Source: Chloroflexota bacterium
GTDB taxonomy: Bacteria > Chloroflexota > Anaerolineae > VGOG01
Assembly: GCA_016875995.1 (NCBI GenBank)
Contig: VGOG01000001.1
Coordinates: 7,386 to 71,385, forward strand
DNA length: 64,000 nt
Reading direction: 5' to 3'
Under the pieces are notes generated by a model. That model did no database searches and had not been told where the DNA came from. It worked only from the letters and a program-made list of their open reading frames with translations. Shown here piece by piece: positions 1 through 64,000 of the stretch. The position numbers and the translations under genes were made by a program. How positions within the stretch are numbered: the first letter of the stretch is position 1; every line of letters starts with the position of its first letter.

Positions 1-777
1 GACGCGGCTGATGCCCTGAACCTCGCCTCGCTCATAAGCGCTGAGGACACTCTCTCGACTGGTGTAGAATCTAAATTCGATTTTATTCAGATAGGGCTGG
101 GGGCCATAGAAGAGAGGGTTGGCCTGGAGAAGGGCATGTTTAGCGTTGACCTCCTCCACTTTGAAGAGGCCCGTGCCGATGGGGTGCAGGTTAAACGGAT
201 CGTTGGGCAGCGACTCGGCGGGAACGTCGGCCAGGAGGTGGGCCGGCAGGATGCCGATGGTGGTGTAGTACAGGAATGGAGCGAAGGGCTGCTCGAGGGT
301 GAATCTGACGGTGTGGGAATCCACCTTGACGACCTGCACGCTCCGCCAAAGCTCGGCCAGGTAGGAGGCGCCCCGATAACCGGCATCCTGCATTGCCTGG
401 ACGGTGAACACCACGTCGTCGGCGCTGAAGGGGGCTTCATCGTGCCAAAGCACGTCGTGTCGCAGGTAGAAGACGTAGCTGAGGCAATCGTCGGAGATGT
501 CCCACCTTTCGGCCAGGTCGGGAATAACCTCGCTCCTCTCATTCAACCTGGTCAGGCCATTGAAGATGAGGGAACAAAGATCCCGATCCACCTGGTTATA
601 CTGGCAGAGGATGGGATTTATGTACTGTGGGCTGCCAGCCAGGCCCTCCACGTAGGTCCCGCCCACGGCGGGGACAACGTCCGTAACGAAGGCAAAGGCC
701 AGGTAGGCGAACAAAGAGCCCAGCAAGGCTATCCCCAGAAGGGTTATGACGACCTGCCAGCGGAAATGCTTACTCAA
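1..777 (-). CDS. ABC transporter substrate-binding protein, family 5 (peptide/nickel type), N-terminal part; 3' end runs off the window
   Basis: Manual translation of the minus strand from TTG at 777 (in-frame TGA just upstream). It reads SKHFRWQVVITLLGIALLGSLFAYLAF (membrane anchor), then YVEGLAGSPQYINPIL..NGLTRLNERSEVIPDLAERWDISDDCLSYVFYLRHDVLWHDEAPFSADDVVFTVQAMQD, typical of Dpp/Opp-type solute-binding proteins. The frame stays open to base 1. It is absent from the ORF track because there is no stop in the window. ORFs 136..840(+) and 87..542(-) are shadow frames. Confidence 0.8.
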   Translation of the reverse strand, partial: MSKHFRWQVVITLLGIALLGSLFAYLAFAFVTDVVPAVGGTYVEGLAGSPQYINPILCQYNQVDRDLCSLIFNGLTRLNERSEVIPDLAERWDISDDCLSYVFYLRHDVLWHDEAPFSADDVVFTVQAMQDAGYRGASYLAELWRSVQVVKVDSHTVRFTLEQPFAPFLYYTTIGILPAHLLADVPAESLPNDPFNLHPIGTGLFKVEEVNAKHALLQANPLFYGPQPYLNKIEFRFYTSRESVLSAYERGEVQGISRV

Positions 778-804
778 GCCTCACGCCCCTTCCCTGCCTC
801 GACC

Positions 805-915
805 GTCATTGCGAGGAGCCCTTCGGCAGGCTCAGGGTAAACTCCGCGATGAAGCAATCTCCACGGTGGCTGACAAGCCGAGCGCCGGGGATTGCTTCGC
901 TTCGCTCGCAATGAC
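805..915. repeat. Nested palindromic REP/MITE-like element
   Basis: GTCATTGCGAG (805-815) pairs with CTCGCAATGAC (905-915). Inner GAAGCAATC (851-859) pairs with GATTGCTTC (890-898). It lies between the secG stop and the SBP gene start. Only low-complexity junk ORFs cross it. Confidence 0.6.
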
Positions 916-928
916 ATCATCCGTCTGT

Positions 929-1150
929 TCATCCTGCCAGGATGACGGTGATGGTAGCGAAAACAAAGAAGGCCACGGACAGACCTATGGTCACGTTGAA
1001 GATGGTCTTTTCCACCCCGCGACGGCTTTTGTAAACCGCACCCTGGCCCCCAAAGATACCGCCTAAGCCCGATCCCTTGGTTTGCAGCAAAACAGCCGCC
1101 ACCAGGGCCACGGAGATAATGATCTGGATAACGTATAGGTAGGTGAGCAA
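929..1150 (-). CDS. secG: Preprotein translocase subunit SecG
   Basis: 73 aa, two TM helices flanking the Gly-rich loop LLQTKGSGLGGIFGG, typical of SecG. Confidence 0.85.
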   Translation of the reverse strand: MLTYLYVIQIIISVALVAAVLLQTKGSGLGGIFGGQGAVYKSRRGVEKTIFNVTIGLSVAFFVFATITVILAG

Positions 1151-1209
1151 CTCGTGTTACCTCCACTTAAACTGCCCACATTATACCACGTTATCAAATG
1201 GCGAGCAAA

Positions 1210-1238
1210 TTCACATCTGCGGCGTTTTGTGGTATAAT
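1210..1238 (+). promoter_or_regulatory. Sigma-70-type promoter for tyrS
   Basis: TTCACA (1210-1215), 17-nt spacer, TATAAT (1233-1238), with an upstream TG (extended -10). About 140 nt upstream of the tyrS ATG. Confidence 0.55.
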
Positions 1239-1254
1239 AATGCCAAAGGGATCA

Positions 1255-1348
1255 GAAACCAGGTTTTTGGTTGCTAAGACACTTTTTCGCGTCCCAGGAG
1301 ATCTCAAAAGAACAATCTGCTTGCCCCGACAGGGAAAAACCTGGTTTC
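1255..1348 (+). promoter_or_regulatory. Structured tyrS 5' leader (14-bp long-range helix), class unknown
   Basis: GAAACCAGGTTTTT (1255-1268) is the perfect reverse complement of AAAAACCTGGTTTC (1335-1348) and encloses 66 nt. No T-box GGTGGTACC motif is present. Confidence 0.4.
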
Positions 1349-1376
1349 TCCCCTAAAGCTATCAAGGAGCATAGAC

Positions 1377-2594
1377 ATGAAATCCATCGTTGAACAAATG
1401 GCCATCCTCATGCGCGGCGTGGAGTTCGGCGACGAGCACATCAAGCAGGTAATGGAAAGAGAGTTGCGAGAACGGTTGCAAGAGGCTCAAAACGAAGGTA
1501 GACCGTTGCGCGTCTATTGCGGCTTCGACCCCACCGCGTCTCAGTTGACGTTGGGCCACACGGTGCCCATGCGCAAGCTGCGCCAGTTCCAGGATCTGGG
1601 CCACCAGGTCATCTTCCTCATCGGCAGCTTCACCGCCCTCATTGGCGATCCTAGCGACAAGGATAGCGCTCGCCCTCAGCAGACGCCTGAGGAGGTAGCC
1701 GAGAAATCGAAGGACTATGCCGAGCAGGCCTTCAAGATCCTGGACCGTAACAAGACCGAGGTGCGTTCCAACGCTGATTGGCTGGGCCCGCTGACCTTCG
1801 CCGATCTCATTAGACTGGCCTCGCATTTTACCGTACAGCAATTCCTGGCCCGCGAGAACTTCGCCAAGCGCCACGCCAAAGGGGATCCCATCTGGCTGCA
1901 CGAGTTCTTCTACGCGCTGATGCAGGCTTACGACGCCGTGATGCTGGACACGGATGTGCAGATCGGCGGGACCGAGCAGCTCTTCAACCTGATGGCCGGC
2001 CGCAAACTCCAGGAGTCCCTCGGACATCGGCCCCAGGTCTGCCTGACGCTGCCGATCCTGGTGGGCACCGACGGCCACCAACGCATGGGCCAGAGCCTGG
2101 GCAACTATATCGGCGTAGATGAGCCACCCGAGGAAATGTACGGCAAGGTGATGAGCATCCCTGATCACGCCATGCGCAACTACTTCGACCTCCTTTCCAA
2201 CTTTGAACCGGCCCAGATCGCCGACATCGAGCGGCGGGTAGCTACCGGGGGCCTGCATCCCATGGAGGCCAAGATGATGCTGGCCCGAGACCTCGTCACC
2301 ATCTATCACCATGCCCAGGCCGCAGCCCATGCCGAAGCTCACTTTAAGCGAGTCTTCCAGGAACGGGAATTGCCCAAAGAGATGCCCACTCACAAGCTAG
2401 CGGGACCCCAGAACATCGTGGACTTGCTGGTAGAAGTTGGCCTGGCACCGAGCAAGAGCCAGGCCCGCCGTCTCATCGCCCAGGGCGGGGTGCGGCTGGA
2501 TGGGAACCTGGTGGAGAGCATCGAGGAAACAGTGACGCCAGCTAAAGAGACGATCCTTCAGGTGGGCAAGCGGAGGTTTGTGAGGCTGGTGTAA
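1377..2594 (+). CDS. tyrS: Tyrosine--tRNA ligase
   Basis: 405 aa. Class I signature region CGFDPTASQLTLGHTVPM, KMSKS-like RMGQSLGN, and a C-terminal S4 domain (SKSQARRLIAQGGVRLDG). Confidence 0.9.
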   Translation: MKSIVEQMAILMRGVEFGDEHIKQVMERELRERLQEAQNEGRPLRVYCGFDPTASQLTLGHTVPMRKLRQFQDLGHQVIFLIGSFTALIGDPSDKDSARPQQTPEEVAEKSKDYAEQAFKILDRNKTEVRSNADWLGPLTFADLIRLASHFTVQQFLARENFAKRHAKGDPIWLHEFFYALMQAYDAVMLDTDVQIGGTEQLFNLMAGRKLQESLGHRPQVCLTLPILVGTDGHQRMGQSLGNYIGVDEPPEEMYGKVMSIPDHAMRNYFDLLSNFEPAQIADIERRVATGGLHPMEAKMMLARDLVTIYHHAQAAAHAEAHFKRVFQERELPKEMPTHKLAGPQNIVDLLVEVGLAPSKSQARRLIAQGGVRLDGNLVESIEETVTPAKETILQVGKRRFVRLV

Positions 2595-2596
2595 AA

Positions 2597-2683
2597 GGGA
2601 CAAGGGACTAGGGACAAGGGACTAGGGACAAGGGACTAGGGGCTAGGCCCACCTGATCCCTTGTCCCTTGTCCCTAGCCCTAG
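2597..2683. repeat. Palindromic heptamer array (GGGACAA/GGGACTA units followed by inverted copies)
   Basis: Three direct GGGACAAGGGACTAG units are followed by inverted CCCTTGTCCCTTGTCCCTAGCCCTAG, giving a long hairpin between convergent tyrS and the Mo-enzyme gene. The last ~16 codons of that ORF (..[16 protein letters not shown]) are read from the repeat. Confidence 0.85.
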
Positions 2684-5521
2684 AATCTTCTTCGGCGTGG
2701 CCGGCAGGCTGTAGATGCGTACGCCGGTGGCGTTGTAGATGGCGTTGACGATGGCTGGTGCCGTAGGAATGGAAGGGATCTCGCCTATCCCCTTGGCTCC
2801 GTAGGGCCCTTCGGGTGCTCTATCCTCCACGATGATGGGCACGATCTGCGGGGTGCGCTCGATGGAGGGGATCCTGTACCTGGCCAGAGAGGTGGTCTTG
2901 GGGATGCCTTCCTCCATGACAAACTCCTCCTGCAAGGCGATGCCGATCCCCATCACCACCCCGCCCTCGATCTGGCCGGCCACCGCCAGGGGATTCAGCG
3001 CCCTCCCCACATCGTGGGCGGCGATGACCTTGAGCACCTCCACCTGGCCGGTGTTGGTGTCCACTTCCACCAGAGCGGCCTGGGTGGCATAACCGAAGGC
3101 AAAGTGCATGTCGCCCACTTCACCCAAAGGCACGGTCTTGGGAGGCTGGTAAACGACCGAGGCCCGCACCTCGCGCCCCTCCCCCTTGGCCAGGGCAACG
3201 GCCTGGGCTAAAGAGATGGATTCCTTCCCTCCGTTTGCTGCAGAGGGGCGTCCCCATCCCGTTTTGTAGCAAAAAGCGTGAACGCGCCCATTCTTGAAAA
3301 CCAAACGATCAGGCGGAGCACCCAATTCCTCGGAGGCGGCCTGAGCCACCGCCTCCCTCACTCTCTGAGCCGCCAGGCGGACGGCGTTGCCGGTGATGAA
3401 GCTCTGGCGCGAGGCGGTGGTGGCGCCACCGTCGAGGGTCTGATCCGTATCGGCGACCAGCACCTCTACCCAATCGTAGGGCAGCCCCAACTCCTCGGCC
3501 GCCACCAGGGCCAATACCCCCACCAGCCCCTGCCCCACCTCCGCCGCACCTGCTCGCACGATGGCCCGCCCATCACCAGTAAGCTCCACCTCGGCCCCGG
3601 CACAGTCTGGCGCCCCACCGCCCAGGCCGACGTTTTTGTAAGCGCAAGCCACACCCCAAGCCATTCGATTTTCGATTTTCGATCCTTCGGCTTCGCTCAG
3701 GACAGGTTTTCGATTTTCGATTGTTGACGTTTCACGTTTCACGTTTGACGTTTCACGTTTCACGTTTGACGTTTCACGTTTCACGTTTGACGTTATTTCC
3801 TTTTCCACCCTATCAATCGTCTCCAACAGCCCCACGCTCTCCCTGAGCACCTGGCCCGTCGCAGTGGTGGATCCTACCCGCAGGGCGTTTTTGCGCCGTA
3901 TGTCGAAGGGCGAGAGGCCGAGTTCCTCCGCCAGGATGTCCATCTGGCTCTCCATGGCGAAGGCCGCCTGGGGCACCCCGAAGCCGCGGAAGGCCCCGGC
4001 GGGGACGTTGTTGGTGTAGGCGGCGTAGCAGTCCACCTTGACGTTGGGCACATCGTATGGCCCGGCGGCGTGGGTGGCGGTGCGGGTCATCACGTGCTCG
4101 CTCAGACTGGCGTAGGCCCCGGCGTCGCCGTAGATCTCGGCCTGGACAGCGGTGAGCCGGCCATCCCTGGTTGCTCCAGTTTTCAGGCGGATGGTGGTGG
4201 CGTGGCGCTTGGGGTGGACGAACAGCGATTCCTGGCGGGTGAAGACCAGCTTCACCGGACGGCCAGTGGCCTGGGCCAGCAGGGCCAGGTGAATCTGCAC
4301 CGAGATGTCCTCTTTACCCCCGAAGGCCCCACCCACCTGGGTAGCTTTCACCCGCACCTTCTCCTCAGGGATGGCCAGGCTGGCTGCGATCTGGCGGCGG
4401 TCGTCGAAGGGGATCTGAGAACCTACGTAGACGGTGATCCTCCCCTCCACATCCACCGCAGCCACTCCCGCTTCGGGTTCCAGAAAGGCGTGATCCAGGC
4501 TGGGTGTGTGATACTCCCTCTCCACGATGACATCGGCTTCAGCGAAGCCCTTCTCCGCATCCCCCTTGCGCACCTGGATGTGCTTGAGGAGGTTGCCGCC
4601 GTCGTGGACCAGGGGAGCGTCGGGGGCCAGTGCCTGTTGGGGGGAAGTCACCACCGGCAGGGGCTCGTACTCCACCTGGATGAGCTCCAGGGCCTGCTCG
4701 GCGATCTCAGCGGTCTCGGCGGCGACCAGGGCGATGGCGTCGCCCACGTAGCGCACCTTGTCGTAGGCCAGCACCGGCCAATCGGGGCGAACCAGGCCGT
4801 GGTTCTTAGCGCCGGGAACATCTTCGGCGGTGAGGACAGCAACCACGCCGGGCAGGGCCTTGGCTCTGCTGGCGTCCACCTGCAGGGGGCGGGCGTGGGG
4901 ATACTTGCTGCGCAATACCCTGGCGTGTAGCATCCCCTCGAAGTAGAGGTCAGCAGCAAAGGTCGCCTGGCCCGTGACCTTGGCTCTGGCGTCGGGGCGA
5001 GGAACTGGACGCCCAACCGCGGTCAGAGGGCTCTCTGCCGTGGGGATCTGCGGTGGCGTGCCCTCCGCCGCTCCCCGAATGGCCTGGATGATTCGGGTAT
5101 AGCCAGTGCAGCGGCAGAGGTTGCATTGGAGCGCGTCTTTGATCTCCTCGTCGGTGGGCTGGGGATTAGCATCGAGCAGGGCTTTGGCGGCCATGATCAT
5201 CCCTGGGGTGCAGAAGCCGCACTGCACCGCCCCGTGCTCGATGAAAGCCCTCTGCAACGGATGCAACTCGCCGTTCTCAGCCAGCCCCTCGATGGTCTCC
5301 ACACGCACTCCATCGGCGCGGCTGGCCTTGTAGATGCAGGAGCGCACCGCCTTGCCATCCACGATCACCGTGCACGCCCCGCAGTGCCCCTGGCCGCAGC
5401 CATTCTTGGTCCCCGTGAGATGCAGCTCGTCCCGCAGCACCTCCAGCAGGGTGGTCCTGGGCCCGATCTCGACTTGATGGGCAGAGCTATTGACGTACAG
5501 GGAAATCGTTCGTTTTCTCAT
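2636..5521 (-). CDS. Xanthine dehydrogenase-family molybdoenzyme with fused N-terminal [2Fe-2S] domains (aldehyde oxidoreductase/MOP-like architecture)
   Basis: 961 aa. The N-terminus [12 protein letters not shown] ... [10 protein letters not shown] ... CRCTGY gives the two 2Fe-2S clusters. The rest is the molybdopterin-binding large-subunit fold ([28 protein letters not shown]). No FAD domain is present. It carries an in-frame repeat insertion. Confidence 0.85.
3664..3794. repeat. Composite tandem-repeat block inside the Mo-enzyme CDS
   Basis: TTCGATT x2, core CCTTCGGCTTCGCTCAGGACAGG, TTTTCGA x2, then CGTTTCA/CGTTTGA heptamers x9. On the minus strand it translates in-frame as [43 protein letters not shown]. 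Confidence 0.9.
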
Positions 5522-5555
5522 ACATCAATACCTTTAGCTTACCCTGACAGAAATC

Positions 5556-5583
5556 GGGCGACCTCCCTGTAGGGAGGTCGCCC
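5556..5583 (-). terminator. Hairpin terminator downstream of the dodecin gene
   Basis: GGGCGACCTCCC-TGTA-GGGAGGTCGCCC, a perfect 12-bp stem, followed on the minus strand by GATTTCTGT. Confidence 0.55.
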
Positions 5584-5597
5584 GCATGGGATCCGGC

Positions 5598-5816
5598 TCA
5601 GTCCTTCTCAGTCTGGTATTTGAAGGAAAGTTTCACCTTGGCGCGGTAGGCAAGAACCTTGCCGTCGTCGAGCTGCATGTCCAGCTCGACGACCTCGGCG
5701 ATGCGGAGATCCCGCAAAGTCCTCGCCGCCGTCTCCACGGCAGCCGCAGCCGCCTTCTCCCATGACTCAGTGCTGGTCCCAACCAACTCGATGATCTTGT
5801 AGACACTCTCCGACAT
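5598..5816 (-). CDS. Dodecin-family flavin-binding protein
   Basis: 72 aa. SVYKIIELVGTSTESWEKAAAAAVETAARTLRDLRIAEVVELD is the conserved dodecin pattern. Confidence 0.8.
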   Translation of the reverse strand: MSESVYKIIELVGTSTESWEKAAAAAVETAARTLRDLRIAEVVELDMQLDDGKVLAYRAKVKLSFKYQTEKD

Positions 5817-5857
5817 ATCCGTCTCCTTTCTTTTTGCTACTCGTGCTAAAACGCTCC

Positions 5858-6472
5858 TCAGTGTTCAATAATCACCTCCACTTCACAGGGCCTGGGGTAG
5901 TTCCCCGTTTTGTCCACCACCACCAGGCGGAATTTGTAAGCCCCGGCGGGAAGGGCAGAGGTGCCCCAAACGCCCAAGACCCCGTCAACTACCGTGCTAT
6001 CGAAGCGCTGCACGAACGACCACTCGGCTGCCCCTTCGTGGCGAAACTCGAACTTGTAGTAGTCAAAATCGTCAATGTACGCTGAGCCCCTGATTTCGAC
6101 CACACCTTTCAGAACGGCGTTCACCGTAGGATAGGTGAGCCTGGCTAGAGGATTGGGACAATCAGGCAGCAGGACAACGGGTTCGGGCGTCAGAGCGGAA
6201 GTAACCACGGGTGTCTCCGTGGGACCAGGAGTAGGCGTGTCCAGAGCTGGTGTCTCAGTAGGAGAAAGCGTGGGGGAGAGTGGAGTATAAGGTGGAGTAT
6301 AAGTTGGATAAGGCGTGTACGTAGGATAAGGCGTATACGTAGGCAGAGGTGGCTGGGTCACGAGCACCGTCACTTCAGTGGGCACCGGGACCTCGATGAA
6401 CTCCGGCGTCGGCAGAAGCCGACAACCAGTCAGCAGGGTCACGAGAACTACGAGTAACGCGGTTTTCTTCAT
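5858..6472 (-). CDS. Lipoprotein with a Pro/Thr/Tyr-rich linker, function unknown
   Basis: MKKTALLVVLVTLLTGC lipobox, YTPYPTYTPYPTYTPPYTP linker, and a beta-rich C-terminal domain. Confidence 0.65.
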   Translation of the reverse strand: MKKTALLVVLVTLLTGCRLLPTPEFIEVPVPTEVTVLVTQPPLPTYTPYPTYTPYPTYTPPYTPLSPTLSPTETPALDTPTPGPTETPVVTSALTPEPVVLLPDCPNPLARLTYPTVNAVLKGVVEIRGSAYIDDFDYYKFEFRHEGAAEWSFVQRFDSTVVDGVLGVWGTSALPAGAYKFRLVVVDKTGNYPRPCEVEVIIEH

Positions 6473-6580
6473 TCGTGTGCGTTCCTCCTTGCTAAGATGT
6501 GATGGGTGAAGTGGTTCAAGGCAACCTTATTCTACTGCAAAAGTCGGTTTTTGTCTAGAGATGCAAGTCAACGCTTAAAC

Positions 6581-6613
6581 GAAAAAGGCGGCACCACTAT
6601 GTGCGGTGCCGCC
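6581..6613 (-). terminator. Rho-independent terminator after tRNA-Arg
   Basis: Minus strand GGCGGCACC-GCACATAGT-GGTGCCGCC followed by TTTTTCGTTT, starting 6 nt after the tRNA 3' end. Confidence 0.7.
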
Positions 6614-6618
6614 GCAGG

Positions 6619-6968
<350 letters not shown>

Positions 6969-7001
6969 GTATTCTCATTTTAATCCAAGCTGGAGAGATT
7001 G

Positions 7002-7442
7002 TCAAACTCCCCAGCCCTCCAACAACTTCTCCAGCTCTCCCTCGGCCACGAAAGATTCAAAGGCCTCCAGGGACGGGAAGACCCGCGTCGAAAGGAACTT
7101 GACCACCCAGTTCTCCGCCAGGGGCGAAATGGTGAGGACCGGCTTGCCGGCGCGGTAGGCCTGCCACATCTCGACGGCGGTGCCCATGCTGGCCTCAGGG
7201 AGATAAGCGATGAGCACGTCGGCCTGCGCAGCCTCTTCGGCCAGTTCCAGCAGGGCCCTCCTGGCCTCCTCGGGCCCGTAACTCAGGCCAGCATCCGGGT
7301 GCAGCTCCAGGGGGTCAATGATCTCAGCCTCAGTGAAGCGGGCCTTGATGGCCATCCTGATAGCCACGCGATAATTTTGGTCATGAATGCCTACATCGGC
7401 GCGGGAACCCTGCATGATGCCAGAGATGAAGAATCGCAACAC
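7002..7442 (-). CDS. Nucleoside 2-deoxyribosyltransferase-like fold protein
   Basis: 146 aa. GTG start immediately after the ThiF-like TAG. RFFISGIMQG and ADVLIAYLPEASMGTAVEMWQAYRAGKPVLTI match the NDT/Rcl pattern (Rossmann-like start, GTxxE, GKPV). Confidence 0.55.
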   Translation of the reverse strand: MLRFFISGIMQGSRADVGIHDQNYRVAIRMAIKARFTEAEIIDPLELHPDAGLSYGPEEARRALLELAEEAAQADVLIAYLPEASMGTAVEMWQAYRAGKPVLTISPLAENWVVKFLSTRVFPSLEAFESFVAEGELEKLLEGWGV

Positions 7443-8297
7443 CTAGCTCCCGATCTCCAGGAATTCAAACGTGCCTGCCTCGGCATCCAGAAAAAGCATC
7501 TTGTATCGCAGGAGCTGACCCCGACCCAAGAGGATCTTTAGCACTTCCTGCACTTGCCAGGCTGCGACCATCATGGGCGTAGCAGCGGGACAACCCAACT
7601 GGACCTCTATGCCCTGCTGGGGTACACTGCCCCCACCGTAGAGAGCCCGCAACCCCTCATCGCCGGGAAAAATGGTCATCACCTGACCCACGTAGCCGCC
7701 GATGGCTCCGTGCACCATGGGAATGCCGATCTTCTGAGCCACCTCCTGCAACATGAGGCGGCTGGGCAAACGATCGAGGGCATCCACGACCACCTCGGCC
7801 CCCTCCAACAAGCGAGGCAAGTTCTCCCTGGTGGCCTCATCAGGATGGGCAATGACCTCCACCGCGGCATTCACCTGAGCAACCCTGGCACGGGCCACTT
7901 CGGCTTTCAAAAGGCCCACATCACCCTCAGAACACAGGACCTGTCGGTTGAGATTGTGGTCTACGAACACATCGAAGTCCACGAGGATCAGCCGGCCCAC
8001 CCCCATCCGGGCCAGCCCCTCGACCACGTTTCCCCCCAACCCACCCAGGCCCACCACTGCCACCGTGGAGCGCAGCAGCTTAATTTGCCCTTCCCACCCT
8101 ACTGTGCCCAGGCTACGCAAATAGCGCCGTGGCAACACGCGAGCCTCCAGGGCCGTTAACTCCACCTCCCTGGACAAAACACCGAACTCCCCAGCCAGGG
8201 CCCGAACCCGGTCCAGGGCAATGACTTCGAGGCCTTCTGTGGCTTCGGCCGACTCCCGAATTCGCGCCAGCAACGAGGGGTCCACGTTTAACCTCAC
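7443..8297 (-). CDS. ThiF/HesA/MoeB-family E1-like adenylyltransferase
   Basis: VAVVGLGGLGGNVVEGLARMGVGRLILVDFDVFVDHNLNRQ nucleotide-binding motif. Start reset to the GTG overlapping the upstream TGA (GTGA), because ORF 7443..8513 overlaps gene 8294..8716. Confidence 0.8.
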   Translation of the reverse strand: MRLNVDPSLLARIRESAEATEGLEVIALDRVRALAGEFGVLSREVELTALEARVLPRRYLRSLGTVGWEGQIKLLRSTVAVVGLGGLGGNVVEGLARMGVGRLILVDFDVFVDHNLNRQVLCSEGDVGLLKAEVARARVAQVNAAVEVIAHPDEATRENLPRLLEGAEVVVDALDRLPSRLMLQEVAQKIGIPMVHGAIGGYVGQVMTIFPGDEGLRALYGGGSVPQQGIEVQLGCPAATPMMVAAWQVQEVLKILLGRGQLLRYKMLFLDAEAGTFEFLEIGS

Positions 8298-8716
8298 TTC
8301 AGCACAGGCCTGATGCCCTTGTAAATCTTGCGGCCGCCCAGGGTACGCAGGATAGTCTCCGGCGCATATCTGCCCAGGATTTCGCGGAGCTCGATGGTGG
8401 ATAGTGGCGTGTTGCCATTCGCCAGAAAGAGACGAAACACTGCGTCCGTCAAGGGAGTGTTTTCGGTGATAAAATCTGACCTTTGACTGCAGTGAGTGCG
8501 CAAGGATTGCCAAAGAGCATCCACCTGGGTCACCTCGGCCGTGTCGGGGTCAATCCAATCAACCTCCTTGCTTCCACGGTGGTTGGTGTATATCGCCTTG
8601 CAATCAGGGCACAGATGGCTCTGCAGGTAGACGCGCAGGTCGCGCCCTTCTCTCTCCCACCAATCGAAGTCAATGTGAAACTTGGTTTCCAGATCTGGTT
8701 TGATCCACCTGACCAT
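8294..8716 (-). CDS. Hypothetical protein (140 aa)
   Basis: Clean ORF, non-repetitive composition, translationally coupled to the ThiF-like gene. Contains CPDC. No family recognised. Confidence 0.6.
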   Translation of the reverse strand: MVRWIKPDLETKFHIDFDWWEREGRDLRVYLQSHLCPDCKAIYTNHRGSKEVDWIDPDTAEVTQVDALWQSLRTHCSQRSDFITENTPLTDAVFRLFLANGNTPLSTIELREILGRYAPETILRTLGGRKIYKGIRPVLK

Positions 8717-8738
8717 AGCTTAGACCTATTTCTAAGCT

Positions 8739-8829
8739 CAGTAGATCCAAATTCTGAGCAGAGCGGGCTCCCACGCCCGCAGACCGGCGGCATGGGAGCC
8801 GCTCCTGCTGAAAGTCTTAGATCTACTGA
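8739..8829. other. Extended intergenic hairpin inside the operon
   Basis: TCAGTAGATC (8739-8748) pairs with GATCTACTGA (8820-8829). GAGCGGGCTCCCA (8761-8773) pairs with TGGGAGCCGCTC (8793-8804). Confidence 0.5.
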
Positions 8830-8837
8830 ACCTTGAG

Positions 8838-10424
8838 TTAAAGAGCTTCCCGATCGTAGATCCAGTAGCCATCGCCCACCGCCAGGAAGCAATCCCAGTT
8901 GGTTAACTCGGCGAGGATCGGCCCTGGCGGGCAACGCTTCTCCACGTTGATAGCGCTGTAGAGAGTCTTAGCATGAACAGTGCCCTGGGGATTGAGCTTG
9001 GCCAGCTCGGGGAAGATGTCACGCACCAATTCGGAGATAGACTTGCCATCCTGCTCCGCTCTCATCCACAGGGAATCAACCCTGGCCGGGTCATCCTCGC
9101 CCACCACCATTAGTTCGTCGTACTCACAGCCGATGGCCCTCATCTGCATAGTGAACACCAGTTTTCCCCCCTCAACCGTAGCCACTCGAATCCATTCGCG
9201 TTTTTTGTGTTGGGGGAAATAATCCACCACGATAGCCAGCGGATCATCGGTCCTCTCCAGCTTGATGTAAGCTCCCACGGGTAGGTCGTGCTTCTCATAC
9301 CACCCTTTGAGGCCATAGACATACTTGTGTTGGCGAACAACCCAGCCTAGCATCCGCTTGCCCGTCCGGCCATCTATGAGGGTGATCATCATACGCTCGT
9401 TATCCCCTTTTGGGAAAAGGCCCTCCGTCTTGCTCGTCAAAGGGATAGTGCCTACCCTGCGGTGGGGATAGTTAAGGACGATAGTTACGCTGGAAGTTTC
9501 CTCCTCTGTGCCAGGGGCAGCCAGCCCCGTGATCTCATCGTCAATCTCCATCTCCCAGCGAAGCAACTCCTCACCAAGGATCGCTCTATCGTATAGCACG
9601 GGAGTGTAGCGCAAGCGCGGTGGCAGATGAGCGATCTCAGGGGGCTCCAAACGTCGCAGAAACCAAAGGCTCTGATCACGGCTGCCTACGTCATCAAAAC
9701 GCCCATCCTGGGCCAGGTTATAATTGAGCGAAAAAACCTGAGCAGCCGGAGAGATGTCGGTTGGCAGGTCCAGCTCTCGGAGCAATTCTTGAGCGGGAAG
9801 CGGCGTACCCTTCACGTCAAGCATGGCCTCGGCGATGTTCAAGTGTCCTTCGTGGATCTCGGCCAGCAGCCCTTTCAGGAACCATTCGCCGCGAAAGCTC
9901 ACGAAATCACTGCTGAGTCGCAAACGCTCCAATAGTTTCCGTTGAACGTCCGAGCCATATTGATCGCAGAGTTCCACTGGCGACGCCAGATCCTCGGCTT
10001 CCAGCGACTCTCCTTCCTCGCGATTCAGCTTGTGAGGGTAGCCGAGCTTCGAGGCGAACTCCCTCGTCTCCCCCTGGCCCTCGAAGCGTACCTGGATGAC
10101 CTCGAAGTCGCCATATTTGGGATTGTAGCCCGGCCGCACACCGACGACGGGACCCAGAGCATAACCAAGGGCAGGAAAGACGACCTGCTCTCCCACCTCA
10201 TAGCCCTCCTTCGGTTGAAAGAGAGTCCCCCTGGCAAGCTCATTTTTAATGAGCGCTTCCTCCCTTTCGCAGCGCCTTCTAATCAGAGCCAAAGTGAGAT
10301 CGTCATTGGTACGAGGCCTGTTGTCACCCTCCAAGAACAATTCATACAGGTAATCGAGATCCCGATCATCAATGGCGAATTCCTGCCAATACTCCGCCGT
10401 CTGGGTCTCTCTCACGATCATCAA
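8838..10424 (-). CDS. Hypothetical protein (528 aa)
   Basis: Long ORF with balanced composition and first in the operon. No motif recognised. Confidence 0.7.
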   Translation of the reverse strand: MMIVRETQTAEYWQEFAIDDRDLDYLYELFLEGDNRPRTNDDLTLALIRRRCEREEALIKNELARGTLFQPKEGYEVGEQVVFPALGYALGPVVGVRPGYNPKYGDFEVIQVRFEGQGETREFASKLGYPHKLNREEGESLEAEDLASPVELCDQYGSDVQRKLLERLRLSSDFVSFRGEWFLKGLLAEIHEGHLNIAEAMLDVKGTPLPAQELLRELDLPTDISPAAQVFSLNYNLAQDGRFDDVGSRDQSLWFLRRLEPPEIAHLPPRLRYTPVLYDRAILGEELLRWEMEIDDEITGLAAPGTEEETSSVTIVLNYPHRRVGTIPLTSKTEGLFPKGDNERMMITLIDGRTGKRMLGWVVRQHKYVYGLKGWYEKHDLPVGAYIKLERTDDPLAIVVDYFPQHKKREWIRVATVEGGKLVFTMQMRAIGCEYDELMVVGEDDPARVDSLWMRAEQDGKSISELVRDIFPELAKLNPQGTVHAKTLYSAINVEKRCPPGPILAELTNWDCFLAVGDGYWIYDREAL

Positions 10425-10496
10425 AAAGTCCTCCTGGGTTCTACGAAGTCGAGGTTAATTATACCAGTTTTCCATCGCCTTGACAAATACGCAAGA

Positions 10497-10525
10497 TTGA
10501 CTAATTCCGCAGATTGTGGCATACT
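10497..10525 (+). promoter_or_regulatory. Candidate promoter for the DUF2007 gene
   Basis: TTGACT, 17-nt spacer, CATACT with an upstream TG. Confidence 0.35.
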
Positions 10526-10553
10526 TCTGGTACAGGTCGAGAGGAGAAACACA

Positions 10554-10820
10554 ATGACAGGTCACAAAAAGGCAAGTAAACCTGGGCTAGCCACCGTCTA
10601 CACCGCCTTCGGGCAACTGCAAGCTCAAGTCATCAAAACCAAGCTGGAAAGCGCAGGGATCCCCGTTCTACTAGACTACGAGAGCGCGGGCGTCGTCTTC
10701 GGCATCACCGTAGATGGCCTGGGTGAGGTGCGGGTGATGGTCCCAGCAGCCCTGGCCCAGGAGGCCGAAGAACTCCTGAGCCAGCCACCGGATTGGCCAC
10801 CAGAAGAAGAGATGGACTAG
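10554..10820 (+). CDS. DUF2007-like small protein (putative signal-transducing fold)
   Basis: ATG at 10554 after GAGAGGAGAA. LATVYTAFGQLQAQVIKTKLESAGIPVLL matches the DUF2007 pattern. The upstream part of ORF 9942..10820 is antisense shadow of gene 8838..10424. Confidence 0.6.
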   Translation: MTGHKKASKPGLATVYTAFGQLQAQVIKTKLESAGIPVLLDYESAGVVFGITVDGLGEVRVMVPAALAQEAEELLSQPPDWPPEEEMD

Positions 10821-10829
10821 GAGGACATT

Positions 10830-12242
10830 TTGAAAACGTCGAGATTTATGATTCTCGTGATCTTGATAGTTATTACGATAGCCTTCTTCTACAAGCTAAA
10901 CGACTACCGCACCTATCAGCATCGGATCCCGCGAGGAGTTTCGCTAGCAGGCATCTACCTGGGAGGGAAATGGGAAGCAGAAGCGATGGAACTCCTGGGA
11001 GAAGCTTGCTCAGAGCCAGTAAAGCTGAACTATCTAAACCACAGTCTTCTCCTTCATCCCCAGGACGTCGGCTTCCAATTCAAGGCCGAGGAGATACTGG
11101 AAGAAGTAAATAGGCTAAAAGCACAGACCGGCTTTTGGCAGGGCTTCACCGATTATATCCTGAGCGACGAGCCACAGCCGGTGAACATTCCCCTCCAGGC
11201 CAATCACGACGAGAAGCGGCTGAAGAACCTCCTGACCAGCATCGCCGAGGAGTACGACCGCTCACTGCAAGAGCCTTATGCCAACGCCGACACCCTGACC
11301 TTTGTGGCCGGCCGGCCGGGTCAACAACTCGACATCGCCGCCTCTCTACCGCTGGTCATCGGCGCGCTGCACTCGGCCACCGACCGCGAGGTGGACCTGG
11401 TGGTAAAAGTGAGCCCGCCCTCGCGCGAGCCTGGCCTGTGGATGATGGGGCAGTTGATCGAGGGCATCATGGCGGACTTCCCCGGTTTCTACAGCGTCTA
11501 CATCAAAGACCTGGCTACTGGCGAGGAGTTCGCCGACGACGCCGACGTGGCCTACTCCGGCACGAGCATCCTCAAGATCGCCATCATGGTGGAGGCCTAC
11601 AAACATCTGGATGGCCCGCCCGACCTGGACACCACCAAGATTCTGACCGAGACCATGACCCTCAGCGGGAACTATACCGCTAACCTCCTGCTGCGCTACA
11701 CCATCGGCAACGGCGACGCCCAGGAAGGCGTGCGGCAGCTCAACGAGACGATGAAGCTCATCGGACTGGTCAACACCTTTATGGCCACCCCCTACGACAC
11801 GGCCGTTCTGCCGCAGCACATCCGCACCCCAGCCAACCAGCGCACCGACGTCAACACCAACCCCGACCCCTTCATGCAGACCACCCCCCAGGACATGGGC
11901 CGCCTGCTGGAGATGATCTACCAGTGCGCCAAGGGCGGCGGCACGCTCATCGCCGCCTACCCCGACGAGCTAACCCCCGACGAGTGCCAGGCCATGCTCG
12001 ACATGATGTCGCAAAACCGCATCGAAGCCCTCATCGAGGCCGGGGTACCGGAGGGGACGCGGGTGGCCCACAAAAACGGCTGGGTGGGGGACTCCCACGG
12101 CGACGCGGGGATCGTCTTCACGCCGGGCGGTGACTACGTGCTGTGCATCTACATGTACCGCCCAGGCTGGCTGGAGTGGGATGTCAGTTCCCCGCTCATG
12201 GCCCGCATCTCCGAGGCGACCTACAAATATTTCAACCGTTGA
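10830..12242 (+). CDS. Membrane-anchored class A beta-lactamase-like serine hydrolase with an N-terminal PG-binding-like region
   Basis: TM helix ILVILIVITIAFF. SxxK (SGTSILK), SxN (SGN) and KxG (KNG) motifs. It is a paralogue of the first ~700 aa of ORF 15056..20137. Confidence 0.75.
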   Translation: MKTSRFMILVILIVITIAFFYKLNDYRTYQHRIPRGVSLAGIYLGGKWEAEAMELLGEACSEPVKLNYLNHSLLLHPQDVGFQFKAEEILEEVNRLKAQTGFWQGFTDYILSDEPQPVNIPLQANHDEKRLKNLLTSIAEEYDRSLQEPYANADTLTFVAGRPGQQLDIAASLPLVIGALHSATDREVDLVVKVSPPSREPGLWMMGQLIEGIMADFPGFYSVYIKDLATGEEFADDADVAYSGTSILKIAIMVEAYKHLDGPPDLDTTKILTETMTLSGNYTANLLLRYTIGNGDAQEGVRQLNETMKLIGLVNTFMATPYDTAVLPQHIRTPANQRTDVNTNPDPFMQTTPQDMGRLLEMIYQCAKGGGTLIAAYPDELTPDECQAMLDMMSQNRIEALIEAGVPEGTRVAHKNGWVGDSHGDAGIVFTPGGDYVLCIYMYRPGWLEWDVSSPLMARISEATYKYFNR

Positions 12243-15009
12243 CATTACGGAGATTAGAGATTGGAGATTGGAGAGTGGAGGTTGGCGATTGGAGATTAGA
12301 GGTTGGAGATTAGAGGGTAGAGGTTGGATATCCAACTTCCAACATCCAACTTCCAACATCCGAATAATCGCCCTGGCCTTGACTGTGGCCCTTTTCTGCG
12401 GCTGCGCTGTAGCGACGCCGTCACCGACGCCCACATCCACTCGCGCTGCCACTGCCACATCAACCCAAACGATGACGCCGACCCCCACGCGTACCACGAC
12501 GTCTACCCCACGCCCAACGGCTACACCCACGCCCACTAACACCGCCACCCCGACGCCCACTCCCCCCCCTACTTCCCTCCCCCTTCCTCCCCCCCAAAGT
12601 TGGGGGGGGGAGAGGGGGAGCATCGGCCAATCGGTCGAGGGTCGCCCCATCGAGGCCCAGCGCTTCGGCGAGGGGCGCTACAAGGTGGTGCTGGTGGGCG
12701 ATATCCACGGCGGCTGGGAGGCCAACACCTACGAACTGGCGCAGAAGTTGCTGGCCCATTTTCGGGCCAATCCTGACGACGTGCCCAGCAACGTCAGCCT
12801 GTGGATCATCCCCACCCTGAATCCCGATGGCCTGGCCGCCGGCACGCGATTCAACGCCCAGGGGGTGGACCTCAACCGCAACTGCGATACCGACCTGGAC
12901 GGCTGCGCTGGCAACGATTGGAGCCCAACGACCTACACCAGCGATGGTCCGCAGCCCGGCGCGGGCGGGGCGTATCCCTTCTCCGAACCGGAGGCGCGGG
13001 CAGCCCGCGATTTCCTGGCCGATGCCCACGTGGCCGTCTTCTACCACAGTTTTGCCAGTGCGGTGTTCGCTGGTGGCTGCCGTGACAACGCCCCGTCGCT
13101 GCGCCTGGCGGCGATGCTGGCAGTGGGCACAGGCTACGACCTCCCGGAAGAGGGCTGGACGGGCTATCCCGTTAGCGGTAGCTTTACCGATTACCTGACC
13201 GACCTGGGCATCGCCGCCGCTATAGTGGAGCTGACCGACTTCGAGGACACCGAATTTGATCGTAACCTGGAGGGCGTGCGGGCGGTTCTGGCAGCGGTGG
13301 AGGACATCGTCACCGCCCGTTTCGAGGACGCGCCTGGAGAGGCATACTGGCTCGACCAGGACAATGTGACCACCTACCGCTACCCAACCGGAACGTTCCC
13401 CCACCCCGTGAGCCTGGCCGTGGCTTCCCCCCCAGAGCCTGCCCTGGTAGGAGGCGTCTCTGACACCGATAGCAAGGTCGAAGGGTTGGAGGGGACCGAG
13501 GGGGAGCATGGAGACACGCTGTATCTCGTGGACAGCGGCCGGCTCCTCCGCCTGACTCTGGCTTCCCCCCCAAAGTTGGGGGGGATCGAGGGGGGGCATG
13601 AACCGCCGGTGGTGATGGCCGCGCCCGGCGATACCCTGGCCGGCCTGCCGGTTCAGGAATTGTCTGACGTGGCGCTGTCGCCGGATGACTCGCTCCTGCT
13701 CCTGGACCGCTCTGGCGAAGTCTTCCGCTACGACGTGACCAAATCCCTAGTCCCTAGTCCCTTGTCCCTTGTCCCTTCTACAGAGACCTGGCATCGTGTG
13801 GATTGGGAAGCCATCGCCGGCACCGGTGGCACTTATGTCACCGCTATCGCCGCGGACAAAGATGCCACATACTTCCTCGACACCAACGGCGGGCGGGTGT
13901 GGCGTGTATCCGGCGGCCGGGCGGTGGTCGTGGCCGAGTTTCAGAGCAGCCGAGGAGTTGACCTGGCGGTGGACGGTGAGAACCTGTACGTCCTCCTCCG
14001 TGAGTGGCCAGCAGAGGTAGTCCATTACCACGCTCCAGGTTGGAAAAAAGCCTGGTCTGTGTCGAGCGGCCTGGACTACCCCTCGGCCCTGTGCGCCATC
14101 GCCGACGGGCTGCTGTACGTCCTGGACAGCAACGACCGCCGCGTGCTGGCCCTGGACGCCGAGACGGGCGAGATACGCGCCACGTACACCTTCATTGACC
14201 GCGAGGTAACCCTGCGCGGCTGCTGGCCGGTGGAAGACGGCTTGCTCCTGATTGGCCCGGATGTTTTGTTCCAGTTTCCAATCTCCAATCTCCAACCTCC
14301 AGCCTCCAATCTCCAACCTCCAGCCTCCAACCTCCAACCTCCAGCCTCCAACTTCCAACCTCCAATCTCCAACCTCCAACCTCCAGCCTCCAACCTCCAG
14401 CCTCCAGCCTCCAACTTCCAACCTCCAATCTCCAACCTCCAACTGGATCGCCTCCGCGGGCTGACGATGCCCATCGCTGGCATGAAGCTGCCACAGCGAT
14501 TGAACTCGCTCCCCGGCGCGCCACGCCACTATCGCTACGGGGTGCATCAAGGGATAGACTTCTACGCCTGGCCCAATGGCACCAAGGTCACCGCCAGCAC
14601 GGAGGTGCTGGCGGCGCGCGACGGCATCGTCATTCGCGCCGATGGGGACTACGTTAATCCCACCCAGGCGCAGATGAACGACTGGCTGGCCACGTGCCGC
14701 CGGGAGGGATACACCCCTGAGGACGTGCTGGACAGTCTTCGTGGGCGGCAGGTGTGGCTGGATCACGGCGATGGACTCATCACCCGCTACGCCCACCTGG
14801 CCGCAGTCGCCCCTGGGCTGAAGGTCGGCCACCGCGTGGCCCAGGGCCAGGTCATCGGTAAAGCAGGCAACTCCGGCACACCCGGTTCGCTGTACGACCC
14901 CAACAGTGAGATCCACCTGCATTTCGAGATCTGGCTGGATGGCCGCTATGTGGGTCAGTACCTGTCCACCGTCGAGATTCGGCGGCTGTTGTCGAAGGTG
15001 TTGAGATAA
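12181..15009 (+). CDS. Secreted multi-domain peptidase: M14 zinc carboxypeptidase + beta-propeller-like region + M23 peptidase
   Basis: Signal/lipobox [14 protein letters not shown] and a Pro/Thr linker. M14 motifs [23 protein letters not shown]-terminal M23 motifs HQGIDF and HLHFEI. The start is uncertain: the first in-frame ATG is 12181 and overlaps the upstream gene, and TTG codons inside the repeat array are alternatives. Confidence 0.75.
12249..12361. repeat. Palindromic heptamer array (GGAGATT-type then inverted CCAACTT/CCAACAT)
   Basis: Direct reading shows direct units followed by inverted units, which would form a long hairpin right after the stop at 12242. Confidence 0.9.
14276..14443. 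repeat. In-frame heptamer array (CTCCAAC/CTCCAGC/CTCCAAT) inside a CDS
   Basis: About 24 tandem heptamers translated as [28 protein letters not shown]..., lying between the propeller region and the M23 domain. Confidence 0.9.
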
Positions 15010-15013
15010 AGAC

Positions 15014-15040
15014 GTAGGACAAGTTGCCAACTTGTCCTAC
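15014..15040 (+). terminator. Perfect 12-bp hairpin after the stop at 15009
   Basis: GTAGGACAAGTT-GCC-AACTTGTCCTAC. No U-tract follows, so function as a terminator is uncertain. Confidence 0.35.
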
Positions 15041-15055
15041 AAGTATAGAACGAAT

Positions 15056-18000
15056 ATGACCAAGGAATCTAACGCGATAACCAAAGATACTCAGTACTTG
15101 AGAAAAGTCGCTCCAAAGGGGCGTCCTCGCCCCGTCCGGGTGGCGGGGACGCCACCCGGGAGCAGGAATTTCTCATCTACTGATACTCCATCATCGGCGA
15201 CGGCACATCGCCTGTGGTGGCTGATCCCCGTGGCGATGGTGCTCATCATCATCGGCGGGGGCGTGTTTGTTACTCGCCGCTGGAACGCCTACCAGGACTA
15301 CATGGCCCACCTCCGGCCTGGGGTGACCATCGCCGGCCTGGACGTGGGCGGGATGACGCTCGACCAGGCTCACGCCCTGGTGCACGAGAGATGGGTCGAG
15401 CCACTATCCGAACCCATCGAGCTTCGTTACCTCGACCGCAGCCACGTCCTGAGCCTGCCGAAGGGCCAGGAGCTTGACCCGACGGCGGTGGGCTTCAGCG
15501 TGCTTGCGGAAACCATGGTGAACGAGGCCGCCGCCATCGGCGCGGACACCCGCTTCAACGATTTCCTCCTCCTCTTTCCCCCCCTGCTTGCTAAAAAGGG
15601 GGGGCCGCCCTTCGACGTGGACGTGCCCCTGCGGACGACCTTCGACCGCGCGCTCCTGGCCGCCTTGGTAGATGACCTCGCGGCAGGCATTGATCGTCCG
15701 CTGCGAGAGCATCGCCTCAGCGCGGAAGACCTGACCTTCTACCCCGGCCAGGCAGGGTTCGAGCTCGACCGCCACCAGGCCGTGGAAAGGATCGCCGCGG
15801 CCTTGCCAGACCGAGAGGCGCGCACCGTCACCCTGCCCGTGGCCGTCGTCGAGGTCGCGCCACTGAACGAGGCCGACCTGCGTCCTGAGTTGGAGGCCAT
15901 CGCCGCAGGCGTTGATGTTCCGCTGCAGGAGCATCGCCTCAGCGCGGAAGACCTGGTCTTCTACCCCGGCCAGCCGGGGTTAGAGCTCGATTGCGACGAG
16001 GCTGTGAAGAGGATCGCCACCGCCCTGTCCGAAGGAGAGACACATCCCGTCAAGCTGCCTGTTACCATCCTGGAGGTTACGCCACTGGACGAGGCCGACC
16101 TGCGCTCTGAGATGGAGGGCATCGTCGCTGCCTTTGACATCCCGCCGCAGCCGGCCCGGGTAGTGACCACCACCCTCGAACCCGACCCGCGCTGGCCCGA
16201 GTCGTGGACCCCAGCCGACGCCAACCTGACCATCTACGACTTCGAGGCGGGGCGGATGGGCCGTGCGCTGGACGTGGAAGCTTCGCTGGCGGCCATCACT
16301 ACCGCCCTGGCCGCGAATACCACTGAACCCGTCTCCCTGGTCATCACCGACGTGGCCCCGGCGCCACTCACCCTGTCCGATCTCAAGCCATTGCTGCTCG
16401 ACATCAGCAGCGACTTCAGCGGCACGACTGGCCTGTACGTCCAGGACCTCTCCAGCGGCGAGGAGCTCACCCACAACGTTCACGTCGTTCACTCCGGGAC
16501 GAGCCTGCTCAAGGCGGGCATCCTGGTCACCGCCTACCGCGTCTGGGACGGCGATCTGCCCGACGACATTAAGCCCAGCGTCGCCTACATGATCTCGGAG
16601 AGCATCAACGCCTCATCCAACCTGGTGCTGATGGGCATCGGTGGGGGGGATGCCACGGAGGGGGTGAAGCGGGTCAACGAGACCTTCCGTGACCTGGGCC
16701 TGGCCCGCACTTTCATACGCCAGCCCTATTACGTCGAGGGCGGCACGCGTTGGCCACCCATCCCCAAACCCGAACTGCCCGACGTGGACGTGCCCGCCGC
16801 CGAAGCCGCCATCAACACCCATCCCGATCCCATGATGCAGACCCGGCTGGCCGACCTGGCCGTGCTGTGGGAGGCCATTTACCGCGGCTGCCAGGGCGAG
16901 GGCAAGCTGCTGGAAGCTTACGACAACCTGACCGCCGAGGACTGCTGCGAGATGTTGGATTGGTTGAAGACCAATCTCCTGCGCAGCGTCATCGGAGCCA
17001 GCGTCCCGCCGGAGATACCCATCGCCCACAAACACGGCTGGGTGAACGATATCCGCTCCGACATAGGGATCGTCTTCACTCCCCAGGGCGATTACCTGTT
17101 CGGGCTGTTTCTGTGGGAGGACACGGACTGGCTCAACTGGGATCGCTGCTTCCCCATCTTCCGCCGCCTCTCCGCCACCGTCTACAACCACTTCACCCAC
17201 GCCCCTCCCCCATCTCCAATCTCCAATATCCAATATCCAATATCCAGTTACCCGATCACCCGACCACCCGACCACCCGACCACCCTGATCATTGAACACG
17301 CCGAAGAGCGGGCCACCGGAGTCGCCGACTACCTGACCCGCCTGGGGCTGCCCTTCGACCGCCTGCGGGTCTACGCTGGTGATTCCCTACCCCAGCCTGA
17401 GTGGGGGCAGATCATCGTTCTGTCGGGTGGCCCCATGTCGCCCCATGATTTAGACACCCATCCCTTCCTGCGCGCCGAGGCCAGGTTCCTGCGCCAGGCC
17501 CTCGATCTGCAGGTGCCCATGCTGGGCCTTTGCCTGGGGCATCAATTGCTGGCTGATATTTTAGGCGGCGAGGTGGAGGCTGGTCAGCAAGAGGTGGGCT
17601 GGCTGCCCGTACAGCTCAGCCAGGCCGGGGCCGAGGACGCCCTCTTCGACGGGGTGCCACCGGAGTTCTTCCCCTTCCACTACCACGTCGAGCAAGTGAC
17701 GAGCCTCCCGCCACAGGGTACAGTGCTGGCCTCGTCGCCCCTCTGCCCGGTGCAGGCCTTCCGCTACGGCCAGGCCCCCGTGTGGGGCGTGCAGTTTCAT
17801 CCGGAGATCAACCCACAACGGGCGGAGACCATCCTGCGCTCCGGCTCCCGCCTCTCCCTGCCGCCAGGTGAGATCGCGCCCATGATCGAGCGCGGCTACG
17901 AAGTCTACAGCGAGGCCAGCGAGCGCATCCTCTACAACTTCTTCCGTGCCGCCTTTGCCCACTACCAGGCCGACGCAGATCTTCCACCCCCTCCCCTGCG

Positions 18001-20137
18001 TCCCCTGGCCATCCGCCAGAGTTGGCGCTTCCAGACCTGGGGCACGGTCACCGACCTGGCCGTTCGCCCCCCCTTCATCCCCCCCAACGTTGGGGGGGAA
18101 AGAGGGGGGGCAGGCGATGGCCGCGCCGAGGTGCTGATGGCCTCCCTGGACAAATACGCCTACGCCGCCGACGCCGCCGGCCGGCCCCTGTGGAAATATC
18201 CTGCCCGAGCCAGCGTCTACGCCCTGCACGTGGCCGATCTGGACGGCCAACCTGTAGTCCTCGTCGGCTCCGACGACAACTGCCTCTACGCCCTGGACGA
18301 CACGGGCCGTCGGCGCTGGCGATATTGCACCGACAGCCGCATCACTGCCGTTGCTTCTTCCACCGAACTCCAATATCCAATATCCAATATCCCCTTTATC
18401 CTGATCGCCTCCTGGGACGGCTACGTCCACCAGGTGAACCCCGACGGCACTTTGCACCACCGCTACCCGGTGGGCGAGGCGGGCGTGGAATACCCCTCGG
18501 CTCTGGCTAGCTACCCCGATGGGACAGCAGCCATCGCCACCAACAAAGGCCGGCTGTATCTCCTGTCCCCGACCGGCGACCTGCGCTCATTACCCTCCCT
18601 GGGGGGATACGTGCGGCGGGTGCGGTTAGCTGATCTGGATGACGACGGGTTCCCAGAGCTCATTGCCGGTTCCCGCGATGGCGACCTGGTCGTGATCGCT
18701 GAGATCGGCAAATCAACAAAGCAACAAATCAGCAAATCAACAAATCAGCAAATCAGCAAATCAACAAATCAGCAAATCAACAAATCGGTAAAGTTACCTG
18801 ATTGCTCCGTGACCAACCTGGCCTTCGCCGACCTGGACGGCGATGGCACACAGGAGATTCTCGTGGCCTGTGGAGGCCCGGAGCCAGGCGTCTACGCCCT
18901 CTCCGCCGACGGTGATCAACGCTGGCGGTACGAAACCCCCGCTGGGGTGTGGGCCGTGGCGGTGGCGGACCTGGACGACGACGCCTGGCCAGAGGTGATC
19001 ATCGGCGGCGACGATGGCACGGTGCAGGTGCTCGATCACCTGGGCCGTCCACGGGGCGGCATCACTCTGGGCGGACTGGTGCACGGCCTGCGCCTGCACG
19101 ACCTGGACGGAGACGGGCGGCCGGAGATCCTGGCCCGCACTGGCTGGCAGGTGCACACGTTGGCGGTAACTCCGACCTGGGAACTCTCCCTGCCATCTCC
19201 CAATACCCAATACCCAATACCCAATATCCTACTCCCCCCCGTAGCCGACGACGAGATCGAGCTGCTAGCCGTGGGCGACATCATGCTGGCCCGCACGGTA
19301 GAGGAGCGCATGAACCAGTTCGGCTCCCTTTACCCGTTCCAGGCCATCTACCGCCTGCTGCAGGCCGCCGACATCGCCGTGGGCAACCTGGAGACCCCCT
19401 TCACCGTGCGCGGCAGGCCCGCCGATAAACAGTTTATCTTCCGCACCCATCCGGAGCACGCCCCGGTTCTGGGCACAGTGGGCTTCGACGTCCTCTCCCT
19501 GGCCAACAACCACATCCTCGATTTCCCCCCAGACAGCCTGGACGACACCCTGGCCGCTCTGGCGGATTTGGGCATCGCCACTGTCGGTGCGGGACGGGGG
19601 GAAGCCGCGGCTCATCGCCCGGCGGTGCTGGAGGTCAAGGGGATCAAAGTCGCGTTCCTGGCCTTCGCCGCCCCCCGCTGGCGGAACTCCCCTGAGGTGC
19701 CCACCGCTACCGACGTGGCCTGGGCCGAGCCGGAGCCGGTGCGCCGAGCGGTGGCCCAGGCCCAAGAGGAAGCCGACCTGGTGATCGTCCTTTTGCACAT
19801 GGGCACCGAGTACGAGGCCCAGGCCAATCAGCAACAGCGGGCCGTGGCCCACGCTGCCGTGGAAGCAGGCGCGAATCTAGTCATCGGCCACCACCCCCAC
19901 GTGCTGCAGGACGTGGAGGTCTATCGGGGGGTGCCCATCGTTTACAGCCTGGGGAACTTCGTCTTCGACATGGACGTCATCGAGCGGACGCGGAACACCG
20001 CCCTCCTGCGGGCGGTGCTGGCCCGGGACGGGGTGCGCAGCGTGGACCTCTACCTGGCTCGCATCGTGAACGACGCCCAGCCTCACCTGTGCCTGGCCGA
20101 AGATGGCTCTCCCTTGGTGCAACACGTCTATCCCTAG
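15056..20137 (+). CDS. Giant fusion protein (1693 aa): TM + PG-binding-like repeats + beta-lactamase-like serine hydrolase + class I glutamine amidotransferase/C26-like + FG-GAP/PQQ-like propeller + CapA/PgsA-like metallophosphatase
   Basis: SxxK (SGTSLLK). GATase triad context [11 protein letters not shown] and [17 protein letters not shown] / [16 protein letters not shown] repeats. CapA motifs [35 protein letters not shown]. Start moved to ATG 15056 because TTG 15032 lies inside the hairpin. Confidence 0.8.
17214..17287. repeat. In-frame short tandem repeats at a domain junction (CTCCAAT/ATCCAAT heptamers, CGACCACC octamers)
   Basis: Translated [23 protein letters not shown]. It sits exactly between the serine-hydrolase module and the GATase module. 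Confidence 0.85.
18709..18786. repeat. In-frame octamer array (CAAATCAG/CAAATCAA)
   Basis: Translated [26 protein letters not shown], inside the propeller region. Confidence 0.85.
19197..19229. repeat. In-frame heptamer array (CCAATAC/CCAATAT)
   Basis: Translated [12 protein letters not shown], directly before the CapA-like module. Confidence 0.85.
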
Positions 20138-20141
20138 CGAT

Positions 20142-20270
20142 GGAGGTTGGAAGTTGGAGATTGGAGATTGGAGATTGGAGATTGGAGAATGAGATTGGAG
20201 ATTGGAGATTGGAGATTGGAGAATGAGATTGGATATTAGAGATTGGAGATTGGAGATTGGAGATTGGAAG
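20142..20270. repeat. Long GGAGATT heptamer array with GAGAATG variants
   Basis: About 18 tandem units between the stop at 20137 and the mature part of the next protein. Variant units create ATG codons. Confidence 0.9.
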
Positions 20271-22283
20271 CTGGCCAGCATCTTGGCAGTGGTTCTGTTA
20301 CTGTCTCTGACGGTTATCCACTGCACTCCAACCAGCTCTCCCAATGCGCCTGTCACCCCCTCTCCCCCTCCCCCCATCTCCCCATCCCCCCATCCCACCG
20401 CCACCCCGTCTCCCACCTCCACTCCTACTCCCAGTCCCACTCCCACTTTCACTCCATCTCCGCCTCCCACCCCCACTTCCACCGCCACTTCCACTCCATC
20501 CCCAATATCCAATATCCAATATCCCGCCGTGGTGGCCTTCGTGTCCTCTCACACTGGCGACGACGACATCTACCTGTTGGATCCTCTCACCGGCCAGGTA
20601 GCGAACCTCACCGCCCATTCCTTCGCTAACTCCTTCGCTAACTCTCAGGACAAGGCTCAGGACAGGCCCGCCGAGGACCGCGACCCGGCCTGGTCGCCCG
20701 ACGGCACCCGCCTGGCCTTCGCCTCTAACCGAGAAGGCAACTGGGAGCTGTACCTGTGGTCGGCGACCGATGGCTCCATAACCCGCCTGACCACTGATCC
20801 GGCCTACGACGGCGCACCGGCCTGGTCGCCCGACGGCACCCGCCTGGCCTTCGAAAGCTACCGCGACGGCAACCTGGAGATCTACCTGCTGGACCTGGCT
20901 GCGGACAGCGACCCCGTCCGCCTGACAAACAACCAGGCCGGGGACTACGCCCCGGCCTGGTCACCCGACGGTCGCTACGTTGCTTTCACCTCCTGGCGCG
21001 ATGGGTCCAAAGAGATCTACATGGCCGACCTGGAAGCCTGCACTGACCCTGAGCGCAGAGAAGGGGAATGTGACGGCGCTGAGCGTAACCTGACCAACTA
21101 CCCCGCTGCCGACGACGAGGCCCCCGCCTGGTCGCCCGACGGCACGGCCATCGCCTTCGTCTCCTGGCGCGATGGCAACGCCGAGCTGTACACCATGCGT
21201 CCCGATGGCAGCGAACAACGGCGCATCACTGCCAACCACGTGTACGACGGCGCGCCGGCCTGGTCGCCCGACGGTCAGCACCTCATCTACACCGGCTATC
21301 AGGAAGGAGAGCCCTTCGAGGTTTACGATCCCTATCGCCCCGGCACTTACCGTCTCTTCGCTGTCCCCGTGGACGGCAGCCTCCATAGCCGCAGGATAGA
21401 CCTCCTCGAGGGGATGTTCCCCGCCGACGCCACCTCTCCGGCCGCGGCCTGCTCGTTGCCCTGGGCTGAGCTGACCCGGCACCTGCCTTCCCCGCCGCCC
21501 ACCCCTACCCCCACGTCCACCATTCCTCCCGGCGGGCTTTACCCCCTGGCCTCTCTGGAGGACGTGGAAGTCCCGGACCCGCGCCTGAGCGCCGCCGTCA
21601 TTGATAGCTATCGGGCCTGGCGGGAGGAGGTGTACGAGAAAACCGGCTGGGACTACCTGGCCCTGCTCTCCGATGCCTTTCGCATCCCCGGCTACATCAG
21701 CCGCAAGCACTACGGCTACCTCACCTGGCACAAGACCGGCCGCGCGGTAGACCTGCGCCTGGAGCTGCTCGACGGGATGGGCCGCGACCAACTGCTGGCC
21801 GTCCGCGAGGACATTGGCCAGCGGATTTACTGGCGACTCTTTATCCGCTGCCGGGCCCAGGATGGCAGCCAGGGCCGTCCTCTGACCGAGCGCCCGTGGG
21901 TGTTCTGGTTTCAGTTAAACAAGGATAGGGAGCCCCAGGCTTACGAAGCGGGTGGTCGTCCCACGTCAATCCCAGCGGGCTACTACGAAGACTTCACCGC
22001 CCTCGCCCGGCGGCACGGCTGGCATCGCATCGCCGCCTTCGAGGAAGAGGACTACGACTGGCGGTGGGACAGCATCGGCCTGGAGTATTGGCACTACCAG
22101 AAGACCGATGGTCTAACCTGGTATCAGGCTATGCGGCAGATCTACCCGGAGGAGACCTTGCAGGAGTTCTTCAACTGGCCACTCTGTCTGGAGCGGGGAC
22201 AAACAGAGGACGTGCTGCGGGCCAAGGGGGTGCCCGTGCCCACGCCAACCGCTACGCCAATGGCTACAACGACCATGAATTGA
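20223..22283 (+). CDS. Secreted TolB-like WD40 beta-propeller fused to an M15/VanY-like (LAS) D-Ala-D-Ala carboxypeptidase-type domain
   Basis: Signal LASILAVVLLLSLTVIHC and a Pro/Thr/Ser linker. Repeated PAWSPDGTRLAF/ELY(L/T) TolB blades. C-terminal HKTGRAVDL and EYWHY resemble the M15 H-x6-D and E-x-W-H zinc motifs. The start lies inside the repeat array and is uncertain (ATG 20223 or TTG 20202). Confidence 0.7.
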   Translation: MRLDIRDWRLEIGDWKLASILAVVLLLSLTVIHCTPTSSPNAPVTPSPPPPISPSPHPTATPSPTSTPTPSPTPTFTPSPPPTPTSTATSTPSPISNIQYPAVVAFVSSHTGDDDIYLLDPLTGQVANLTAHSFANSFANSQDKAQDRPAEDRDPAWSPDGTRLAFASNREGNWELYLWSATDGSITRLTTDPAYDGAPAWSPDGTRLAFESYRDGNLEIYLLDLAADSDPVRLTNNQAGDYAPAWSPDGRYVAFTSWRDGSKEIYMADLEACTDPERREGECDGAERNLTNYPAADDEAPAWSPDGTAIAFVSWRDGNAELYTMRPDGSEQRRITANHVYDGAPAWSPDGQHLIYTGYQEGEPFEVYDPYRPGTYRLFAVPVDGSLHSRRIDLLEGMFPADATSPAAACSLPWAELTRHLPSPPPTPTPTSTIPPGGLYPLASLEDVEVPDPRLSAAVIDSYRAWREEVYEKTGWDYLALLSDAFRIPGYISRKHYGYLTWHKTGRAVDLRLELLDGMGRDQLLAVREDIGQRIYWRLFIRCRAQDGSQGRPLTERPWVFWFQLNKDREPQAYEAGGRPTSIPAGYYEDFTALARRHGWHRIAAFEEEDYDWRWDSIGLEYWHYQKTDGLTWYQAMRQIYPEETLQEFFNWPLCLERGQTEDVLRAKGVPVPTPTATPMATTTMN

Positions 22284-22343
22284 GAGTCTTGGATACCGAG
22301 GATGACGCGGTATACGAATATCACGCCAGCGACGATCGCGTCG

Positions 22344-23105
22344 TTAGGGAAGTATCAAATCCGCCGCCTTCCTGCCGACCACCATGATCTCCATCTCATC
22401 AAGGAGAACCTCGCGCCGATCCCAGTTCCCCGCCGTGCCGCCCCAGATGTGTTCCACTTCGAACCCTGCCTGGCGAAGGAGCACGGCCAGCTCGGCGGGC
22501 ACATAACTGCGCTCTCTCACCTGCCGACTCTTCTTGCCCTGTGGTGTATCCCACTCGACGGTGTAGGCTTCAACCATCGTGAGCGGATCAAACCGGCCAC
22601 TTTCCACATCCTCCTGGGTTGCCTGGCGAATCAGCCTGCATCCGTTGAGGGTGGTCAAAATGAACCGAGCCCCTGGCTTGAGGGCAGCATGTATGTGGCG
22701 AAGGATGGCCAGATCGTGCTCGATGGGATCATCCTCGCCACCCAACAACGAGAAAGCACCCTCACACAGACAGATGGCGGCATCGAACAGCTTGTCTGAC
22801 GTGAACTGCGTCGCGTCAGCGCGAATCCACTCAACCTCAACGTCAGCCTCCCTGGCCGCCTTCTCTGCCTCCGCCAGCATCCCGGCCGAGATGTCCACCC
22901 CCGTGACCTGATACCCACGCCTGGCCAGTTCAACCGCGTGACGCCCAGTCCCACAGCCCACGTCCAGAATACGACTCCCCGGCGGAAGTCCTAGCTCCTC
23001 GAGAACAAAATCCACTTCTTCCAGAGTATTCTTCGTGAAAGAGTTATCCATGTAGACCGGCGCGTGGCCGTCGAAGAACTCTTCCCATTCGTTGCTTCTT
23101 GTCAC
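22344..23105 (-). CDS. Class I SAM-dependent methyltransferase
   Basis: ILDVGCGTGRHAVELARRG motif I. GTG start overlapping the upstream stop (GTGA). Confidence 0.8.
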   Translation of the reverse strand: MTRSNEWEEFFDGHAPVYMDNSFTKNTLEEVDFVLEELGLPPGSRILDVGCGTGRHAVELARRGYQVTGVDISAGMLAEAEKAAREADVEVEWIRADATQFTSDKLFDAAICLCEGAFSLLGGEDDPIEHDLAILRHIHAALKPGARFILTTLNGCRLIRQATQEDVESGRFDPLTMVEAYTVEWDTPQGKKSRQVRERSYVPAELAVLLRQAGFEVEHIWGGTAGNWDRREVLLDEMEIMVVGRKAADLILP

Positions 23106-23986
23106 CGTTCATCCCCCTTCACCGCCCGCACATACAAGAACATCGCCGCGTGATCCCGCCACCTCTGGAGCCAAAGATGCTTCTCGCACATCTCCTGGGA
23201 TGGACGCGGTTCTTCTATCCTTTTCAAGACGAATCCTGCCTGAATCAAAGCGTTAAGGTAGTCGGAAAGCGTCCGGGGGAAATTGGGAACAGCAAATGGC
23301 TCAGTATCCTCTGGAATTGGACCCTTTGAGAACCTCCAATGCTCCACCCAGGGTTGGCGATCAAAATAGTCGGATACCGTAATCCTCACAGCGTTTTCGT
23401 CTTCATCCGGAATCCAGCCGTACCCTTTGGTCATAAAACAGGGGTGGGTGATGCTGAACATCAACTCGCCGCCTGGCCGAAGCACTCGAAAAATCTCCTT
23501 GACGACACCTTCAAAATCTGGACCATCCATCAGCGCCATGAAGGAAACCACAGCATCGAAGGATGCGTCGTCGAAGAGAGAAAGGTCGGAAAAGGATGTC
23601 ACCTCGTACCGAATCCCCAGAGGTTCCCTTTGCTCCTCCTGACGGGCCAGCTCGATCATCCTCTCGGAAATGTCCACGCCCGTCATTTGCGCCCCGCTTC
23701 TGGCCAGCATCCGCGTGTTGTAACCCTCTCCACAGCCCGCGTCCAAAACCGTCTTCCCGCCGAGGTTGCCGATGAACTCAAAAAAGGCGGGATTGTTGAA
23801 GTGCTCGCGGTAAGCATCCCACCCTTTGCGGACATGGTCGGCCCATAGCTTGGCGTTATCGTTCCAGTATCGGGCAACTTCTTGCTCGGGTATTTCCAAC
23901 GAGGTTCCCCCGTTCCTTATCCTGGATTTCAGGATATAGCCTTCAATTCCAAGCCCACCACTTTCCCCGGCAGTGCATCTATCCAT
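23102..23986 (-). CDS. Class I SAM-dependent methyltransferase
   Basis: VLDAGCGEGYNTRMLARSG motif I and VDISERMIELAR. The exact start is uncertain. Confidence 0.75.
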   Translation of the reverse strand: MDRCTAGESGGLGIEGYILKSRIRNGGTSLEIPEQEVARYWNDNAKLWADHVRKGWDAYREHFNNPAFFEFIGNLGGKTVLDAGCGEGYNTRMLARSGAQMTGVDISERMIELARQEEQREPLGIRYEVTSFSDLSLFDDASFDAVVSFMALMDGPDFEGVVKEIFRVLRPGGELMFSITHPCFMTKGYGWIPDEDENAVRITVSDYFDRQPWVEHWRFSKGPIPEDTEPFAVPNFPRTLSDYLNALIQAGFVLKRIEEPRPSQEMCEKHLWLQRWRDHAAMFLYVRAVKGDER

Positions 23987-24200
23987 TCCATGAAGCCCGC
24001 TCCTGGTCTATGTATTGCTGAGCGTCAATGCTCAACCAGATTTCTTTACCCAACCCCTGCAATTCCAGGATGCTTCGCCGGCGCTGAGGCGTGATCTGGC
24101 GACGAACGAACACCGTCAACTCCTCCAGCAAACGTAGCTGGTCAGCAGGGGTGAGGCGCTGAGCTTGACTCAGTATTTCATAATACATACTCGTTGACAT
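23979..24200 (-). CDS. Small antitoxin-like protein (73 aa)
   Basis: ATG at 24200 after GGGAGGAAG. MSTSMYYEILSQAQRLTPADQLRLLEEL resembles addiction-module antitoxin N-termini. No partner toxin was recognised. Confidence 0.4.
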   Translation of the reverse strand: MSTSMYYEILSQAQRLTPADQLRLLEELTVFVRRQITPQRRRSILELQGLGKEIWLSIDAQQYIDQERASWNG

Positions 24201-24290
24201 GTGCTTCCTCCCTTCAAGCAGCGAATTTAGCTTGACGTTTCCGGCAGGGTCACTCATAAACTCCAGAAAAGGCAGGGTCGAGGTAGATGC

Positions 24291-25886
24291 TCACTTAAGC
24301 GTCTGCATCAAAGCTTCCCAGCCACTATCAATCTCCCGTTGGGCCTGCCGGATAACGGCCAGCAACTCTTGGGGTGTGCGCTTGTCCGACGTATCCGGCG
24401 CGTTGGGGTTGATGGCCTTCAGGTCATACTTCCTCTTGCGAATCGCCTCAATCTCCACGTACCAACTGCGTTCGCTCTCTCGTTCCGGGTTATCGGGGGC
24501 GAGCGCCAGTCGTTGGAAGAAGTCGTCGAAGTGCTCGAAGGTCAGTGGCTGTTTCTTGGTGACTTTGACATCGGACAAGTCGTAGTACCATACTCGCTTC
24601 GTAGGCTGACCCTTCGTGAAGAAAAGCAGGTTGGTCTTGGACGCTGCACCCGCGCTAACGAATACACCTGCCGGCAGGCTGATCACACACCACAGATTAC
24701 ATTCGTCCAGCAATTTGCGCTTGGTCTGCCGATAAGCCGTCGTCTTGGTGTGGAACAATACTCCCTCGTCAATCACCATTCCACAGGTGCCCCCATCGGC
24801 CAGCGAATCAATGATGTGCTGCAAGAAAAGCACCTGAGCCTTGCCTGTTTTGTAGGCAAACTGGGCCTGGGCGTCCTTGCCTTCCTTGCTGCCAAACGGC
24901 GGATTGGTCAAGATGTAGCCGAACTGGAGCGGCGCGCCCTCGAAAAGAGACCCTTCCGTCGCCACGCCCGTCAGGGTGTTGCCGTGCCAGATACGCGGCA
25001 AGTCAATGTCGTGCAACACCATGTTGGCCAGGCAGGTAGGGATGGCCTCGTTGGCGTCCTCCCGACCCCATAGGGTCTCGGTCTTGAGTTCCTCGATTTG
25101 AGTAGGAGTGGGTCCTTGCGCTATCAGGTGCTTATAGGCTTCGATGAGAAAGCCGCCGGTGCCACAGCAAGGATCGTACGCCGTCTTGCCTAGTTGAGGG
25201 TCCACAGCCCTTACGATGACTCGGATGACCTCACGCGGGGTGAAGAATTGGCCGCCGTCGCTTTTCTTCTCGCCCAAGCGGGGCAGTAGTCCCTCGAAAG
25301 CCTGGGACAGAAGGAAGATGTGCTGATCGCTGATCTCGGCGCGAGTCAGAGCATCCACCCGGTCCAGCGCGTCCAGCAGGTTGGTCTCGCTCTCCAGAAT
25401 GGTTTGCTCTTTGTTGGCGAAAATCATGCCAATGACCCGCTGTCGGTCAGTTGCTCCGGGCCGATGGCTCAGTCCGCGAAGATACGGGAACAATCCGACC
25501 GGACCCTCGGGGGTTTGCTTGCCGTTGACAAACTCCAGGAAGGAGCCGATGGGACCTTCGGTCAGTTCGCGCCGCTTCCAGCCGGGCTGGAAGCCATTCT
25601 GTTGAAACAAGGGCAGCGGATCGTCCGGTGGCGCAGCCCAGTCACGCCAGCGATAGGGAGACTCAATGGATGGAGTGAAAGATGTGCCCAACGCGCGGGC
25701 ACGTGCCTCCTCCTCGGCTTCTTTTTGGTCTATGGCATTGAGGAAGAGCATCCAGGTCAGTTCGGACACGTAGAGCCGAGCGCCTTTGGCCTTGTCGCGG
25801 CGCAGGATGTCACAGATACTCCATACGGCGCGGTCCAGCTCAGCCTGGCTTCGTATACTCTTGCCATTTTTCTGTGGTCGGACCAT
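24291..25886 (-). CDS. hsdM: Type I restriction-modification system, methyltransferase subunit
   Basis: 531 aa. N-terminal HsdM_N pattern (LDRAVWSICDILR), AdoMet motif YDPCCGTGGFL, catalytic NPPFG. Confidence 0.9.
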   Translation of the reverse strand: MVRPQKNGKSIRSQAELDRAVWSICDILRRDKAKGARLYVSELTWMLFLNAIDQKEAEEEARARALGTSFTPSIESPYRWRDWAAPPDDPLPLFQQNGFQPGWKRRELTEGPIGSFLEFVNGKQTPEGPVGLFPYLRGLSHRPGATDRQRVIGMIFANKEQTILESETNLLDALDRVDALTRAEISDQHIFLLSQAFEGLLPRLGEKKSDGGQFFTPREVIRVIVRAVDPQLGKTAYDPCCGTGGFLIEAYKHLIAQGPTPTQIEELKTETLWGREDANEAIPTCLANMVLHDIDLPRIWHGNTLTGVATEGSLFEGAPLQFGYILTNPPFGSKEGKDAQAQFAYKTGKAQVLFLQHIIDSLADGGTCGMVIDEGVLFHTKTTAYRQTKRKLLDECNLWCVISLPAGVFVSAGAASKTNLLFFTKGQPTKRVWYYDLSDVKVTKKQPLTFEHFDDFFQRLALAPDNPERESERSWYVEIEAIRKRKYDLKAINPNAPDTSDKRTPQELLAVIRQAQREIDSGWEALMQTLK

Positions 25887-25888
25887 TG

Positions 25889-26527
25889 CTAACCTTCTTC
25901 TGGCGAATCAAAAATGCCAAAGACTTGCCGCATCAATGCTCTTTCTAATGCCGTTGCTGCCTCAAGTTGACGCTCTGCAGCTACTTGCATCTTCCTAACT
26001 TCTTTGAGTTGCTGCGCAAACTTTGCCTGCTGGTCCTTTGGTGGAACTGGCAGCCAGATCTCCAAAAGATGATATGATCTGATAGCAGCATAGTTCGTAG
26101 AACCTTGAACATACTGTTGGATTTCCTCAGTCAGAACACCTGAGGCTATAAAGCATTCCAGGAATTCAGGCAAAACCTTGTCGGTATCTATGTCATAGAG
26201 AAAATAATGCCCACTGACAATCGAGCCTTCTAGCTCTCGTGGAACTATTCCAAAGGCTCCCAGTTTAGCGTCGATTTCTGCGACCAGTAACTGGTTGTTT
26301 CTGATCAATTGTTGTTGCTTGGTTCTGATTTGCGACCCTCGAAGTTTCTCTCTCGGAACTATGCCCTTTCCGTGTAACTTCACCGTTACGAGCTGATATT
26401 CAGTGTTATCGTCAATGGTAACGAATTCCTGCCTATAAACAAGTACATCGCCCAATCTCATCCATTGCCAACTATTTGGCAAAGACTGAGGCCGTCCCTT
26501 TATGTCTTTCTTCGCTTCGCTTATCAC
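25889..26527 (-). CDS. hsdS: Type I R-M specificity subunit, half-size (single TRD)
   Basis: 212 aa. One target-recognition domain (LPNSWQWMRLGDV..) plus one C-terminal conserved helix (QQAKFAQQLKEVRKMQVAAERQLEAATALERALMRQVF). Overlaps hsdR by 4 nt and is 2 nt from hsdM. Visibly more AT-rich than its neighbours. Confidence 0.8.
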   Translation of the reverse strand: MISEAKKDIKGRPQSLPNSWQWMRLGDVLVYRQEFVTIDDNTEYQLVTVKLHGKGIVPREKLRGSQIRTKQQQLIRNNQLLVAEIDAKLGAFGIVPRELEGSIVSGHYFLYDIDTDKVLPEFLECFIASGVLTEEIQQYVQGSTNYAAIRSYHLLEIWLPVPPKDQQAKFAQQLKEVRKMQVAAERQLEAATALERALMRQVFGIFDSPEEG

Positions 26528-28932
26528 GGCGCCAGCAACCTCGCTTTGGTCTCCTGAATCAGTTTGTCCGGCGGCAGGGGCAGGCCCAACAGGGCATTGA
26601 ACCCGCCGGCTCGCACTACTTCTTCGACATCGAACAAATGAGGCGTCTCCAGTTCTTCGATGCCACCTCGCTCGAATTGGTAGGCCACTGTCTTGAGCAC
26701 AGATGCGGCCTGGCCGGGCAGGTCTCTTAGCCAGCGGCGTTGCTTGTAGGAGAATGCCGCCGCTCTCTCGGCGCGGGAACGGGCCGCCACGCCATAGCCC
26801 AACTCGGCCAGCACGTCGTACAGGTCACATTCGTCCTGTTCACGCAAGGCGCGAATCAGGCGCACGGCAGCTCCATCGCCGGGTAGTCTTTCCAGCAATT
26901 CGCGGCGCTTGTCTGGCCAAATCCAACACCCACGCAACTCGTCCAGAGTGGGTACCTCCTCGGTCAGGCGAGCAGCCAGCCGTTGCTCGTACTCCTCGAC
27001 AGGTATCAGGGCTTCCTGGCCTCCCTCCTCGACCACAATCATCCGGCCATCTCCGTAGACATGTACGTCAAAACCCTCGACTCGAATCAGACCTGGCAGA
27101 GGGCGCGTGGTGAACGGTATTCCCAACTCGGTGATCCGAGGCAGCCCTTCGACTACGGACGGCTCCTCGGCTTCTCCTTCACGAGTTGGACGGGCACGGG
27201 AGACGAACGGCTGGCCAAACAAGCGAGTGACGTTGGTGTAATCGTAGATGCGGAACATGAGCTTGCTGCCACGAGGTTCTCCGGTCCTGGTTCCTCGTCC
27301 TACTCGCTGGTAGAACTCGATGGGTGATTGCAAGTACTGGAAGAAAACCACGTTCTCCAGGTTGGGGATGTCAACACCGGTGGAAAGCAGATCCACTGTC
27401 GTGGCAACGAAGTGGGATGCATTAGAACCACGGAAGTCGGGAATCAGATCAGCGGCTGGTGGGCGCAGATTGGGGTTGCCTGTGCATTGGAAAGCGTAGA
27501 ACTCCACTGGCCACTGACCATGTTCCCGGCACCAGGCCTGGTACAGGTTGTTCAGTTCTTGAGCGACCATGGTGGCGTGGGTGTCACGCACACAGAAGAT
27601 GGCGGTCTTCTGATGGGGTCCACCAGTGTCGAGCAGGTGTTGGAACAGGTCGGCACACATCGCCCGCACCCGGTCAGGGAGCATTAGCTTCTCTTCGTAC
27701 TGTTGGGCTGTGTACCGTTCTTCCAATACCTGCGGCTCTACTTCCTGGCCAGTGAAAGGATCAGTCGCTGTGCGTTGCTCGATGTCCTCACGGGTGATCT
27801 CTTGCTGATCCAGATCTACCACCCGGCGCACCACTTCACTGGCCGCCAAATAGCCATCCTCTTGCCCCATCCACATCGGGTATTCATAGACTGGCTCGCC
27901 AAAATACTCAATGTTGTGAGCTGTGATCGCCTCATCGGCCTGACGTGCTGGATTGTCCTGTCGCCCGCCGGTGATAATGCGCGGTGTGGCCGTCAGCCCG
28001 ATGTGCACCGCGTCTGGGTTGTCCGTCAAGATAATGCTCCACTTACCCCAGGCCGAGCGATGACACTCGTCAATAATGATGTGGCTGAAATAGCCCGGCG
28101 AGTAGTTTTCGCGCCAGAACCGGGGTTCGTCGTCTTGATCAGAGATATTCAGCGTCTGGTAGGAGGCGATCAGGATACGAGCGTTCTTTCTCGGATCACT
28201 GGTCGTCACAATTTGGGCGTTATCGCCAAAAATGGCGTGCATCTTGGTCCAGCCCTGGGTACGCAATTCGTCCCTGTCGCACACGAATAACGTCCGCCGG
28301 AGTTGGCCGGCCTGAGCAAGTTTGTGAAGCAATTGGGCAGCAATGATCGTCTTTCCGGTGCCTGTGGCCAGAGGGAGTAACACGCGACTGCCACCCTGGG
28401 CAATCTTCTCCAAAGAGGCGCGGATGGCTGCATCCTGGAAGTACCAACGGGCGGCTTCGCCTCCCTTGTATGGCATCAACAACGCTTTGGCCCGATCATC
28501 CGACAGCGAATAGCCCTTGAGCGCCTCGTAGCGAGTGCGAAGATCGTCGGGTGTTGGAAACCGTGCCAGTGGCAGGTTATCCACCGTCTGGCCGGTATCC
28601 TCCGCCCATTCAGCAAACAGATGACCATTAGTGGAGAACACAAACGGTACGTGGAATCGTCGCCGATAATCCTGGGCCTGCTGGATGCCAAGCGTAGGGA
28701 ACTCCGCTTCCTTCTTAGCTTCGATCAGCGCAATGGCTAGAGGTGTTTGACCAGGATTAACTGGCAAGCAAAGCAGATAATCTGTCCGCCCTCTCCGTTT
28801 GCGGGGCTGGCCACCAATGATGTCTGCGCCACCAACGGTGCGTTCGCGGCGGATCAGATCCTCGGTCCAACCACGGTCACGCAGCTTGGGGTTGATCAAT
28901 TCAAGACGGGTTTGGTCCTCGTTGCGACTCAT
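26524..28932 (-). CDS. hsdR: Type I R-M restriction subunit (nuclease + SF2 helicase + EcoEI-R C-terminal-like domain)
   Basis: 802 aa. N-terminal PD-(D/E)xK region (TDYLLCL..IALIEAKK), Walker A LATGTGKT, DECH box IIDECHRS, motif VI QRVGRGTR. Confidence 0.9.
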   Translation of the reverse strand: MSRNEDQTRLELINPKLRDRGWTEDLIRRERTVGGADIIGGQPRKRRGRTDYLLCLPVNPGQTPLAIALIEAKKEAEFPTLGIQQAQDYRRRFHVPFVFSTNGHLFAEWAEDTGQTVDNLPLARFPTPDDLRTRYEALKGYSLSDDRAKALLMPYKGGEAARWYFQDAAIRASLEKIAQGGSRVLLPLATGTGKTIIAAQLLHKLAQAGQLRRTLFVCDRDELRTQGWTKMHAIFGDNAQIVTTSDPRKNARILIASYQTLNISDQDDEPRFWRENYSPGYFSHIIIDECHRSAWGKWSIILTDNPDAVHIGLTATPRIITGGRQDNPARQADEAITAHNIEYFGEPVYEYPMWMGQEDGYLAASEVVRRVVDLDQQEITREDIEQRTATDPFTGQEVEPQVLEERYTAQQYEEKLMLPDRVRAMCADLFQHLLDTGGPHQKTAIFCVRDTHATMVAQELNNLYQAWCREHGQWPVEFYAFQCTGNPNLRPPAADLIPDFRGSNASHFVATTVDLLSTGVDIPNLENVVFFQYLQSPIEFYQRVGRGTRTGEPRGSKLMFRIYDYTNVTRLFGQPFVSRARPTREGEAEEPSVVEGLPRITELGIPFTTRPLPGLIRVEGFDVHVYGDGRMIVVEEGGQEALIPVEEYEQRLAARLTEEVPTLDELRGCWIWPDKRRELLERLPGDGAAVRLIRALREQDECDLYDVLAELGYGVAARSRAERAAAFSYKQRRWLRDLPGQAASVLKTVAYQFERGGIEELETPHLFDVEEVVRAGGFNALLGLPLPPDKLIQETKARLLAP

Positions 28933-29031
28933 AGAGTAGTGTTCCTATACGGATGCCCCAATACGTTCCCTCTTCCTTGCCGATGTCGCGAGCCCACTCC
29001 AGAGTGTGCAAGGGCGTGGGCAGGGCTATTG

Positions 29032-29361
29032 TCAGCCTATAGCCAGCGCAACCCGTAGGCAGCCCTGCACCTTTTGCCAATCCCGGTCTGACAGACAGCC
29101 TATCGTCGTGAGGCTGGTGGTCGGCATGGTGGCCAGGAAAGTGCGGAACGCAGACGGAGTGCGCAGGCCAGCGGTCTGCCAGTCTTGCAGCACGCAATCT
29201 GTGGGCCCGGTTGCGGCCGCGACTTGGCTAGTCAACAAGCCCAGAATGGCATCGGGGCGTGTCCTGTGGTAAGCCTCAGTGGACACCACCACAGCGGGAC
29301 GGCGTTTGATGCCTGTCACGCCGGGGAAATCTACCATCACCACGTCGCCTGGATTAACCAT
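29032..29361 (-). CDS. PemK/MazF-family toxin
   Basis: PGDVVMVDFPGVTGIKRRPAVVVS is the hallmark MazF N-terminus. Confidence 0.8.
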   Translation of the reverse strand: MVNPGDVVMVDFPGVTGIKRRPAVVVSTEAYHRTRPDAILGLLTSQVAAATGPTDCVLQDWQTAGLRTPSAFRTFLATMPTTSLTTIGCLSDRDWQKVQGCLRVALAIG

Positions 29362-29584
29362 ATTCCTCCTCCCCGGCCCAGATGATGCGTTCGGCGTGGG
29401 CCAACGAGGCTCGCATCAGGTCATGCAAGTCTTCCTCGCTCCAGGCATCGCTCACGTCCACGGCTGTGCGTTGGGCATAGCGCTCCCGCAAAAAAGTGAC
29501 AAAATCATACACTTCGGCCACCTTTTCGGTAGGCAAAGTGGATAACGCCTCCAAGATATCCCTAGCTTGTGTGCGCGTCACCAT
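29354..29584 (-). CDS. Antitoxin (DUF2281-like) partner of the MazF-like toxin
   Basis: 76 aa. Overlaps the toxin start by 8 nt. ILEALSTLPTEKVAEVYDFVTFLRERY pattern. Confidence 0.65.
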   Translation of the reverse strand: MVTRTQARDILEALSTLPTEKVAEVYDFVTFLRERYAQRTAVDVSDAWSEEDLHDLMRASLAHAERIIWAGEEEYG

Positions 29585-29904
29585 CGGCCTCCCTCCTTAA
29601 GAGCCTCTTCTCGAACTCCACTAATGCTTCATCGCTGAGCCGATCCCATTGGGCGAACTCGGTCTGCAAGGCCAAAGCTGCCTGGCGGCTCTGAAACAAG
29701 ATGCTCTCCTTGAACAAACGGACGATCTGCAACAGGTTAATACCCCTCCTTCGGTGTCCCGGCGGCCAAATGTCAGATGAACTGCAGTACAGCGTCCAAG
29801 ACATAGGGAACATTCATTGAAGAAGCCGGGTGGACTCCACCTTGATCATCGTGACGGTGGTCGGGAAAAGTGGAAACGGTGGGATGGGTAGTAGTCACGT
29901 GCGT

Positions 29905-30204
29905 TCAAACCTGGACTCCTGACAAGATGCGAAAGTGTCGCTCCCACAGGTCGAAGCCACGCTTGGCTGCATACCAATCAAAATAGTCAGCATCGTCACC
30001 CAACGCGCCGGATTCAAACTGCTGCATAAACTCTCCAGAAGACATCTGGTATTGCTGTTCAAAAGCGTGGCAAGCGCGTTCAAAGTAAGCGCGTCGCGCG
30101 TCGGCCAGCACAGCCTCGTTACGCAGCGCGCTGCTCAGAATCTCACGGACTTCATCCCAATTGACCCTGGTGGTGAATTGAGTCCTCAGTGCAATTCTTT
30201 CCAT
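29905..30204 (-). CDS. Hypothetical small protein (99 aa)
   Basis: ATG at 30204 after AAAGGAGAGAGG. Helical acidic protein. No family recognised. Confidence 0.45.
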   Translation of the reverse strand: MERIALRTQFTTRVNWDEVREILSSALRNEAVLADARRAYFERACHAFEQQYQMSSGEFMQQFESGALGDDADYFDWYAAKRGFDLWERHFRILSGVQV

Positions 30205-30287
30205 ACCTCTCTCCTTTCTACCCACTCCGACGGCCTTCCCTATGATGTCCATTTTAGCACAAAGCAACAGACAAGTCAATGCTCGAA

Positions 30288-31301
30288 TCAAGTGCCCATC
30301 ACTACCGGGATGGCCTGTCTGCAACGGGGGCACTTGTTACCCTTCAACCTGCACTGAGTCACACTCAAGCCCCTCCGCCGGATCAGCAACTCGCCACACG
30401 CCGGACAATAGGTGTTCTCGTACGGATGGCCCAGCACGTTGCCCAGGTAGACAAAGTCCAGCCTCTCTTCGATGCCGATGTCGTGGACCCACTCCAGGTT
30501 TTGCAATGGCGTGGGCGGGGCGGTGAATTTGTAGGCGGGATAGTAGCCGCTGCAGTGCCAGGGAGTGTCGGCGCCCAGCTCCTGGCGGATGCGCCGGGCG
30601 ATGCCCTGCAAGACGCCCTCATCATCGTTGACGGTCGGGATCACCAGGGTGGTGACCTCGATGTGCACCCCAGCTTTCCTGGCCTCCTGGCAGTTGCGCC
30701 AGACCTTTTCCACGTCGGTCCCGCAGTGCTTTTTGACCGCTGCCGCATCCCCCTTGATGTCCACGTTCATGGCATCCAGGCCCGCCTCGATCAGCAGCTC
30801 CAGTGCCTCAGGGGTCATGTAGCCGTTGGTCACGTAGGTGTTGTAGAGGCCCCGCTGCCGGGCAAGCCTGAACACGTCGAGGGACCATTCCAGGGAGAGG
30901 GTGGGCTCGTTGAAGCTGATGGAGGTGCCCTGGCAGCCATGGCGTGCGGTCTCAGTGACGAAATCCTCTGGGGACACGTAGCGTCCAGGGCGAGGCGGCG
31001 ATTTGGAGATGTCCCAGTTCTGGCACCAGGGACAGTTGAAGTTGCAGCTCCAACTGCCGGCCGTCAGGGCCACGCTGCCGGGGTGGAAATGATAGAGGGG
31101 CTTCTTCTCAATGGGGTTGGCTGAGAGGGACGATACGTTACCGTAGAGGAGGGTATAGAGGGTGCCGCCCTCGTTTTGTCGCGTGCGACACCAGCCCAGG
31201 CCGCCTTCCGCCACCTCGCACCGCCGCTCGCAGGTGAGACAACGCACCTTGCCGTTGAGCTTTTCTTGAAGCAGGACCTCTCTGAGATACGCTCCGTCCA
31301 T
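30288..31301 (-). CDS. AmmeMemoRadiSam-system-type radical SAM enzyme (PflA-like)
   Basis: VRCLTCERRCEV..GWCRTRQN, CNFNCPWCQNW radical-SAM cluster, C-terminal CPACG..CPRC. Confidence 0.8.
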   Translation of the reverse strand: MDGAYLREVLLQEKLNGKVRCLTCERRCEVAEGGLGWCRTRQNEGGTLYTLLYGNVSSLSANPIEKKPLYHFHPGSVALTAGSWSCNFNCPWCQNWDISKSPPRPGRYVSPEDFVTETARHGCQGTSISFNEPTLSLEWSLDVFRLARQRGLYNTYVTNGYMTPEALELLIEAGLDAMNVDIKGDAAAVKKHCGTDVEKVWRNCQEARKAGVHIEVTTLVIPTVNDDEGVLQGIARRIRQELGADTPWHCSGYYPAYKFTAPPTPLQNLEWVHDIGIEERLDFVYLGNVLGHPYENTYCPACGELLIRRRGLSVTQCRLKGNKCPRCRQAIPVVMGT

Positions 31302-31308
31302 CGTTGCG

Positions 31309-31707
31309 TCAAGGGTGTAGCAGCCGTATGAAGCCCGCTTGTTCGAAGTGAGCGTCAGTAGTTAGGGCTTCGACGATGCCTCGTTGCTGCATCGACAGGA
31401 AGCTTACCGCATCGCACAGGGTCCACGTCTTGTCCAGGCGTTGCTGCAGGAACGCAAGAGCCTCCCGATGCAGAGATTCGTCTACATAGACAACCTTGAC
31501 CAATGGGTTGTCCTGCAATTCGGCCACAAATGCCAATGTCGCTTGGCGTGGCAGACGGCGCACCACGGCCAGGGCAACAAACTCTGCCAGCACGTAACTG
31601 TGAGTAATACGGGTGGGCGCGGCATGAAAGAAGGTCACCGCCTCCTCGTGTTGTGGTTCAGCAGCATGGTGAAAACACAATAACCCCGACGTATCCAGCA
31701 ACATCAC
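31309..31707 (-). CDS. vapC: PIN-domain toxin
   Basis: MMLLDTSGL.. N-terminal Asp, ..CDAVSFLSMQQRGIVEALTTDAHF C-terminal acidic residues. 4-nt overlap with the upstream antitoxin. Confidence 0.8.
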   Translation of the reverse strand: MMLLDTSGLLCFHHAAEPQHEEAVTFFHAAPTRITHSYVLAEFVALAVVRRLPRQATLAFVAELQDNPLVKVVYVDESLHREALAFLQQRLDKTWTLCDAVSFLSMQQRGIVEALTTDAHFEQAGFIRLLHP

Positions 31708-31985
31708 GGCTCTCCCTCGTGTGTGCTGACGTATTCCCGCGTCAGATCAACGTCAATGCTCTCGTTGTCCACGCCTGTCGGATGGCCTAAATTAACTGCG
31801 CCCGCGTGTCGCATCAGCCGCGCCATGGCCTCAGCGCGTTCCCGCTCAGGCAGCGCTACCCGTGGCATATGGGCCTGAAGCTGCACCAGAATCCACTCCT
31901 CCAGTGGCTTACCCGTTTTCTCTGCTACTTTCACCAGTGGCTGATATACGTTATCTGGCAATTCCAAAGTCACGACTGTGCTCAT
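31704..31985 (-). CDS. Antitoxin partner of VapC
   Basis: 93 aa, directly upstream and overlapping vapC. Confidence 0.6.
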   Translation of the reverse strand: MSTVVTLELPDNVYQPLVKVAEKTGKPLEEWILVQLQAHMPRVALPERERAEAMARLMRHAGAVNLGHPTGVDNESIDVDLTREYVSTHEGEP

Positions 31986-32040
31986 CGTTTCTCACCTCTA
32001 TTTGCGGACACTCCCATTTTATCACAAAGCGGCAGACAAG

Positions 32041-33000
32041 TCAACGAGCAACTAACCGCTTCAACTCCTCCAACACCACCCTGAGATCATCGGGCAGCTC
32101 CGCCATGAGCTCGATGTACTCGTCGCTGCCGGGCAGGCGAAAGCCCAGGGTTCGAGCGTGAAGGAATTGGCGCTGCAGGCTGCTCAGGCGCTGCTTGCGG
32201 AAGCCGTAGACGAGGTCGCCGGCCAGGGGATGGCCAATAGAAGCGAAGTGGATGCGCACCTGATGGGTGCGGCCGGTCCTGGGCTCGGCTTCTACCAAAG
32301 TGTAGCCCCCTCCACCGTGGAAATACTCTACCACCTGGTACTCGGTGCGGGCCTCACGTCCCCCCCTCATCACGGCCATGCGCTTGCGGCGCTTCTTGTC
32401 CCGCCCAATGGGAGCCTCAATGACACCCCGCGCTGGCTCCAGGCTTCCCTCCAGCAAAGCCAGGTAAACCTTCTTCACCTCCCGACGCTTGAACTGGCGC
32501 TGGAGGTGCCGACAAGCCAAATCATTCTTGGCCACGATGATCAGGCCTGAGGTGTCCTTATCCAGGCGGTGGACGATGCCCGGCCGCAGGGCATCTTCTG
32601 CTCTGGCCAGCTCCGGGCAATGGGCCAGGACTGCGTTGACCAGAGTTCCCGTGCGGTGGCCGTAGGCAGGGTGCACCACCATCCCCGCTGGCTTGTTCAC
32701 TACGATGATGCCTTCGTCCTCGTAGACGATGTTCAGGGGTATAGCCTCTGGCCTGACCTCCATCGGCTCCGGCAACGGGATGTGCACCACTACCAGGTCA
32801 CCAACCTCCACCCGGTAGCTGGGCTTGGCTAGCCCGCCGTTGACCTTGACCAACCCTTCTTCGATTAGCTTCCGGGCGCGCGAGCGAGAGAGGTCTGGCA
32901 CCGTCTGGGCGACGTATTTGTCCAGGCGTTGTCCGCCCTCGCTTGCCCTTAGCTCAATAGTCTGCTCCACTCCAGTCCTCAAAAAAACGACCGAGGCCAT
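32041..33000 (-). CDS. rluD: RluA-family 23S rRNA pseudouridine synthase
   Basis: N-terminal S4 domain (RLDKYV..SRSRARKLIEEGLVKVNG) and catalytic HRLDKDTSGL. Confidence 0.9.
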   Translation of the reverse strand: MASVVFLRTGVEQTIELRASEGGQRLDKYVAQTVPDLSRSRARKLIEEGLVKVNGGLAKPSYRVEVGDLVVVHIPLPEPMEVRPEAIPLNIVYEDEGIIVVNKPAGMVVHPAYGHRTGTLVNAVLAHCPELARAEDALRPGIVHRLDKDTSGLIIVAKNDLACRHLQRQFKRREVKKVYLALLEGSLEPARGVIEAPIGRDKKRRKRMAVMRGGREARTEYQVVEYFHGGGGYTLVEAEPRTGRTHQVRIHFASIGHPLAGDLVYGFRKQRLSSLQRQFLHARTLGFRLPGSDEYIELMAELPDDLRVVLEELKRLVAR

Positions 33001-33043
33001 AGGCTCTCGGTGCGCGAAATCTCCTTACTTACTTTGCATCCTC

Positions 33044-33271
33044 TCAGAGCAATCGCAGGAACTCCTCATTAGTTAGCCCTGCGTCTTTGATGATTCTGGA
33101 CAGTGTCCCCCGTTTCATGGCCTTGTTGTGCCTGGGAACAGATACAGGATTGGGGTGCCCATCCTTGTACAAGATTACGTGGCTGCCCGTTTGGTGATCC
33201 TCATAAAAGCCTGCCTTTTTGAGAGCTTGCAGCACCTTGCGTGGTCGTAACGCTGGCAGCCTAGGATTCAC
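33044..33271 (-). CDS. hicA: HicA-family mRNA interferase toxin
   Basis: KVLQALKKAGFYEDHQTGSHVILYKDG matches the YcfA/HicA pattern. Confidence 0.85.
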   Translation of the reverse strand: MNPRLPALRPRKVLQALKKAGFYEDHQTGSHVILYKDGHPNPVSVPRHNKAMKRGTLSRIIKDAGLTNEEFLRLL

Positions 33272-33489
33272 GCTGGCACTCCCACCATGGCAACCTTGAT
33301 TCTATCAGGGTCGGGGATGTAAAGGCCATGCCTCCTCGCTACAACCAACCAGCCTTGGATGGCGTCCTTGATGTTCTCTAAAGCTTCCTCCTCTGTATCG
33401 CCTTCCGATATGCACCCTGGAAGTGCAGGGGCCACCACCGTGTATCCCCCTTCTTCCGCTGGAATCAAGACGACTTCATAGTTTACCAT
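33268..33489 (-). CDS. hicB: HicB-family antitoxin
   Basis: YEVVLIPAEEGGYTVVAPALPGCISEGDTEEEALENIKDAI is the HicB N-terminal fold. 4-nt overlap with hicA. Confidence 0.85.
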   Translation of the reverse strand: MVNYEVVLIPAEEGGYTVVAPALPGCISEGDTEEEALENIKDAIQGWLVVARRHGLYIPDPDRIKVAMVGVPA

Positions 33490-33514
33490 CCCACTCCCCT
33501 CTAATTACTAATCT

Positions 33515-33979
33515 CTAATCTCCAATCCAATCCTCACCACGACGCAAGAGATGGAAAGCCAGGATCACCACCCCAACGAAGATGGCACTGTCGGCCACGT
33601 TGAAGACAGGCCAGACTTTGAAGTCAATGAAGTCTATGACGTGGCCGTAGCGCAGACGATCCAGCAAGTTACCCACAGCTCCGCCCAACTGCAGCCCCAG
33701 GCTGGTCTGAACCAACCACCGGTCGCCTGGCAAGCGGCGGTAGTAGACGACGATGATAAATATCACTATCACGGCAATGACCATCAAGATAGTGCCGTGA
33801 TCGGGGAACAGCCCGAACGCTGCCCCCGTGTTGGTCACGTAGGTCAGGCTCACGTAGCGCTCCAGAGCAGCCACGGGATTCCAGGACTCGCCCGGCTTCA
33901 GGCTGGCCATCACCACCCACTTGCTGAGGCGGTCTGCCACCAGGGTGAGAACGGCAACTGCTGGCAAGAGGAACCTCAT
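33515..33979 (-). CDS. lspA: Lipoprotein signal peptidase II
   Basis: NTGAAFG, GGAVGNLLDR and FNVADS motifs. Start moved to M27 (33979) to avoid overlap with the DksA-like gene. Confidence 0.9.
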   Translation of the reverse strand: MRFLLPAVAVLTLVADRLSKWVVMASLKPGESWNPVAALERYVSLTYVTNTGAAFGLFPDHGTILMVIAVIVIFIIVVYYRRLPGDRWLVQTSLGLQLGGAVGNLLDRLRYGHVIDFIDFKVWPVFNVADSAIFVGVVILAFHLLRRGEDWIGD

Positions 33980-34010
33980 CCACTTCTCACGAGGCAAAAG
34001 GCAAGCTCCT

Positions 34011-34355
34011 CTACGATCTCTCGCGCTGCTGCTGGCACTGGATGCACAGGGCAGCATAAGGAAGGGCCTTCAAACGAGCACGATCTATCTCACCGCCGCA
34101 GTCCTCGCACAGCCCATAGGTGCCTCTATCAAATTTCGCCAGGGCATCGTTCACCTGGCCCAGGAGACGCTGCAGATGCTGGCGCAACGCGTGGTTCTTG
34201 GCGTTTTCGTAAACCTCGGTCGCATCATCGGCGATGTGGGTGCTGTAGCCGGGGTTCTCCTGCTCCGTCACACCTAGCCGCTCCAGTTGTGCGGTCAGCT
34301 TTTCGCGCTCCTCTTCGAGCCGTTTCCTGAACGATTCATCAGCCCTACTCATCAC
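34011..34355 (-). CDS. TraR/DksA-family C4 zinc-finger protein
   Basis: CEDCGGEIDRARLKALPYAALCIQCQ. Confidence 0.85.
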   Translation of the reverse strand: MMSRADESFRKRLEEEREKLTAQLERLGVTEQENPGYSTHIADDATEVYENAKNHALRQHLQRLLGQVNDALAKFDRGTYGLCEDCGGEIDRARLKALPYAALCIQCQQQRERS

Positions 34356-34393
34356 AACCTCCTCTCATTCACTATCAGGCTGACGTGTAATCT

Positions 34394-34422
34394 ATTCTAC
34401 CCCATTGTCACCAAAAAGGCAA
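34394..34422 (-). promoter_or_regulatory. Candidate promoter for the dksA-like/lspA unit
   Basis: Minus strand TTGCCT, 17-nt spacer, TAGAAT. Confidence 0.45.
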
Positions 34423-34441
34423 ATCGTGATCAACTTCAAAG

Positions 34442-37666
<3,225 letters not shown>

Positions 37667-37685
37667 AATTGCTGTTCCTCCTGGA

Positions 37686-38399
37686 TTATCTCTCTTCTAA
37701 CGCGATCCGCAATCGCTTGTTGATGCGGCCTTTGCTCTCGTGGCCCACCACGTGGATCGTGCCCACCTCGCGGGTGTTGGCCACGTGGGTGCCGCCGTCG
37801 GCCTGGATGTCGAGGCCCTCGATCTCCACCACGCGCACCTCGCGGATGCTCTCCGGCAGCAGGTTGATCTTGGTGCGGATGAGATCGGGGATCTGAAAGG
37901 CCTCCTGGCGGGGCAAGATGTAGATGTTGACCGGGCGAGCAGCCGCGACCTCGGCGTTGATCTTCCCCTCCACCTCCTGGGCGAAGTCCGCGCTCATGTG
38001 CTCCAGCTCGAAGTCCATGCGCGCTTTCAACGGCTCCATGTTGCCGCCGGTCACCAGGGCGCCGTAGTCGCGCCAGATGAGGCCGCAGAGGATGTGCAGC
38101 GCGGTGTGGGTGCGCATCAGTTGATAGCGGTGCTCCCAATCCAGCATCCCCATGACCGCCGTGCCCACAGGCGGCGGCTCGACGTCCAGCTTGTGCCACA
38201 CCGGGCCGCCCTGCTTCTTGACCTTGACCACCTGGGCCTGGCCGTCATCCCACAACAGCCTGCCGCCGTCGGCCGGCTGCCCTCCGCCGCCGGGATAGAA
38301 GGCTGTGCGGTCCAGAGCCACCCGGTCGCCCTCAGTCGCCACCACTGTGGCTTCGAACTCCCTGAGATAGCAATCGGTCAGATAGAGCAACTCGGTCAC
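37686..38399 (-). CDS. alaX: AlaX-type alanyl-tRNA editing (trans-editing deacylase) protein
   Basis: 237 aa. Zinc motifs HTALHIL and ADGGTHV. 19 nt upstream of ileS. Confidence 0.8.
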   Translation of the reverse strand: MTELLYLTDCYLREFEATVVATEGDRVALDRTAFYPGGGGQPADGGRLLWDDGQAQVVKVKKQGGPVWHKLDVEPPPVGTAVMGMLDWEHRYQLMRTHTALHILCGLIWRDYGALVTGGNMEPLKARMDFELEHMSADFAQEVEGKINAEVAAARPVNIYILPRQEAFQIPDLIRTKINLLPESIREVRVVEIEGLDIQADGGTHVANTREVGTIHVVGHESKGRINKRLRIALEER

Positions 38400-38416
38400 G
38401 ATTCACCTCCCATAAA

Positions 38417-38720
38417 CCAAAAAGCTCTCATCCCTAAGGGACGAGAGCTTCGACTCCCGCGGTACCACCCTGATTGGCGTTGCCGCCCACTCTGTGGGGT
38501 ACGTATTCATACCCCCATCCGGGTAACGGAGGACGAGCCCGGCCAGGTCTACTTGCTTCGTACATTCGTGACGAATCTACGAATTACGAGTCTACGAATT
38601 TACGAGCTTTCGGCTGGCAACTCCGGAGGGATTTTCGGCGAGGTTCCCGCATCCGGCTTCCACCTCACCCGGACTCTCTGAGCGTTATCCCTCACCTACT
38701 CGTCTCCATCATCGCTTTTG
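38417..38720 (-). promoter_or_regulatory. T-box riboswitch leader controlling alaX-ileS
   Basis: Minus strand shows AGCGATGATGGAGACGAGTAGG (GA/K-turn + AGTA), CAGAGAG (AG bulge) and GGGTGAGGTGG (distal loop). The candidate specifier loop is GAAAAUCC (AUC = Ile). The canonical T-box AATCAGGGTGGTACCGCGGGA is at 38475-38455. The terminator is AAGCTCTCGTCCC-TTA-GGGATGAGAGCTT + TTTTT. Confidence 0.85.
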
Positions 38721-38725
38721 AGAAG

Positions 38726-38754
38726 ACTATAGCACAAAAACAGCGATTTGTCAA
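38726..38754 (-). promoter_or_regulatory. Promoter for the T-box leader
   Basis: Minus strand TTGACA (38754-38749), 17-nt spacer, TATAGT (38731-38726), with an upstream TG. Confidence 0.65.
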
Positions 38755-38755
38755 A

Positions 38756-39319
38756 TTAGTGCCCCAATATCTTAACGCTCTCCTGGCGAGGTTGAAGCCC
38801 TAGCCGGAAAGCGGCAAACCGATCCAACAGTTCCCGCACCTGGTTGCGCCGCGCCCTCATGCGCTCATCCTTGGCCTTCCAGACCCCGCTCACCTGGTTG
38901 ATGACCAGGCTGCTATCACCCCTCACTTCGATGGAGAAGTCCGCGGGGCTCCGTTTCGCCTCCGTCAGCTTCTGGATCAGGTCATTCAGGCCAGCGATCA
39001 GCGTGTCGTACTCCGCCTCATTGTTGGTCATCTCCCCGCCGAAATCCAGCCGCACCACCCGCTTCTGGCCATCGCTGGCCCTGATCAAGGCGTAGCTGCC
39101 ATAGCCAGGGCCTGGGTTGCCGACGCTTCCCCCATCGAAGACCAGAATGTAATCGGCCCGGCCCTCTAACTGACCAGCGTCGAAGGCCAACGCGGGTTGG
39201 CGAGCTTCGGGCAACCCACCTGTGAGTTCTTCCATAGCGACGAGCTTTTTACAGAGCTCTCTCCTCTCCGCCGCGCTCAAGGCAGAAATAGCTGCTAGAA
39301 TCTCTTCCACGTCTTTCAT
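38756..39319 (-). CDS. RNase HI-family protein with an N-terminal extension
   Basis: FDGGSVGNPGPGYGSY, NNEAEYDTLIAGL and GDSSLVINQ are the RNase H type 1 catalytic D-E-D context. Confidence 0.75.
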   Translation of the reverse strand: MKDVEEILAAISALSAAERRELCKKLVAMEELTGGLPEARQPALAFDAGQLEGRADYILVFDGGSVGNPGPGYGSYALIRASDGQKRVVRLDFGGEMTNNEAEYDTLIAGLNDLIQKLTEAKRSPADFSIEVRGDSSLVINQVSGVWKAKDERMRARRNQVRELLDRFAAFRLGLQPRQESVKILGH

Positions 39320-39329
39320 CGCTGGCCTC

Positions 39330-40163
39330 TCAACTCTCTCCAGGAATCAGTTGGTCGTAGAGCACCTCTAAGTTGGCCTGGTGCAAGTCCTGCACCAGGC
39401 CATCGAGGGGGATACGAGACTTGCCACAACTCTCGATGCCTATCCGCCTGAGCTCATCCCGCGGTGCTCCGGCCTCGACCTTCTCTTTTACCCGGTTATA
39501 AATCGTCTCCAGGTAAGCGATGCTGCTCTTCAGGGTCCCCTTGATCTCGCCTCGCAGGAGTACCCCACCGTGTCCCTGCACTATGTTATCCAGGCTCAAT
39601 TTGGCGATGGCTCGCAAAGATTCCATCAACTCCAGGCGATCACCATCCACTATGTAGGGCACAGGCATAACGGTATCGCCAGCGAAAAGCACTTTGTCCT
39701 CCCTGGCGTAGACCACTATCGAATCGGGCGTGGTACCTGGCGTGTGCAGCAACCGCAGGGTTTTATCGCCCAGCCTAAGGATCAACTCCTCGTTGAAGGT
39801 GAGGGAGGGCAGACGCAGTTGCACCTCGGCCAGCTCGGGGATTTGTTCCTTAGCTTCACTCAGCTCTTCCTCACCGCACTTCTGCAGAGTCTGGCGGCAG
39901 AGCTCGTGGGCTATCACCTCGGCCCCATTGAAAAGATAAGTGCCGTAAACGTGATCGGAGTGGGAGTGGGTGTTGATCACGTAGCGCACCCCGCTCTTGC
40001 TCTTTCGCCGCACGAGGTCCACGATCTCGCTTGTTTCCTGCGGAAAGAGCAGGGTATCAATAACGACCACCCCTTGCGAGGTGAAGATGACCCCAGCCGT
40101 TACTTTGACGTAGAGATCGCTGGTGAAGATGTAGATGTCGTCGGCGACTCTCTCTCTCAGCAT
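39330..40163 (-). CDS. MBL-fold metallo-hydrolase
   Basis: HSHSDHVYG motif. Start at ATG 40163, 5 nt after AAGGAGG. The longer ORF would overlap mgsA. Confidence 0.8.
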   Translation of the reverse strand: MLRERVADDIYIFTSDLYVKVTAGVIFTSQGVVVIDTLLFPQETSEIVDLVRRKSKSGVRYVINTHSHSDHVYGTYLFNGAEVIAHELCRQTLQKCGEEELSEAKEQIPELAEVQLRLPSLTFNEELILRLGDKTLRLLHTPGTTPDSIVVYAREDKVLFAGDTVMPVPYIVDGDRLELMESLRAIAKLSLDNIVQGHGGVLLRGEIKGTLKSSIAYLETIYNRVKEKVEAGAPRDELRRIGIESCGKSRIPLDGLVQDLHQANLEVLYDQLIPGES

Positions 40164-40188
40164 GTACGCCTCCTTTACCCCGGTCCAA

Positions 40189-40563
40189 TTACAAAGCATT
40201 GGCAGAAATGATCAGGTCGGCGGTAGCAACGTTAGTGGCGATCGGCACGTTATGCACGTTACAAGCCCGCAGTAGGGTCTGAATGTCAGGGTCATGGGGA
40301 TGTTTATCCAGGGGATCTACCAGGAAGAAAACGCCATCTATTGACCCTTCAGCCACACGGGCGGCGATCTGCGCATCACCTCCGAGTGGGCCTGCCAGTA
40401 AACGCTCCACCTCGAGGCCCACTTTCTCTTTCAGGAGTTTGCCAGTGGTGGCAGTAGCTACCAGGTGGTATTCTGCCAGTTTTTCGCGGTTGAAAGTGGC
40501 AAAGGCTACCAGGTCGGCCTTCTTGCCATCGTGCGCGATCAAAGCTATGGTCTTCACACGCAT
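40189..40563 (-). CDS. mgsA: Methylglyoxal synthase
   Basis: IALIAHDGKKADLVAF..LVATATTGKLL..GPLGGDAQIAARV..VFFLVDPL..HPHDPDIQTLLRACNVHNVPIATN. Confidence 0.9.
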   Translation of the reverse strand: MRVKTIALIAHDGKKADLVAFATFNREKLAEYHLVATATTGKLLKEKVGLEVERLLAGPLGGDAQIAARVAEGSIDGVFFLVDPLDKHPHDPDIQTLLRACNVHNVPIATNVATADLIISANAL

Positions 40564-40575
40564 GCCCTCCCATGA

Positions 40576-40791
40576 AAAATACCACCAGGTAAGACCTGGT
40601 GGCTCTTTTTCATTCCCCGCTATGCCGTGTGCTACCAGTGTTTTGAACCTGCTTTCGCAGGTGGGAATCTACCTATTGGTTCTACCTCGCCTATGCCGGC
40701 TAACGTATCCCCTCTAGAGTTCCAATTCCCTCTATATTAAGTGTTGGCTCAAAACTCTCGCTACGCATCACGAACATAGCAGGGTATTTCC
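40576..40791 (-). ncRNA. Unassigned structured RNA (6S-like rod, or an mgsA leader/attenuator)
   Basis: It has its own promoter and a terminator (CCACCAGG-TCTTA-CCTGGTGG + TATTTTT). Long-range pairings are CCCTGCTATG/CATAGCGGGG, CGTG/CACG, GTTTTGAGCC/GGTTCAAAAC, and GGGAATTGG/CCAA..ATTCCC. No ORF is present and the region is AT-rich. Confidence 0.45.
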
Positions 40792-40796
40792 ACTAT

Positions 40797-40825
40797 ATCT
40801 TACCACAAAATCAAAAAAAAAGCAA
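40797..40825 (-). promoter_or_regulatory. Promoter for the structured RNA / mgsA
   Basis: Minus strand TTGCTT (40825-40820), 17-nt spacer, TAAGAT (40802-40797). Confidence 0.5.
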
Positions 40826-40913
40826 ATTCAGGTTAGCCGCCTTAAGGAACCAGCAGTCACCTGCCAAATTTTAAGGTAACCATTCACCTGCTCCCGCTGG
40901 ACCCTGGTCCAGC

Positions 40914-42695
40914 TTAAGGTTCATCGTCCACCAATCGCAAGCGCAGCTCTGCCAACTGTTGCTCCGATATGGGAGATGGCGCACCAAACGTAAGATCCTC
41001 AGCTCGCTGGGTTTTAGGGAAGGCCATCACCTCGCGGATGTTGTGCTCGCCAGCCAGGAGCATCACCAGGCGATCTATACCCGGCGCAATGCCACCGTGA
41101 GGCGGAGCCCCATACTCGAAGGCCTCCAACAGGTGGCCAAACTGGGCCTGCACCTCTGCTTCGGAAAGCCCCAGGACGCGAAACATCCTCTCCTGCAGAT
41201 CACGACGGTGAATCCTGATGCTGCCCCCACCGATCTCCCAGCCGTTACAGACGACGTCGTAGGCCTTGGCCCGCACCTTGCCCGGCTCGGTCTCCAGCAA
41301 GGGCAGGTCTTCGTCCATGGCTGAGGTGAAGGGATGATGCATGGCATTCCAGCGCCCATCCTCCTCGCTCCATTCCAGAAGGGGGAACTCCAGCACCCAG
41401 GCAAAAGCCAGCAGGTTATCGTCCCGCAGGCCCAATCGCTGGCCCATCTCCAGCCTGAGGTTTCCCAGGGCCTCAGCCACCACATCCGGCTGGTCGGCGA
41501 CGACCAGGATCAAATCGCCCCCCTCCGCCTCCACGCGAGCCAGGATGCCCTCCATCTCCGCCTGGGAAAGGAACCTGGCCACGGGCGACCGCAGCGAGAG
41601 GCCCGCTTCAACACTCAGCCAGATCAGTCCCTTAGCGCCGTGCTTCCTGACGAACTCCTCCAGTTCGTCCAACTGGCGGCGGCTGTAATCGGCGCAACCG
41701 GGGACGCGAAGGGCCTTCACCTGACCCCCTTCGGCCACCGCCTGGCGGAAGACGCGAAACTCGCTCTCGGCCACCAGGTCGGAGAGATCAATCAGGGGCA
41801 GGTCGAAGCGCAGGTCGGGCTTGTCGCTGCCGTAGCGGTCCATGGCCTCCCGATACGAGAGGCGGGGAAAGGGCTTGTACGTGAGGCTCTTGCCCGTCTC
41901 CGCAGACAGCGACTCCACCAGAGCGGTGAACAGGCCCTCGGTGAGCTGCAAGACGTCCTCGCGGTCCACGAAGGACATCTCGACGTCCAGTTGGGTGAAC
42001 TCCGTCTGCCGGTCGGCCCGCAGGTCCTCGTCGCGGAAGCAGCGGGCGATCTGGAAGTATTTCTCAAAGCCGGCCACCATGAGGAGCTGTTTGAGCTGCT
42101 GGGGCGATTGGGGCAGGGCGTAGAACTTGCCGGGGTGGACGCGGCTGGGCACCACGTAGTCGCGGGCCCCCTCAGGAGTGCTCTTGATGAGGATGGGCGT
42201 CTCGATCTCGACGAAGCCCTTCTCGTCGAGATAGTCGCGAATAAACTTGACCACCTTGTGGCGAAGGATGAGGTTACGCTGCATGCGTCTCCTGCGCAGG
42301 TCCAGATAGCGGTAGCGCAGGCGCAGGGAATCGTCCACCTCGTCATCTCTATTGATATAGAAAGGCGGCGTCTCGGCCGGATTGAGGATGTCCACCGAGT
42401 TGGCCACCACCTCGATATCGCCCGCGGCCATGTCTGGATTCTCCAGCCCTGCGGGTCGGCGGCGCACCAGGCCCTGAATGCGAAGCACGTGCTCGCCCCG
42501 GACCTGGGAAGCCGTAGCATGAGCCTCCGCCGAGAGCTCAGGGCTGGCCACCACCTGAGTTATCCCCTCGCGGTCTCGCAAGTCAATAAAAATCAACCCG
42601 CCGTGGTCGCGGCGGCGGTTCACCCAGCCGGCCAGGGTCACCTCCTGGCCCACGTGTTTGGCCCTAAGCTCTCCACAGGTATGAGTCTTCAACAT
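40914..42695 (-). CDS. aspS: Aspartate--tRNA ligase
   Basis: 593 aa. N-terminal OB fold, class II motif 2 [18 protein letters not shown], motif 3 [14 protein letters not shown]. Confidence 0.95.
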
Positions 42696-42734
42696 GGCGT
42701 ATCCTTTCCCGGTAACTACCTTGACATTGTCCAG

Positions 42735-43520
42735 CTAATATCCAGATAACTGTTCTTCCTGCCCTCGACGAAAGTAGACAATCTCGTCCGCCGAATCCGG
42801 TCCGTCCGATCCCCTGGCAATGTCCCGGCGCAGTCGCTCGAAGATGGCCGCCAGCAGGAGGATGGGGAGCAGCAGGGCCAATTGTGCCCCCCACGCGGGA
42901 ATCAGGCCAAGCTGGAAAAATACAGCCCCCAGGTTGACAAGCGTGTGTAACCCCACCGCCGCCAGGTAACCGATCATCCCACGTCCCTTGCCGTGCTGCA
43001 GGCCCGTCACCACCACGGCGGTCATCACTCCATGTACGAAGCAGACCACCAACCGTTCGCCGAAGTATCCAGTGAAGATGTACCAGGGCAAGGCTGCGTA
43101 CTGGGGGCTCTGCGCGATTCCGTAGGCCAGATAGGCGGCCTCTCCCAGGCCGAAACTGATCCCGAGCGCCATACCCACCCACAGGGCGGCGGCAGAGCTC
43201 ACCAGCAGCCTCCGTACCTGAGGCAGCAGGAGCGGAACCACCTTCACCGCCTCTTCGAATACGGGGGCCAGCAGGAACAGGAAGAGGATAAACCACCAGG
43301 GCGTCTCCAGGCCTAGCTTCGGCGCGACGCCAGCCATTTGCCCTGCCATCACTGCGAGGGGCCGTTTAACGCCCAGGTTCACCAATGCGCTGAGCGGCAG
43401 GCCAGGGAGGAGAAGCCACAGATAGCGCTTCGTGCGCCCTGGCAACACGTAAAGCAGCCCGCCCCACAGAGCGGCAGAGACCAGCAGCGTGATGACTGCC
43501 ATAACGTAGATGCCTGGCAT
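42735..43520 (-). CDS. PrsW-family intramembrane protease-like protein
   Basis: Polytopic membrane protein with APVFEEAVK (E-E-x-x-K) and later His motifs (FVHGVMTA, GLHTLVN). Confidence 0.55.
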   Translation of the reverse strand: MPGIYVMAVITLLVSAALWGGLLYVLPGRTKRYLWLLLPGLPLSALVNLGVKRPLAVMAGQMAGVAPKLGLETPWWFILFLFLLAPVFEEAVKVVPLLLPQVRRLLVSSAAALWVGMALGISFGLGEAAYLAYGIAQSPQYAALPWYIFTGYFGERLVVCFVHGVMTAVVVTGLQHGKGRGMIGYLAAVGLHTLVNLGAVFFQLGLIPAWGAQLALLLPILLLAAIFERLRRDIARGSDGPDSADEIVYFRRGQEEQLSGY

Positions 43521-43523
43521 GGC

Positions 43524-44057
43524 TCACTCCTCCATCCGCGCCATCAGCGCAGCGACAAAGCCCTCTTCATCGGCTGGCGTCAGGCCGTAAGTGGCGTCGT
43601 CGGTCTCAATCAGCAGGATGCGGTCCGCAGCCGCTGTAGCGCACATCTTCACCTTGCCCACATCGCTGTAGGGGACGGTGAAAAGGGCCAGCCCCGGCAA
43701 CCGCAAGCTGGACCAGAGGGAAATGCTCAGGTTGCGCCGCCGGATGCTGCGGATCCGGGCCAGGGGAATGTGGTAATGAAGCACCGGGCCATAGCGCAAC
43801 GTGAGGGCCTGATCGTCCAGTTCATAGCGCATGGTGGGAAAGCAGACGGCCAGAGCCAGCCCAGGAAGGCCGATCACCAACCCAAGACCGATATTCAACA
43901 ACAGTATAGGCCAAGGCACCTCACCCGGCAACAGCAGGGTTGTCCCCACACTTACCACCAATGTCAGTAAGGCAATCAATATCAGCCATACCCAACCGTG
44001 GGAAGAACGGGGTTGGAAGGTCAGAGATGCCGGCGACTTGAGCGCAACTGCTACCAT
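43524..44057 (-). CDS. Membrane protein with a bacterial PH (bPH)-like domain
   Basis: Start at ATG 44057 after GGAGGAGGG. Two TM helices, then YELDDQALTLRYGPVLHYHIPLARIRSI. Confidence 0.5.
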   Translation of the reverse strand: MVAVALKSPASLTFQPRSSHGWVWLILIALLTLVVSVGTTLLLPGEVPWPILLLNIGLGLVIGLPGLALAVCFPTMRYELDDQALTLRYGPVLHYHIPLARIRSIRRRNLSISLWSSLRLPGLALFTVPYSDVGKVKMCATAAADRILLIETDDATYGLTPADEEGFVAALMARMEE

Positions 44058-44158
44058 CCCTCCTCCTGCTTTTGGATGACATATTATACTACCAGGGAAG
44101 GAAAAAAACAAGCGCCAGTCTCGTGGACTTTCGCAGCGGATCGCCAGATCCGCTTTCC

Positions 44159-44187
44159 TTGCACTTTTGCTGGGCCTGGGGTATAAT
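44159..44187 (+). promoter_or_regulatory. Promoter for the SNF2 operon
   Basis: TTGCAC, 17-nt spacer, TATAAT. 20 nt upstream of the ATG at 44208. Confidence 0.55.
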
Positions 44188-44207
44188 CTACTCAAAATGG
44201 GAGATGT

Positions 44208-47200
44208 ATGCTGATGTTAGTCCTGCATGGTAACTGGTTGCTACCTACCCAACCCACAGAATCCGGCCGCTTCCTGCTGTGGGCCGAGACCTCCCAGGCG
44301 AAGCTGCGCAAGCCGCGGGGACGCCCCCAGGTGCCCCCTCATCCCTTTGCCGCCCCGCCCGAGGCAGTGCAGCAGGCGATCCTACGCCTCGGTCCCCTTC
44401 CCGATACACCGGCCATGGTCCGCTTCAACTTGTTCCTGCCGGCTGACGGAAACCTGCCCCTCCCCTCCCCGCGCCTGGTGCATGACTGGGATGAGTTGGC
44501 CGACGCGACGCCAACGGGCCTGCGCCGCTTCAAGCTGGAGGGCCTGGCCCTGGACGCGACCGATGCCCTGCGACTGCTGACCGCCCTGCCCGCCCCGGAG
44601 GCCCTGCCACCGCACCTGGCCTGCGGAGATGATCTGATGTTCTGGAGCACGGTGGCCCGTTTCGCCCTGGAGCTGCTGGCCGGTCAGCGCTACATACCGG
44701 CCATCGAGCAGGTGGATGCTCAGACCTTCCACGCCCGCTGGCGCCCGGTGTTCGACCGACCCGAAGACGCCAGCCGATTGGCCCAACTGCTGCGATCCAT
44801 GCCTCCGGTGGCCCGGGCCTGCCTTCCTCCAGAACTGAAGGGCGAGCCCCAGCCCCCGCCGGCGCACTACTTGCTGGAGAGCTTTTTGATCAGCGTGGTG
44901 GACAGCGCTGTGCGTGAATGGCACGGCCACGCCTGGCGCCCCCTACGAGGTGACGACGTAGCCGTGGCCTGGCTCAATGCCCTTTTCGCCGCCGATCCCA
45001 CCATCGAGGGGCCGTACTTCACCCTCAGCACCCTGGCCAAAGCGCACAAGGCCTGGGTACGCCAGTTGCAGGTAGCCGGCGACGCCGCCTTCCGCGTATG
45101 CCTGCGCCTGGAGGTGCCTGAGACAACTGAGAAAGCGTGGCCCCTCGACTTCCTCCTCCAGGCCAGCGACGACCCCAGCCTGTTGGTGCCAGCCACGACC
45201 GTATGGAAGGCGCGGGGCAAGACCCTCACCTACCTGAACCGCCGCTTCGAGGAGCCACAGGAGCGACTGCTGACCGCGCTGGGCTATGCCTCGCGCATCT
45301 TCCCGCCGCTGGAGCGCAGCCTGCACCAGCGTCGCCCCACGGCAGCCCACCTGAGCACCGACGAGGCCTACACCTTTCTCCGTCAGGCCGCCTCCCTGCT
45401 AGAGCAGAGCGGCTTCGGCCTGCTGGTTCCCCCGTGGTGGAACCGGCGGGGCAGCCGCCTGGGCGCTCGCCTGCAGGTGAAGAGCCCATCCAGCTCGACG
45501 GACACCTCCAGCGGCCTCCTGAGCATGGAGAACCTGGTCAACTACCAGTGGGAGATTGTCCTCGGCGATCAGGCGCTGACCCGCGAGGAGTTTGAGGCTC
45601 TGGTACGGCTCAAGACGCCCCTGGTGCAGATCCGAGGCCAGTGGGTAGCCCTCAATCCGGAGCAGATCGAGGCCGCCATCCGCTTCTGGGAGAAGCGACA
45701 GGCCGAAGCCCAGATGAACGTGCTCGACGCGCTCTCGTGGGGACTGAGCGGTGAGGGCGAGGTGGATGGCCTGCCGGTGGAGAAGGTGGAGATCAGCGGC
45801 TGGTTCGGTGAGTTGCTGGAGCGGCTGAAGCAAGGGGAGCAACTCGAGGAGTTGCCTCAGCCAGACAGCCTGGCAGGAGAACTGCGCCCCTATCAGCAGC
45901 GCGGCTTCTCCTGGCTGACCTTCATGCGTCGCTGGGGATTGGGGGCCTGCCTGGCCGACGACATGGGACTGGGCAAAACGGTCGAGACCATCGCCCTTCT
46001 CCTGCACGACCGGGAGCACGACGGCCAGGTGCCGCCGGCCCTGGTCATCTGCCCCACCTCGGTGGCCGGCAACTGGCAGCGGGAGATCGAACGCTTCGCC
46101 CCCGATTTACGATCCATGCTCCATCACGGCACAGAACGAGCCAGCGGCCAGGAGTTCCTGGATGAGGTAACGAAGCACGACGTGGTCATCACCAGCTACG
46201 GCCTGGCGCGGCGCGACGCCGACCTGCTGGCCCAGGTGCGCTGGAGCGCTGTCATTCTGGACGAGGCGCAGAACATCAAAAACCCGGCGGCCAAGCAGAC
46301 CCAGGCCGTGCGCCAGTTGCCGGCCGACTTCCGATTGGCCCTCACCGGCACGCCCATTGAAAACCGCCTCTCCGAGCTGTGGTCTATCATGCACTTCCTG
46401 AACCCAGGCTACCTGGGCTCGCAAAAGCGGTTCCGAGGAGACTACGCCCTGCCCATCGAGCGTTACCGCGACCCACAGGCTACGGAACAGTTGCGCCGAC
46501 TGGTCGGTCCCTTCATCCTGCGGCGGCTCAAGACCGACCCCACCATCATCCAGGACCTGCCAGAGAAGCTGGAGATGAAGGTTTACTGCAACCTGACGCC
46601 GGAGCAGGCCACCCTGTACGAAGCCGTGGTGCAGGACTCCCTGACCCAGATCGAGGAGAGCGAGGGCATCCAGCGCAAGGGGATCGTGCTCAGCACCCTG
46701 CTCAAGCTGAAGCAGGTCTGCAACCACCCGGCCCAATTCCTGGGCGACGGTTCGGAGTTGCCCGGGCGCAGTGGCAAGCTGGCGCGGCTCAGCGAGATGC
46801 TGGAGGAAGTGCTGGCCGTGGGCGACCGCGCCCTGATCTTCACCCAGTTCGCCACCATGGGAGAGATGTTGAAGCGCTACCTCCAGGAGGGCTTCGGTCG
46901 GGAGGTGCTCTTCCTCCACGGCGGGACGCCCCGCCAGCAGCGGGAGCGCATGATCGAGCGCTTCCAGGGCTATGGACATGGCCCGCCCTTCTTCGTCCTA
47001 TCGCTGAAAGCGGGCGGGCTGGGCCTCAACCTCACGGGGGCCAACCACGTCTTCCATTTCGACCGCTGGTGGAACCCGGCGGTGGAGAATCAGGCCACCG
47101 ACCGCGCCTTCCGCATCGGCCAGACGCGGGACGTACAGGTGCACAAGTTCCTGTGCATTGGCACGCTGGAGGAGAACATTGACGCCCTCATCGAGAGCAA

Positions 47201-47312
47201 AAAGAGCCTGGCTGAAAGCATCGTCACCGCCGACGAGAGCTGGCTGACGGAACTTTCCACGGACGAGTTACGGGAGATGCTGAGGTTGAGGCCGGAGGCG
47301 GTGGGGGAGTAG
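44208..47312 (+). CDS. SNF2-family helicase with a long N-terminal SNF2-associated region
   Basis: 1034 aa. LRPYQQRGFSWL, LADDMGLGKT (motif I), ILDEAQNIKN (DEAQ box), LTGTPIENR, and C-terminal GGLGLNLTGANHVFHFDRWWNPAVENQATDRAFRIGQ. Confidence 0.9.
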   Translation: MLMLVLHGNWLLPTQPTESGRFLLWAETSQAKLRKPRGRPQVPPHPFAAPPEAVQQAILRLGPLPDTPAMVRFNLFLPADGNLPLPSPRLVHDWDELADATPTGLRRFKLEGLALDATDALRLLTALPAPEALPPHLACGDDLMFWSTVARFALELLAGQRYIPAIEQVDAQTFHARWRPVFDRPEDASRLAQLLRSMPPVARACLPPELKGEPQPPPAHYLLESFLISVVDSAVREWHGHAWRPLRGDDVAVAWLNALFAADPTIEGPYFTLSTLAKAHKAWVRQLQVAGDAAFRVCLRLEVPETTEKAWPLDFLLQASDDPSLLVPATTVWKARGKTLTYLNRRFEEPQERLLTALGYASRIFPPLERSLHQRRPTAAHLSTDEAYTFLRQAASLLEQSGFGLLVPPWWNRRGSRLGARLQVKSPSSSTDTSSGLLSMENLVNYQWEIVLGDQALTREEFEALVRLKTPLVQIRGQWVALNPEQIEAAIRFWEKRQAEAQMNVLDALSWGLSGEGEVDGLPVEKVEISGWFGELLERLKQGEQLEELPQPDSLAGELRPYQQRGFSWLTFMRRWGLGACLADDMGLGKTVETIALLLHDREHDGQVPPALVICPTSVAGNWQREIERFAPDLRSMLHHGTERASGQEFLDEVTKHDVVITSYGLARRDADLLAQVRWSAVILDEAQNIKNPAAKQTQAVRQLPADFRLALTGTPIENRLSELWSIMHFLNPGYLGSQKRFRGDYALPIERYRDPQATEQLRRLVGPFILRRLKTDPTIIQDLPEKLEMKVYCNLTPEQATLYEAVVQDSLTQIEESEGIQRKGIVLSTLLKLKQVCNHPAQFLGDGSELPGRSGKLARLSEMLEEVLAVGDRALIFTQFATMGEMLKRYLQEGFGREVLFLHGGTPRQQRERMIERFQGYGHGPPFFVLSLKAGGLGLNLTGANHVFHFDRWWNPAVENQATDRAFRIGQTRDVQVHKFLCIGTLEENIDALIESKKSLAESIVTADESWLTELSTDELREMLRLRPEAVGE

Positions 47313-47346
47313 AGATTGGATATTGGAGATTTGGGAGGTGATTTCG

Positions 47347-47679
47347 ATGAACCTGGAAGAATATTTCGAGTTTGTGGGCCCGGATGACATCCGCATCAAG
47401 GGGCACCGGATCGGCATTGACGACGTTCTCTACTACTACTTGGAGGGGTACACGCCGGAGGAAATTGCTGCTCAGCTTCCCACACTGAGCCTGGAGGAGA
47501 TCTACGCCACCATCACCTACTACCTTCAGAATCGTGCTGAGGTAGATGCCTATCTGACCCGGCTGGCCGCCTGGCGGGAGCAGCGTTACCAGGAGTGGGC
47601 TGCAAACCCGCCATCACTGGTTCAGCGCTTGCGCGCTTTGAAGGCCGACTGGGAGAAGGAGCGGGCTGCTGCGTCATGA
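47347..47679 (+). CDS. DUF433-family antitoxin-like protein
   Basis: IRIKGHRIGIDDVLYYYLEGYTPEEIAAQLPTLSLEEIYATITYYL. ATG follows GGAGG. Confidence 0.75.
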   Translation: MNLEEYFEFVGPDDIRIKGHRIGIDDVLYYYLEGYTPEEIAAQLPTLSLEEIYATITYYLQNRAEVDAYLTRLAAWREQRYQEWAANPPSLVQRLRALKADWEKERAAAS

Positions 47680-48035
47680 AAATCCGCTTCCTTCTGGATG
47701 AGAACCAATCGCCCCGTCTGAAAACGGCACTTCTCCGCCTGAATCCGACGATTGACGTGTTGCGGGTTGGCGACCCGGAGGCGACTCCTCTGGGCACACA
47801 GGACCCAGATCTGCTACGTTACCTGGAGGTCACACAACGGCTGCTGGTCACCTCGAACCGAACCAGTCTGCCTGCCCATATTGAAACTCATTGGTCGGCC
47901 GGTGGCCACCTTTGGGGTGTTTTCTGGGTACGCCCCGGTGTGCCAATCGGCCGGCTGGCGCTAGACCTCCATCTGATCTGGGAAGCCAGTGAAGCGGAAG
48001 AGTGGGTGGATCGATTAGACTGGGTCCCGCTGTGA
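47676..48035 (+). CDS. DUF5615-family (PIN-like) toxin-like protein
   Basis: ATGA overlap with the DUF433 gene. MKIRFLLDENQSPRL..DPDLLRYLEVTQRLLVTSN pattern. Confidence 0.7.
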   Translation: MKIRFLLDENQSPRLKTALLRLNPTIDVLRVGDPEATPLGTQDPDLLRYLEVTQRLLVTSNRTSLPAHIETHWSAGGHLWGVFWVRPGVPIGRLALDLHLIWEASEAEEWVDRLDWVPL

Positions 48036-48066
48036 TCCAGAGTTCCCCTGAGAGAAGGAGTCACTT

Positions 48067-48960
48067 ATGTCTTGGTGGTACCCACGATACACACCAACCA
48101 AACCCATTCCAGTCAAGGGCGGCATCAAGGCCCGCAGCCAGCGCGGAGCCATCGGCCAGAGCTGGTGGGCACAGCGGTGGATTGCGGCTCTGCAACGCAT
48201 CATGGACCCGAAGCGGCTGAACCGCGGGCGCAATTACGCCCGGCAGGGCCAGGTGATGGACATCCAGGAGCGGGACGGAGAGATCACCGCCAAGGTCCAG
48301 GGAACCCGTCCCACCCCCTACAGGGTGAGCATCCGCGTGAAGCCACTGAAGGACACCGACTGGGAGCGGGTGCTGGACGTGCTGGCCGATCAGGCTATCT
48401 TCACCGCCCAACTGCTGGCTGGCGAGATGCCGACAGAAATCGAGGAAGCCTTCACCGCTGCTAAGGTCAGCCTCTTCCCCGCCTCGGGCCGAGAGTTGGA
48501 GACCGATTGCTCGTGTCCCGACTGGGCCAACCCCTGCAAGCACATCGCCGCGGTGTACTTCCTGCTGGGCGAGGCCTTCGACGATGACCCCTTCATGCTG
48601 TTCCGACTGCGAGGCCGCACCCAGGAACAGGTGCTGGAGGGGCTGCGCGCCCGGCGCGGCGCGGCCGAAGAGGAAGAAGCTGGCCCCGACCTCATCGCCC
48701 TGCCTGCGGAGGAGACGGCTCCCACGCCCTTGCCGGAGGACCCAGCCATCTTCTGGCGCCTGAGCCAGCCCCTGGACGACTTCCAGGTACAGCCAAAAGC
48801 GCCCCAGGTGCCCTGGAGCCTGCTCCAGCGGCTGGGCCAGCCCGCCTTTGCCCCGCTGAACCTTCGCTCCAGTCTGGGTACTGTGTATCAAGAGGTCACC
48901 CGGCGCGCTGAGGCCCTGGCCCTCAGTGAACAAGCCGAAGTGGAGGAGGCATTGGCGTGA
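48067..48960 (+). CDS. SWIM zinc-finger protein
   Basis: CSCPDWANPCKHIAAV is the SWIM CxC..CxH signature. Confidence 0.85.
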   Translation: MSWWYPRYTPTKPIPVKGGIKARSQRGAIGQSWWAQRWIAALQRIMDPKRLNRGRNYARQGQVMDIQERDGEITAKVQGTRPTPYRVSIRVKPLKDTDWERVLDVLADQAIFTAQLLAGEMPTEIEEAFTAAKVSLFPASGRELETDCSCPDWANPCKHIAAVYFLLGEAFDDDPFMLFRLRGRTQEQVLEGLRARRGAAEEEEAGPDLIALPAEETAPTPLPEDPAIFWRLSQPLDDFQVQPKAPQVPWSLLQRLGQPAFAPLNLRSSLGTVYQEVTRRAEALALSEQAEVEEALA

Positions 48961-49574
48961 AAAACCTTGTCCTGAGCCGAAGCCCTGAACCACCGCTGCG
49001 AGCGCAGCGTGGCAGGCTCCGTGAAGGGGCAAGCGAAGGAATCGTCTTCTTCGACCTGGAGACGCGGCGGAGCTTCCAGGAGGTGGGAGGTCGGCACAAC
49101 ATTCGGCACCTGGGCCTCTCCGTGGCCGTGACCTATTCGACCGCCGATGGCAGGTATCACCACTATACCGAGGACAACGTGGACGAGCTCATCGAGGAGC
49201 TGAAGGCCGCGGACCTGGTCGTCGGCTTCAACGTGATGAGCTTCGACTACGAAGTGCTGAGGGCCTACACCGACTACCCCCTCCGCCAGCTCCCCACAGT
49301 GGACATCATGAACGACGTCTACCGCGTCCTGGGCTTCCGCCTGGGCCTGGACGCTCTGGCCAGCGCCACGTTAGGGACCACCAAGTCGGCCGACGGGATG
49401 CAGGCCATCCGCTGGTGGCGTGAGGGCAAGATGCAGGAGCTGTTCGAGTACTGCCAGCAGGACGTAGAGATCACCCGGCAGCTCTACGAATTCGGCAGGC
49501 AGAACAAGTACGTTCAGTATCGAGACCGGCAGTGGAGGATCAGGAGAGTGCCGGTTAACTGGGGCAACGGATGA
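48957..49574 (+). CDS. RNase H-fold DEDD 3'-5' exonuclease-like protein
   Basis: GTGA overlap with the SWIM gene. IVFFDLET (Exo I), VGFNVMSFDYEVL (Exo II), YCQQDVEITRQLY (Exo III). Confidence 0.65.
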   Translation: MKNLVLSRSPEPPLRAQRGRLREGASEGIVFFDLETRRSFQEVGGRHNIRHLGLSVAVTYSTADGRYHHYTEDNVDELIEELKAADLVVGFNVMSFDYEVLRAYTDYPLRQLPTVDIMNDVYRVLGFRLGLDALASATLGTTKSADGMQAIRWWREGKMQELFEYCQQDVEITRQLYEFGRQNKYVQYRDRQWRIRRVPVNWGNG

Positions 49575-49659
49575 ACAGCGGATAAACCGATGAGAGCTTG
49601 ACGTATCCGCTTATTCGCTCTCATCCGCTGCAGCACATACTTCAGGAGGACAAAAGTCA

Positions 49660-50379
49660 ATGATCGAGGTTCAAAATCTGGTCAAACATTTCGGTCCCAT
49701 CCGGGCCGTGGATGGGGTCAGCCTCGTCTGTCAAGACGGTGAGGTCTTCGGCCTGCTGGGCCCCAACGGGGCAGGCAAGACGACCACCCTGCGAATGCTG
49801 GCCACGATGCTTCAGCCAGTAGCCGGCACGGCCAGGGTGGACGGCCACGACGTGCTCAGGGAGTCAACAGAGGTCCGCCAGGCTGTCGGCGTGCTTCCTG
49901 AGACCGTTGGGCTCTACGGGCGGCTCACCGCCAGGGAGCAGCTCAGGTACTTCGGCAGGCTCTACGGCCTGGCCGACGCGGCCCTCGAACGCCGCATCGA
50001 GGAGCTTTTGACCATGCTGGAGATGGCCGACTACGCCGACCGCCGCTGCGAGGGCTTCTCCAAGGGGATGCGCCAGAAAGTGGCCCTGGCACGAGCCCTG
50101 ATCCACGACCCCAGGACCATGATCCTGGATGAGCCGACGGCCGGGCTGGACGTGATGAGCGCCAGAAGCGTCCGCGACTTCATAGACCGCTTTCGACAAG
50201 AGGGACGCTGCGTACTGCTTTCCACCCACGTCATGAGCGAGGCCGAGCGCCTCTGTGACCGCATCGCCATCATCCACAAGGGGAAGATCCTGGTTCAGGG
50301 CACGCCCGATGAGCTGCGGCAACGGACAGGGGAGGAGAACCTGGAGGAAGCATTTGTGAGGCTGGTTGGGGAGGAGTAA
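49660..50379 (+). CDS. ABC transporter ATP-binding protein (NatA-like)
   Basis: GPNGAGKTT, FSKGMRQKVALA, ILDEPTAGLD. Confidence 0.9.
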   Translation: MIEVQNLVKHFGPIRAVDGVSLVCQDGEVFGLLGPNGAGKTTTLRMLATMLQPVAGTARVDGHDVLRESTEVRQAVGVLPETVGLYGRLTAREQLRYFGRLYGLADAALERRIEELLTMLEMADYADRRCEGFSKGMRQKVALARALIHDPRTMILDEPTAGLDVMSARSVRDFIDRFRQEGRCVLLSTHVMSEAERLCDRIAIIHKGKILVQGTPDELRQRTGEENLEEAFVRLVGEE

Positions 50380-50381
50380 AA

Positions 50382-51581
50382 ATGCAAACTACCATCACCA
50401 TCTTTCGCAAGGAAATCCTGGATACCCTGCGCGACCGGCGTACGCTCTACGCCATGATCGTCGCCCCTTTGTTGCTCATGCCCCTGCTCACCATCTTGCC
50501 CTCGCATTTCATGGTCAGCCAGATGAAAAAGCAAGAGGAGGAACATATCAGGCTGGTCGTGGTAGGGGGCGAGCATGCTCCTGAGTTGGTGGCCTACCTG
50601 GAAGGGACAGGTCAGGTGGAAATTGTCGAGCCGCCGACCGATCTGGAGGGGGCCCTGCAAGAGGGCGACATCCCGGCCGCCCTGGCCATCCCGGCTGACT
50701 TCGCCGAAGCCATCGCTGAAGAGCGTCCCGTCATGGTCACCATCTCCAGCGACGCGAGCAAGATGGCCTCCAGCATGGCCGCCAGCCGGGTACAAATGAT
50801 GGTCCAATCCTATGCCCAGCGACTTATAGCCCAACGCCTGGCCGCCCGCGGCCTCGACCCCAGCGTGCTCACCCCCATCCAGATCAAGAGCCAGAACGTG
50901 GCCTCAGAGGAGCAGATGGGCGGGTCCTTCATGGCCATGCTCTTGCCCATGTTTATTGCCATCTGGGCGGTGGTGGGGGGAATGTACACCGCCATAGACG
51001 TCACCGCCGGGGAGAAGGAGCGGGGGACGCTGGAGGCCCTGTTGGTCACCCCCGCCAGCCGCCTCCAGATCGTGCTGGGCAAGCTCCTGGCCGTCATCAC
51101 CACCTCGCTGTCGGCGGTGATCCTCTCGGTGAGCAGCATGTACTTCTCGTTCCGCTTCTTCCCTGTGGAGACCATGGCCAGGGAGGGCGAGAAGGTCGCC
51201 TTCAGCCTGCCTCCTCAGACCATTTTGCTCATCGTTTTGGTTGCCCTGCCGCTGGTGGTGATGATCAACTCCCTGGAGATTGCCATCTGCATCTTCGCCC
51301 GCAGCTTCAAAGAGGCCCAGAACTACATCGTGCCCCTGCAGTTCGCCGTCCTCATTCCCACTCTGCCGCTGGTCATGGTGCCGGATCTGGCCATGCCCTT
51401 CGTCGCCTACGCCGCACCCATCGCGGGAGCCATCCTGTCCTTCCGCGACCTCTTGACAGGGGCTGCGAGCGGCGCGGCTCTGGCACTGACCGTCGCCTCG
51501 TCGGTCATTTACGCCGCCATTTGCTTGAGCGTCGCCGTCCGCATCTTCAGGCGGGAAAGGGTGCTTTTCAGGGCAGCGTGA
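50382..51581 (+). CDS. ABC-2 family permease (NatB-like)
   Basis: 399 aa. N-terminal TM, a large extracytoplasmic loop, then five C-terminal TM helices. Adjacent to the ATPase gene. Confidence 0.8.
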   Translation: MQTTITIFRKEILDTLRDRRTLYAMIVAPLLLMPLLTILPSHFMVSQMKKQEEEHIRLVVVGGEHAPELVAYLEGTGQVEIVEPPTDLEGALQEGDIPAALAIPADFAEAIAEERPVMVTISSDASKMASSMAASRVQMMVQSYAQRLIAQRLAARGLDPSVLTPIQIKSQNVASEEQMGGSFMAMLLPMFIAIWAVVGGMYTAIDVTAGEKERGTLEALLVTPASRLQIVLGKLLAVITTSLSAVILSVSSMYFSFRFFPVETMAREGEKVAFSLPPQTILLIVLVALPLVVMINSLEIAICIFARSFKEAQNYIVPLQFAVLIPTLPLVMVPDLAMPFVAYAAPIAGAILSFRDLLTGAASGAALALTVASSVIYAAICLSVAVRIFRRERVLFRAA

Positions 51582-51668
51582 GCCCAGGCGATGTGGCTCT
51601 TTCGTTATGATGCCGATTGTACAATATACGGTGATGAACCAAAGACGAAGACGCTAAGGAGATGAATC

Positions 51669-51917
51669 ATGACTGAAACAACTCTATGGATTCGAGACCG
51701 CTTTCCCATCCTTTACGAAGGTAGCGAGGCAAAAGCCGTTCTGGTGGACATCACTTCGTTCGATCAGATGGAGCTCATCATAGACAACCTGTTGAACCGC
51801 GAGGAAGAGCCAGAGGATGCCATCCTGGCTGCTTCCGCTGTTCTGCGACGGTTGGTAGCCCAAGCTCGACAGGAATCGTCTTCGTCCGATTGGGAGCGGG
51901 AGCTCGATGAGCTATAA
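51669..51917 (+). CDS. Small antitoxin-like protein
   Basis: 82 aa, acidic, overlaps the downstream RelE-like ORF by 11 nt. Confidence 0.5.
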   Translation: MTETTLWIRDRFPILYEGSEAKAVLVDITSFDQMELIIDNLLNREEEPEDAILAASAVLRRLVAQARQESSSSDWERELDEL

Positions 51918-52256
51918 CGTGGTTCTCACCCCATCTTTCAAGCACAGCGTCAGAAAACTGCAAAAGCGATTCCGACACGTCAAGGATGATGTGGGCGTGG
52001 CTGTTCGTGTGCTTTTGCAAACTCCGAGACTGGGTGCAGTTCTCCCTAGCGGTTCCGGCGTGCGTAAGCTGCGGTGCGTAACACCGATCTGGGCAAAGGC
52101 AAAAGGGGTGGCTATCGCCTGCTGTACTACGTTGAGGACCAACCCGTGCCAACCATCTATCTCCTGTTGCTATATGCCAAGTCAGACCGAGAAGACATCA
52201 CCCGACAGGAATTAAAGCAATTGCTGGACGAGTTGGCGGACGAGATGGGAGAATGA
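51907..52256 (+). pseudogene. RelE/ParE (HigB/Gp49-type) toxin gene disrupted by a frameshift
   Basis: ORF 51907.. reads ..GSGVRKLRC then goes out of family. ORF 52074..52256, in the frame that starts one base earlier, reads VRNTDLGKGKRGGYRLLYYVEDQPVPTIYLLLLYAKSDREDIT. Joined they give one typical toxin. The break is near 52070-52076. Confidence 0.65.
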
Positions 52257-52319
52257 GTTCAATGAGTAGCGTGTTCAGTGTTTGTCAGTGGCCTCAGTGA
52301 TACAATAAATGGAGAACCC

Positions 52320-52700
52320 ATGATTGACGACTACGCCAAAGCAAACGAACTGATGCGCAAGATGGAAGCCCAACTTCCCATCCCAGCGCGATCAACGGGC
52401 GCGTTGGTCCGCGCCCTGCGGGAGCAAGGAGTCAAGCTCCCCCGCGATCAGGAACTGCAAATCAAGCGCGTGTTCTACATGGGTGACGAGGGTGGCATTA
52501 TGTGCGACGTGACCCTATCGGAAGAAGCGAAAGAGGCCATCGTCGTTTCCATCACCCACCTGCGGGTCTCCGCCCGTCATCCACTGGCGCAAGAGATCCG
52601 CGAATACCAGCAGGAACGGACGCGAAGACTCGCGCTATCGGGAGGACCGAGCCAGCCGTCACAGTTTACGGCTCGTTCGCGCAAAAGGCGGAGACGTTAA
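52320..52700 (+). CDS. Hypothetical protein (126 aa) with an Arg-rich tail
   Basis: ATG 52320 after GGAGAA. No family recognised. Immediately upstream of the large methyltransferase. Confidence 0.45.
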   Translation: MIDDYAKANELMRKMEAQLPIPARSTGALVRALREQGVKLPRDQELQIKRVFYMGDEGGIMCDVTLSEEAKEAIVVSITHLRVSARHPLAQEIREYQQERTRRLALSGGPSQPSQFTARSRKRRRR

Positions 52701-52783
52701 GGAAACGAGCTACGACTGCTATCCCAGCGGCCCGAGAAGCGGTTGGCTGCTGTGCGGTCGTGACGACGAGGAGATTGTATGCG

Positions 52784-55700
52784 ATGAACGAGAATGCCTT
52801 GCCTTTTGGCTACAACTTCACTTCGCACGAGACAGTCCTGGATTTCCTGAGCGATCAGGGCTATCGGGTCGAGTCCACCCCTTGGGATATCTCCGACCTG
52901 TCCGACCGTGCCAGGGAACTGATTGGCTCTATGTCTCTCGTCTCGCACTATGACGACGATGTAGCACCTTTCCAGGTCTTCCTGACTGAACTTGACGTAC
53001 CTCGCCAGGTCAGGCGCATCCGCCGTACCGACCTGCGGATCATCCTGGAACCCTTCTATCGCCGCTATCCCCAAGGCGACTACCTGTTCATCTTCGCCCT
53101 GCCCAATTATGCCAGCGTTGCCCTGGTCAGCCCCAAGCGCATCCGTGGCGAGCCCCGCCACCCCTCCGGAGTAGAGGCTTTAGCCGGTCCGGCTGAAGCC
53201 TCCACTCCAGATCTCTACGCGGCCACAGCTAAACTGCAACTGCGCATCCTCACCCTCGACCCCCGGCACCTCTACCACACCGACCTATTGGTGCTGGAGC
53301 AGATTCGGCTGGGGCCGGAGGATCAGACCGCTGAGGCCATCTGGCGGAAACACCTGGCGGCTTTCGACGTTGAACGGGTCACGCGCCAGTTCTACGAGGG
53401 ATATAAGACGGTATTGGCTATGCTCAAGTCGCAGTTGGCCGCCCAGCGTCGGGTCGGTGCGATGCCTGCTCAGGTGCACGCTTTTGCCCAGCAACTCCTC
53501 AACCGCTTGATGTTCCTCTACTTCGTGCAGAAGAAGGGCTGGCTGCGTTGGAACGGTGAGCCAGACCCCCACTACCTGCGCAGCCTCTGGGAGCGTTACC
53601 GCGACGGAAAGCAAACTGGCGACGGTGGCTTTCACGGATGGTTGCAAGCCCTCTTCCTGGACGCTTTCAACAACCGTCGGGCGACCGTGGCCGCCAATTC
53701 CGCTCTGCCCGACGACGTGCGAGCCTCCTTCCTGGGTATGCCATTCCTCAACGGCGGCCTCTTTGATCAGAACGACCTGGATGACCTGGGGTTCTCTGTA
53801 CCTGACAAATTCTTCGTCCAGCTCTTCGATCGTTTCGAGCGAGAGGAGCCCGGCTTCCTGGAGCGATACAACTTCACCGTGGACGAGAGCACGCCGCTGG
53901 ACGTGGAGGTGGCCGTTGACCCGGAGATGCTGGGCAAGGTCTACGAATCGCTGGTGGCAGAGGAGGAGCGGCACGCCGCGGGCATCTTCTACACCCCCCG
54001 CGAGGAGATTGATTACATGTGCCGTCTCTCGCTCATCGAGTACCTGCACGAGCAGACCGGCTATCCCAAAGACGACCTGATCCCGCTGGTGATGGAGCCT
54101 CGCCGGCTGCTGGAGACTCCCGAAGCTTGTCCCGAGCGGGAGCGAGGGGATGGCATCGTCCCCTTCGGCGGTCTTTCCCAGACCAGGCAGCACGAAGCCT
54201 TGCGGGTTGTGGAGAAGGCGCTACGAGAGATACGGGTGGTAGATCCAGCAGTCGGATCTGGGTCATTCCTGGTAGGCATGATGAAGGCGCTGGCGGAAAT
54301 CCAGCGGGTCCTCGCTCAGAAGCTGGAGCGCAAGCGGTTCAATGAGTTCGACCGCAAGCGGCAGATCATCATGGAGAACCTGTACGGGGTGGATGTGAAG
54401 GACTGGGCGGTGCGGGCCTGTGAGCTGCGGCTGTGGCTATCGCTGACCATCGAAGCTGAGGAGCAACAGATTGGGCTCTACACCAACCCGGTGCTGCCCA
54501 AGCTGTCCTTCCGCGTGCGCCAGGGGGACAGCCTGGTGGAAGAAGTGGCTGGCGTGCCGCTGGCCATGCGCGGTGCCCAGGCCGTGCCAACCTCCCTCCA
54601 GAAGCGGTTGGCCCGGTTAGCCCAGGAGAAGGCTGACTTCTTCGGCGGGCGAAGCCTGCGCAAGCCTGACTACATCGAGCGGGAAGAGCAGAAGCTCCTG
54701 GTGCAGTTCCTCAACGAGCGCATTGACGAAGACCAACGGCAGATGGACGTCCTGCGGCGCGAGCCTGTTGGCACTCAACCAGAACTGGGCCTGGAGGGAG
54801 TCGCCCCCAAGGGCGGGAGCAGGGCAGAAGAGGAAGCCGAGGCCCGACGGCAGGCGCGGATCAAGGCGCTAGACGACCGCCGCCAGGAATTGATCAAAGC
54901 CCGCACGCAACTGACCACCGGCCAGACGCCGCCCTTCTTCGTCTGGGAGGTGGGCTTCGGCGAGGTATTCGCCGAGAAGGGCGGCTTCGACATCTGCATC
55001 GGCAATCCGCCCTATGTGCGACAGGAGGAGATTGGCCCACCCACGGAGAACCCTGACGACTACGACGTGGACGAGTGGCGGAGCCTCAAGCAGGATTACA
55101 AAGACCGTCTGGCGCGGAGTGTACAGGCGTTGTGGGGCAGCGCGGCCAGGGTGGACCGCAAGAGTGACCTCTACGTCTACTTCTACTATGCTGGCCTCTC
55201 CCTGTTGCGGGAAGGCGGGGTGTTCTGCTTCATCAACTCCAACTCCTGGCTGGACGTGGGCTACGGGGCCAGGCTTCAGGACTTCCTGCTGCGGCAGATG
55301 CGGGTGCTGCAAGTCGTGGACAACCAGGCCGAGCGCTCCTTTGCTCAGGCCGACATCAACACCGTCATCGTCCTGCTCCAGCAGCCCAAAGCCGACGGAT
55401 CTCAGTGGGAACACGTGGCGCGATTCACCGCCTACAGGAAACCATTTGAGGAAGTCCTTACTGTTCCCAACCTGCTGGCCATTGAGCGAGCCGCCGATGT
55501 AGCCCGCACCGACGACCTGCGGGTGTATCCCATCGCCCAGCGGGACTTGTTGCTGGACGGAGCCGAACTTCCCGAAGAGGCCGAGCAAGCGGCCATGGAC
55601 TTCGCCGCCCTTGAGACCCTGAAATACCAGGGCGGCAAGTGGGGTGGCAAGTTCCTCCGCGCCCCGGACATCTTCTTCACCATCCTGGAGAAGGGCAAGG

Positions 55701-56635
55701 GGAAACTGGTGCGATTAGGCGAGATCGCCGAGGTCCGCCGTGGTTTCACCACGGGTGTCAATGAGTTCTTCTACCTGGAGCCTACGGGCCAACCTGCCCC
55801 CGAGGGGCTTGTGCATGTGCGCAACGGTGCGGGGTGGGAGGGCTATTTGGAGACCGAGTTCTTGAAGCCTGTCATCAAGAGCCCTCGAGAAGTGCGTCGC
55901 ATCGTTGTTCGCCATGAAGACCTGCGCTACAAGGTCTTCATCTGTCGTAAGTCCAGGACCTACCTCAAGCGTGAGCGCCTTAACCATGCACTGGCCTACA
56001 TCGAATGGGGGGAAAAGCAAGGGTATGATGAAAGACCCACCTGTTGGGGTAGAGCATACTGGTGGGATCTTGGCGAGCACACGTCGCCACCGATTGTCAT
56101 GAATAAAGGGGTAAATGATCGACACTTCGTGACTCTCAACAGTGCCCGCGCCCTGTGCGACCAGCAAATCTACGAAGTGCGGGTGGATGAGGAAGATGTG
56201 ATTGCATCCTTGCTAGGGGTTTTGAACTGGACTGGAATGGGCCTTTTCTACGAACTGATAGGGCGGCGCACCTTCGGAGAAGGCGTACTGTGGATTGCTA
56301 TCTATGAAGCAGCGGCACTTTTGACGCTTGACACGTTTGGCTTGACCGAAAGACACCATAAGCGTCTCAAGAATTCCTTAGAACTTCTATCACAGCGGGA
56401 ATTGAAGAGCATCTTCGAGGAACTCGGCCTTCCCAAGCCCAATCGGGATTACAGCAACATTGACCCCAACGACGTCTCGCTGGACAAGGTGCTGCCCGAC
56501 CGGCGGGCGCTGGATGAAGTGGTGTTCGAGGCGCTGGGGCTGACGGAGGAGGAACAACTGGAGGTGTACCGGGCGGTGGTGGAGCTGGTGAAGATGCGGT
56601 TGAGCAAGGCGCAGTCGGTGCGGGGGCGGGGGTAG
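52784..56635 (+). CDS. Large gamma-class N6-adenine DNA methyltransferase (Eco57I/MmeI/PglX-like MTase + TaqI_C-like specificity region), no recognisable nuclease domain
   Basis: 1283 aa from ATG 52784. LLNRLMFLYFVQKKGWL helix, motif I VVDPAVGSGSFLVGM, motif IV CIGNPPYVRQEE, and C-terminal GRAYWWDLGEH-type specificity region. The upstream 94 codons of ORF 52502 are Arg-rich overlap and were rejected. Confidence 0.85.
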   Translation: MNENALPFGYNFTSHETVLDFLSDQGYRVESTPWDISDLSDRARELIGSMSLVSHYDDDVAPFQVFLTELDVPRQVRRIRRTDLRIILEPFYRRYPQGDYLFIFALPNYASVALVSPKRIRGEPRHPSGVEALAGPAEASTPDLYAATAKLQLRILTLDPRHLYHTDLLVLEQIRLGPEDQTAEAIWRKHLAAFDVERVTRQFYEGYKTVLAMLKSQLAAQRRVGAMPAQVHAFAQQLLNRLMFLYFVQKKGWLRWNGEPDPHYLRSLWERYRDGKQTGDGGFHGWLQALFLDAFNNRRATVAANSALPDDVRASFLGMPFLNGGLFDQNDLDDLGFSVPDKFFVQLFDRFEREEPGFLERYNFTVDESTPLDVEVAVDPEMLGKVYESLVAEEERHAAGIFYTPREEIDYMCRLSLIEYLHEQTGYPKDDLIPLVMEPRRLLETPEACPERERGDGIVPFGGLSQTRQHEALRVVEKALREIRVVDPAVGSGSFLVGMMKALAEIQRVLAQKLERKRFNEFDRKRQIIMENLYGVDVKDWAVRACELRLWLSLTIEAEEQQIGLYTNPVLPKLSFRVRQGDSLVEEVAGVPLAMRGAQAVPTSLQKRLARLAQEKADFFGGRSLRKPDYIEREEQKLLVQFLNERIDEDQRQMDVLRREPVGTQPELGLEGVAPKGGSRAEEEAEARRQARIKALDDRRQELIKARTQLTTGQTPPFFVWEVGFGEVFAEKGGFDICIGNPPYVRQEEIGPPTENPDDYDVDEWRSLKQDYKDRLARSVQALWGSAARVDRKSDLYVYFYYAGLSLLREGGVFCFINSNSWLDVGYGARLQDFLLRQMRVLQVVDNQAERSFAQADINTVIVLLQQPKADGSQWEHVARFTAYRKPFEEVLTVPNLLAIERAADVARTDDLRVYPIAQRDLLLDGAELPEEAEQAAMDFAALETLKYQGGKWGGKFLRAPDIFFTILEKGKGKLVRLGEIAEVRRGFTTGVNEFFYLEPTGQPAPEGLVHVRNGAGWEGYLETEFLKPVIKSPREVRRIVVRHEDLRYKVFICRKSRTYLKRERLNHALAYIEWGEKQGYDERPTCWGRAYWWDLGEHTSPPIVMNKGVNDRHFVTLNSARALCDQQIYEVRVDEEDVIASLLGVLNWTGMGLFYELIGRRTFGEGVLWIAIYEAAALLTLDTFGLTERHHKRLKNSLELLSQRELKSIFEELGLPKPNRDYSNIDPNDVSLDKVLPDRRALDEVVFEALGLTEEEQLEVYRAVVELVKMRLSKAQSVRGRG
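53168..53208. repeat. REP-like palindrome inside the methyltransferase CDS
   Basis: GGAGTAGAGGCTTTAGCCGG-T-CCGGCTGAAGCCTCCACTCC. Same family as the REPs flanking the RAYT gene. Read in-frame as SGVEALAGPAEASTP. Confidence 0.8.
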
Positions 56636-56657
56636 AGCTGGGTAGATTCACTGAACG

Positions 56658-56840
56658 GGGAGTTGAGGCTTTAGCCGGGAACCGCCTAAAGGCTCCACTC
56701 CCTCAGGAAGAAAAAGCTTTGAAACCGCCTGAAAGCTCTACTCCACGAAAGGGGGGCGAGGATTCAGCTAGAACCGCCTGAAGGCTCCACCAGTGTTAGG
56801 AAAGGCTCTACTCAGCATTAGGACAGGAGGCTTCAGCCGG
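56658..56840. repeat. REP cluster (family GGAGTNGAGSCTTYAGSCGG)
   Basis: GGAGTTGAGGCTTTAGCCGG-GAA-CCGCCTAAAGGCTCCACTCC, then CCGCCTGAAAGCTCTACTCC, CCGCCTGAAGGCTCCAC, AGGCTCTACTC, and GGAGGCTTCAGCCGG. Confidence 0.8.
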
Positions 56841-56858
56841 TAGCATTGGAGGTGACTT

Positions 56859-57428
56859 ATGGGGGATCATCACCCACCTCACATCTTCTTGGATGACACC
56901 TGGTATTTCATCAGCAGCTCTACTTTGAACCACGCACGCTTCCTGGCCTCGCCCCGCGCCAAGGCCTTGCTGCGCGATCAACTCAAAGAGCTGATCGTCG
57001 AATTCGGCATTGTTCTACGAGCCTGGGTCATCCTGGACGATCACTACCATCTCTTGCTCAAGACCCGCGTGGGCAAGGACCTGTCCCGCTTCTTCGGTCG
57101 CCTGCACGGAGCCACATCTCGCCAGCTTAACCTGTGGGACGACACAGTGGGCCGCCAGGTGTGGCACAACTACTGGGACACCTGCATCCGTACCGAAGCC
57201 AGCCTCTGGGCGCACTTCAACTACACCCACAACAACCCCGTCAAACACGGCTACGTAGCCTACCCGAGAGATTGGGAATTCTCCAGCTACGGCTACTACT
57301 TGCGGGAGAAAGGCGAGGAGTGGCTAGCCGATTGTTGGGAGCGATATCCGGTGATAGACTACGTTGAGGGAGATGACCTCGGTGGGCCAAAGGAACCGCC
57401 TGAAGGCTCTACTCCCCTTAAACCTTAA
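56859..57428 (+). CDS. REP-associated tyrosine transposase (RAYT, IS200/Y1-like)
   Basis: 189 aa. AWVILDDHYHLLLKT (HUH), NYWD, and YTHNNPVKHGYV catalytic Tyr region. Confidence 0.8.
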   Translation: MGDHHPPHIFLDDTWYFISSSTLNHARFLASPRAKALLRDQLKELIVEFGIVLRAWVILDDHYHLLLKTRVGKDLSRFFGRLHGATSRQLNLWDDTVGRQVWHNYWDTCIRTEASLWAHFNYTHNNPVKHGYVAYPRDWEFSSYGYYLREKGEEWLADCWERYPVIDYVEGDDLGGPKEPPEGSTPLKP

Positions 57429-57496
57429 AGTAAAGGCTTCAGCCAAAAGCCGCCTAAAGGCTCCACATTGGTGACGGGAGTCGAGGCTTTAGCCGG
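57395..57496. repeat. REP cluster downstream of RAYT
   Basis: CCGCCTGAAGGCTCTACTCC (overlaps the RAYT 3' end), AGGCTTCAGCC-AAAAG-CCGCCTAAAGGCTCCAC, and GAGTCGAGGCTTTAGCCGG. Confidence 0.8.
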
Positions 57497-57512
57497 AGAA
57501 AGGGGCGATTCT

Positions 57513-57710
57513 ATGTCCGACAAAACCGACGTTCTGGCAGCCATCGAGATGCTGCTGGAGGAAATCGAAACAGTCATCGAAACATTCAACAGCGAAGGAA
57601 GTGCCGCCTTCGCTTCAGGCAAGCACAAAGAGGCAAAGCCTATGAAGCAACCTTATGACCCTATAACACACGTTCAAAATTTGCCATTTCATTGTGAGAC
57701 TGATGCATAG
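57513..57710 (+). CDS. Small hypothetical ORF (65 aa), possibly a gene remnant
   Basis: ATG 57513. Helical N-terminus MSDKTDVLAAIEMLLEEIETVIETF. No family recognised. Confidence 0.25.
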   Translation: MSDKTDVLAAIEMLLEEIETVIETFNSEGSAAFASGKHKEAKPMKQPYDPITHVQNLPFHCETDA

Positions 57711-57781
57711 AGCTTCCAAAGAGTCCCATTTCAGCAAAAGAGTGGGCAGTACAATCCATCGGGGCCAAGTAGGAGTATGCC

Positions 57782-60700
57782 ATGAGTACCAGCCAACCTT
57801 TTACACTTCCAGACTTGATAGATAATAGCACGCCAGACCGCACCCTGAGCCATATCCTCAATCAGCTCCTGGCAACGGGACCCGCGGTCCACATCGCCAC
57901 CGGCTTCTTCAACCTGGGCGGCTATGCCTTACTGCGCGACGGCCTGCAGCGGGCGTCACGGGTGCGCATCCTGCTGGGCAAAGAGCCGGCCACCACAGAG
58001 GCAAGCCCCGATGCGCCGCCCCTGGTGGAGGAACTGACCGAGGCAGTCGAAGCTGACCTGCACGAGGCGATGGCCACCGGCCATCGCACCGACCACAACC
58101 GCGTGCGCGACTTCTTAGCATTTCTGCAACAGCCCCAGGTGGAAGTCCGCCTCTATCCCCGCCACTTCTTCCACGCCAAGGCCTACATCCTCGACGGCGT
58201 GCCCCCCTTCGGCACCATCGCCATCGTCGGCTCGTCCAACTTCACCACGGCCGGGCTCACCAGCAACACCGAGCTCAACATGGCCCAGAAGCAAGCCGCC
58301 GTCGCCTGCGAGTTCGCCACCTGGTTTGACCGCTTCTGGGCCGAGGCCGAGGATTACAAGTCGGCGCTGATTGAACTCTACACCCGGGCCACGGCCTTGC
58401 ATCCACCCTATCTCATCTATATCAAGGCCCTCTACGAAGCCTTGTCCGACCGGCTGGGCGGCGACCTGGCTCCCACCGACGAGCGCCCTAGCCCCATCCT
58501 GCTGGCCGACTTCCAGCACGACGGCTATCTCACGGCCAAAGACATCCTGGAGACTTACGGCGGCGTCCTCATCGCCGACCCGGTAGGCTATGGCAAGACC
58601 TATCTCGCCCTGCGATTACTGGACGACTACGCCTACCAGTTGCGGCAGAAAGCCCTGGTCGTCTGCCCGGCCCAACTGCGGGACATCTGGTGGAAACCGA
58701 AGCTCGACGTTTATCGCATCTATGCCCACGTGGAATCGCAGGAGCGGGTCAGCCAGCGCGACTTCCCTGTAGAAAGCTACGCCGACGCCGACCTGGTCAT
58801 CGTGGACGAATCGCACAACTTCCGCAACCCCTCGGCCAACCGCTACGATAACCTGGCCCGGCTGCTGCGCACAGACCAGCGCAAGAAGCTGGTCCTGATG
58901 ACCGCCACGCCCATCAACACCAGCGTCTTCGACCTCTACCAGCAGGTGCGGCTGATCACCGGCGACCGGGACGACTACCTGACTGGCGTGGGCATCTCCA
59001 GCCTGCGCGGCTACTTCGTCCAGGCCGAACAGAACCGGGAGACGCTCCACGACCTGCTGGAGGCCATCGCCGTGCGGCGCAGTCGAGAGTTCATCCGTCG
59101 CAACTACCCCGAAGCGGAGATAGATGGCCAGCGCCTCCACTTCCCTGAGCGCCAGCTTCACACCGTGCATTACAACCTGGAAGCGACCTACGAAGAGCTC
59201 TACGCCGAGGTCGCTCAGCTTATTGAGGGACTACGGCTAGCCCCCTATCACCTGGACTTCTATCGCAAGGGCCTGCCGGGAGAGCGATTGGGGCTGTGGG
59301 AGAGATTGAACGAGATTCTCCAGGAGACAGGTCTACCCCAAGAGCAGGCCCAGGCCCTGGCTATGACCCTGGGCCGTCAGGCGTCGCTGGTGCAGATCCT
59401 CAAGACACTCTACCTGAAGCGACTGGAATCCTCAGTAGCCGCACTGCGGATCAGCCTGGAGCGGCAAAGACGTTTCCAACATCGGTTCCTGGAACAACTA
59501 CGGGCCGGCCGTTTACTGGATTCGAGCTCTTTTCGCCACCTAGAGAGCATCGTCAGGCGCATGGCTGGCGAGGACACAGACGTAGAGTGGGAGGAGGCCG
59601 ATGAGGAGCTCCAAACCCTCATCGCCGAAGTCCTGGCCGAGCTGCCCGAGATAGACCTACGCGGTTACGACTTGGCCGCCATCGAAATGGCGGTGACCAA
59701 CGATATCGAAGCCTTGGGGGAGGTGTGCCGCAAGCTGGAACCGCTGACAGCGGCCAAGGACGACAAGCTGGCAGCCCTCAAGGCACTATTGACCGGGGAA
59801 CTGCACGGGCGGAAGGTGGTCGTCTTCACCTACTTCAAGGACACGGCTCGTTACCTGTACCGGGAACTGCGCAAAGACGCGGATTTCCTGCGATCATTGG
59901 GCCACACGCGGCTGAGCATCACCGACGGTGGGATCAAGCCCCAGGAACGCAAGGATCGCATCATCCGCTTCGCCCCCAAAGCTCACGAGCACGAGGACAT
60001 ACGGGGCACTGAACGGGAAATTGACTTGCTTATCAGCACCGATGTCCTCTCCGAGGGCCAGAACCTGCAGGACGCCGACACGGTGGTCAATTATGATCTC
60101 CACTGGAACCCGGTGCGCATGGTACAGCGGGCGGGTCGTATAGACCGCATCGGCTCCGAGTACTACGTGGTATACAGCTACAACTTTATTCCCGAAGATG
60201 CTCTAGAATCCCTGATCAGGCTGATGCAGCGGCTGCGCGAACGATTGGAGGCCATCAACCGGGCTGGCCTGCTGGATGCGCCCGTGATGGGGGAACTGCC
60301 CACCCCACAGGACTTCAACGCCTTGCGCCGCATCGCCCAGGCAGATCAGACCATCTGGAGTGAGTTGGAGTCCTTTTCCGAGCTCGATTTCGGCGAGTTC
60401 TTGCAACAGGAACTGTTGGACTTTTTGAAGCGAGTGGGCGAGGAAAAGCTCAAGGCGCTGCCGCCTGGCGTGGGCACAGGAAAGAAAGCACCTGATGGAC
60501 GGCAGGGACTATTCGTGCATCTCAAAGGGGGCAGCCAGCACTTCTGGCTGTTCTACGACCTGACCACGCGTCGCTTTTTGGAGCGCAAGTTAGAGGTCAT
60601 CCGGCTGGTGCGCTGCTCAGAGAGCGAGCCGGCTGTCGAGCCAGACTTCGATGTCTACCCAATCATTGAGCAGGTCAGGCGGCACGTAGTGGGCCGACTG

Positions 60701-61006
60701 AGACAGGCACAGGTCAAGGTTCCCAGGCTCAAAGCACCGCAAAATCACATCTTGAACTGGCTAAAGACCCAACGAAGGAACGAAGTTATTGAAGAATTAC
60801 TGGCCTACTTCGCGGAACCGCTCCCTGACCCATACCTGCGACGGCTGCGTAGGGTCTGGCAGGAGAACCGACATAGTGGACCGGCACTTTTCGACATGCT
60901 GAGGGCTTTCGCTTGTGACAATCCCGTGAGCCGACCAGAACGACCGGAGGTGCCGGAACTGAGCGAGGATGACCTCTCATTGGTTTGCTACATGGCCCTG
61001 GTGTGA
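57782..61006 (+). CDS. PLD-family (HKD) nuclease domain fused to an SF2 (SNF2/Res-like) helicase
   Basis: 1074 aa. A single HKD motif FFHAKAYILDG..IVGSSNFTTAGL. Helicase motif I ADPVGYGKTYLA, motif II VIVDESHNFRN, motif III LMTATPINT, motif VI QRAGRIDRIG. Confidence 0.85.
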   Translation: MSTSQPFTLPDLIDNSTPDRTLSHILNQLLATGPAVHIATGFFNLGGYALLRDGLQRASRVRILLGKEPATTEASPDAPPLVEELTEAVEADLHEAMATGHRTDHNRVRDFLAFLQQPQVEVRLYPRHFFHAKAYILDGVPPFGTIAIVGSSNFTTAGLTSNTELNMAQKQAAVACEFATWFDRFWAEAEDYKSALIELYTRATALHPPYLIYIKALYEALSDRLGGDLAPTDERPSPILLADFQHDGYLTAKDILETYGGVLIADPVGYGKTYLALRLLDDYAYQLRQKALVVCPAQLRDIWWKPKLDVYRIYAHVESQERVSQRDFPVESYADADLVIVDESHNFRNPSANRYDNLARLLRTDQRKKLVLMTATPINTSVFDLYQQVRLITGDRDDYLTGVGISSLRGYFVQAEQNRETLHDLLEAIAVRRSREFIRRNYPEAEIDGQRLHFPERQLHTVHYNLEATYEELYAEVAQLIEGLRLAPYHLDFYRKGLPGERLGLWERLNEILQETGLPQEQAQALAMTLGRQASLVQILKTLYLKRLESSVAALRISLERQRRFQHRFLEQLRAGRLLDSSSFRHLESIVRRMAGEDTDVEWEEADEELQTLIAEVLAELPEIDLRGYDLAAIEMAVTNDIEALGEVCRKLEPLTAAKDDKLAALKALLTGELHGRKVVVFTYFKDTARYLYRELRKDADFLRSLGHTRLSITDGGIKPQERKDRIIRFAPKAHEHEDIRGTEREIDLLISTDVLSEGQNLQDADTVVNYDLHWNPVRMVQRAGRIDRIGSEYYVVYSYNFIPEDALESLIRLMQRLRERLEAINRAGLLDAPVMGELPTPQDFNALRRIAQADQTIWSELESFSELDFGEFLQQELLDFLKRVGEEKLKALPPGVGTGKKAPDGRQGLFVHLKGGSQHFWLFYDLTTRRFLERKLEVIRLVRCSESEPAVEPDFDVYPIIEQVRRHVVGRLRQAQVKVPRLKAPQNHILNWLKTQRRNEVIEELLAYFAEPLPDPYLRRLRRVWQENRHSGPALFDMLRAFACDNPVSRPERPEVPELSEDDLSLVCYMALV

Positions 61007-61088
61007 GCTCCCCCAGGCCATGACTCCCAACCCATCGGCAAAATCGTGAGTTACAAACTCTTACAATTGATTACGATTTAACCAGGCG

Positions 61089-61601
61089 TTGCTGCACTTC
61101 TTGGATAGCCAAGACTACTTGCTGGTGACAGTGGTCATTGATAAGAAGAGCCATATCGAACGCTATGGAGCAGCAGCTTATCATCCTTATCACTACTGTC
61201 TCGCAGTCTTGTTAGAGCGCTACTGTGGCTTCCTGAACCATTTTCACGCTCAGGGCGATGTGATGGCTGAGAGCCGGGGGAGGAGAGAGGACCAGCAACT
61301 CAGAGCAGCTTATCACCGAGTCTATGAGAACGGCACCTACTTTCACGAAGCGGAGTTCTTCCAGCGGGTGCTGACCAGCAAGGAGATTAAGCTCAAACCC
61401 AAGTCAGCCAATAGCGCTGGGCTGCAACTGGCAGACCTGCTAGCGTACCCATGCAAACAGGAGATTCTCGCTGCTGAGAGGAAGATCGAGGATCCAGGGG
61501 ATGTTTTTGGAAAAGAAGTAGGTCGCCGTATTGAAGCGAAATACAATCGGCATTACCTTGATGGTCGCGTTTGGGGATACGGTAAAGTGCTCTTGGAATA
61601 G
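61089..61601 (+). pseudogene. DUF3800-family gene, apparently 5'-truncated
   Basis: LVTVVIDKKSH..YHYCLAVLLERY..GLQLADLLAYP match the middle and C-terminal DUF3800 motifs. The N-terminal DESG-type motif is absent, and the ORF opens with TTG 83 nt after the helicase stop. Confidence 0.5.
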
Positions 61602-61753
61602 AACCATAAAAGGGGCGAAAAATGGAGAAAGCCAGGAGTAACCCGGCTTTCCCCACGCTGGCCCTTCACGGGCCATCCACCTCCAGCTATCTGGATTGCT
61701 TAGATTGTAGCACACTTTGAAACTTCTGTCAAATTTCAACTCAGTAAAGTGAA

Positions 61754-62698
61754 ATGACCCATTTCAAACCCGCCTACCTCAACCTCCTCCGCTCCGGCGA
61801 GCTGAAGGAGCGGGTGAAGGAGGCGTATAAGCGGCTGGAGGGGTGCGATGTCTGCCCCAGGGAGTGCGGGGTGAACCGCAGGGAAAGCGCCAAGGGTGCG
61901 GTGTGCCGCACGGGGGAGCTAGCCTTTGTCTCCAGTTACAACGCCCACTTCGGGGAGGAAGCGCCCCTGGTCGGGCGGGGCGGCTCGGGGACGATTTTCT
62001 TTGCCTGGTGCAACCTGAACTGCCAGTACTGCCAGAACTACGAGATCAGCCAACTGGGCCACGGGCGAGAGGTGGAACCTGAGGATCTGGCCGCCATGAT
62101 GCTGCACTTGCAGGATACGGGCTGCCACAACGTCAACTTCGTCTCCCCTACCCACGTGGTGCCGCAGATCCTGGCCGGGCTGCTCATCGCCGCCGAGGCC
62201 GGCCTGCACCTGCCGCTGGTCTACAACAGCGGCGGCTACGATTCGCTGAAAACTCTGGCCCTGCTGAACGGCATCGTGGACATCTACATGCCGGACATGA
62301 AGTACGCCGACGCCGATATCGCTCTCCGCTACTCGAAGATAAAGAACTATCCGGCCATCAACCAGGCGGCGGTGAAGGAGATGCACCGCCAGGTGGGGGA
62401 TCTGGTCCTGGACGAGCGAGGGGTGGCTTTGCGCGGACTGCTGGTGCGCCACCTGGTGCTGCCGGAGGGGCTGGCCGGCACCGCTGAGGTCGTCAAGTTC
62501 CTGGCCCAGGAGGTCTCGACCAATACTTATCTTAATGTGATGGACCAGTACCGGCCGTGCTACAAGGCCCACGAATTGCCTCCCCTGAACCGCCGCCTCA
62601 CCTCCGAAGAGTACGCCGAGGCGGTGCGCCTGGCCCACGAAGCAGGGCTCAATCGGCTGGACGAGCGGAGGGCCAGGTTGATCTGGCTGTGGAGATAA
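61754..62698 (+). CDS. Radical SAM protein (PflX/PflA-like activase family)
   Basis: CDVCPRECGVNR, CNLNCQYCQNYEIS cluster motif, VNFVSPTH. Confidence 0.8.
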   Translation: MTHFKPAYLNLLRSGELKERVKEAYKRLEGCDVCPRECGVNRRESAKGAVCRTGELAFVSSYNAHFGEEAPLVGRGGSGTIFFAWCNLNCQYCQNYEISQLGHGREVEPEDLAAMMLHLQDTGCHNVNFVSPTHVVPQILAGLLIAAEAGLHLPLVYNSGGYDSLKTLALLNGIVDIYMPDMKYADADIALRYSKIKNYPAINQAAVKEMHRQVGDLVLDERGVALRGLLVRHLVLPEGLAGTAEVVKFLAQEVSTNTYLNVMDQYRPCYKAHELPPLNRRLTSEEYAEAVRLAHEAGLNRLDERRARLIWLWR

Positions 62699-62699
62699 G

Positions 62700-63905
62700 A
62701 TGAGCCTGAGAAAGAACCCTGAGAGAGTAGCCTGGATAATCCTCTCCATCGCCTTCGTCGCCTTCTGTTTCCTGGCGGTGAGCATCCCTCTTGGCATCCG
62801 CTGGTACATTATCAATGCCACCCAGGTGCACAAGACGTCCCTCGCCGCCATCAGAGGCACTGTTCAGGTGCAGGAGCCGGATGTGAATAAACCCTTCGCT
62901 TTCACAGGCAGCAAGGATGACGTGCCGGAGGGATCCATTATCACCACCGATGCCACCTCCCAGGCCTTCCTGGAGTTTTTCGAAGACAGCACCCTGCAAC
63001 TCTACAACAACAGCCAGGTGATCATCCAAAAGACACAGTCGCCTAGATTTGACCTCAGCCCCAGGCCCGATACCATCGCCCTGGAAGTGACCGGGGGAAG
63101 AGTCAGGATCGGCGTGGCGCCATCAATGCAATCCGACCTGCACTTCCAGGTGCAATCGCCCCACGTTGCTGTCGAATTGAAGGAAGATGGCAGCTACTCG
63201 ATAGAAGTGACCAGTGAGGAATCCCAGTTGACCGTGAGCCGCGGCCAGGCGAAGGTCACCGCTATGGGGAAGACGGTGGAGTTGGGGCGGGGAGAGAGGA
63301 CAACGGTGGAAATCGGCAGAGAGCCCCTGGGCCCCCTGCCACCGGAGCGAAACCTCATCGTAAACGGTGACTTCAGAGAGTCCCTGGAAAAGGGGTGGTT
63401 TCCCTACAGCGACCGGGATGACCCCAATGAGGCCCACGGCCGGGTGGAGATCGTCACCAGCGGCGCTCGCCAGGCAGTGCTCTTCCAGCGCCTGGGGGGG
63501 AACATCTACCGTGGCGATACAGGTATCATCCAGGCCATAAACAGGGACGTTCGCGACTACAGAGTCGTGGAGCTTCGCCTCTCGGTCATGCTCCTCTACC
63601 AAAGCCTATCCGGCGGCGGAGTATTACACTCCGAGTACCCCATCATGGTCCGCCTGGACTACAAAGATGCCTACGGAAACCCTAACCACTGGGTTCAGGG
63701 CTTCTATTACGAAAACCCTGCTAATTATCCCATCAGCGATGGCCTGGAAATTCCTCGCAACGTCTGGTACTCTTACGAGTCGGGCAACTTGATGGAAATC
63801 CTGGGGGACGTCAAGCCCGCCGACCTTACTTCCATAAGAATCTACGCCTCAGGCCACGACTACCAGAGCATGGTCACTGAGGTGGAGCTGCTGGCCAAGG
63901 AATGA
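62700..63905 (+). CDS. Membrane-anchored FecR-domain-like protein
   Basis: TM VAWIILSIAFVAFCFLAV, then IRGTVQVQ..EGSIITTDATSQAFLEFFEDSTLQLYNNSQVII (FecR-like beta pattern). Confidence 0.55.
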   Translation: MSLRKNPERVAWIILSIAFVAFCFLAVSIPLGIRWYIINATQVHKTSLAAIRGTVQVQEPDVNKPFAFTGSKDDVPEGSIITTDATSQAFLEFFEDSTLQLYNNSQVIIQKTQSPRFDLSPRPDTIALEVTGGRVRIGVAPSMQSDLHFQVQSPHVAVELKEDGSYSIEVTSEESQLTVSRGQAKVTAMGKTVELGRGERTTVEIGREPLGPLPPERNLIVNGDFRESLEKGWFPYSDRDDPNEAHGRVEIVTSGARQAVLFQRLGGNIYRGDTGIIQAINRDVRDYRVVELRLSVMLLYQSLSGGGVLHSEYPIMVRLDYKDAYGNPNHWVQGFYYENPANYPISDGLEIPRNVWYSYESGNLMEILGDVKPADLTSIRIYASGHDYQSMVTEVELLAKE

Positions 63906-63907
63906 TT

Positions 63908-63978
63908 CCGTGAAACGTGATGGGTGAAACGGGAGATCACGCATCACGTTCTCACGTTTCACGTAGTTGCTTCACGTA
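63908..63978. repeat. CGTGAAA/CGTTTCA heptamer-derived palindrome after the stop at 63905
   Basis: CGTGAAACGTGATG ... CATCACGTTCTCACGTTTCACG. Same unit as the array inside the Mo-enzyme gene. Confidence 0.7.
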
Positions 63979-64000
63979 CAGCGCTCGGATGTGGTTGAAG

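Follow-up and report, generated by a model that had tools for sequence, protein, structure and literature searches.

What are the short tandem repeats, mostly of 7-nt units, that pervade genes and intergenic DNA of this uncultured member of the Anaerolineae (Chloroflexota), a host that is no cyanobacterium, and how could they have arisen? A lag-autocorrelation scan of the window, i.e. the whole 64-kb stretch of DNA analyzed, detected 17 arrays with period 7 (684 nt) and three with period 8, compared with an array count of 0.0 in dinucleotide-preserving shuffles of the window. For periods 2 to 24, no further excess was found in the window beyond 7 and 8, their multiples and a few period-12 hits. 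All arrays listed in the initial annotation were recovered within a few bases of where it had placed them, and the likeness it saw to cyanobacterial STRR (short tandemly repeated repetitive) heptamers holds, with 7-nt tandem units dispersed at many loci (Table 1). The GGAGATT/TCCAAYN family is dominant, with about 12 loci in the window; further heptamer units are GGGACAA/TCCCTTG, CGTTTCA, TTCGATT, CTTTGAG and the TTCGTAG type. About 60% of the arrays are intragenic, and those at 33499, 47312 and 63908 are short and degenerate. We hold, with slightly better than even confidence, that these are STRR-like heptameric (some octameric) simple-sequence loci, neither autonomous nor RAYT-driven mobile elements, that originated by slippage and fold-back copying.

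Table 1. Tandem arrays of the window, their units and their genetic context. FR, G-rich arm first; z, folding score relative to shuffles.
Array	Position	Context
G-rich arm AAGGGAC/TAGGGAC, 7.6 copies	2595..2647	starts 1 nt past tyrS stop TAA (2592-2594)
C-rich inverted arm TCCCTTG, ~3 copies	2657..2680	partner of 2595 arm
(TTCGATT)2.9 at 3664-3683 and (TTTTCGA)2.3 at 3707-3722	3664..3722	around 23-nt dispersed insert CCTTCGGCTTCGCTCAGGACAGG
CGTTTCA array, (ACGTTTC)9.7	3724..3794	perfect 21-nt superperiod
G-rich arm, GGAGATT family, ~11 copies	12249..12328	begins 7 nt past stop of beta-lactamase-like gene (12240-12242)
C-rich inverted arm ATCCAAC, 4.6 copies	12330..12361	no loop; palindrome GGATATCC at centre; z -2.8
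(TCCCTAG/TCCCTTG)4.9	13744..13777	in frame, M14-M23 peptidase protein
(TCCAAYC/TCCAGCC)24	14277..14443	encodes peptide repeats in linker preceding M23 domain
(ATCTCCA/ATATCCA)5 at 17212-17246, then octamer (ACCCGACC)4.5 at 17250-17291	17212..17291	1701-aa ORF
(TCCAATA)3.4	18369..18392	beta-propeller loop
Octamer (CAAATCAR)9.8	18704..18786	24-nt superperiod; encodes KSTNQQIS repeats
(CCCAATA)4	19199..19226	linker preceding PGA_cap module
G-rich TGGAGAT, ~18 copies	20141..20268	34-nt superperiod; starts 4 nt past stop of 1701-aa gene
(CCAATAT)3.3	20502..20524	encodes PISNIQYP in PD40 protein
Degenerate CTCTAAT/CTCCAAT	33499..33527	overlaps lspA stop codon (minus strand); G-rich in lspA sense
FR hairpin (TGGAAGC)4.7, 41-nt loop, (TCCAACC)3.3	35556-35588 and 35630-35652	ileS, in frame; z -3.5
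(CTTTGAG)3.7 (36196-36221) and short inverted partner	36176..36221	in frame in ileS (KAQSSKFK)
~48 nt of TTCGTAR-type 7-8-nt units and inverted arm	38556..38606	ileS T-box leader (minus strand)
(GAGATTG)2.9	47312..47331	first base is last base of TAG stop of SNF2-family gene (47310-47312)
Degenerate hairpin (GTGAAAC)n ... (CACGTTT)n	63908..63964	3 nt past stop of FecR-domain gene; z -3.4

Repeats of this kind could be artefacts of short-read metagenomic assembly or binning. Contig breaks indeed tend to fall at arrays, and in one Logan contig (L004) the array at 2595 is shorter by 28 nt (4 units), through either true copy-number variation or a collapse of the k=31 graph. However, the arrays at 2595-2675 are identical in JGI contigs from three samples (L001-L003) and those at 3664-3794 in two of them (L001-L002). 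The arrays are also in frame within conserved genes, and orthologous arrays occupy the same sites in more than 10 independent relatives (MAGs from different studies). The initial annotation had named variation between independent assemblies as the mark of an artefact; the three sample assemblies agree instead, and we give an artefact a negligible probability.

Each array holds a fixed, clade-conserved site, either just past a stop codon, in an interdomain linker or surface loop of a protein, or in the apical loop of an RNA. Whole units come and go at each of these sites, and unit variants are homogenised, often across both arms at once. The arrays thus behave as hypermutable simple-sequence loci that stay where they are. 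At one orthologous site with exactly conserved flanks the array lengths are 65, 30, 29 and 35 nt. Three ileS hot spots, the linker of the xanthine-dehydrogenase-like (XDH) protein and the T-box loop carry arrays of differing unit and length in relatives that are 80–87% identical, and most of the distant relatives are without arrays at the ileS, XDH-linker and T-box sites. In the 12-21 kb region, arrays at five positions are conserved in the relatives L206, L207 and L208. The 12249/12330 pair has an orthologous pair in L206, also with the G-rich arm first (FR), the 14277 array has shorter orthologs in L206 and L208, and the 20141 array has orthologs in all three, while the copy number at 20502 is unchanged in the three relatives examined. 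The site at 18369 holds an FR hairpin in L206 and is 'empty' in L207 and L208, where the sequence already resembles a decayed array; no clean array birth at a truly empty site was captured among the relatives compared. GGGATCA/GGGAATC-like arrays were also seen in L206. The comparison of orthologous loci proposed in the initial annotation thus showed sites common to the clade with units and lengths differing in place, and the genic arrays, described there as invading genes, are no recent arrivals but long-lived clade-wide hot spots with fast turnover.

Within genes the arrays are in frame and free of in-frame stop codons, and they encode the 7-aa periodic peptides expected from the first reading. 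The 13744 array has only two TAG-containing units, both read out of frame. In the XDH-like gene, the in-frame 3664..3722 array lies in the linker joining the two MoCoBD domains, and the 3724 array encodes TSNVKRE three times on the minus strand, with TCA at every third unit, exactly where an in-frame TGA would stand. From this substitution and the perfect 21-nt period we infer a signature of selection. The 2657 arm overlaps the end of the same gene (minus strand) and replaces its native C-terminus and stop codon. A conserved wall protein of about 1,700 aa bears arrays in its linkers and loops; the 17212 array separates the beta-lactamase-like and GATase modules of this 1701-aa ORF (called as a 1693-aa gene), and the 20141 array reaches into the region where the PD40 lipoprotein gene starts. 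In ileS, the 35556..35652 array is placed between the catalytic and anticodon-binding domains of IleRS (DWRLEVG...SNIQLQ), and 36176..36221 is a second hot spot. The proposed entry into essential genes and a riboswitch stands for ileS, the molybdopterin oxidoreductase and a cis-regulatory RNA; this riboswitch is, however, a T-box leader (38434-38721, minus strand), with the array inserted in the apical loop of one of its helices. In relatives every unit of both arms in this loop has changed in concert (TTCGTA/TACGAA, TTGGTA/TACCAA, TGGTC/GACCA).

Orientation relative to genes is not random. On the sense strand, arms within ORFs are mostly C-rich (102 versus 56 G-rich) and those following a stop codon mostly G-rich (31 versus 10), counts that rest, like all our ORF-based orientation and polarity statistics, on crude stop-to-stop ORFs. 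All eight stop-adjacent arrays of the window (within 0–7 nt) are G-rich in sense. The arrays could be selected cis elements, such as stem-loops at transcript 3' ends or between cistrons, hairpins that insulate against Rho, or platforms for ribosome binding, distributed by function and not by mutational bias. This sense-strand bias would fit, as would the excess near stop codons (18.6% of elements at 10 nt or less versus 5.4% at random placement), the strong folding of FR pairs and the Shine-Dalgarno-like GGAG, and for cyanobacterial STRRs an effect on the stability of transcripts or on translational coupling was suggested (PMC2670836). We nevertheless regard a purely functional origin as unlikely. 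Sequence and copy number turn over fast between close relatives, many arrays lie in protein loops where an RNA role is not needed, and no U-tract was found after the hairpins. Moreover, the ileS 3' end of relatives alternates between a heptamer array and an ordinary GC palindrome, and the order of the arms is kept inside ORFs.

This order of the arms constrains how the arrays could have formed. The G-rich arm comes first in all inverted GGAGATT pairs, 32 in one count and 30 in another, and the C-rich arm first (RF) in none; the FR:RF ratio is 9:0 for GGGGATT pairs, an independent set, 19:2 for pairs of other units (p = 2e-4), and 18:2 for pairs inside long ORFs. FR elements fold far better than shuffles (z = -2.8 to -5.7), the best being the hairpin at 2592-2684 (dG -55.4, z -5.7). 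The direct-then-inverted hairpins described at first are thus real for several intergenic pairs, but only about half of the intergenic arrays of the window have an inverted partner.

A fixed polarity is expected of an element with defined terminal inverted repeats, and one unit recurs across many loci and numerous unrelated contigs. The arrays, chiefly the direct-plus-inverted pairs, could therefore be non-autonomous mobile elements (foldback/MITE- or REPIN-like) moved in trans by a transposase such as a RAYT-like Y1 enzyme, and the window does carry a Y1_Tnp gene (56859-57428). REPs are single palindromes of 20–40 nt with a fixed sequence that flank their RAYT. As in REP/REPIN systems, the heptamer arrays are short, dispersed, hairpin-forming extragenic repeats with a fixed pair polarity, and the window includes a RAYT-like gene; unlike them, they vary in unit, copy number and length. 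The proposed association with the RAYT gene is not borne out, since this gene has its own REP-like repeat of 25–38 nt, in five flanking copies, absent elsewhere in the window and unrelated to any heptamer. Arm length, loop (0–68 nt) and outer boundaries of the pairs are all variable, with no shared core or target-site duplication in the inverted pairs compared. Polarity tracks the G/C skew of many unrelated units and not one element sequence, and the sites are orthologous clade-wide with variation in place. Mobility thus appears very improbable.

In head-to-head telomere fusions, including interstitial (TTAGGG)n(CCCTAA)m repeats, the G-rich strands run 5' to 3' towards the centre. The same geometry holds for both arms in 57 of 59 skewed pairs here. 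A dedicated polar DNA synthesis, telomere-like or by a healing reverse transcriptase or polymerase, could have added G-rich 7-8-nt repeats to 3' ends at breaks or nicks, and the joining of two healed ends would leave such a footprint. The confinement of unit length to 7–8 nt and the recurrence of GGRGATT-type units in Chloroflexota, Nostoc and viral contigs are in line with this. However, each genome has dozens of unit variants connected by single substitutions, and the mirrored variant units and perfect zero-loop palindromes that occur among the pairs are unexpected from two independent additions. The arrays are at conserved sites and not at random break points, and no reverse-transcriptase or telomerase-like gene was found in the window, the sole RVT_3 match being an RNase H-like domain. 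We consider end-healing improbable, if marginally less so than mobility. By analogy, the G-first geometry resembles telomere fusions and the apparent slippage-driven cycle of birth, expansion and decay resembles eukaryotic microsatellites; both differ in that many unit sequences coexist here on a scale of tens of bases, and neither telomerase nor linear chromosome ends are visible here.

Arrays of this kind are already known from cyanobacteria and Xanthomonas, and those of the window correspond in class to cyanobacterial STRRs and to the heptamer repeats of Xanthomonas and Nostoc; we found no earlier report of them in Chloroflexota in the literature. STRR heptanucleotides were reportedly described by Mazel et al. 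in 1990 from heterocystous cyanobacteria. They share the 7-nt tandem units at many loci, the intergenic hairpins and, judging by the title of Vioque 1997 (cited in PMC4748335), the location within the sequence of a structured RNA (that of RNase P in cyanobacteria, a T-box leader in the window), but they differ in host phylum, in unit (CCCCAGT, TTGGTCA and CAACAGT instead of GGAGATT, GGGACAA, CGTTTCA and others) and in the intragenic share, about 60% in the window. The SSRs described by Rehm et al. 2015 (PMC4692102) are heptameric and G-rich (Xanthomonas, GGGAATC; Nostoc PCC 7120, GGGGA(T/C)T), with 2–26 units per array, about 185 loci per genome and 70–75 'convergent' inverted pairs. They are found on the coding strand and nearest to the stop codon of the ORF upstream, with lengths that differ among close species at conserved sites, and 32% of the Nostoc arrays are intragenic. 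'Convergent' corresponds to the G-first polarity, stop-codon proximity on the coding strand, intragenic fraction and length change are likewise shared, and GGGGATT of Nostoc is nearly our GGAGATT. The invasion of genes and RNA, presented initially as a special trait, is thus also seen in the known class (cyanobacterial RNase P RNA, Nostoc intragenic arrays). Unlike in Xanthomonas and Nostoc, many more unit families coexist here, arrays enter loops of essential enzymes and a T-box leader, and the main unit has GG tracts only, so that a G-quadruplex rationale is inapplicable. The TAACTGA repeats of Beggiatoaceae, cyanobacteria and Bacteroidetes (MacGregor 2015, PMC4679880) similarly represent one heptamer found in distant lineages without an obvious means of transfer; they stand among arrays of other heptamers and can be translated in one orientation only. 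In contrast to the arrays here, they are mostly direct, upstream of start codons, contain stop codons in forward orientation and are rarely inverted (1 pair in 170).

In the slippage and fold-back reading, length would change by replication slippage or unequal exchange, in genes by frame-preserving steps of 21 or 24 nt. The complementary arm would arise when the nascent G-rich strand folds back on itself and switches to an intrastrand template, which would explain G-first hairpins, the frequent zero loop and mirrored variant units. In 13 of 15 units the G-rich strand self-pairs by G.U and the C-rich strand does not; under DNA energy parameters no stable fold was obtained for either of the two strands, so that a fold-back bias favouring the G-rich one stays a candidate cause. 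New loci would probably be seeded where the native sequence is already unit-like, or by copying of existing arrays, primed by microhomology. Slippage by itself accounts neither for the dominance of GGAGATT at about 12 loci, nor for the recurrence of this unit at the identical ileS position of a clade whose IleRS is only 56% identical and in at least 120 metagenome contigs (30–70% GC), nor for the 7-8-nt unit size. Selection in genes may keep stop-free, in-frame arrays, mostly in the C-rich orientation encoding S/N/Q/P-rich linkers, and beside stop codons arrays that are G-rich in sense. Judged from the sequence, the proteins and the T-box most likely tolerate their arrays as passengers, and the FR hairpins in transcripts are probably candidate 3'-end or intercistronic stem-loops. 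Whatever their role, the G-first hairpin rule limits the possible ways in which such arrays arise.

A self-match scan of the window at lags 2-24, compared with dinucleotide-preserving shuffles, gave 17 arrays of period 7 (684 nt in total) and three of period 8, with further signals at the multiples 14, 21, 16 and 24 and a few weak matches at periods 12, 18 and 20. The shuffles contained at most 0.1 arrays per period and none at period 7. Tandem Repeats Finder reported an array at each position where the initial annotation had placed one. About 20 array loci lie within the 64-kb window, with approximately 3 to 24 copies per array. Most units form a network of single substitutions (GGAGATT, GGAGGTT, GGAAGTT, GGATATT and GGGTATT), and the families apart from it are GGGACAA, GTGAAAC, AATCGAA, CTCAAAG and two octamers. 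A search for donor-copy signatures between the arrays of the window returned longest common substrings that correspond to consensus units only. Assembly artefacts can be rejected as their source, as identical arrays are present in JGI samples and arrays occupy orthologous positions in more than 10 MAGs of unrelated studies. Two separate regions are array-bearing in more than 10 relatives. The coordinates of the arrays and of neighbouring features are listed in the table.

Coordinates of arrays and neighbouring features (window positions unless another contig is named)
Position	Feature	Observation
2595-2675	Arrays	Matched exactly by three JGI samples (L001-L003); array 2595 four units shorter in a Logan contig (L004), possibly a genuine variant, or else an effect of k-mer graph collapse
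3664-3794	Arrays	Matched exactly by JGI samples L001 and L002
3684-3706	17-23-nt motif CCTGTCCTGAGCGAAGCCGAAGG (PVLSEAEG)	Within the array of the XDH-like (xanthine-dehydrogenase-like) gene
L208 6736-6752	CCTGTCCTGAGCGAAGCCGAAGG motif, exact	Relative, different gene
L170 3391-3407	CCTGTCCTGAGCGAAGCCGAAGG motif, exact	Unrelated metagenome contig
4571-4686 (L002 6297-6310)	Junction of a 102-nt in-frame tandem duplication in the XDH-like gene of L002	995 versus 961 aa; population variant in one Lake Tanganyika sample assembly, unrelated to the heptamers
12249-12361	Inverted array pair	Loop-free, centre GGATATCC
14277-14443	Array	24 copies by direct reading
15678-16128	222-nt tandem duplication in the 1701-aa gene	Two copies, 79% identity, segment of ~74 aa
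20356-20497	C-rich quasi-repeat tract of 6-8 nt (CCCCATCC, CTCCCA)	Codes for the PD40 lipoprotein linker rich in Pro, Thr and Ser; between two heptamer arrays, one G-rich and the other C-rich
L206 5278-5345	GGGATCA/GGGAATCA direct-plus-inverted array of a relative	Essentially the Xanthomonas GGGAATC unit; occupies the linker where the window bears TCCAATA and octamer
24291-31707	Defence-type cluster	Type I R-M (hsdM, hsdS, hsdR), MazF-like toxin, PIN-domain protein
37686-38721	T-box-controlled operon	Leader, alaX-like tRNA-editing domain gene (37686-38399), then ileS and lspA
38434-38721 (-)	T-box leader	Array at 38556-38606
40610-40788 (-)	6S RNA gene	76 bits versus Rfam
44208-61601	Second defence-type cluster	SNF2/DUF3670 helicase, 1377-aa MmeI/Eco57I-like enzyme, PLD-SNF2 helicase, DUF3800 protein
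53171	REP-like repeat	One weak match
56658-57496	Five REP-like repeat copies (GAGGCTTTAGCCGG...GAACCGCCTRAAGGCTCYAC)	On both flanks of the Y1 transposase gene; otherwise limited to this spot in the window
56859-57428	IS200-like Y1 transposase (RAYT-like)	189 aa

The window has a G+C content of about 60% and contains a T-box leader and a 6S RNA. The closest relatives of its IleRS and XDH-like proteins belong to uncultured Anaerolineae/Chloroflexota MAGs (80-87% identity), so the host is not a cyanobacterium. Arrays lie within or next to tyrS and the genes for the XDH-like molybdoenzyme, an SNF2 helicase and a FecR-domain protein. They are also found in a cluster of secreted cell-wall enzymes (beta-lactamase-like protein, M14-M23 peptidase, 1,700-aa four-module protein and PD40 lipoprotein) and in the operon T-box - alaX-like - ileS - lspA. 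One relative (L009) is devoid of the alaX-like gene and has the T-box directly upstream of ileS, and others contain 0.2-0.75 kb of additional sequence between the parts of this operon.

The initial annotation viewed the repeats as invading essential genes and a riboswitch. Arrays are indeed present in ileS and in the T-box leader, but the alignments of the T-box, XDH-like and ileS loci favour old sites with turnover of units over independent insertions. As proposed there, orthologous loci were compared, and arrays were found at matching sites, differing in unit number and sequence. On these alignments, old sites have young contents. IleRS has three hot spots at which close relatives differ in unit and length, and most of the distant relatives are without arrays. 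A clade with 56% IleRS identity (L055, L056 and L058) bears a GGAGATT direct-plus-inverted insert (...SPISNLQS) at the exact position of the window. Heptamer-derived peptides such as TSNVKRE, QSSKFKV, IENRKS and IQYPISNI occupy the XDH-like linker in 25 of 25 close homologues; a group with 67% identity bears an 11-residue peptide there, and more distant homologues have plain loops. Of 12 relatives, nearly all have arrays in the T-box loop, and between relatives all units of both arms shift by a common substitution (TTCGTA/TACGAA, TTGGTA/TACCAA, TGGTC/GACCA). This is concerted evolution in which pairing is kept. At one site with perfectly conserved flanks the array measures 65, 35, 30 and 29 nt, and unit number alone differs. 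At a propeller-loop site of the 1,700-aa protein, the position is 'empty' in two relatives (TCCTCTTCCACCAAAATC), filled by (TCCAATA)3 in the window and by a full hairpin, (TTGGAAG)5-(TCCAACC)7, in the relative L206. This is not a clean birth event, since the 'empty' sequence already resembles decayed units. Neither a clean empty site nor a target-site duplication was found among the relatives compared.

The spread of arrays across 80 ileS loci, sampled from GTDB species representatives, points to a lineage-specific tendency to bear them. Heptamer arrays occur at 9 of 13 loci of the window's clade, at 3 of 3 of the L055 clade and at six scattered others, including those of Litorilinea and Caldilineaceae MAGs; 58 of the 80 loci (more than 1 Mb) have none. 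In viral contigs, three exact tandem units were matched 17 times for GGAGATT, 24 times for GGGGATT and 3 times for GGGAATC, and stop-free controls of the same composition gave 4 and 2 matches. The enrichment of GGAGATT over the controls is thus modest.

Within proteins, the XDH-like insert is located between MoCoBD_1 (residues 308-546) and MoCoBD_2 (598-891), one IleRS insert between the catalytic domain (ending at 640) and the anticodon-binding domain (starting at 707), and the arrays of the 1,700-aa protein in propeller loops and between modules. Neither 7 nor 8 shares a factor with 3, so that translation passes through every frame of an array, and genic arrays must therefore be stop-free on the sense strand. 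Their consensus units are all stop-free in the orientation used, except GAAACGT of the XDH-like gene. In this array, which is perfectly 21-nt periodic, each third unit is CAAACGT, placing TCA exactly at the would-be in-frame TGA; putting the G back generates three stop codons. The octamer array has a superperiod of 24 nt. These stop-free units and superperiods agree with the earlier claim that genic arrays are kept in frame. A stop-free filter as the sole cause of unit choice was rejected as too weak, 50% of all heptamers being stop-free on both strands. In the C-rich orientation the encoded peptides are rich in S, N, Q and P (e.g. ISNLQPP), which suits linkers, and the G-rich orientation gives DWRLEIG. 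Arms within ORFs of the metagenome loci are C-rich in sense in 102 cases versus G-rich in 56. We also considered that the 1701-aa ORF could be four genes fused by stop-free arrays, but seven homologues have lengths of 1362-1729 aa. With six of them full-length (1653-1729 aa), this ORF is a genuine conserved multidomain gene. The CCTGTCCTGAGCGAAGCCGAAGG motif is a second kind of small dispersed insert, because it recurs exactly in another gene and in an unrelated contig. In L208 it sits in the loop of a CCCCC...GGGGG palindrome, C-rich first. Similar peptides of the type 'PPxxxGG(E/G)' are present in ORFs of the window, e.g. in the 1701-aa ORF.

Eight arrays overlap a stop codon or begin 0-7 nt from one, those of tyrS, the XDH-like gene, the beta-lactamase-like gene, the 1,700-aa gene, the SNF2 gene, the FecR-domain gene, lspA and ileS, and each of them is G-rich in the sense orientation of its own gene. 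In the metagenome loci, arms just 3' of stop codons are G-rich in sense in 31 cases versus C-rich in 10, and elements at most 10 nt from a stop codon are 3.4 times commoner than under random placement. The C-terminus of the XDH-like protein is overwritten by an array arm, where relatives read ...ILAALEH... The stop codons of lspA and the SNF2 gene overlap the array, the TAG of lspA being inside it. On the 3' side of the ileS stop codon, some relatives show a heptamer array and others an ordinary GC palindrome. The unit of the ileS 3' array (GGTTTGA/GCTTTGA) takes in this very stop codon and is reverse complementary to the array within ileS.

The hairpin-like character ascribed to the intergenic arrays holds for adjacent direct and inverted arrays, which fold as long hairpins (z = -5.7, -2.8, -3.5 and -3.4 versus shuffles in the window, and z = -10.2 for the T-box insert of a relative). 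It does not extend to arrays of single orientation, for which folding versus shuffles gave no comparable hairpin. In the T-box leader, a 48-nt array and its inverted arm occupy the apical loop of the helix that comes second in the Rfam model. Pairs have loops of 0-68 nt, and variant units are frequently mirrored across the arms. An exact scan of metagenome contigs for (GGAGATT)3 gave at least 120 contigs; those listed have 30-70% G+C and come from many habitats, and most bear additional heptamer arrays. Among the matches listed and the window, inverted pairs of the GGAGATT family always have the G-rich arm first and never the C-rich arm (32 to 0 in one count, 30 to 0 in another). Each of the two arrangements is its own reverse complement, so the asymmetry is real and does not depend on which strand is read. 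Other unit families, octamers included, gave 19 G-first pairs, 2 C-first pairs and 4 ties (p = 2e-4), and GGGGATT pairs in an independent set of viral contigs are G-first in 9 cases to 0. Two IMG/VR contigs (L241 and L249, 2.1 and 3.3 kb, 25-28% G+C) look circular because their ends match; each bears a perfect G-first (GGGGATT)n-GGGCCC-(AATCCCC)n palindrome, on what are possibly tiny replicons. Selection against exposed C-rich RNA, similar to Rho-loading sites, could be behind the polarity. The polarity is also seen in translated regions, with 18 G-first pairs to 2 within long ORFs, which argues for a mutational component.

The arrays are best explained as hypermutable SSR loci, for which the orthologous comparisons effectively show homogenisation and slippage by whole units. 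The hairpins may result from intrastrand template switching: during its synthesis, the G-rich strand would fold back and copy itself. Such fold-back would explain why unrelated units share the G-first polarity, why some palindromes have no loop, and why the arms are unequal and mirror each other's variants. With RNA parameters, G-rich but not C-rich arrays show wobble self-pairing for 13 of 15 units. This asymmetry is absent with DNA parameters, and we therefore treat self-pairing of the G strand as a hypothetical step. Telomere-like repeat addition at breaks matches the geometry, but the variety of units and the mirroring between arms agree poorly with it. Slippage does not account for why a single unit dominates many loci and many genomes, or for the fixed unit size of 7-8 nt. 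It is conceivable, although in our opinion unlikely, that a specific polar DNA-synthesis process of some bacterial lineages writes the arrays, by fold-back self-priming of the G strand by a particular polymerase or by telomere-like addition at breaks. This idea comes from the near-absolute rule that the G strand runs 5'->3' to the centre, the 7-8-nt limit and the fact that Chloroflexota, cyanobacteria and Xanthomonas-like genomes all have units of the GGRGATT type. If it is true, the enzyme could be found by comparing array-rich with array-poor Anaerolineae.

Transposition driven by the RAYT-like enzyme was rejected, as the arrays show no association with the Y1_Tnp gene, a link that the initial annotation had suggested checking. 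The Y1_Tnp flanks that were searched contain their own REPs, with no heptamer array nearby. In REP/REPIN-RAYT systems the repeat family should flank its cognate RAYT, whereas here Y1_Tnp is flanked by different repeats of 25-38 nt. The arrays also differ from MITEs and foldback transposons, since their arms, loops and boundaries are variable and target-site duplication is not visible, and from CRISPR (23-50-nt repeats with unique spacers), their units being 7-8 nt, head to tail and spacer-free. In comparison with contingency-locus SSRs, a single-unit change of a 7/8-nt unit would shift the frame; the 21/24-nt superperiods of the genic arrays and their location in essential genes argue for frame-preserving change.

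Knowledge of heptamer arrays (STRRs) dates back to 1990, and they have been used in strain fingerprinting. The arrays described here share the 7-nt tandem unit of the cyanobacterial STRRs, with 17 in the window versus none in shuffles. STRRs are defined by a heterocystous cyanobacterial host and an STRR1-3 unit, in contrast to the Anaerolineae/Chloroflexota relatives and other units found here. ACTGGGG, the reverse complement of STRR1, was observed once, at a locus of a Litorilinea MAG (L077). For Xanthomonas, Rehm et al. reported GGGAATC arrays with 70-75 pairs in 'convergent orientation', which lie on the coding strand at a mean of 28 nt from the upstream ORF and differ in length among species at conserved sites (PMC4692102). 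The window-type arrays have in common with the heptameric SSRs of Xanthomonas and Nostoc the convergent (G-first) pairs and the position next to the stop codon of the upstream ORF with a G-rich coding strand. They differ in the G3-G4 quadruplex tracts, as GGAGATT, GGATATT and GTGAAAC have GG at most and GGG is present only in the GGGACAA family. The STRR likeness proposed initially is thus upheld by every testable behavioural criterion, and by these the arrays are of the same kind as the cyanobacterial STRRs and the Xanthomonas/Nostoc SSRs; they are outside the STRR definitions in taxon and sequence, and outside the G-quadruplex criterion. No report of heptamer repeats in Chloroflexota/Chloroflexi was found in the searchable literature. 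The present analysis adds a generalised G-first rule, concerted evolution of two arms, and long-lived hot spots in essential genes and a T-box leader.

With the same class present in Chloroflexota, the phenomenon spans phyla and is more than a curiosity of cyanobacteria; gene-end placement, orientation rules and a near-identical unit are shared across phyla. The G-first polarity is a concrete, testable constraint on mechanism. This clade offers many orthologous hot spots in conserved genes (ileS, the XDH-like gene and the T-box leader), where it is possible to trace how arrays arise, change in concert and decay. In practice, the arrays inflate ORF calls and disrupt short-read assemblies. They also put lineage-specific low-complexity inserts into essential enzymes and lengthen or overwrite C-termini.

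Follow-up and report, generated by a model that had tools for sequence, protein, structure and literature searches.

A methyltransferase gene paired with a PLD-nuclease/SNF2-motor gene in a Chloroflexota bacterium: a candidate two-component restriction-modification-like module

For nuclease-less homologues of MmeI, Morgan et al. (2009, PMC2731913) proposed a Type I-like mechanism with modification of a single DNA strand. In the YeeA/DnmA-YeeB-YeeC type of Bacillus subtilis, a large MmeI/Eco57I-like gamma-class methyltransferase with its own recognition region and an N-terminal domain without PD-ExK adjoins a gene for an SF2 helicase (YeeB), and a third protein, YeeC, is the GIY-YIG nuclease. 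MANTIS/Gao_RL, a related system of four genes that is also connected with Type-2 BREX (MtsABCD; bioRxiv 10.64898/2026.09.23.753747, PMC12839542), has now been characterised. Its N6-adenine methyltransferase gives specificity and hemimethylation, depends on an AAA+ loader (the DUF499 protein MtsA) and directs MtsD, an effector with an N-terminal HKD/PLD domain and an SF2/Swi2-Snf2 ATPase that dimerises into one PLD site (10.64898/2026.09.23.753747). The small MtsB is assigned to DUF3780 in PMC12839542 and to DUF3870 in the MANTIS preprint. Type ISP enzymes (LlaGI, LlaBIII) combine an Mrr nuclease, an SF2 motor, a gamma-class N6-adenine methyltransferase and a recognition domain, and modification of one strand is expected. 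In Class 1 DISARM, the SNF2 helicase DrmD adjoins DrmMI, a large Eco57I-type N6-adenine methyltransferase of a non-palindromic site; both contribute to defence (10.1101/2021.12.28.474362), and a PLD nuclease, DrmC, is part of the system. Lastly, SauUSI (Type IV) and CglI/NgoAVII restrict DNA with a PLD nuclease that works together with an ATP-driven SF2 motor; in CglI/NgoAVII, this motor is a separate helicase-like ATPase. SauUSI has an SRA-like reader, attacks modified DNA and has no methyltransferase, and CglI carries its PLD domain on the recognition subunit, with a DEAD-Z1 protein serving as motor.

We analysed a 64,000-nucleotide stretch of a Chloroflexota genome (the window) in which two genes on the forward strand, here called MT and HEL, resemble parts of these systems. 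MT (52784..56635) encodes a 1283-aa Eco57I/MmeI-like N6-adenine DNA methyltransferase that has a target-recognition region of its own, and is proposed to be the specificity and modification subunit. The gamma-class assignment made in the initial annotation is borne out by Pfam matches to Eco57I (1.4e-27), MmeI_Mtase (1.3e-12) and N6_Mtase (5e-6) and by the motif order FYTP (aa 402-405), DPAVGSGSF (487-495) and NPPY (741-744), all residues of which are invariant in a family alignment of 34 sequences. That annotation had also recognised no nuclease motif in MT. Indeed, the family alignment contains no conserved D...(D/E)xK motif or D/E/K triad in aa 1-190, where only F102, F104 and T166 are conserved. 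This N-terminal alpha/beta domain (52784..53353) has AF2 pLDDT values mostly above 90 at aa 8-130 and 150-175. A Foldseek search with it gave no significant PDB match, and the weak matches were repeatedly to PD-(D/E)xK proteins (McrC, Hjc and the SPARDA nuclease, probability 0.2-0.3). Judging from the predicted structure, the domain is probably a degenerate restriction-endonuclease-like fold without catalytic residues, and a possible role would be that of a docking domain for HEL. Only the part of MT from about aa 190 on, the point at which the alignment with the PADLOC model REase_MTase_IIG (5e-58) starts, resembles Type IIG enzymes, and MT is without their nuclease motif. We therefore place it among the nuclease-less, helicase-flanked MmeI homologues (PMC2731913).

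Two further regions of MT deserve mention. Between methyltransferase motifs I and IV lies an insertion of about 130 aa (54551..54943) with heptad-like charged helices, the L/I/K/E periodicity of which is kept in the family consensus; the Pfam Eco57I match stretches over aa 531-853, though the model has 171 positions. The target-recognition region (aa ~930-1200; 55571..56383) is hypervariable between alleles and is covered at aa 933-1181 by the PADLOC model MTase_II PDLC03267. It had been called TaqI_C-like. Pfam TaqI_C gave no match in MT at E<=0.01, whereas the precomputed Pfam annotation assigns the region to M_Eco57I_C (PF22837).

HEL (57782..61006) encodes a 1074-aa protein in which a single-HKD PLD nuclease is fused to an SNF2/RapA-like ATPase, and is proposed to be the translocating nuclease effector. 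Pfam identified PLDc_2 (aa 35-186, 3e-14), SNF2-rel_dom (3e-10) and Helicase_C (4e-19). The nuclease domain (aa ~11-190; 57812..58351) contains one PLDc_2 stretch and one HKD motif, H131-x-K133-x4-D138...G150-S-S-N153, of which H131, K133, G150, S151, S152 and N153 are invariant in 20 homologues. With one HKD motif per chain, two chains would be needed to build the active site, as BfiI, SauUSI and MtsD suggest by analogy (10.64898/2026.09.23.753747). All motifs of the complete SF2 translocase noted earlier were located in the motor (aa ~240-830; 58499..60271): GKT (271-273), DESH (342-345), TATP (374-377) and, as motif VI, QRAGRIDR (782-789). They are intact and conserved in the same 20 homologues, with G269, G271, K272, T273, D342, E343, H345, T376, P377, Q782, R783, G785, R786, D788 and R789 being invariant. 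The AF2 model (pLDDT 81.5) and the alignment further delineate a conserved C-terminal region (aa ~840-1074; 60299..61003), confidently modelled as a beta-sheet (aa 897-933) followed by helices, with P986, Q987, Y1009 and W1026 among the conserved positions. The best Foldseek matches were RapA (1e-14) and SNF2 remodellers, and PADLOC returned C3a139 'HKD+Snf2' (7e-67) and DrmD (7e-36). HEL thus groups with SNF2 proteins of defence systems (C3a139, DrmD, HmaA and the NCBIfam/PADLOC PLD-helicase anti-phage models) and not with repair helicases.

The described systems differ from this locus in composition. Set against YeeB and YeeC as described, the HKD/PLD domain here forms the N-terminal part of a fusion with an SNF2-type helicase, which reduces three genes to two. 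MANTIS shares the effector layout, but the present locus has neither the DUF499 loader MtsA nor MtsB, and its methyltransferase is the MmeI/Eco57I-like MT with its own recognition region. In comparison with Type ISP, two polypeptides divide the activities between them, the nuclease is of the PLD type, as the initial annotation had it, the motor is SNF2/RapA-like, and the recognition region is of the Eco57I type and not Type_ISP_C. In Class 1 DISARM the PLD nuclease is separate, whereas here it is fused to the SNF2 protein, and DrmA and DrmB (DUF1998) are missing. Indeed, DUF499, DUF3780, PglZ, BrxC, DrmA and DrmB were found neither within 10 kb nor among the large open reading frames of the window; the pair is therefore not MANTIS/Gao_RL, BREX or DISARM, which agrees with the initial annotation, where the pair could not be placed in BREX or DISARM. 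SauUSI and CglI/NgoAVII were absent from the PDB sequence matches and the top 50 structure matches of HEL.

The association of the two genes was examined in 80 loci of HEL homologues from other species. In nearly every locus with sufficient flank, HEL adjoins a large methyltransferase on the same strand. A IIG-like methyltransferase resembling that of the window lies within 6 kb on the same strand in 43 of the 80 loci by tblastn and in 47 by clustering of open reading frames; the partner is a Type ISP-like MTase-TRD in 4/80 loci and DUF4391 with Type III Mod/Res in 6/80. Which of these three partner types is present follows the HEL clades of a neighbour-joining tree, and the methyltransferase paired with a sister HEL clade contains Type_ISP_C. 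Since one clade has a complete Type III partner with its own nuclease, HEL is not always the sole nuclease. Among loci with full flanks, only L023 is without a methyltransferase. Where HEL precedes MT (23 loci), the genes are on the same strand with gaps of 0-10 nt (median 4 nt), although these values were taken from longest-ORF starts and are possibly underestimated. Independent lists of top matches for HEL and MT have many contigs in common, as judged from identical lengths of the longest contig (e.g. 118917, 118453, 141564, 29342 and 65045), and in many phyla, as well as on plasmids, the homologues are same-strand neighbours. The plasmids include some from Deinococcus, Microcystis and Nostoc in culture, where defence genes (DUF262; a nucleotidyltransferase with SLATT) are embedded between MT and HEL. 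The two phylogenies are not fully congruent: HEL of the window is closest to L007-L013, unlike its MT, which is closest to L014, L021, L024, L030 and L034.

Two near-identical strains (L087 and L088) carry the module at the same chromosomal site, with HEL 92% identical to that of the window. Across aa 1-1050 their MT alleles share 86-98% identity with ours, which drops to 10-36% around aa 1050-1200, within the recognition region. A conserved HEL combined with a divergent recognition region of MT is the pattern of restriction-modification specificity switching.

In the window, MT and HEL are separated by a REP-associated tyrosine transposase (RAYT; 56859..57428, +; NCBIfam NF047646 REP_Tyr_transpos, 1.3e-29, 103 bits at a cut-off of 80; Pfam Y1_Tnp, 8e-7), with REP-like repeat clusters upstream (56658..56840; repeat families D1-D4) and downstream (57392..57496). 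The REP pattern AACCGCCTRAAGGCTCYAC occurs 5 times in the window, where 0 occurrences are expected, and each copy flanks RAYT. The reported insertion is present, but it is not an unusual operon break: in relatives the slot often holds other genes, including defence or toxin-antitoxin genes, and it exceeds 500 nt or contains extra genes in 11 of 20 loci with the order MT-HEL. RAYT is cargo in this slot and not a component of the module.

Upstream of MT, the decayed RelE module seen earlier was recovered as a frameshifted RelE/ParE-like toxin remnant (51907..52256, +). Its frame 52074..52256 matches Pfam RelE weakly (6e-5, 23.7 bits, under the gathering score of 27) and the frame 51907..~52070 has a ParE-like match at 0.21; an 82-aa open reading frame just upstream (51669..51917) may be its antitoxin. 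The small open reading frame 52320..52700 (+; 126 aa, or 140 aa with a GTG start at 52278) exists and has no match among Pfam, PADLOC and NCBIfam profiles, but it is not a conserved part of the module: tblastn found it only in contigs of the same species and in L087, there away from the methyltransferase, and neither L088 nor any of the 80 loci has it. Downstream of HEL, the DUF3800 gene (61089..61601, +) was correctly described as truncated. Its Pfam match spans only profile positions 62-146 of 149, which indicates that the N-terminus is missing; a homologue in L031 has 244 aa.

Altogether, we consider it likely, with a probability of about 0.6, that MT and HEL are the two components of an ATP-dependent, restriction-modification-like defence module. 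The original proposal of a split translocating enzyme withstood the checks of co-localisation and of methyltransferase and helicase grouping, and both reading frames are intact, with catalytic motifs invariant within their families. We envisage that MT would use its C-terminal recognition region to identify a short, asymmetric DNA site and would methylate one adenine on one strand, thereby marking host DNA as self. Where incoming DNA has unmodified sites, MT, having presumably lost its own nuclease and kept only the degenerate N-terminal domain, would recruit or license HEL. As one chain contributes just half a PLD active site, HEL would act as a dimer; it would translocate on double-stranded DNA by its SNF2 motor and cleave it, probably best when unmodified sites are inverted, as in Type ISP, Type III and MANTIS. 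Several observations count against this reading. B. subtilis DnmA/YeeB/YeeC, the closest tested analogue by concept, does not restrict transformation (PMC7261158), nuclease activity of MtsD in vitro has not yet been shown, the loader needed by the MANTIS methyltransferase is absent here, and the inserted RAYT might influence how HEL is expressed in this bacterium. The incomplete congruence of the MT and HEL phylogenies, the clade with a Type III partner that brings its own nuclease, and the possible underestimation of the gaps also weigh against it.

An unlikely alternative is that the two genes belong, as a sub-module, to a larger system of the BREX, DISARM or MANTIS kind and, being non-cleaving or in need of unlinked partners, are incomplete alone. 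An SNF2 protein with a PglX-like methyltransferase is the core of BREX type 3, Class 1 DISARM, ARMADA and Hma/BR (PMC12839542, PMC12458937), HEL matches DrmD and BrxH models, MT matches DrmMI and PglX models, and the MANTIS methyltransferase cannot load on DNA without MtsA. However, these scores are all far under the curated cut-offs (e.g. 135 bits against 610 for DrmD, and 142 against 1100 for the NCBIfam PLD anti-phage model), none of the six absent components recurs beside HEL in the 80 loci, and MT has its own MmeI-like recognition region. We regard it as quite improbable that HEL is an autonomous nuclease-helicase, for example a general effector or a SauUSI-like Type IV enzyme directed at modified DNA, that adjoins methyltransferases merely through clustering of defence genes. 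Its layout is that of SauUSI, which works alone (PMC7913695), it also occurs beside complete Type III systems, and 8 loci have no detectable methyltransferase, though in all of these one flank is shorter than 2.5 kb. The short same-strand gaps and clade-specific partners argue otherwise, as do the absence of SauUSI from the top 50 structural matches and the PDB sequence matches and the absence of a modified-base reader (SRA, EVE or DUF3427) from HEL in Pfam and the AF2 model.

It appears very improbable that MT is mainly an epigenetic regulator, with HEL inactive or in another role in DNA metabolism, as suggested for DnmA/YeeB/YeeC. DnmA methylates a non-palindromic site and affects promoters without a restriction phenotype (PMC7261158), but such a role fits poorly with a recognition region that is hypervariable between near-identical strains, with plasmid-borne modules containing defence and toxin-antitoxin cargo, and with the strict conservation of the HKD and ATPase motifs across phyla. 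Least probable of all is a module of the proposed kind that is silent or decaying in this genome, where HEL expression would be lost because RAYT and its REP hairpins part HEL from the MT promoter. In L089, a relative with the same RAYT, MT is split into two open reading frames, and the adjacent RelE and DUF3800 genes are decayed here. Nevertheless, MT and HEL are full length with intact motifs, RAYT is co-oriented with them, and long or occupied slots are common in relatives.

The restriction-modification-like module favoured here is a variation on published ideas and not a new kind of system, because Morgan et al. (2009) had put forward the concept and a PLD-helicase effector is known from MANTIS. 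It represents a widespread, uncharacterised type of module in which a nuclease-less DNA methylase is combined with a separate motor-nuclease protein.

Comparative genomics supports reading two genes of the window as putative parts of a two-gene, restriction-modification (R-M)-like system, one encoding an N6-adenine methyltransferase (MT; 52784..56635, + strand, 1283 aa) and the other an HKD/PLD nuclease-SNF2 protein (HEL; 57782..61006, + strand, 1074 aa). Both ORFs, like all others named in the initial annotation, were recovered in place by ORF calling on the window. The window belongs to a metagenome-assembled Chloroflexi genome. HEL has the same sequence as the NCBI entry 'MAG: hypothetical protein FJ014_00320 [Chloroflexi bacterium]', and JGI contigs Ga0194111/2/3 encode it too. 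Pfam assigns to it a single PLDc_2 domain (aa 35-186) together with SNF2-related and Helicase_C domains. The PLD/HKD signature HxK(x)4D...GSxN is present (H131, K133, D138, G150-S-S-N153), and among 20 homologues with 46-77% identity H131, K133, G150, S151, S152 and N153 are invariant, as are the intact helicase motifs I, II, III and VI. The Pfam domains and invariant motifs thus bear out the earlier description of HEL as an HKD nuclease fused to a complete SF2 translocase. Its membership of the Swi2/Snf2 family is indicated by the SNF2-rel_dom and Helicase_C matches and by PDB sequence matches to ISWI, CHD and RapA, and Foldseek searches with an AlphaFold2 model (pLDDT 81.5) retrieved RapA (E 1e-14, approximately 1040-1180 aligned columns) and eukaryotic SNF2 remodellers. 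Residues ~840-1074 form a conserved C-terminal region. SauUSI was considered as a possible relative, and it was absent from both the PDB sequence matches and the top 50 structural matches. A suspected second PLD-SNF2 copy at ORF 34442..37666, likewise of 1074 aa, proved to be a class I aminoacyl-tRNA synthetase.

For MT, Pfam reports Eco57I (1.4e-27), MmeI_Mtase (1.3e-12) and N6_Mtase domains. The motifs FYTP (402-405), DPAVGSGSF (487-495) and NPPY (741-744) follow the gamma-class order and are invariant in 34 homologues. As in Type IIG enzymes, the gamma-class N6A methyltransferase domain is followed by a C-terminal recognition region (precomputed M_Eco57I_C match), and the best PADLOC model is indeed that of a Type IIG REase-MTase (5e-58), with IIG profiles aligning only from aa ~190. 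Within aa 1-190, where the PD-(D/E)xK nuclease that is the hallmark of Type IIG enzymes would be located, the alignment of the 34 homologues contains no conserved D...(D/E)xK; only T166, F102 and F104 are conserved. This absence of an acidic-acidic-lysine triad agrees with the initial annotation, which had found no recognisable nuclease motif in MT. An AlphaFold2 model of aa 1-480 (pLDDT 79.5) shows a confident alpha/beta N-terminal domain, and Foldseek returned no PDB match for this segment at E≤0.001. Among the weak matches (probability 0.2-0.3), proteins with a PD-(D/E)xK fold were recurrent, namely McrC, Hjc resolvases, the SPARDA nuclease, CinB, a cap-snatching endonuclease and DpnI. Since these recurrent matches coincide with the absence of a conserved triad, we read the N-terminus of MT as a degenerate nuclease domain, the model being suggestive of a catalytically dead restriction-endonuclease-like fold. 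A PDB sequence search with MT yielded nothing beyond one distant adenine methyltransferase fragment. Between methyltransferase motifs I and IV, MT carries a charged, heptad-like helical insertion of ~130 aa (aa ~590-720; window 54551..54943, + strand). This insertion is kept in the family consensus and may serve as a protein-protein contact arm.

A HEL-alignment scan with one genome per species provided 80 loci, which were then analysed by ORF calling, ORF clustering and tblastn. These loci belong to Chloroflexota, Planctomycetota, Cyanobacteria, Acidobacteriota, Bacteroidota, Proteobacteria, archaea and others. The expectation that homologues of HEL and MT co-localise was upheld, as a large methyltransferase similar to that of the window is encoded less than 6 kb from HEL and in the same orientation at 43 of the 80 loci according to tblastn, and at 47 according to clustering. 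Nearly all HEL loci that lack a methyltransferase end at a contig edge, the sole one with full flanks being L023. The gene order varies: HEL precedes MT in 23 loci and MT precedes HEL in 20, including the window. Gaps have a median of 4 nt in the former arrangement and of 836 nt in the latter, both values possibly being underestimated because longest-ORF starts were used, and in 11 of the 20 MT-first loci the gap exceeds 500 nt, mostly with extra genes. Furthermore, the separately obtained lists of top matches for HEL and MT appear to have many contigs in common, as judged by entries whose longest contigs agree in length. At E≤1e-10, with 8000 candidates scored per search, the families comprise at least 2680 HEL-like and at least 7351 MT-like clusters, and they range over bacteria, archaea and plasmids.

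HEL homologues are also found with other partners. At four of the 80 loci HEL is paired instead with a 1138-aa methyltransferase bearing the Pfam Type_ISP_C domain, and at six it stands with DUF4391, a Type III Mod (N6_N4_Mtase) and a Res (ResIII, RE_endonuc). In a neighbour-joining tree of HEL, every partner type is confined to its own clade or clades. In the ISP clade (L035, L041, L044, L048) the protein encoded downstream of HEL is a methyltransferase of ~1140 aa with Type_ISP_C (2.5e-64) and without motor or nuclease; judged by its domains, this arrangement would in effect represent a Type ISP enzyme whose own motor and nuclease have been detached, with the HKD-SNF2 protein taking their place. 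In the DUF4391 clade (L047, L049, L061, L063, L078, L083) the genes after HEL are invariably DUF4391 (Pfam 2.4e-68), Type III Mod and Type III Res, in that order, and this four-gene order seems to be undescribed in the literature searched, where just two papers mention DUF4391. A protein with Schlafen AlbA_2 and HATPase_c_4 domains is recurrent beside the module (11 of the 80 loci, for example L024 at 6275-7498, L034, L037, L042, L051 and L068), and proteins of this type have been reported to accompany BREX and BREX-related systems frequently (PMC12839542).

In the window, MT and HEL are separated by a gene for a REP-associated tyrosine transposase (RAYT; 56859..57428, + strand), which scores 103 bits against an NCBIfam cut-off of 80 and is flanked by five REP copies, with none elsewhere in the window. 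Gaps with cargo between MT and HEL were also observed in the related loci L087 and L088 (5370-7985), L091 (4009-6919), L092 (5328-6966) and L024. The gaps of L087 and L088 contain an M78-like gene, DUF4411 and a PIN toxin pair, and that of L024 contains six genes, one of which encodes a Schlafen/AlbA_2 protein. The corresponding gap on Deinococcus radiophilus pRadio5 holds a DUF262 (GmrSD-like) gene, and that on Microcystis aeruginosa NIES-2481 p1 (L092) a nucleotidyltransferase-SLATT pair. A comparable internal insertion hotspot for defence genes has been reported for hmaABC operons (PMC11232893). Because other cargo often fills the same gap in relatives, we regard RAYT as a further occupant of a known kind of slot rather than as a sign that the module is broken. 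In L089 (3793-7193, 7379-7921), where HEL is 86% identical and RAYT again lies between MT and HEL, the methyltransferase is divided over two ORFs (392 and 749 aa), which may reflect decay of the module in some strains.

The small ORF at 52320..52700, which had been counted as part of the neighbourhood, was considered as a third component and rejected. It has no family match, it occurs in none of the 80 loci nor in L088, and in L087 it is found apart from the methyltransferase. It is therefore not conserved alongside MT and HEL. A 65-aa ORF between RAYT and HEL (57513..57710, + strand) likewise has no family match and was found on same-species contigs only. A promoter and terminator scan of the region from 51.5 to 61.8 kb gave counts no higher than the shuffled expectation. 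Near the module, the window encodes a second SNF2 helicase, with DUF3670 (44208..47312, + strand; SNF2-rel_dom 8.7e-71), followed by a SWIM zinc-finger protein (48067..48960, + strand) and an RNase_H_2 / 3'-5' exonuclease-like protein (48957..49574, + strand). Some 25 kb upstream of the module there is a classical Type I R-M system (24291..25886 and 26524..28932, both - strand), with an HsdM (N6_Mtase 1.6e-59, HsdM_N) and an HsdR (ResIII 3.5e-29, EcoEI_R_C). Given this separate HsdM/HsdR pair, the genome has at least two methylation-based systems in the window. In L092, on the Microcystis aeruginosa NIES-2481 plasmid p1, HEL is directly followed by a MotA/TolQ/ExbB-family gene and two hypothetical genes (10429-13029), which resemble the start of a putative Zorya-like system. 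This arrangement suggests that the plasmid carries a dense defence island.

Further support for an R-M function comes from two contigs, L087 and L088, with a HEL 92% identical to that of the window at the same chromosomal site, with radical-SAM, ThiI and SecDF genes downstream. Their MT alleles (L087, 1592-5359, 1255 aa; L088, 1633-5286, 1217 aa) share 86-98% identity with MT over aa 1-1050 and 10-36% around aa 1050-1200, the divergence of the L088 allele beginning at aa ~850. What varies between the alleles is thus the recognition region (aa ~930-1200; window 55571..56383). At the level of sequence, R-M systems that diversify in specificity classically combine a constant motor-nuclease with an exchanged recognition region, as seen here.

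The initial annotation had found no place for the pair in BREX, DISARM or Type III systems, and this view is sustained by the absence of hallmark genes nearby and by profile scores far below the curated cut-offs. Neither PglZ nor BrxC/PglY was present in the gene calls within 10 kb on either side or among the large ORFs of the window, and MT scores only 26-52 bits against NCBIfam PglX models with cut-offs of 400-900. The same gene calls and ORFs contain no DrmA-type helicase and no DrmB (DUF1998), the NCBIfam DISARM models giving 135 bits for DrmD (cut-off 610) and 15.8 for DrmC (cut-off 133). Type III systems combine a beta-class Mod (N6_N4_Mtase) with a Res carrying ResIII and a C-terminal PD-(D/E)xK domain, whereas the window combines a gamma-class Eco57I-type MT with an SNF2-type HEL that has an N-terminal PLD domain; genuine Mod/Res pairs adjoin only one HEL clade, which is not that of the window HEL. 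Type ISP enzymes unite Mrr nuclease, SF2 motor, methyltransferase and Type_ISP_C in one polypeptide, whereas the window module comprises two polypeptides with PLDc_2 instead of Mrr, and Pfam detects no Type_ISP_C in MT. In Hma (Type-1 BR) systems, an SNF2 helicase with a C-terminal PD-(D/E)xK domain is accompanied by a COG1743-type methyltransferase and DUF499, and HEL matches HmaA (4e-27) in its C-terminal motor half only. MANTIS (Gao_RL / Type-2 BR) resembles the module in that an N-terminal HKD-endoDNase is fused to a Swi2/Snf2-type helicase in the same layout as in HEL. However, HEL scores 142 bits against the NCBIfam model phospholipD_antiphage, which has a cut-off of 1100, and neither the genes called up to 10 kb away on either side nor the window's large ORFs nor ORF 52320..52700 gave a Pfam match to the MANTIS proteins DUF499 (MtsA) or DUF3780 (MtsB). 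Across the 80 HEL loci, none of DUF499, DUF3780, PglZ, BrxC, DrmA and DrmB is a recurrent neighbour.

SNF2 proteins with PglX-like methyltransferases form known cores in DISARM class 1, BREX type 3 and ARMADA. Type-2 BREX-related systems and MANTIS have been reported to pair a methyltransferase with an HKD-Swi2/Snf2 effector (PMC12839542). In B. subtilis, the analogous DnmA/YeeB/YeeC set did not restrict DNA in a transformation assay (PMC7261158). Morgan et al. (2009) distinguished a second class of MmeI homologues without PD-ExK, with different first ~100 residues and with a flanking helicase gene, and proposed that these homologues work in a Type I-like manner and modify a single strand (PMC2731913). 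MT matches this class exactly. Apart from the 2009 proposal, the literature searched, the coverage of which is incomplete, yielded related systems of several genes but no named or tested two-gene system of a nuclease-less IIG-like methyltransferase and an HKD-SNF2 protein. The logic of the module, proposed in 2009, is therefore not new, and its two-gene form is apparently unnamed in that literature.

With one methyltransferase and one recognition region, the system should recognise an asymmetric target site and methylate it on a single strand. Such sites with one-strand methylation are known for MmeI, BREX PglX, DrmMI (ACACAG), Type ISP and MANTIS. Since each HEL has a lone HKD motif, a dimer would presumably be needed to form one active site, and dimeric PLD active sites have precedents in BfiI, SauUSI and the 2.2 Å MtsD dimer (10.64898/2026.09.23.753747). 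MT bound at an unmodified site could load or license a HEL dimer, which would translocate and then cut the DNA. Cutting would favour inverted unmodified sites, so that newly replicated host DNA would be spared. Altogether, we tentatively propose, with a probability of about 40%, that proteins of the HKD-SNF2 family serve as portable plug-in effectors of restriction and have become stably joined to three or more unrelated types of methyltransferase module, namely a nuclease-less IIG-like enzyme, a Type ISP-like MTase-TRD, and DUF4391 with Type III Mod/Res. In that case, the IIG-like pairing would represent a widespread, unnamed two-gene class of ATP-dependent R-M systems without a MANTIS-type AAA+ loader, in which the gap between MT and HEL would act as an insertion slot for other defence genes.

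PADLOC covers helicases of the HEL type solely by the entry 'C3a139 HKD+Snf2', which derives from Shah et al. 2018 as a neighbour of Type III CRISPR systems, and naming the family would improve defence annotation because the helicase is listed there only as CRISPR-associated. Methylases with new programmable specificities might be drawn from this family, as its exchangeable recognition region suggests. If functional, MT and HEL would be a minimal member of the methylation-based defences with motor-driven PLD nucleases, such as MANTIS, DISARM and BREX-related systems, consisting of two genes, lacking an AAA+ loader and relying on a methylase able to read DNA unaided. The pair would then offer a simple model for how a translocating nuclease on a polypeptide of its own takes over an unmodified site from a one-strand methylase, and for how self-cleavage is avoided after replication.
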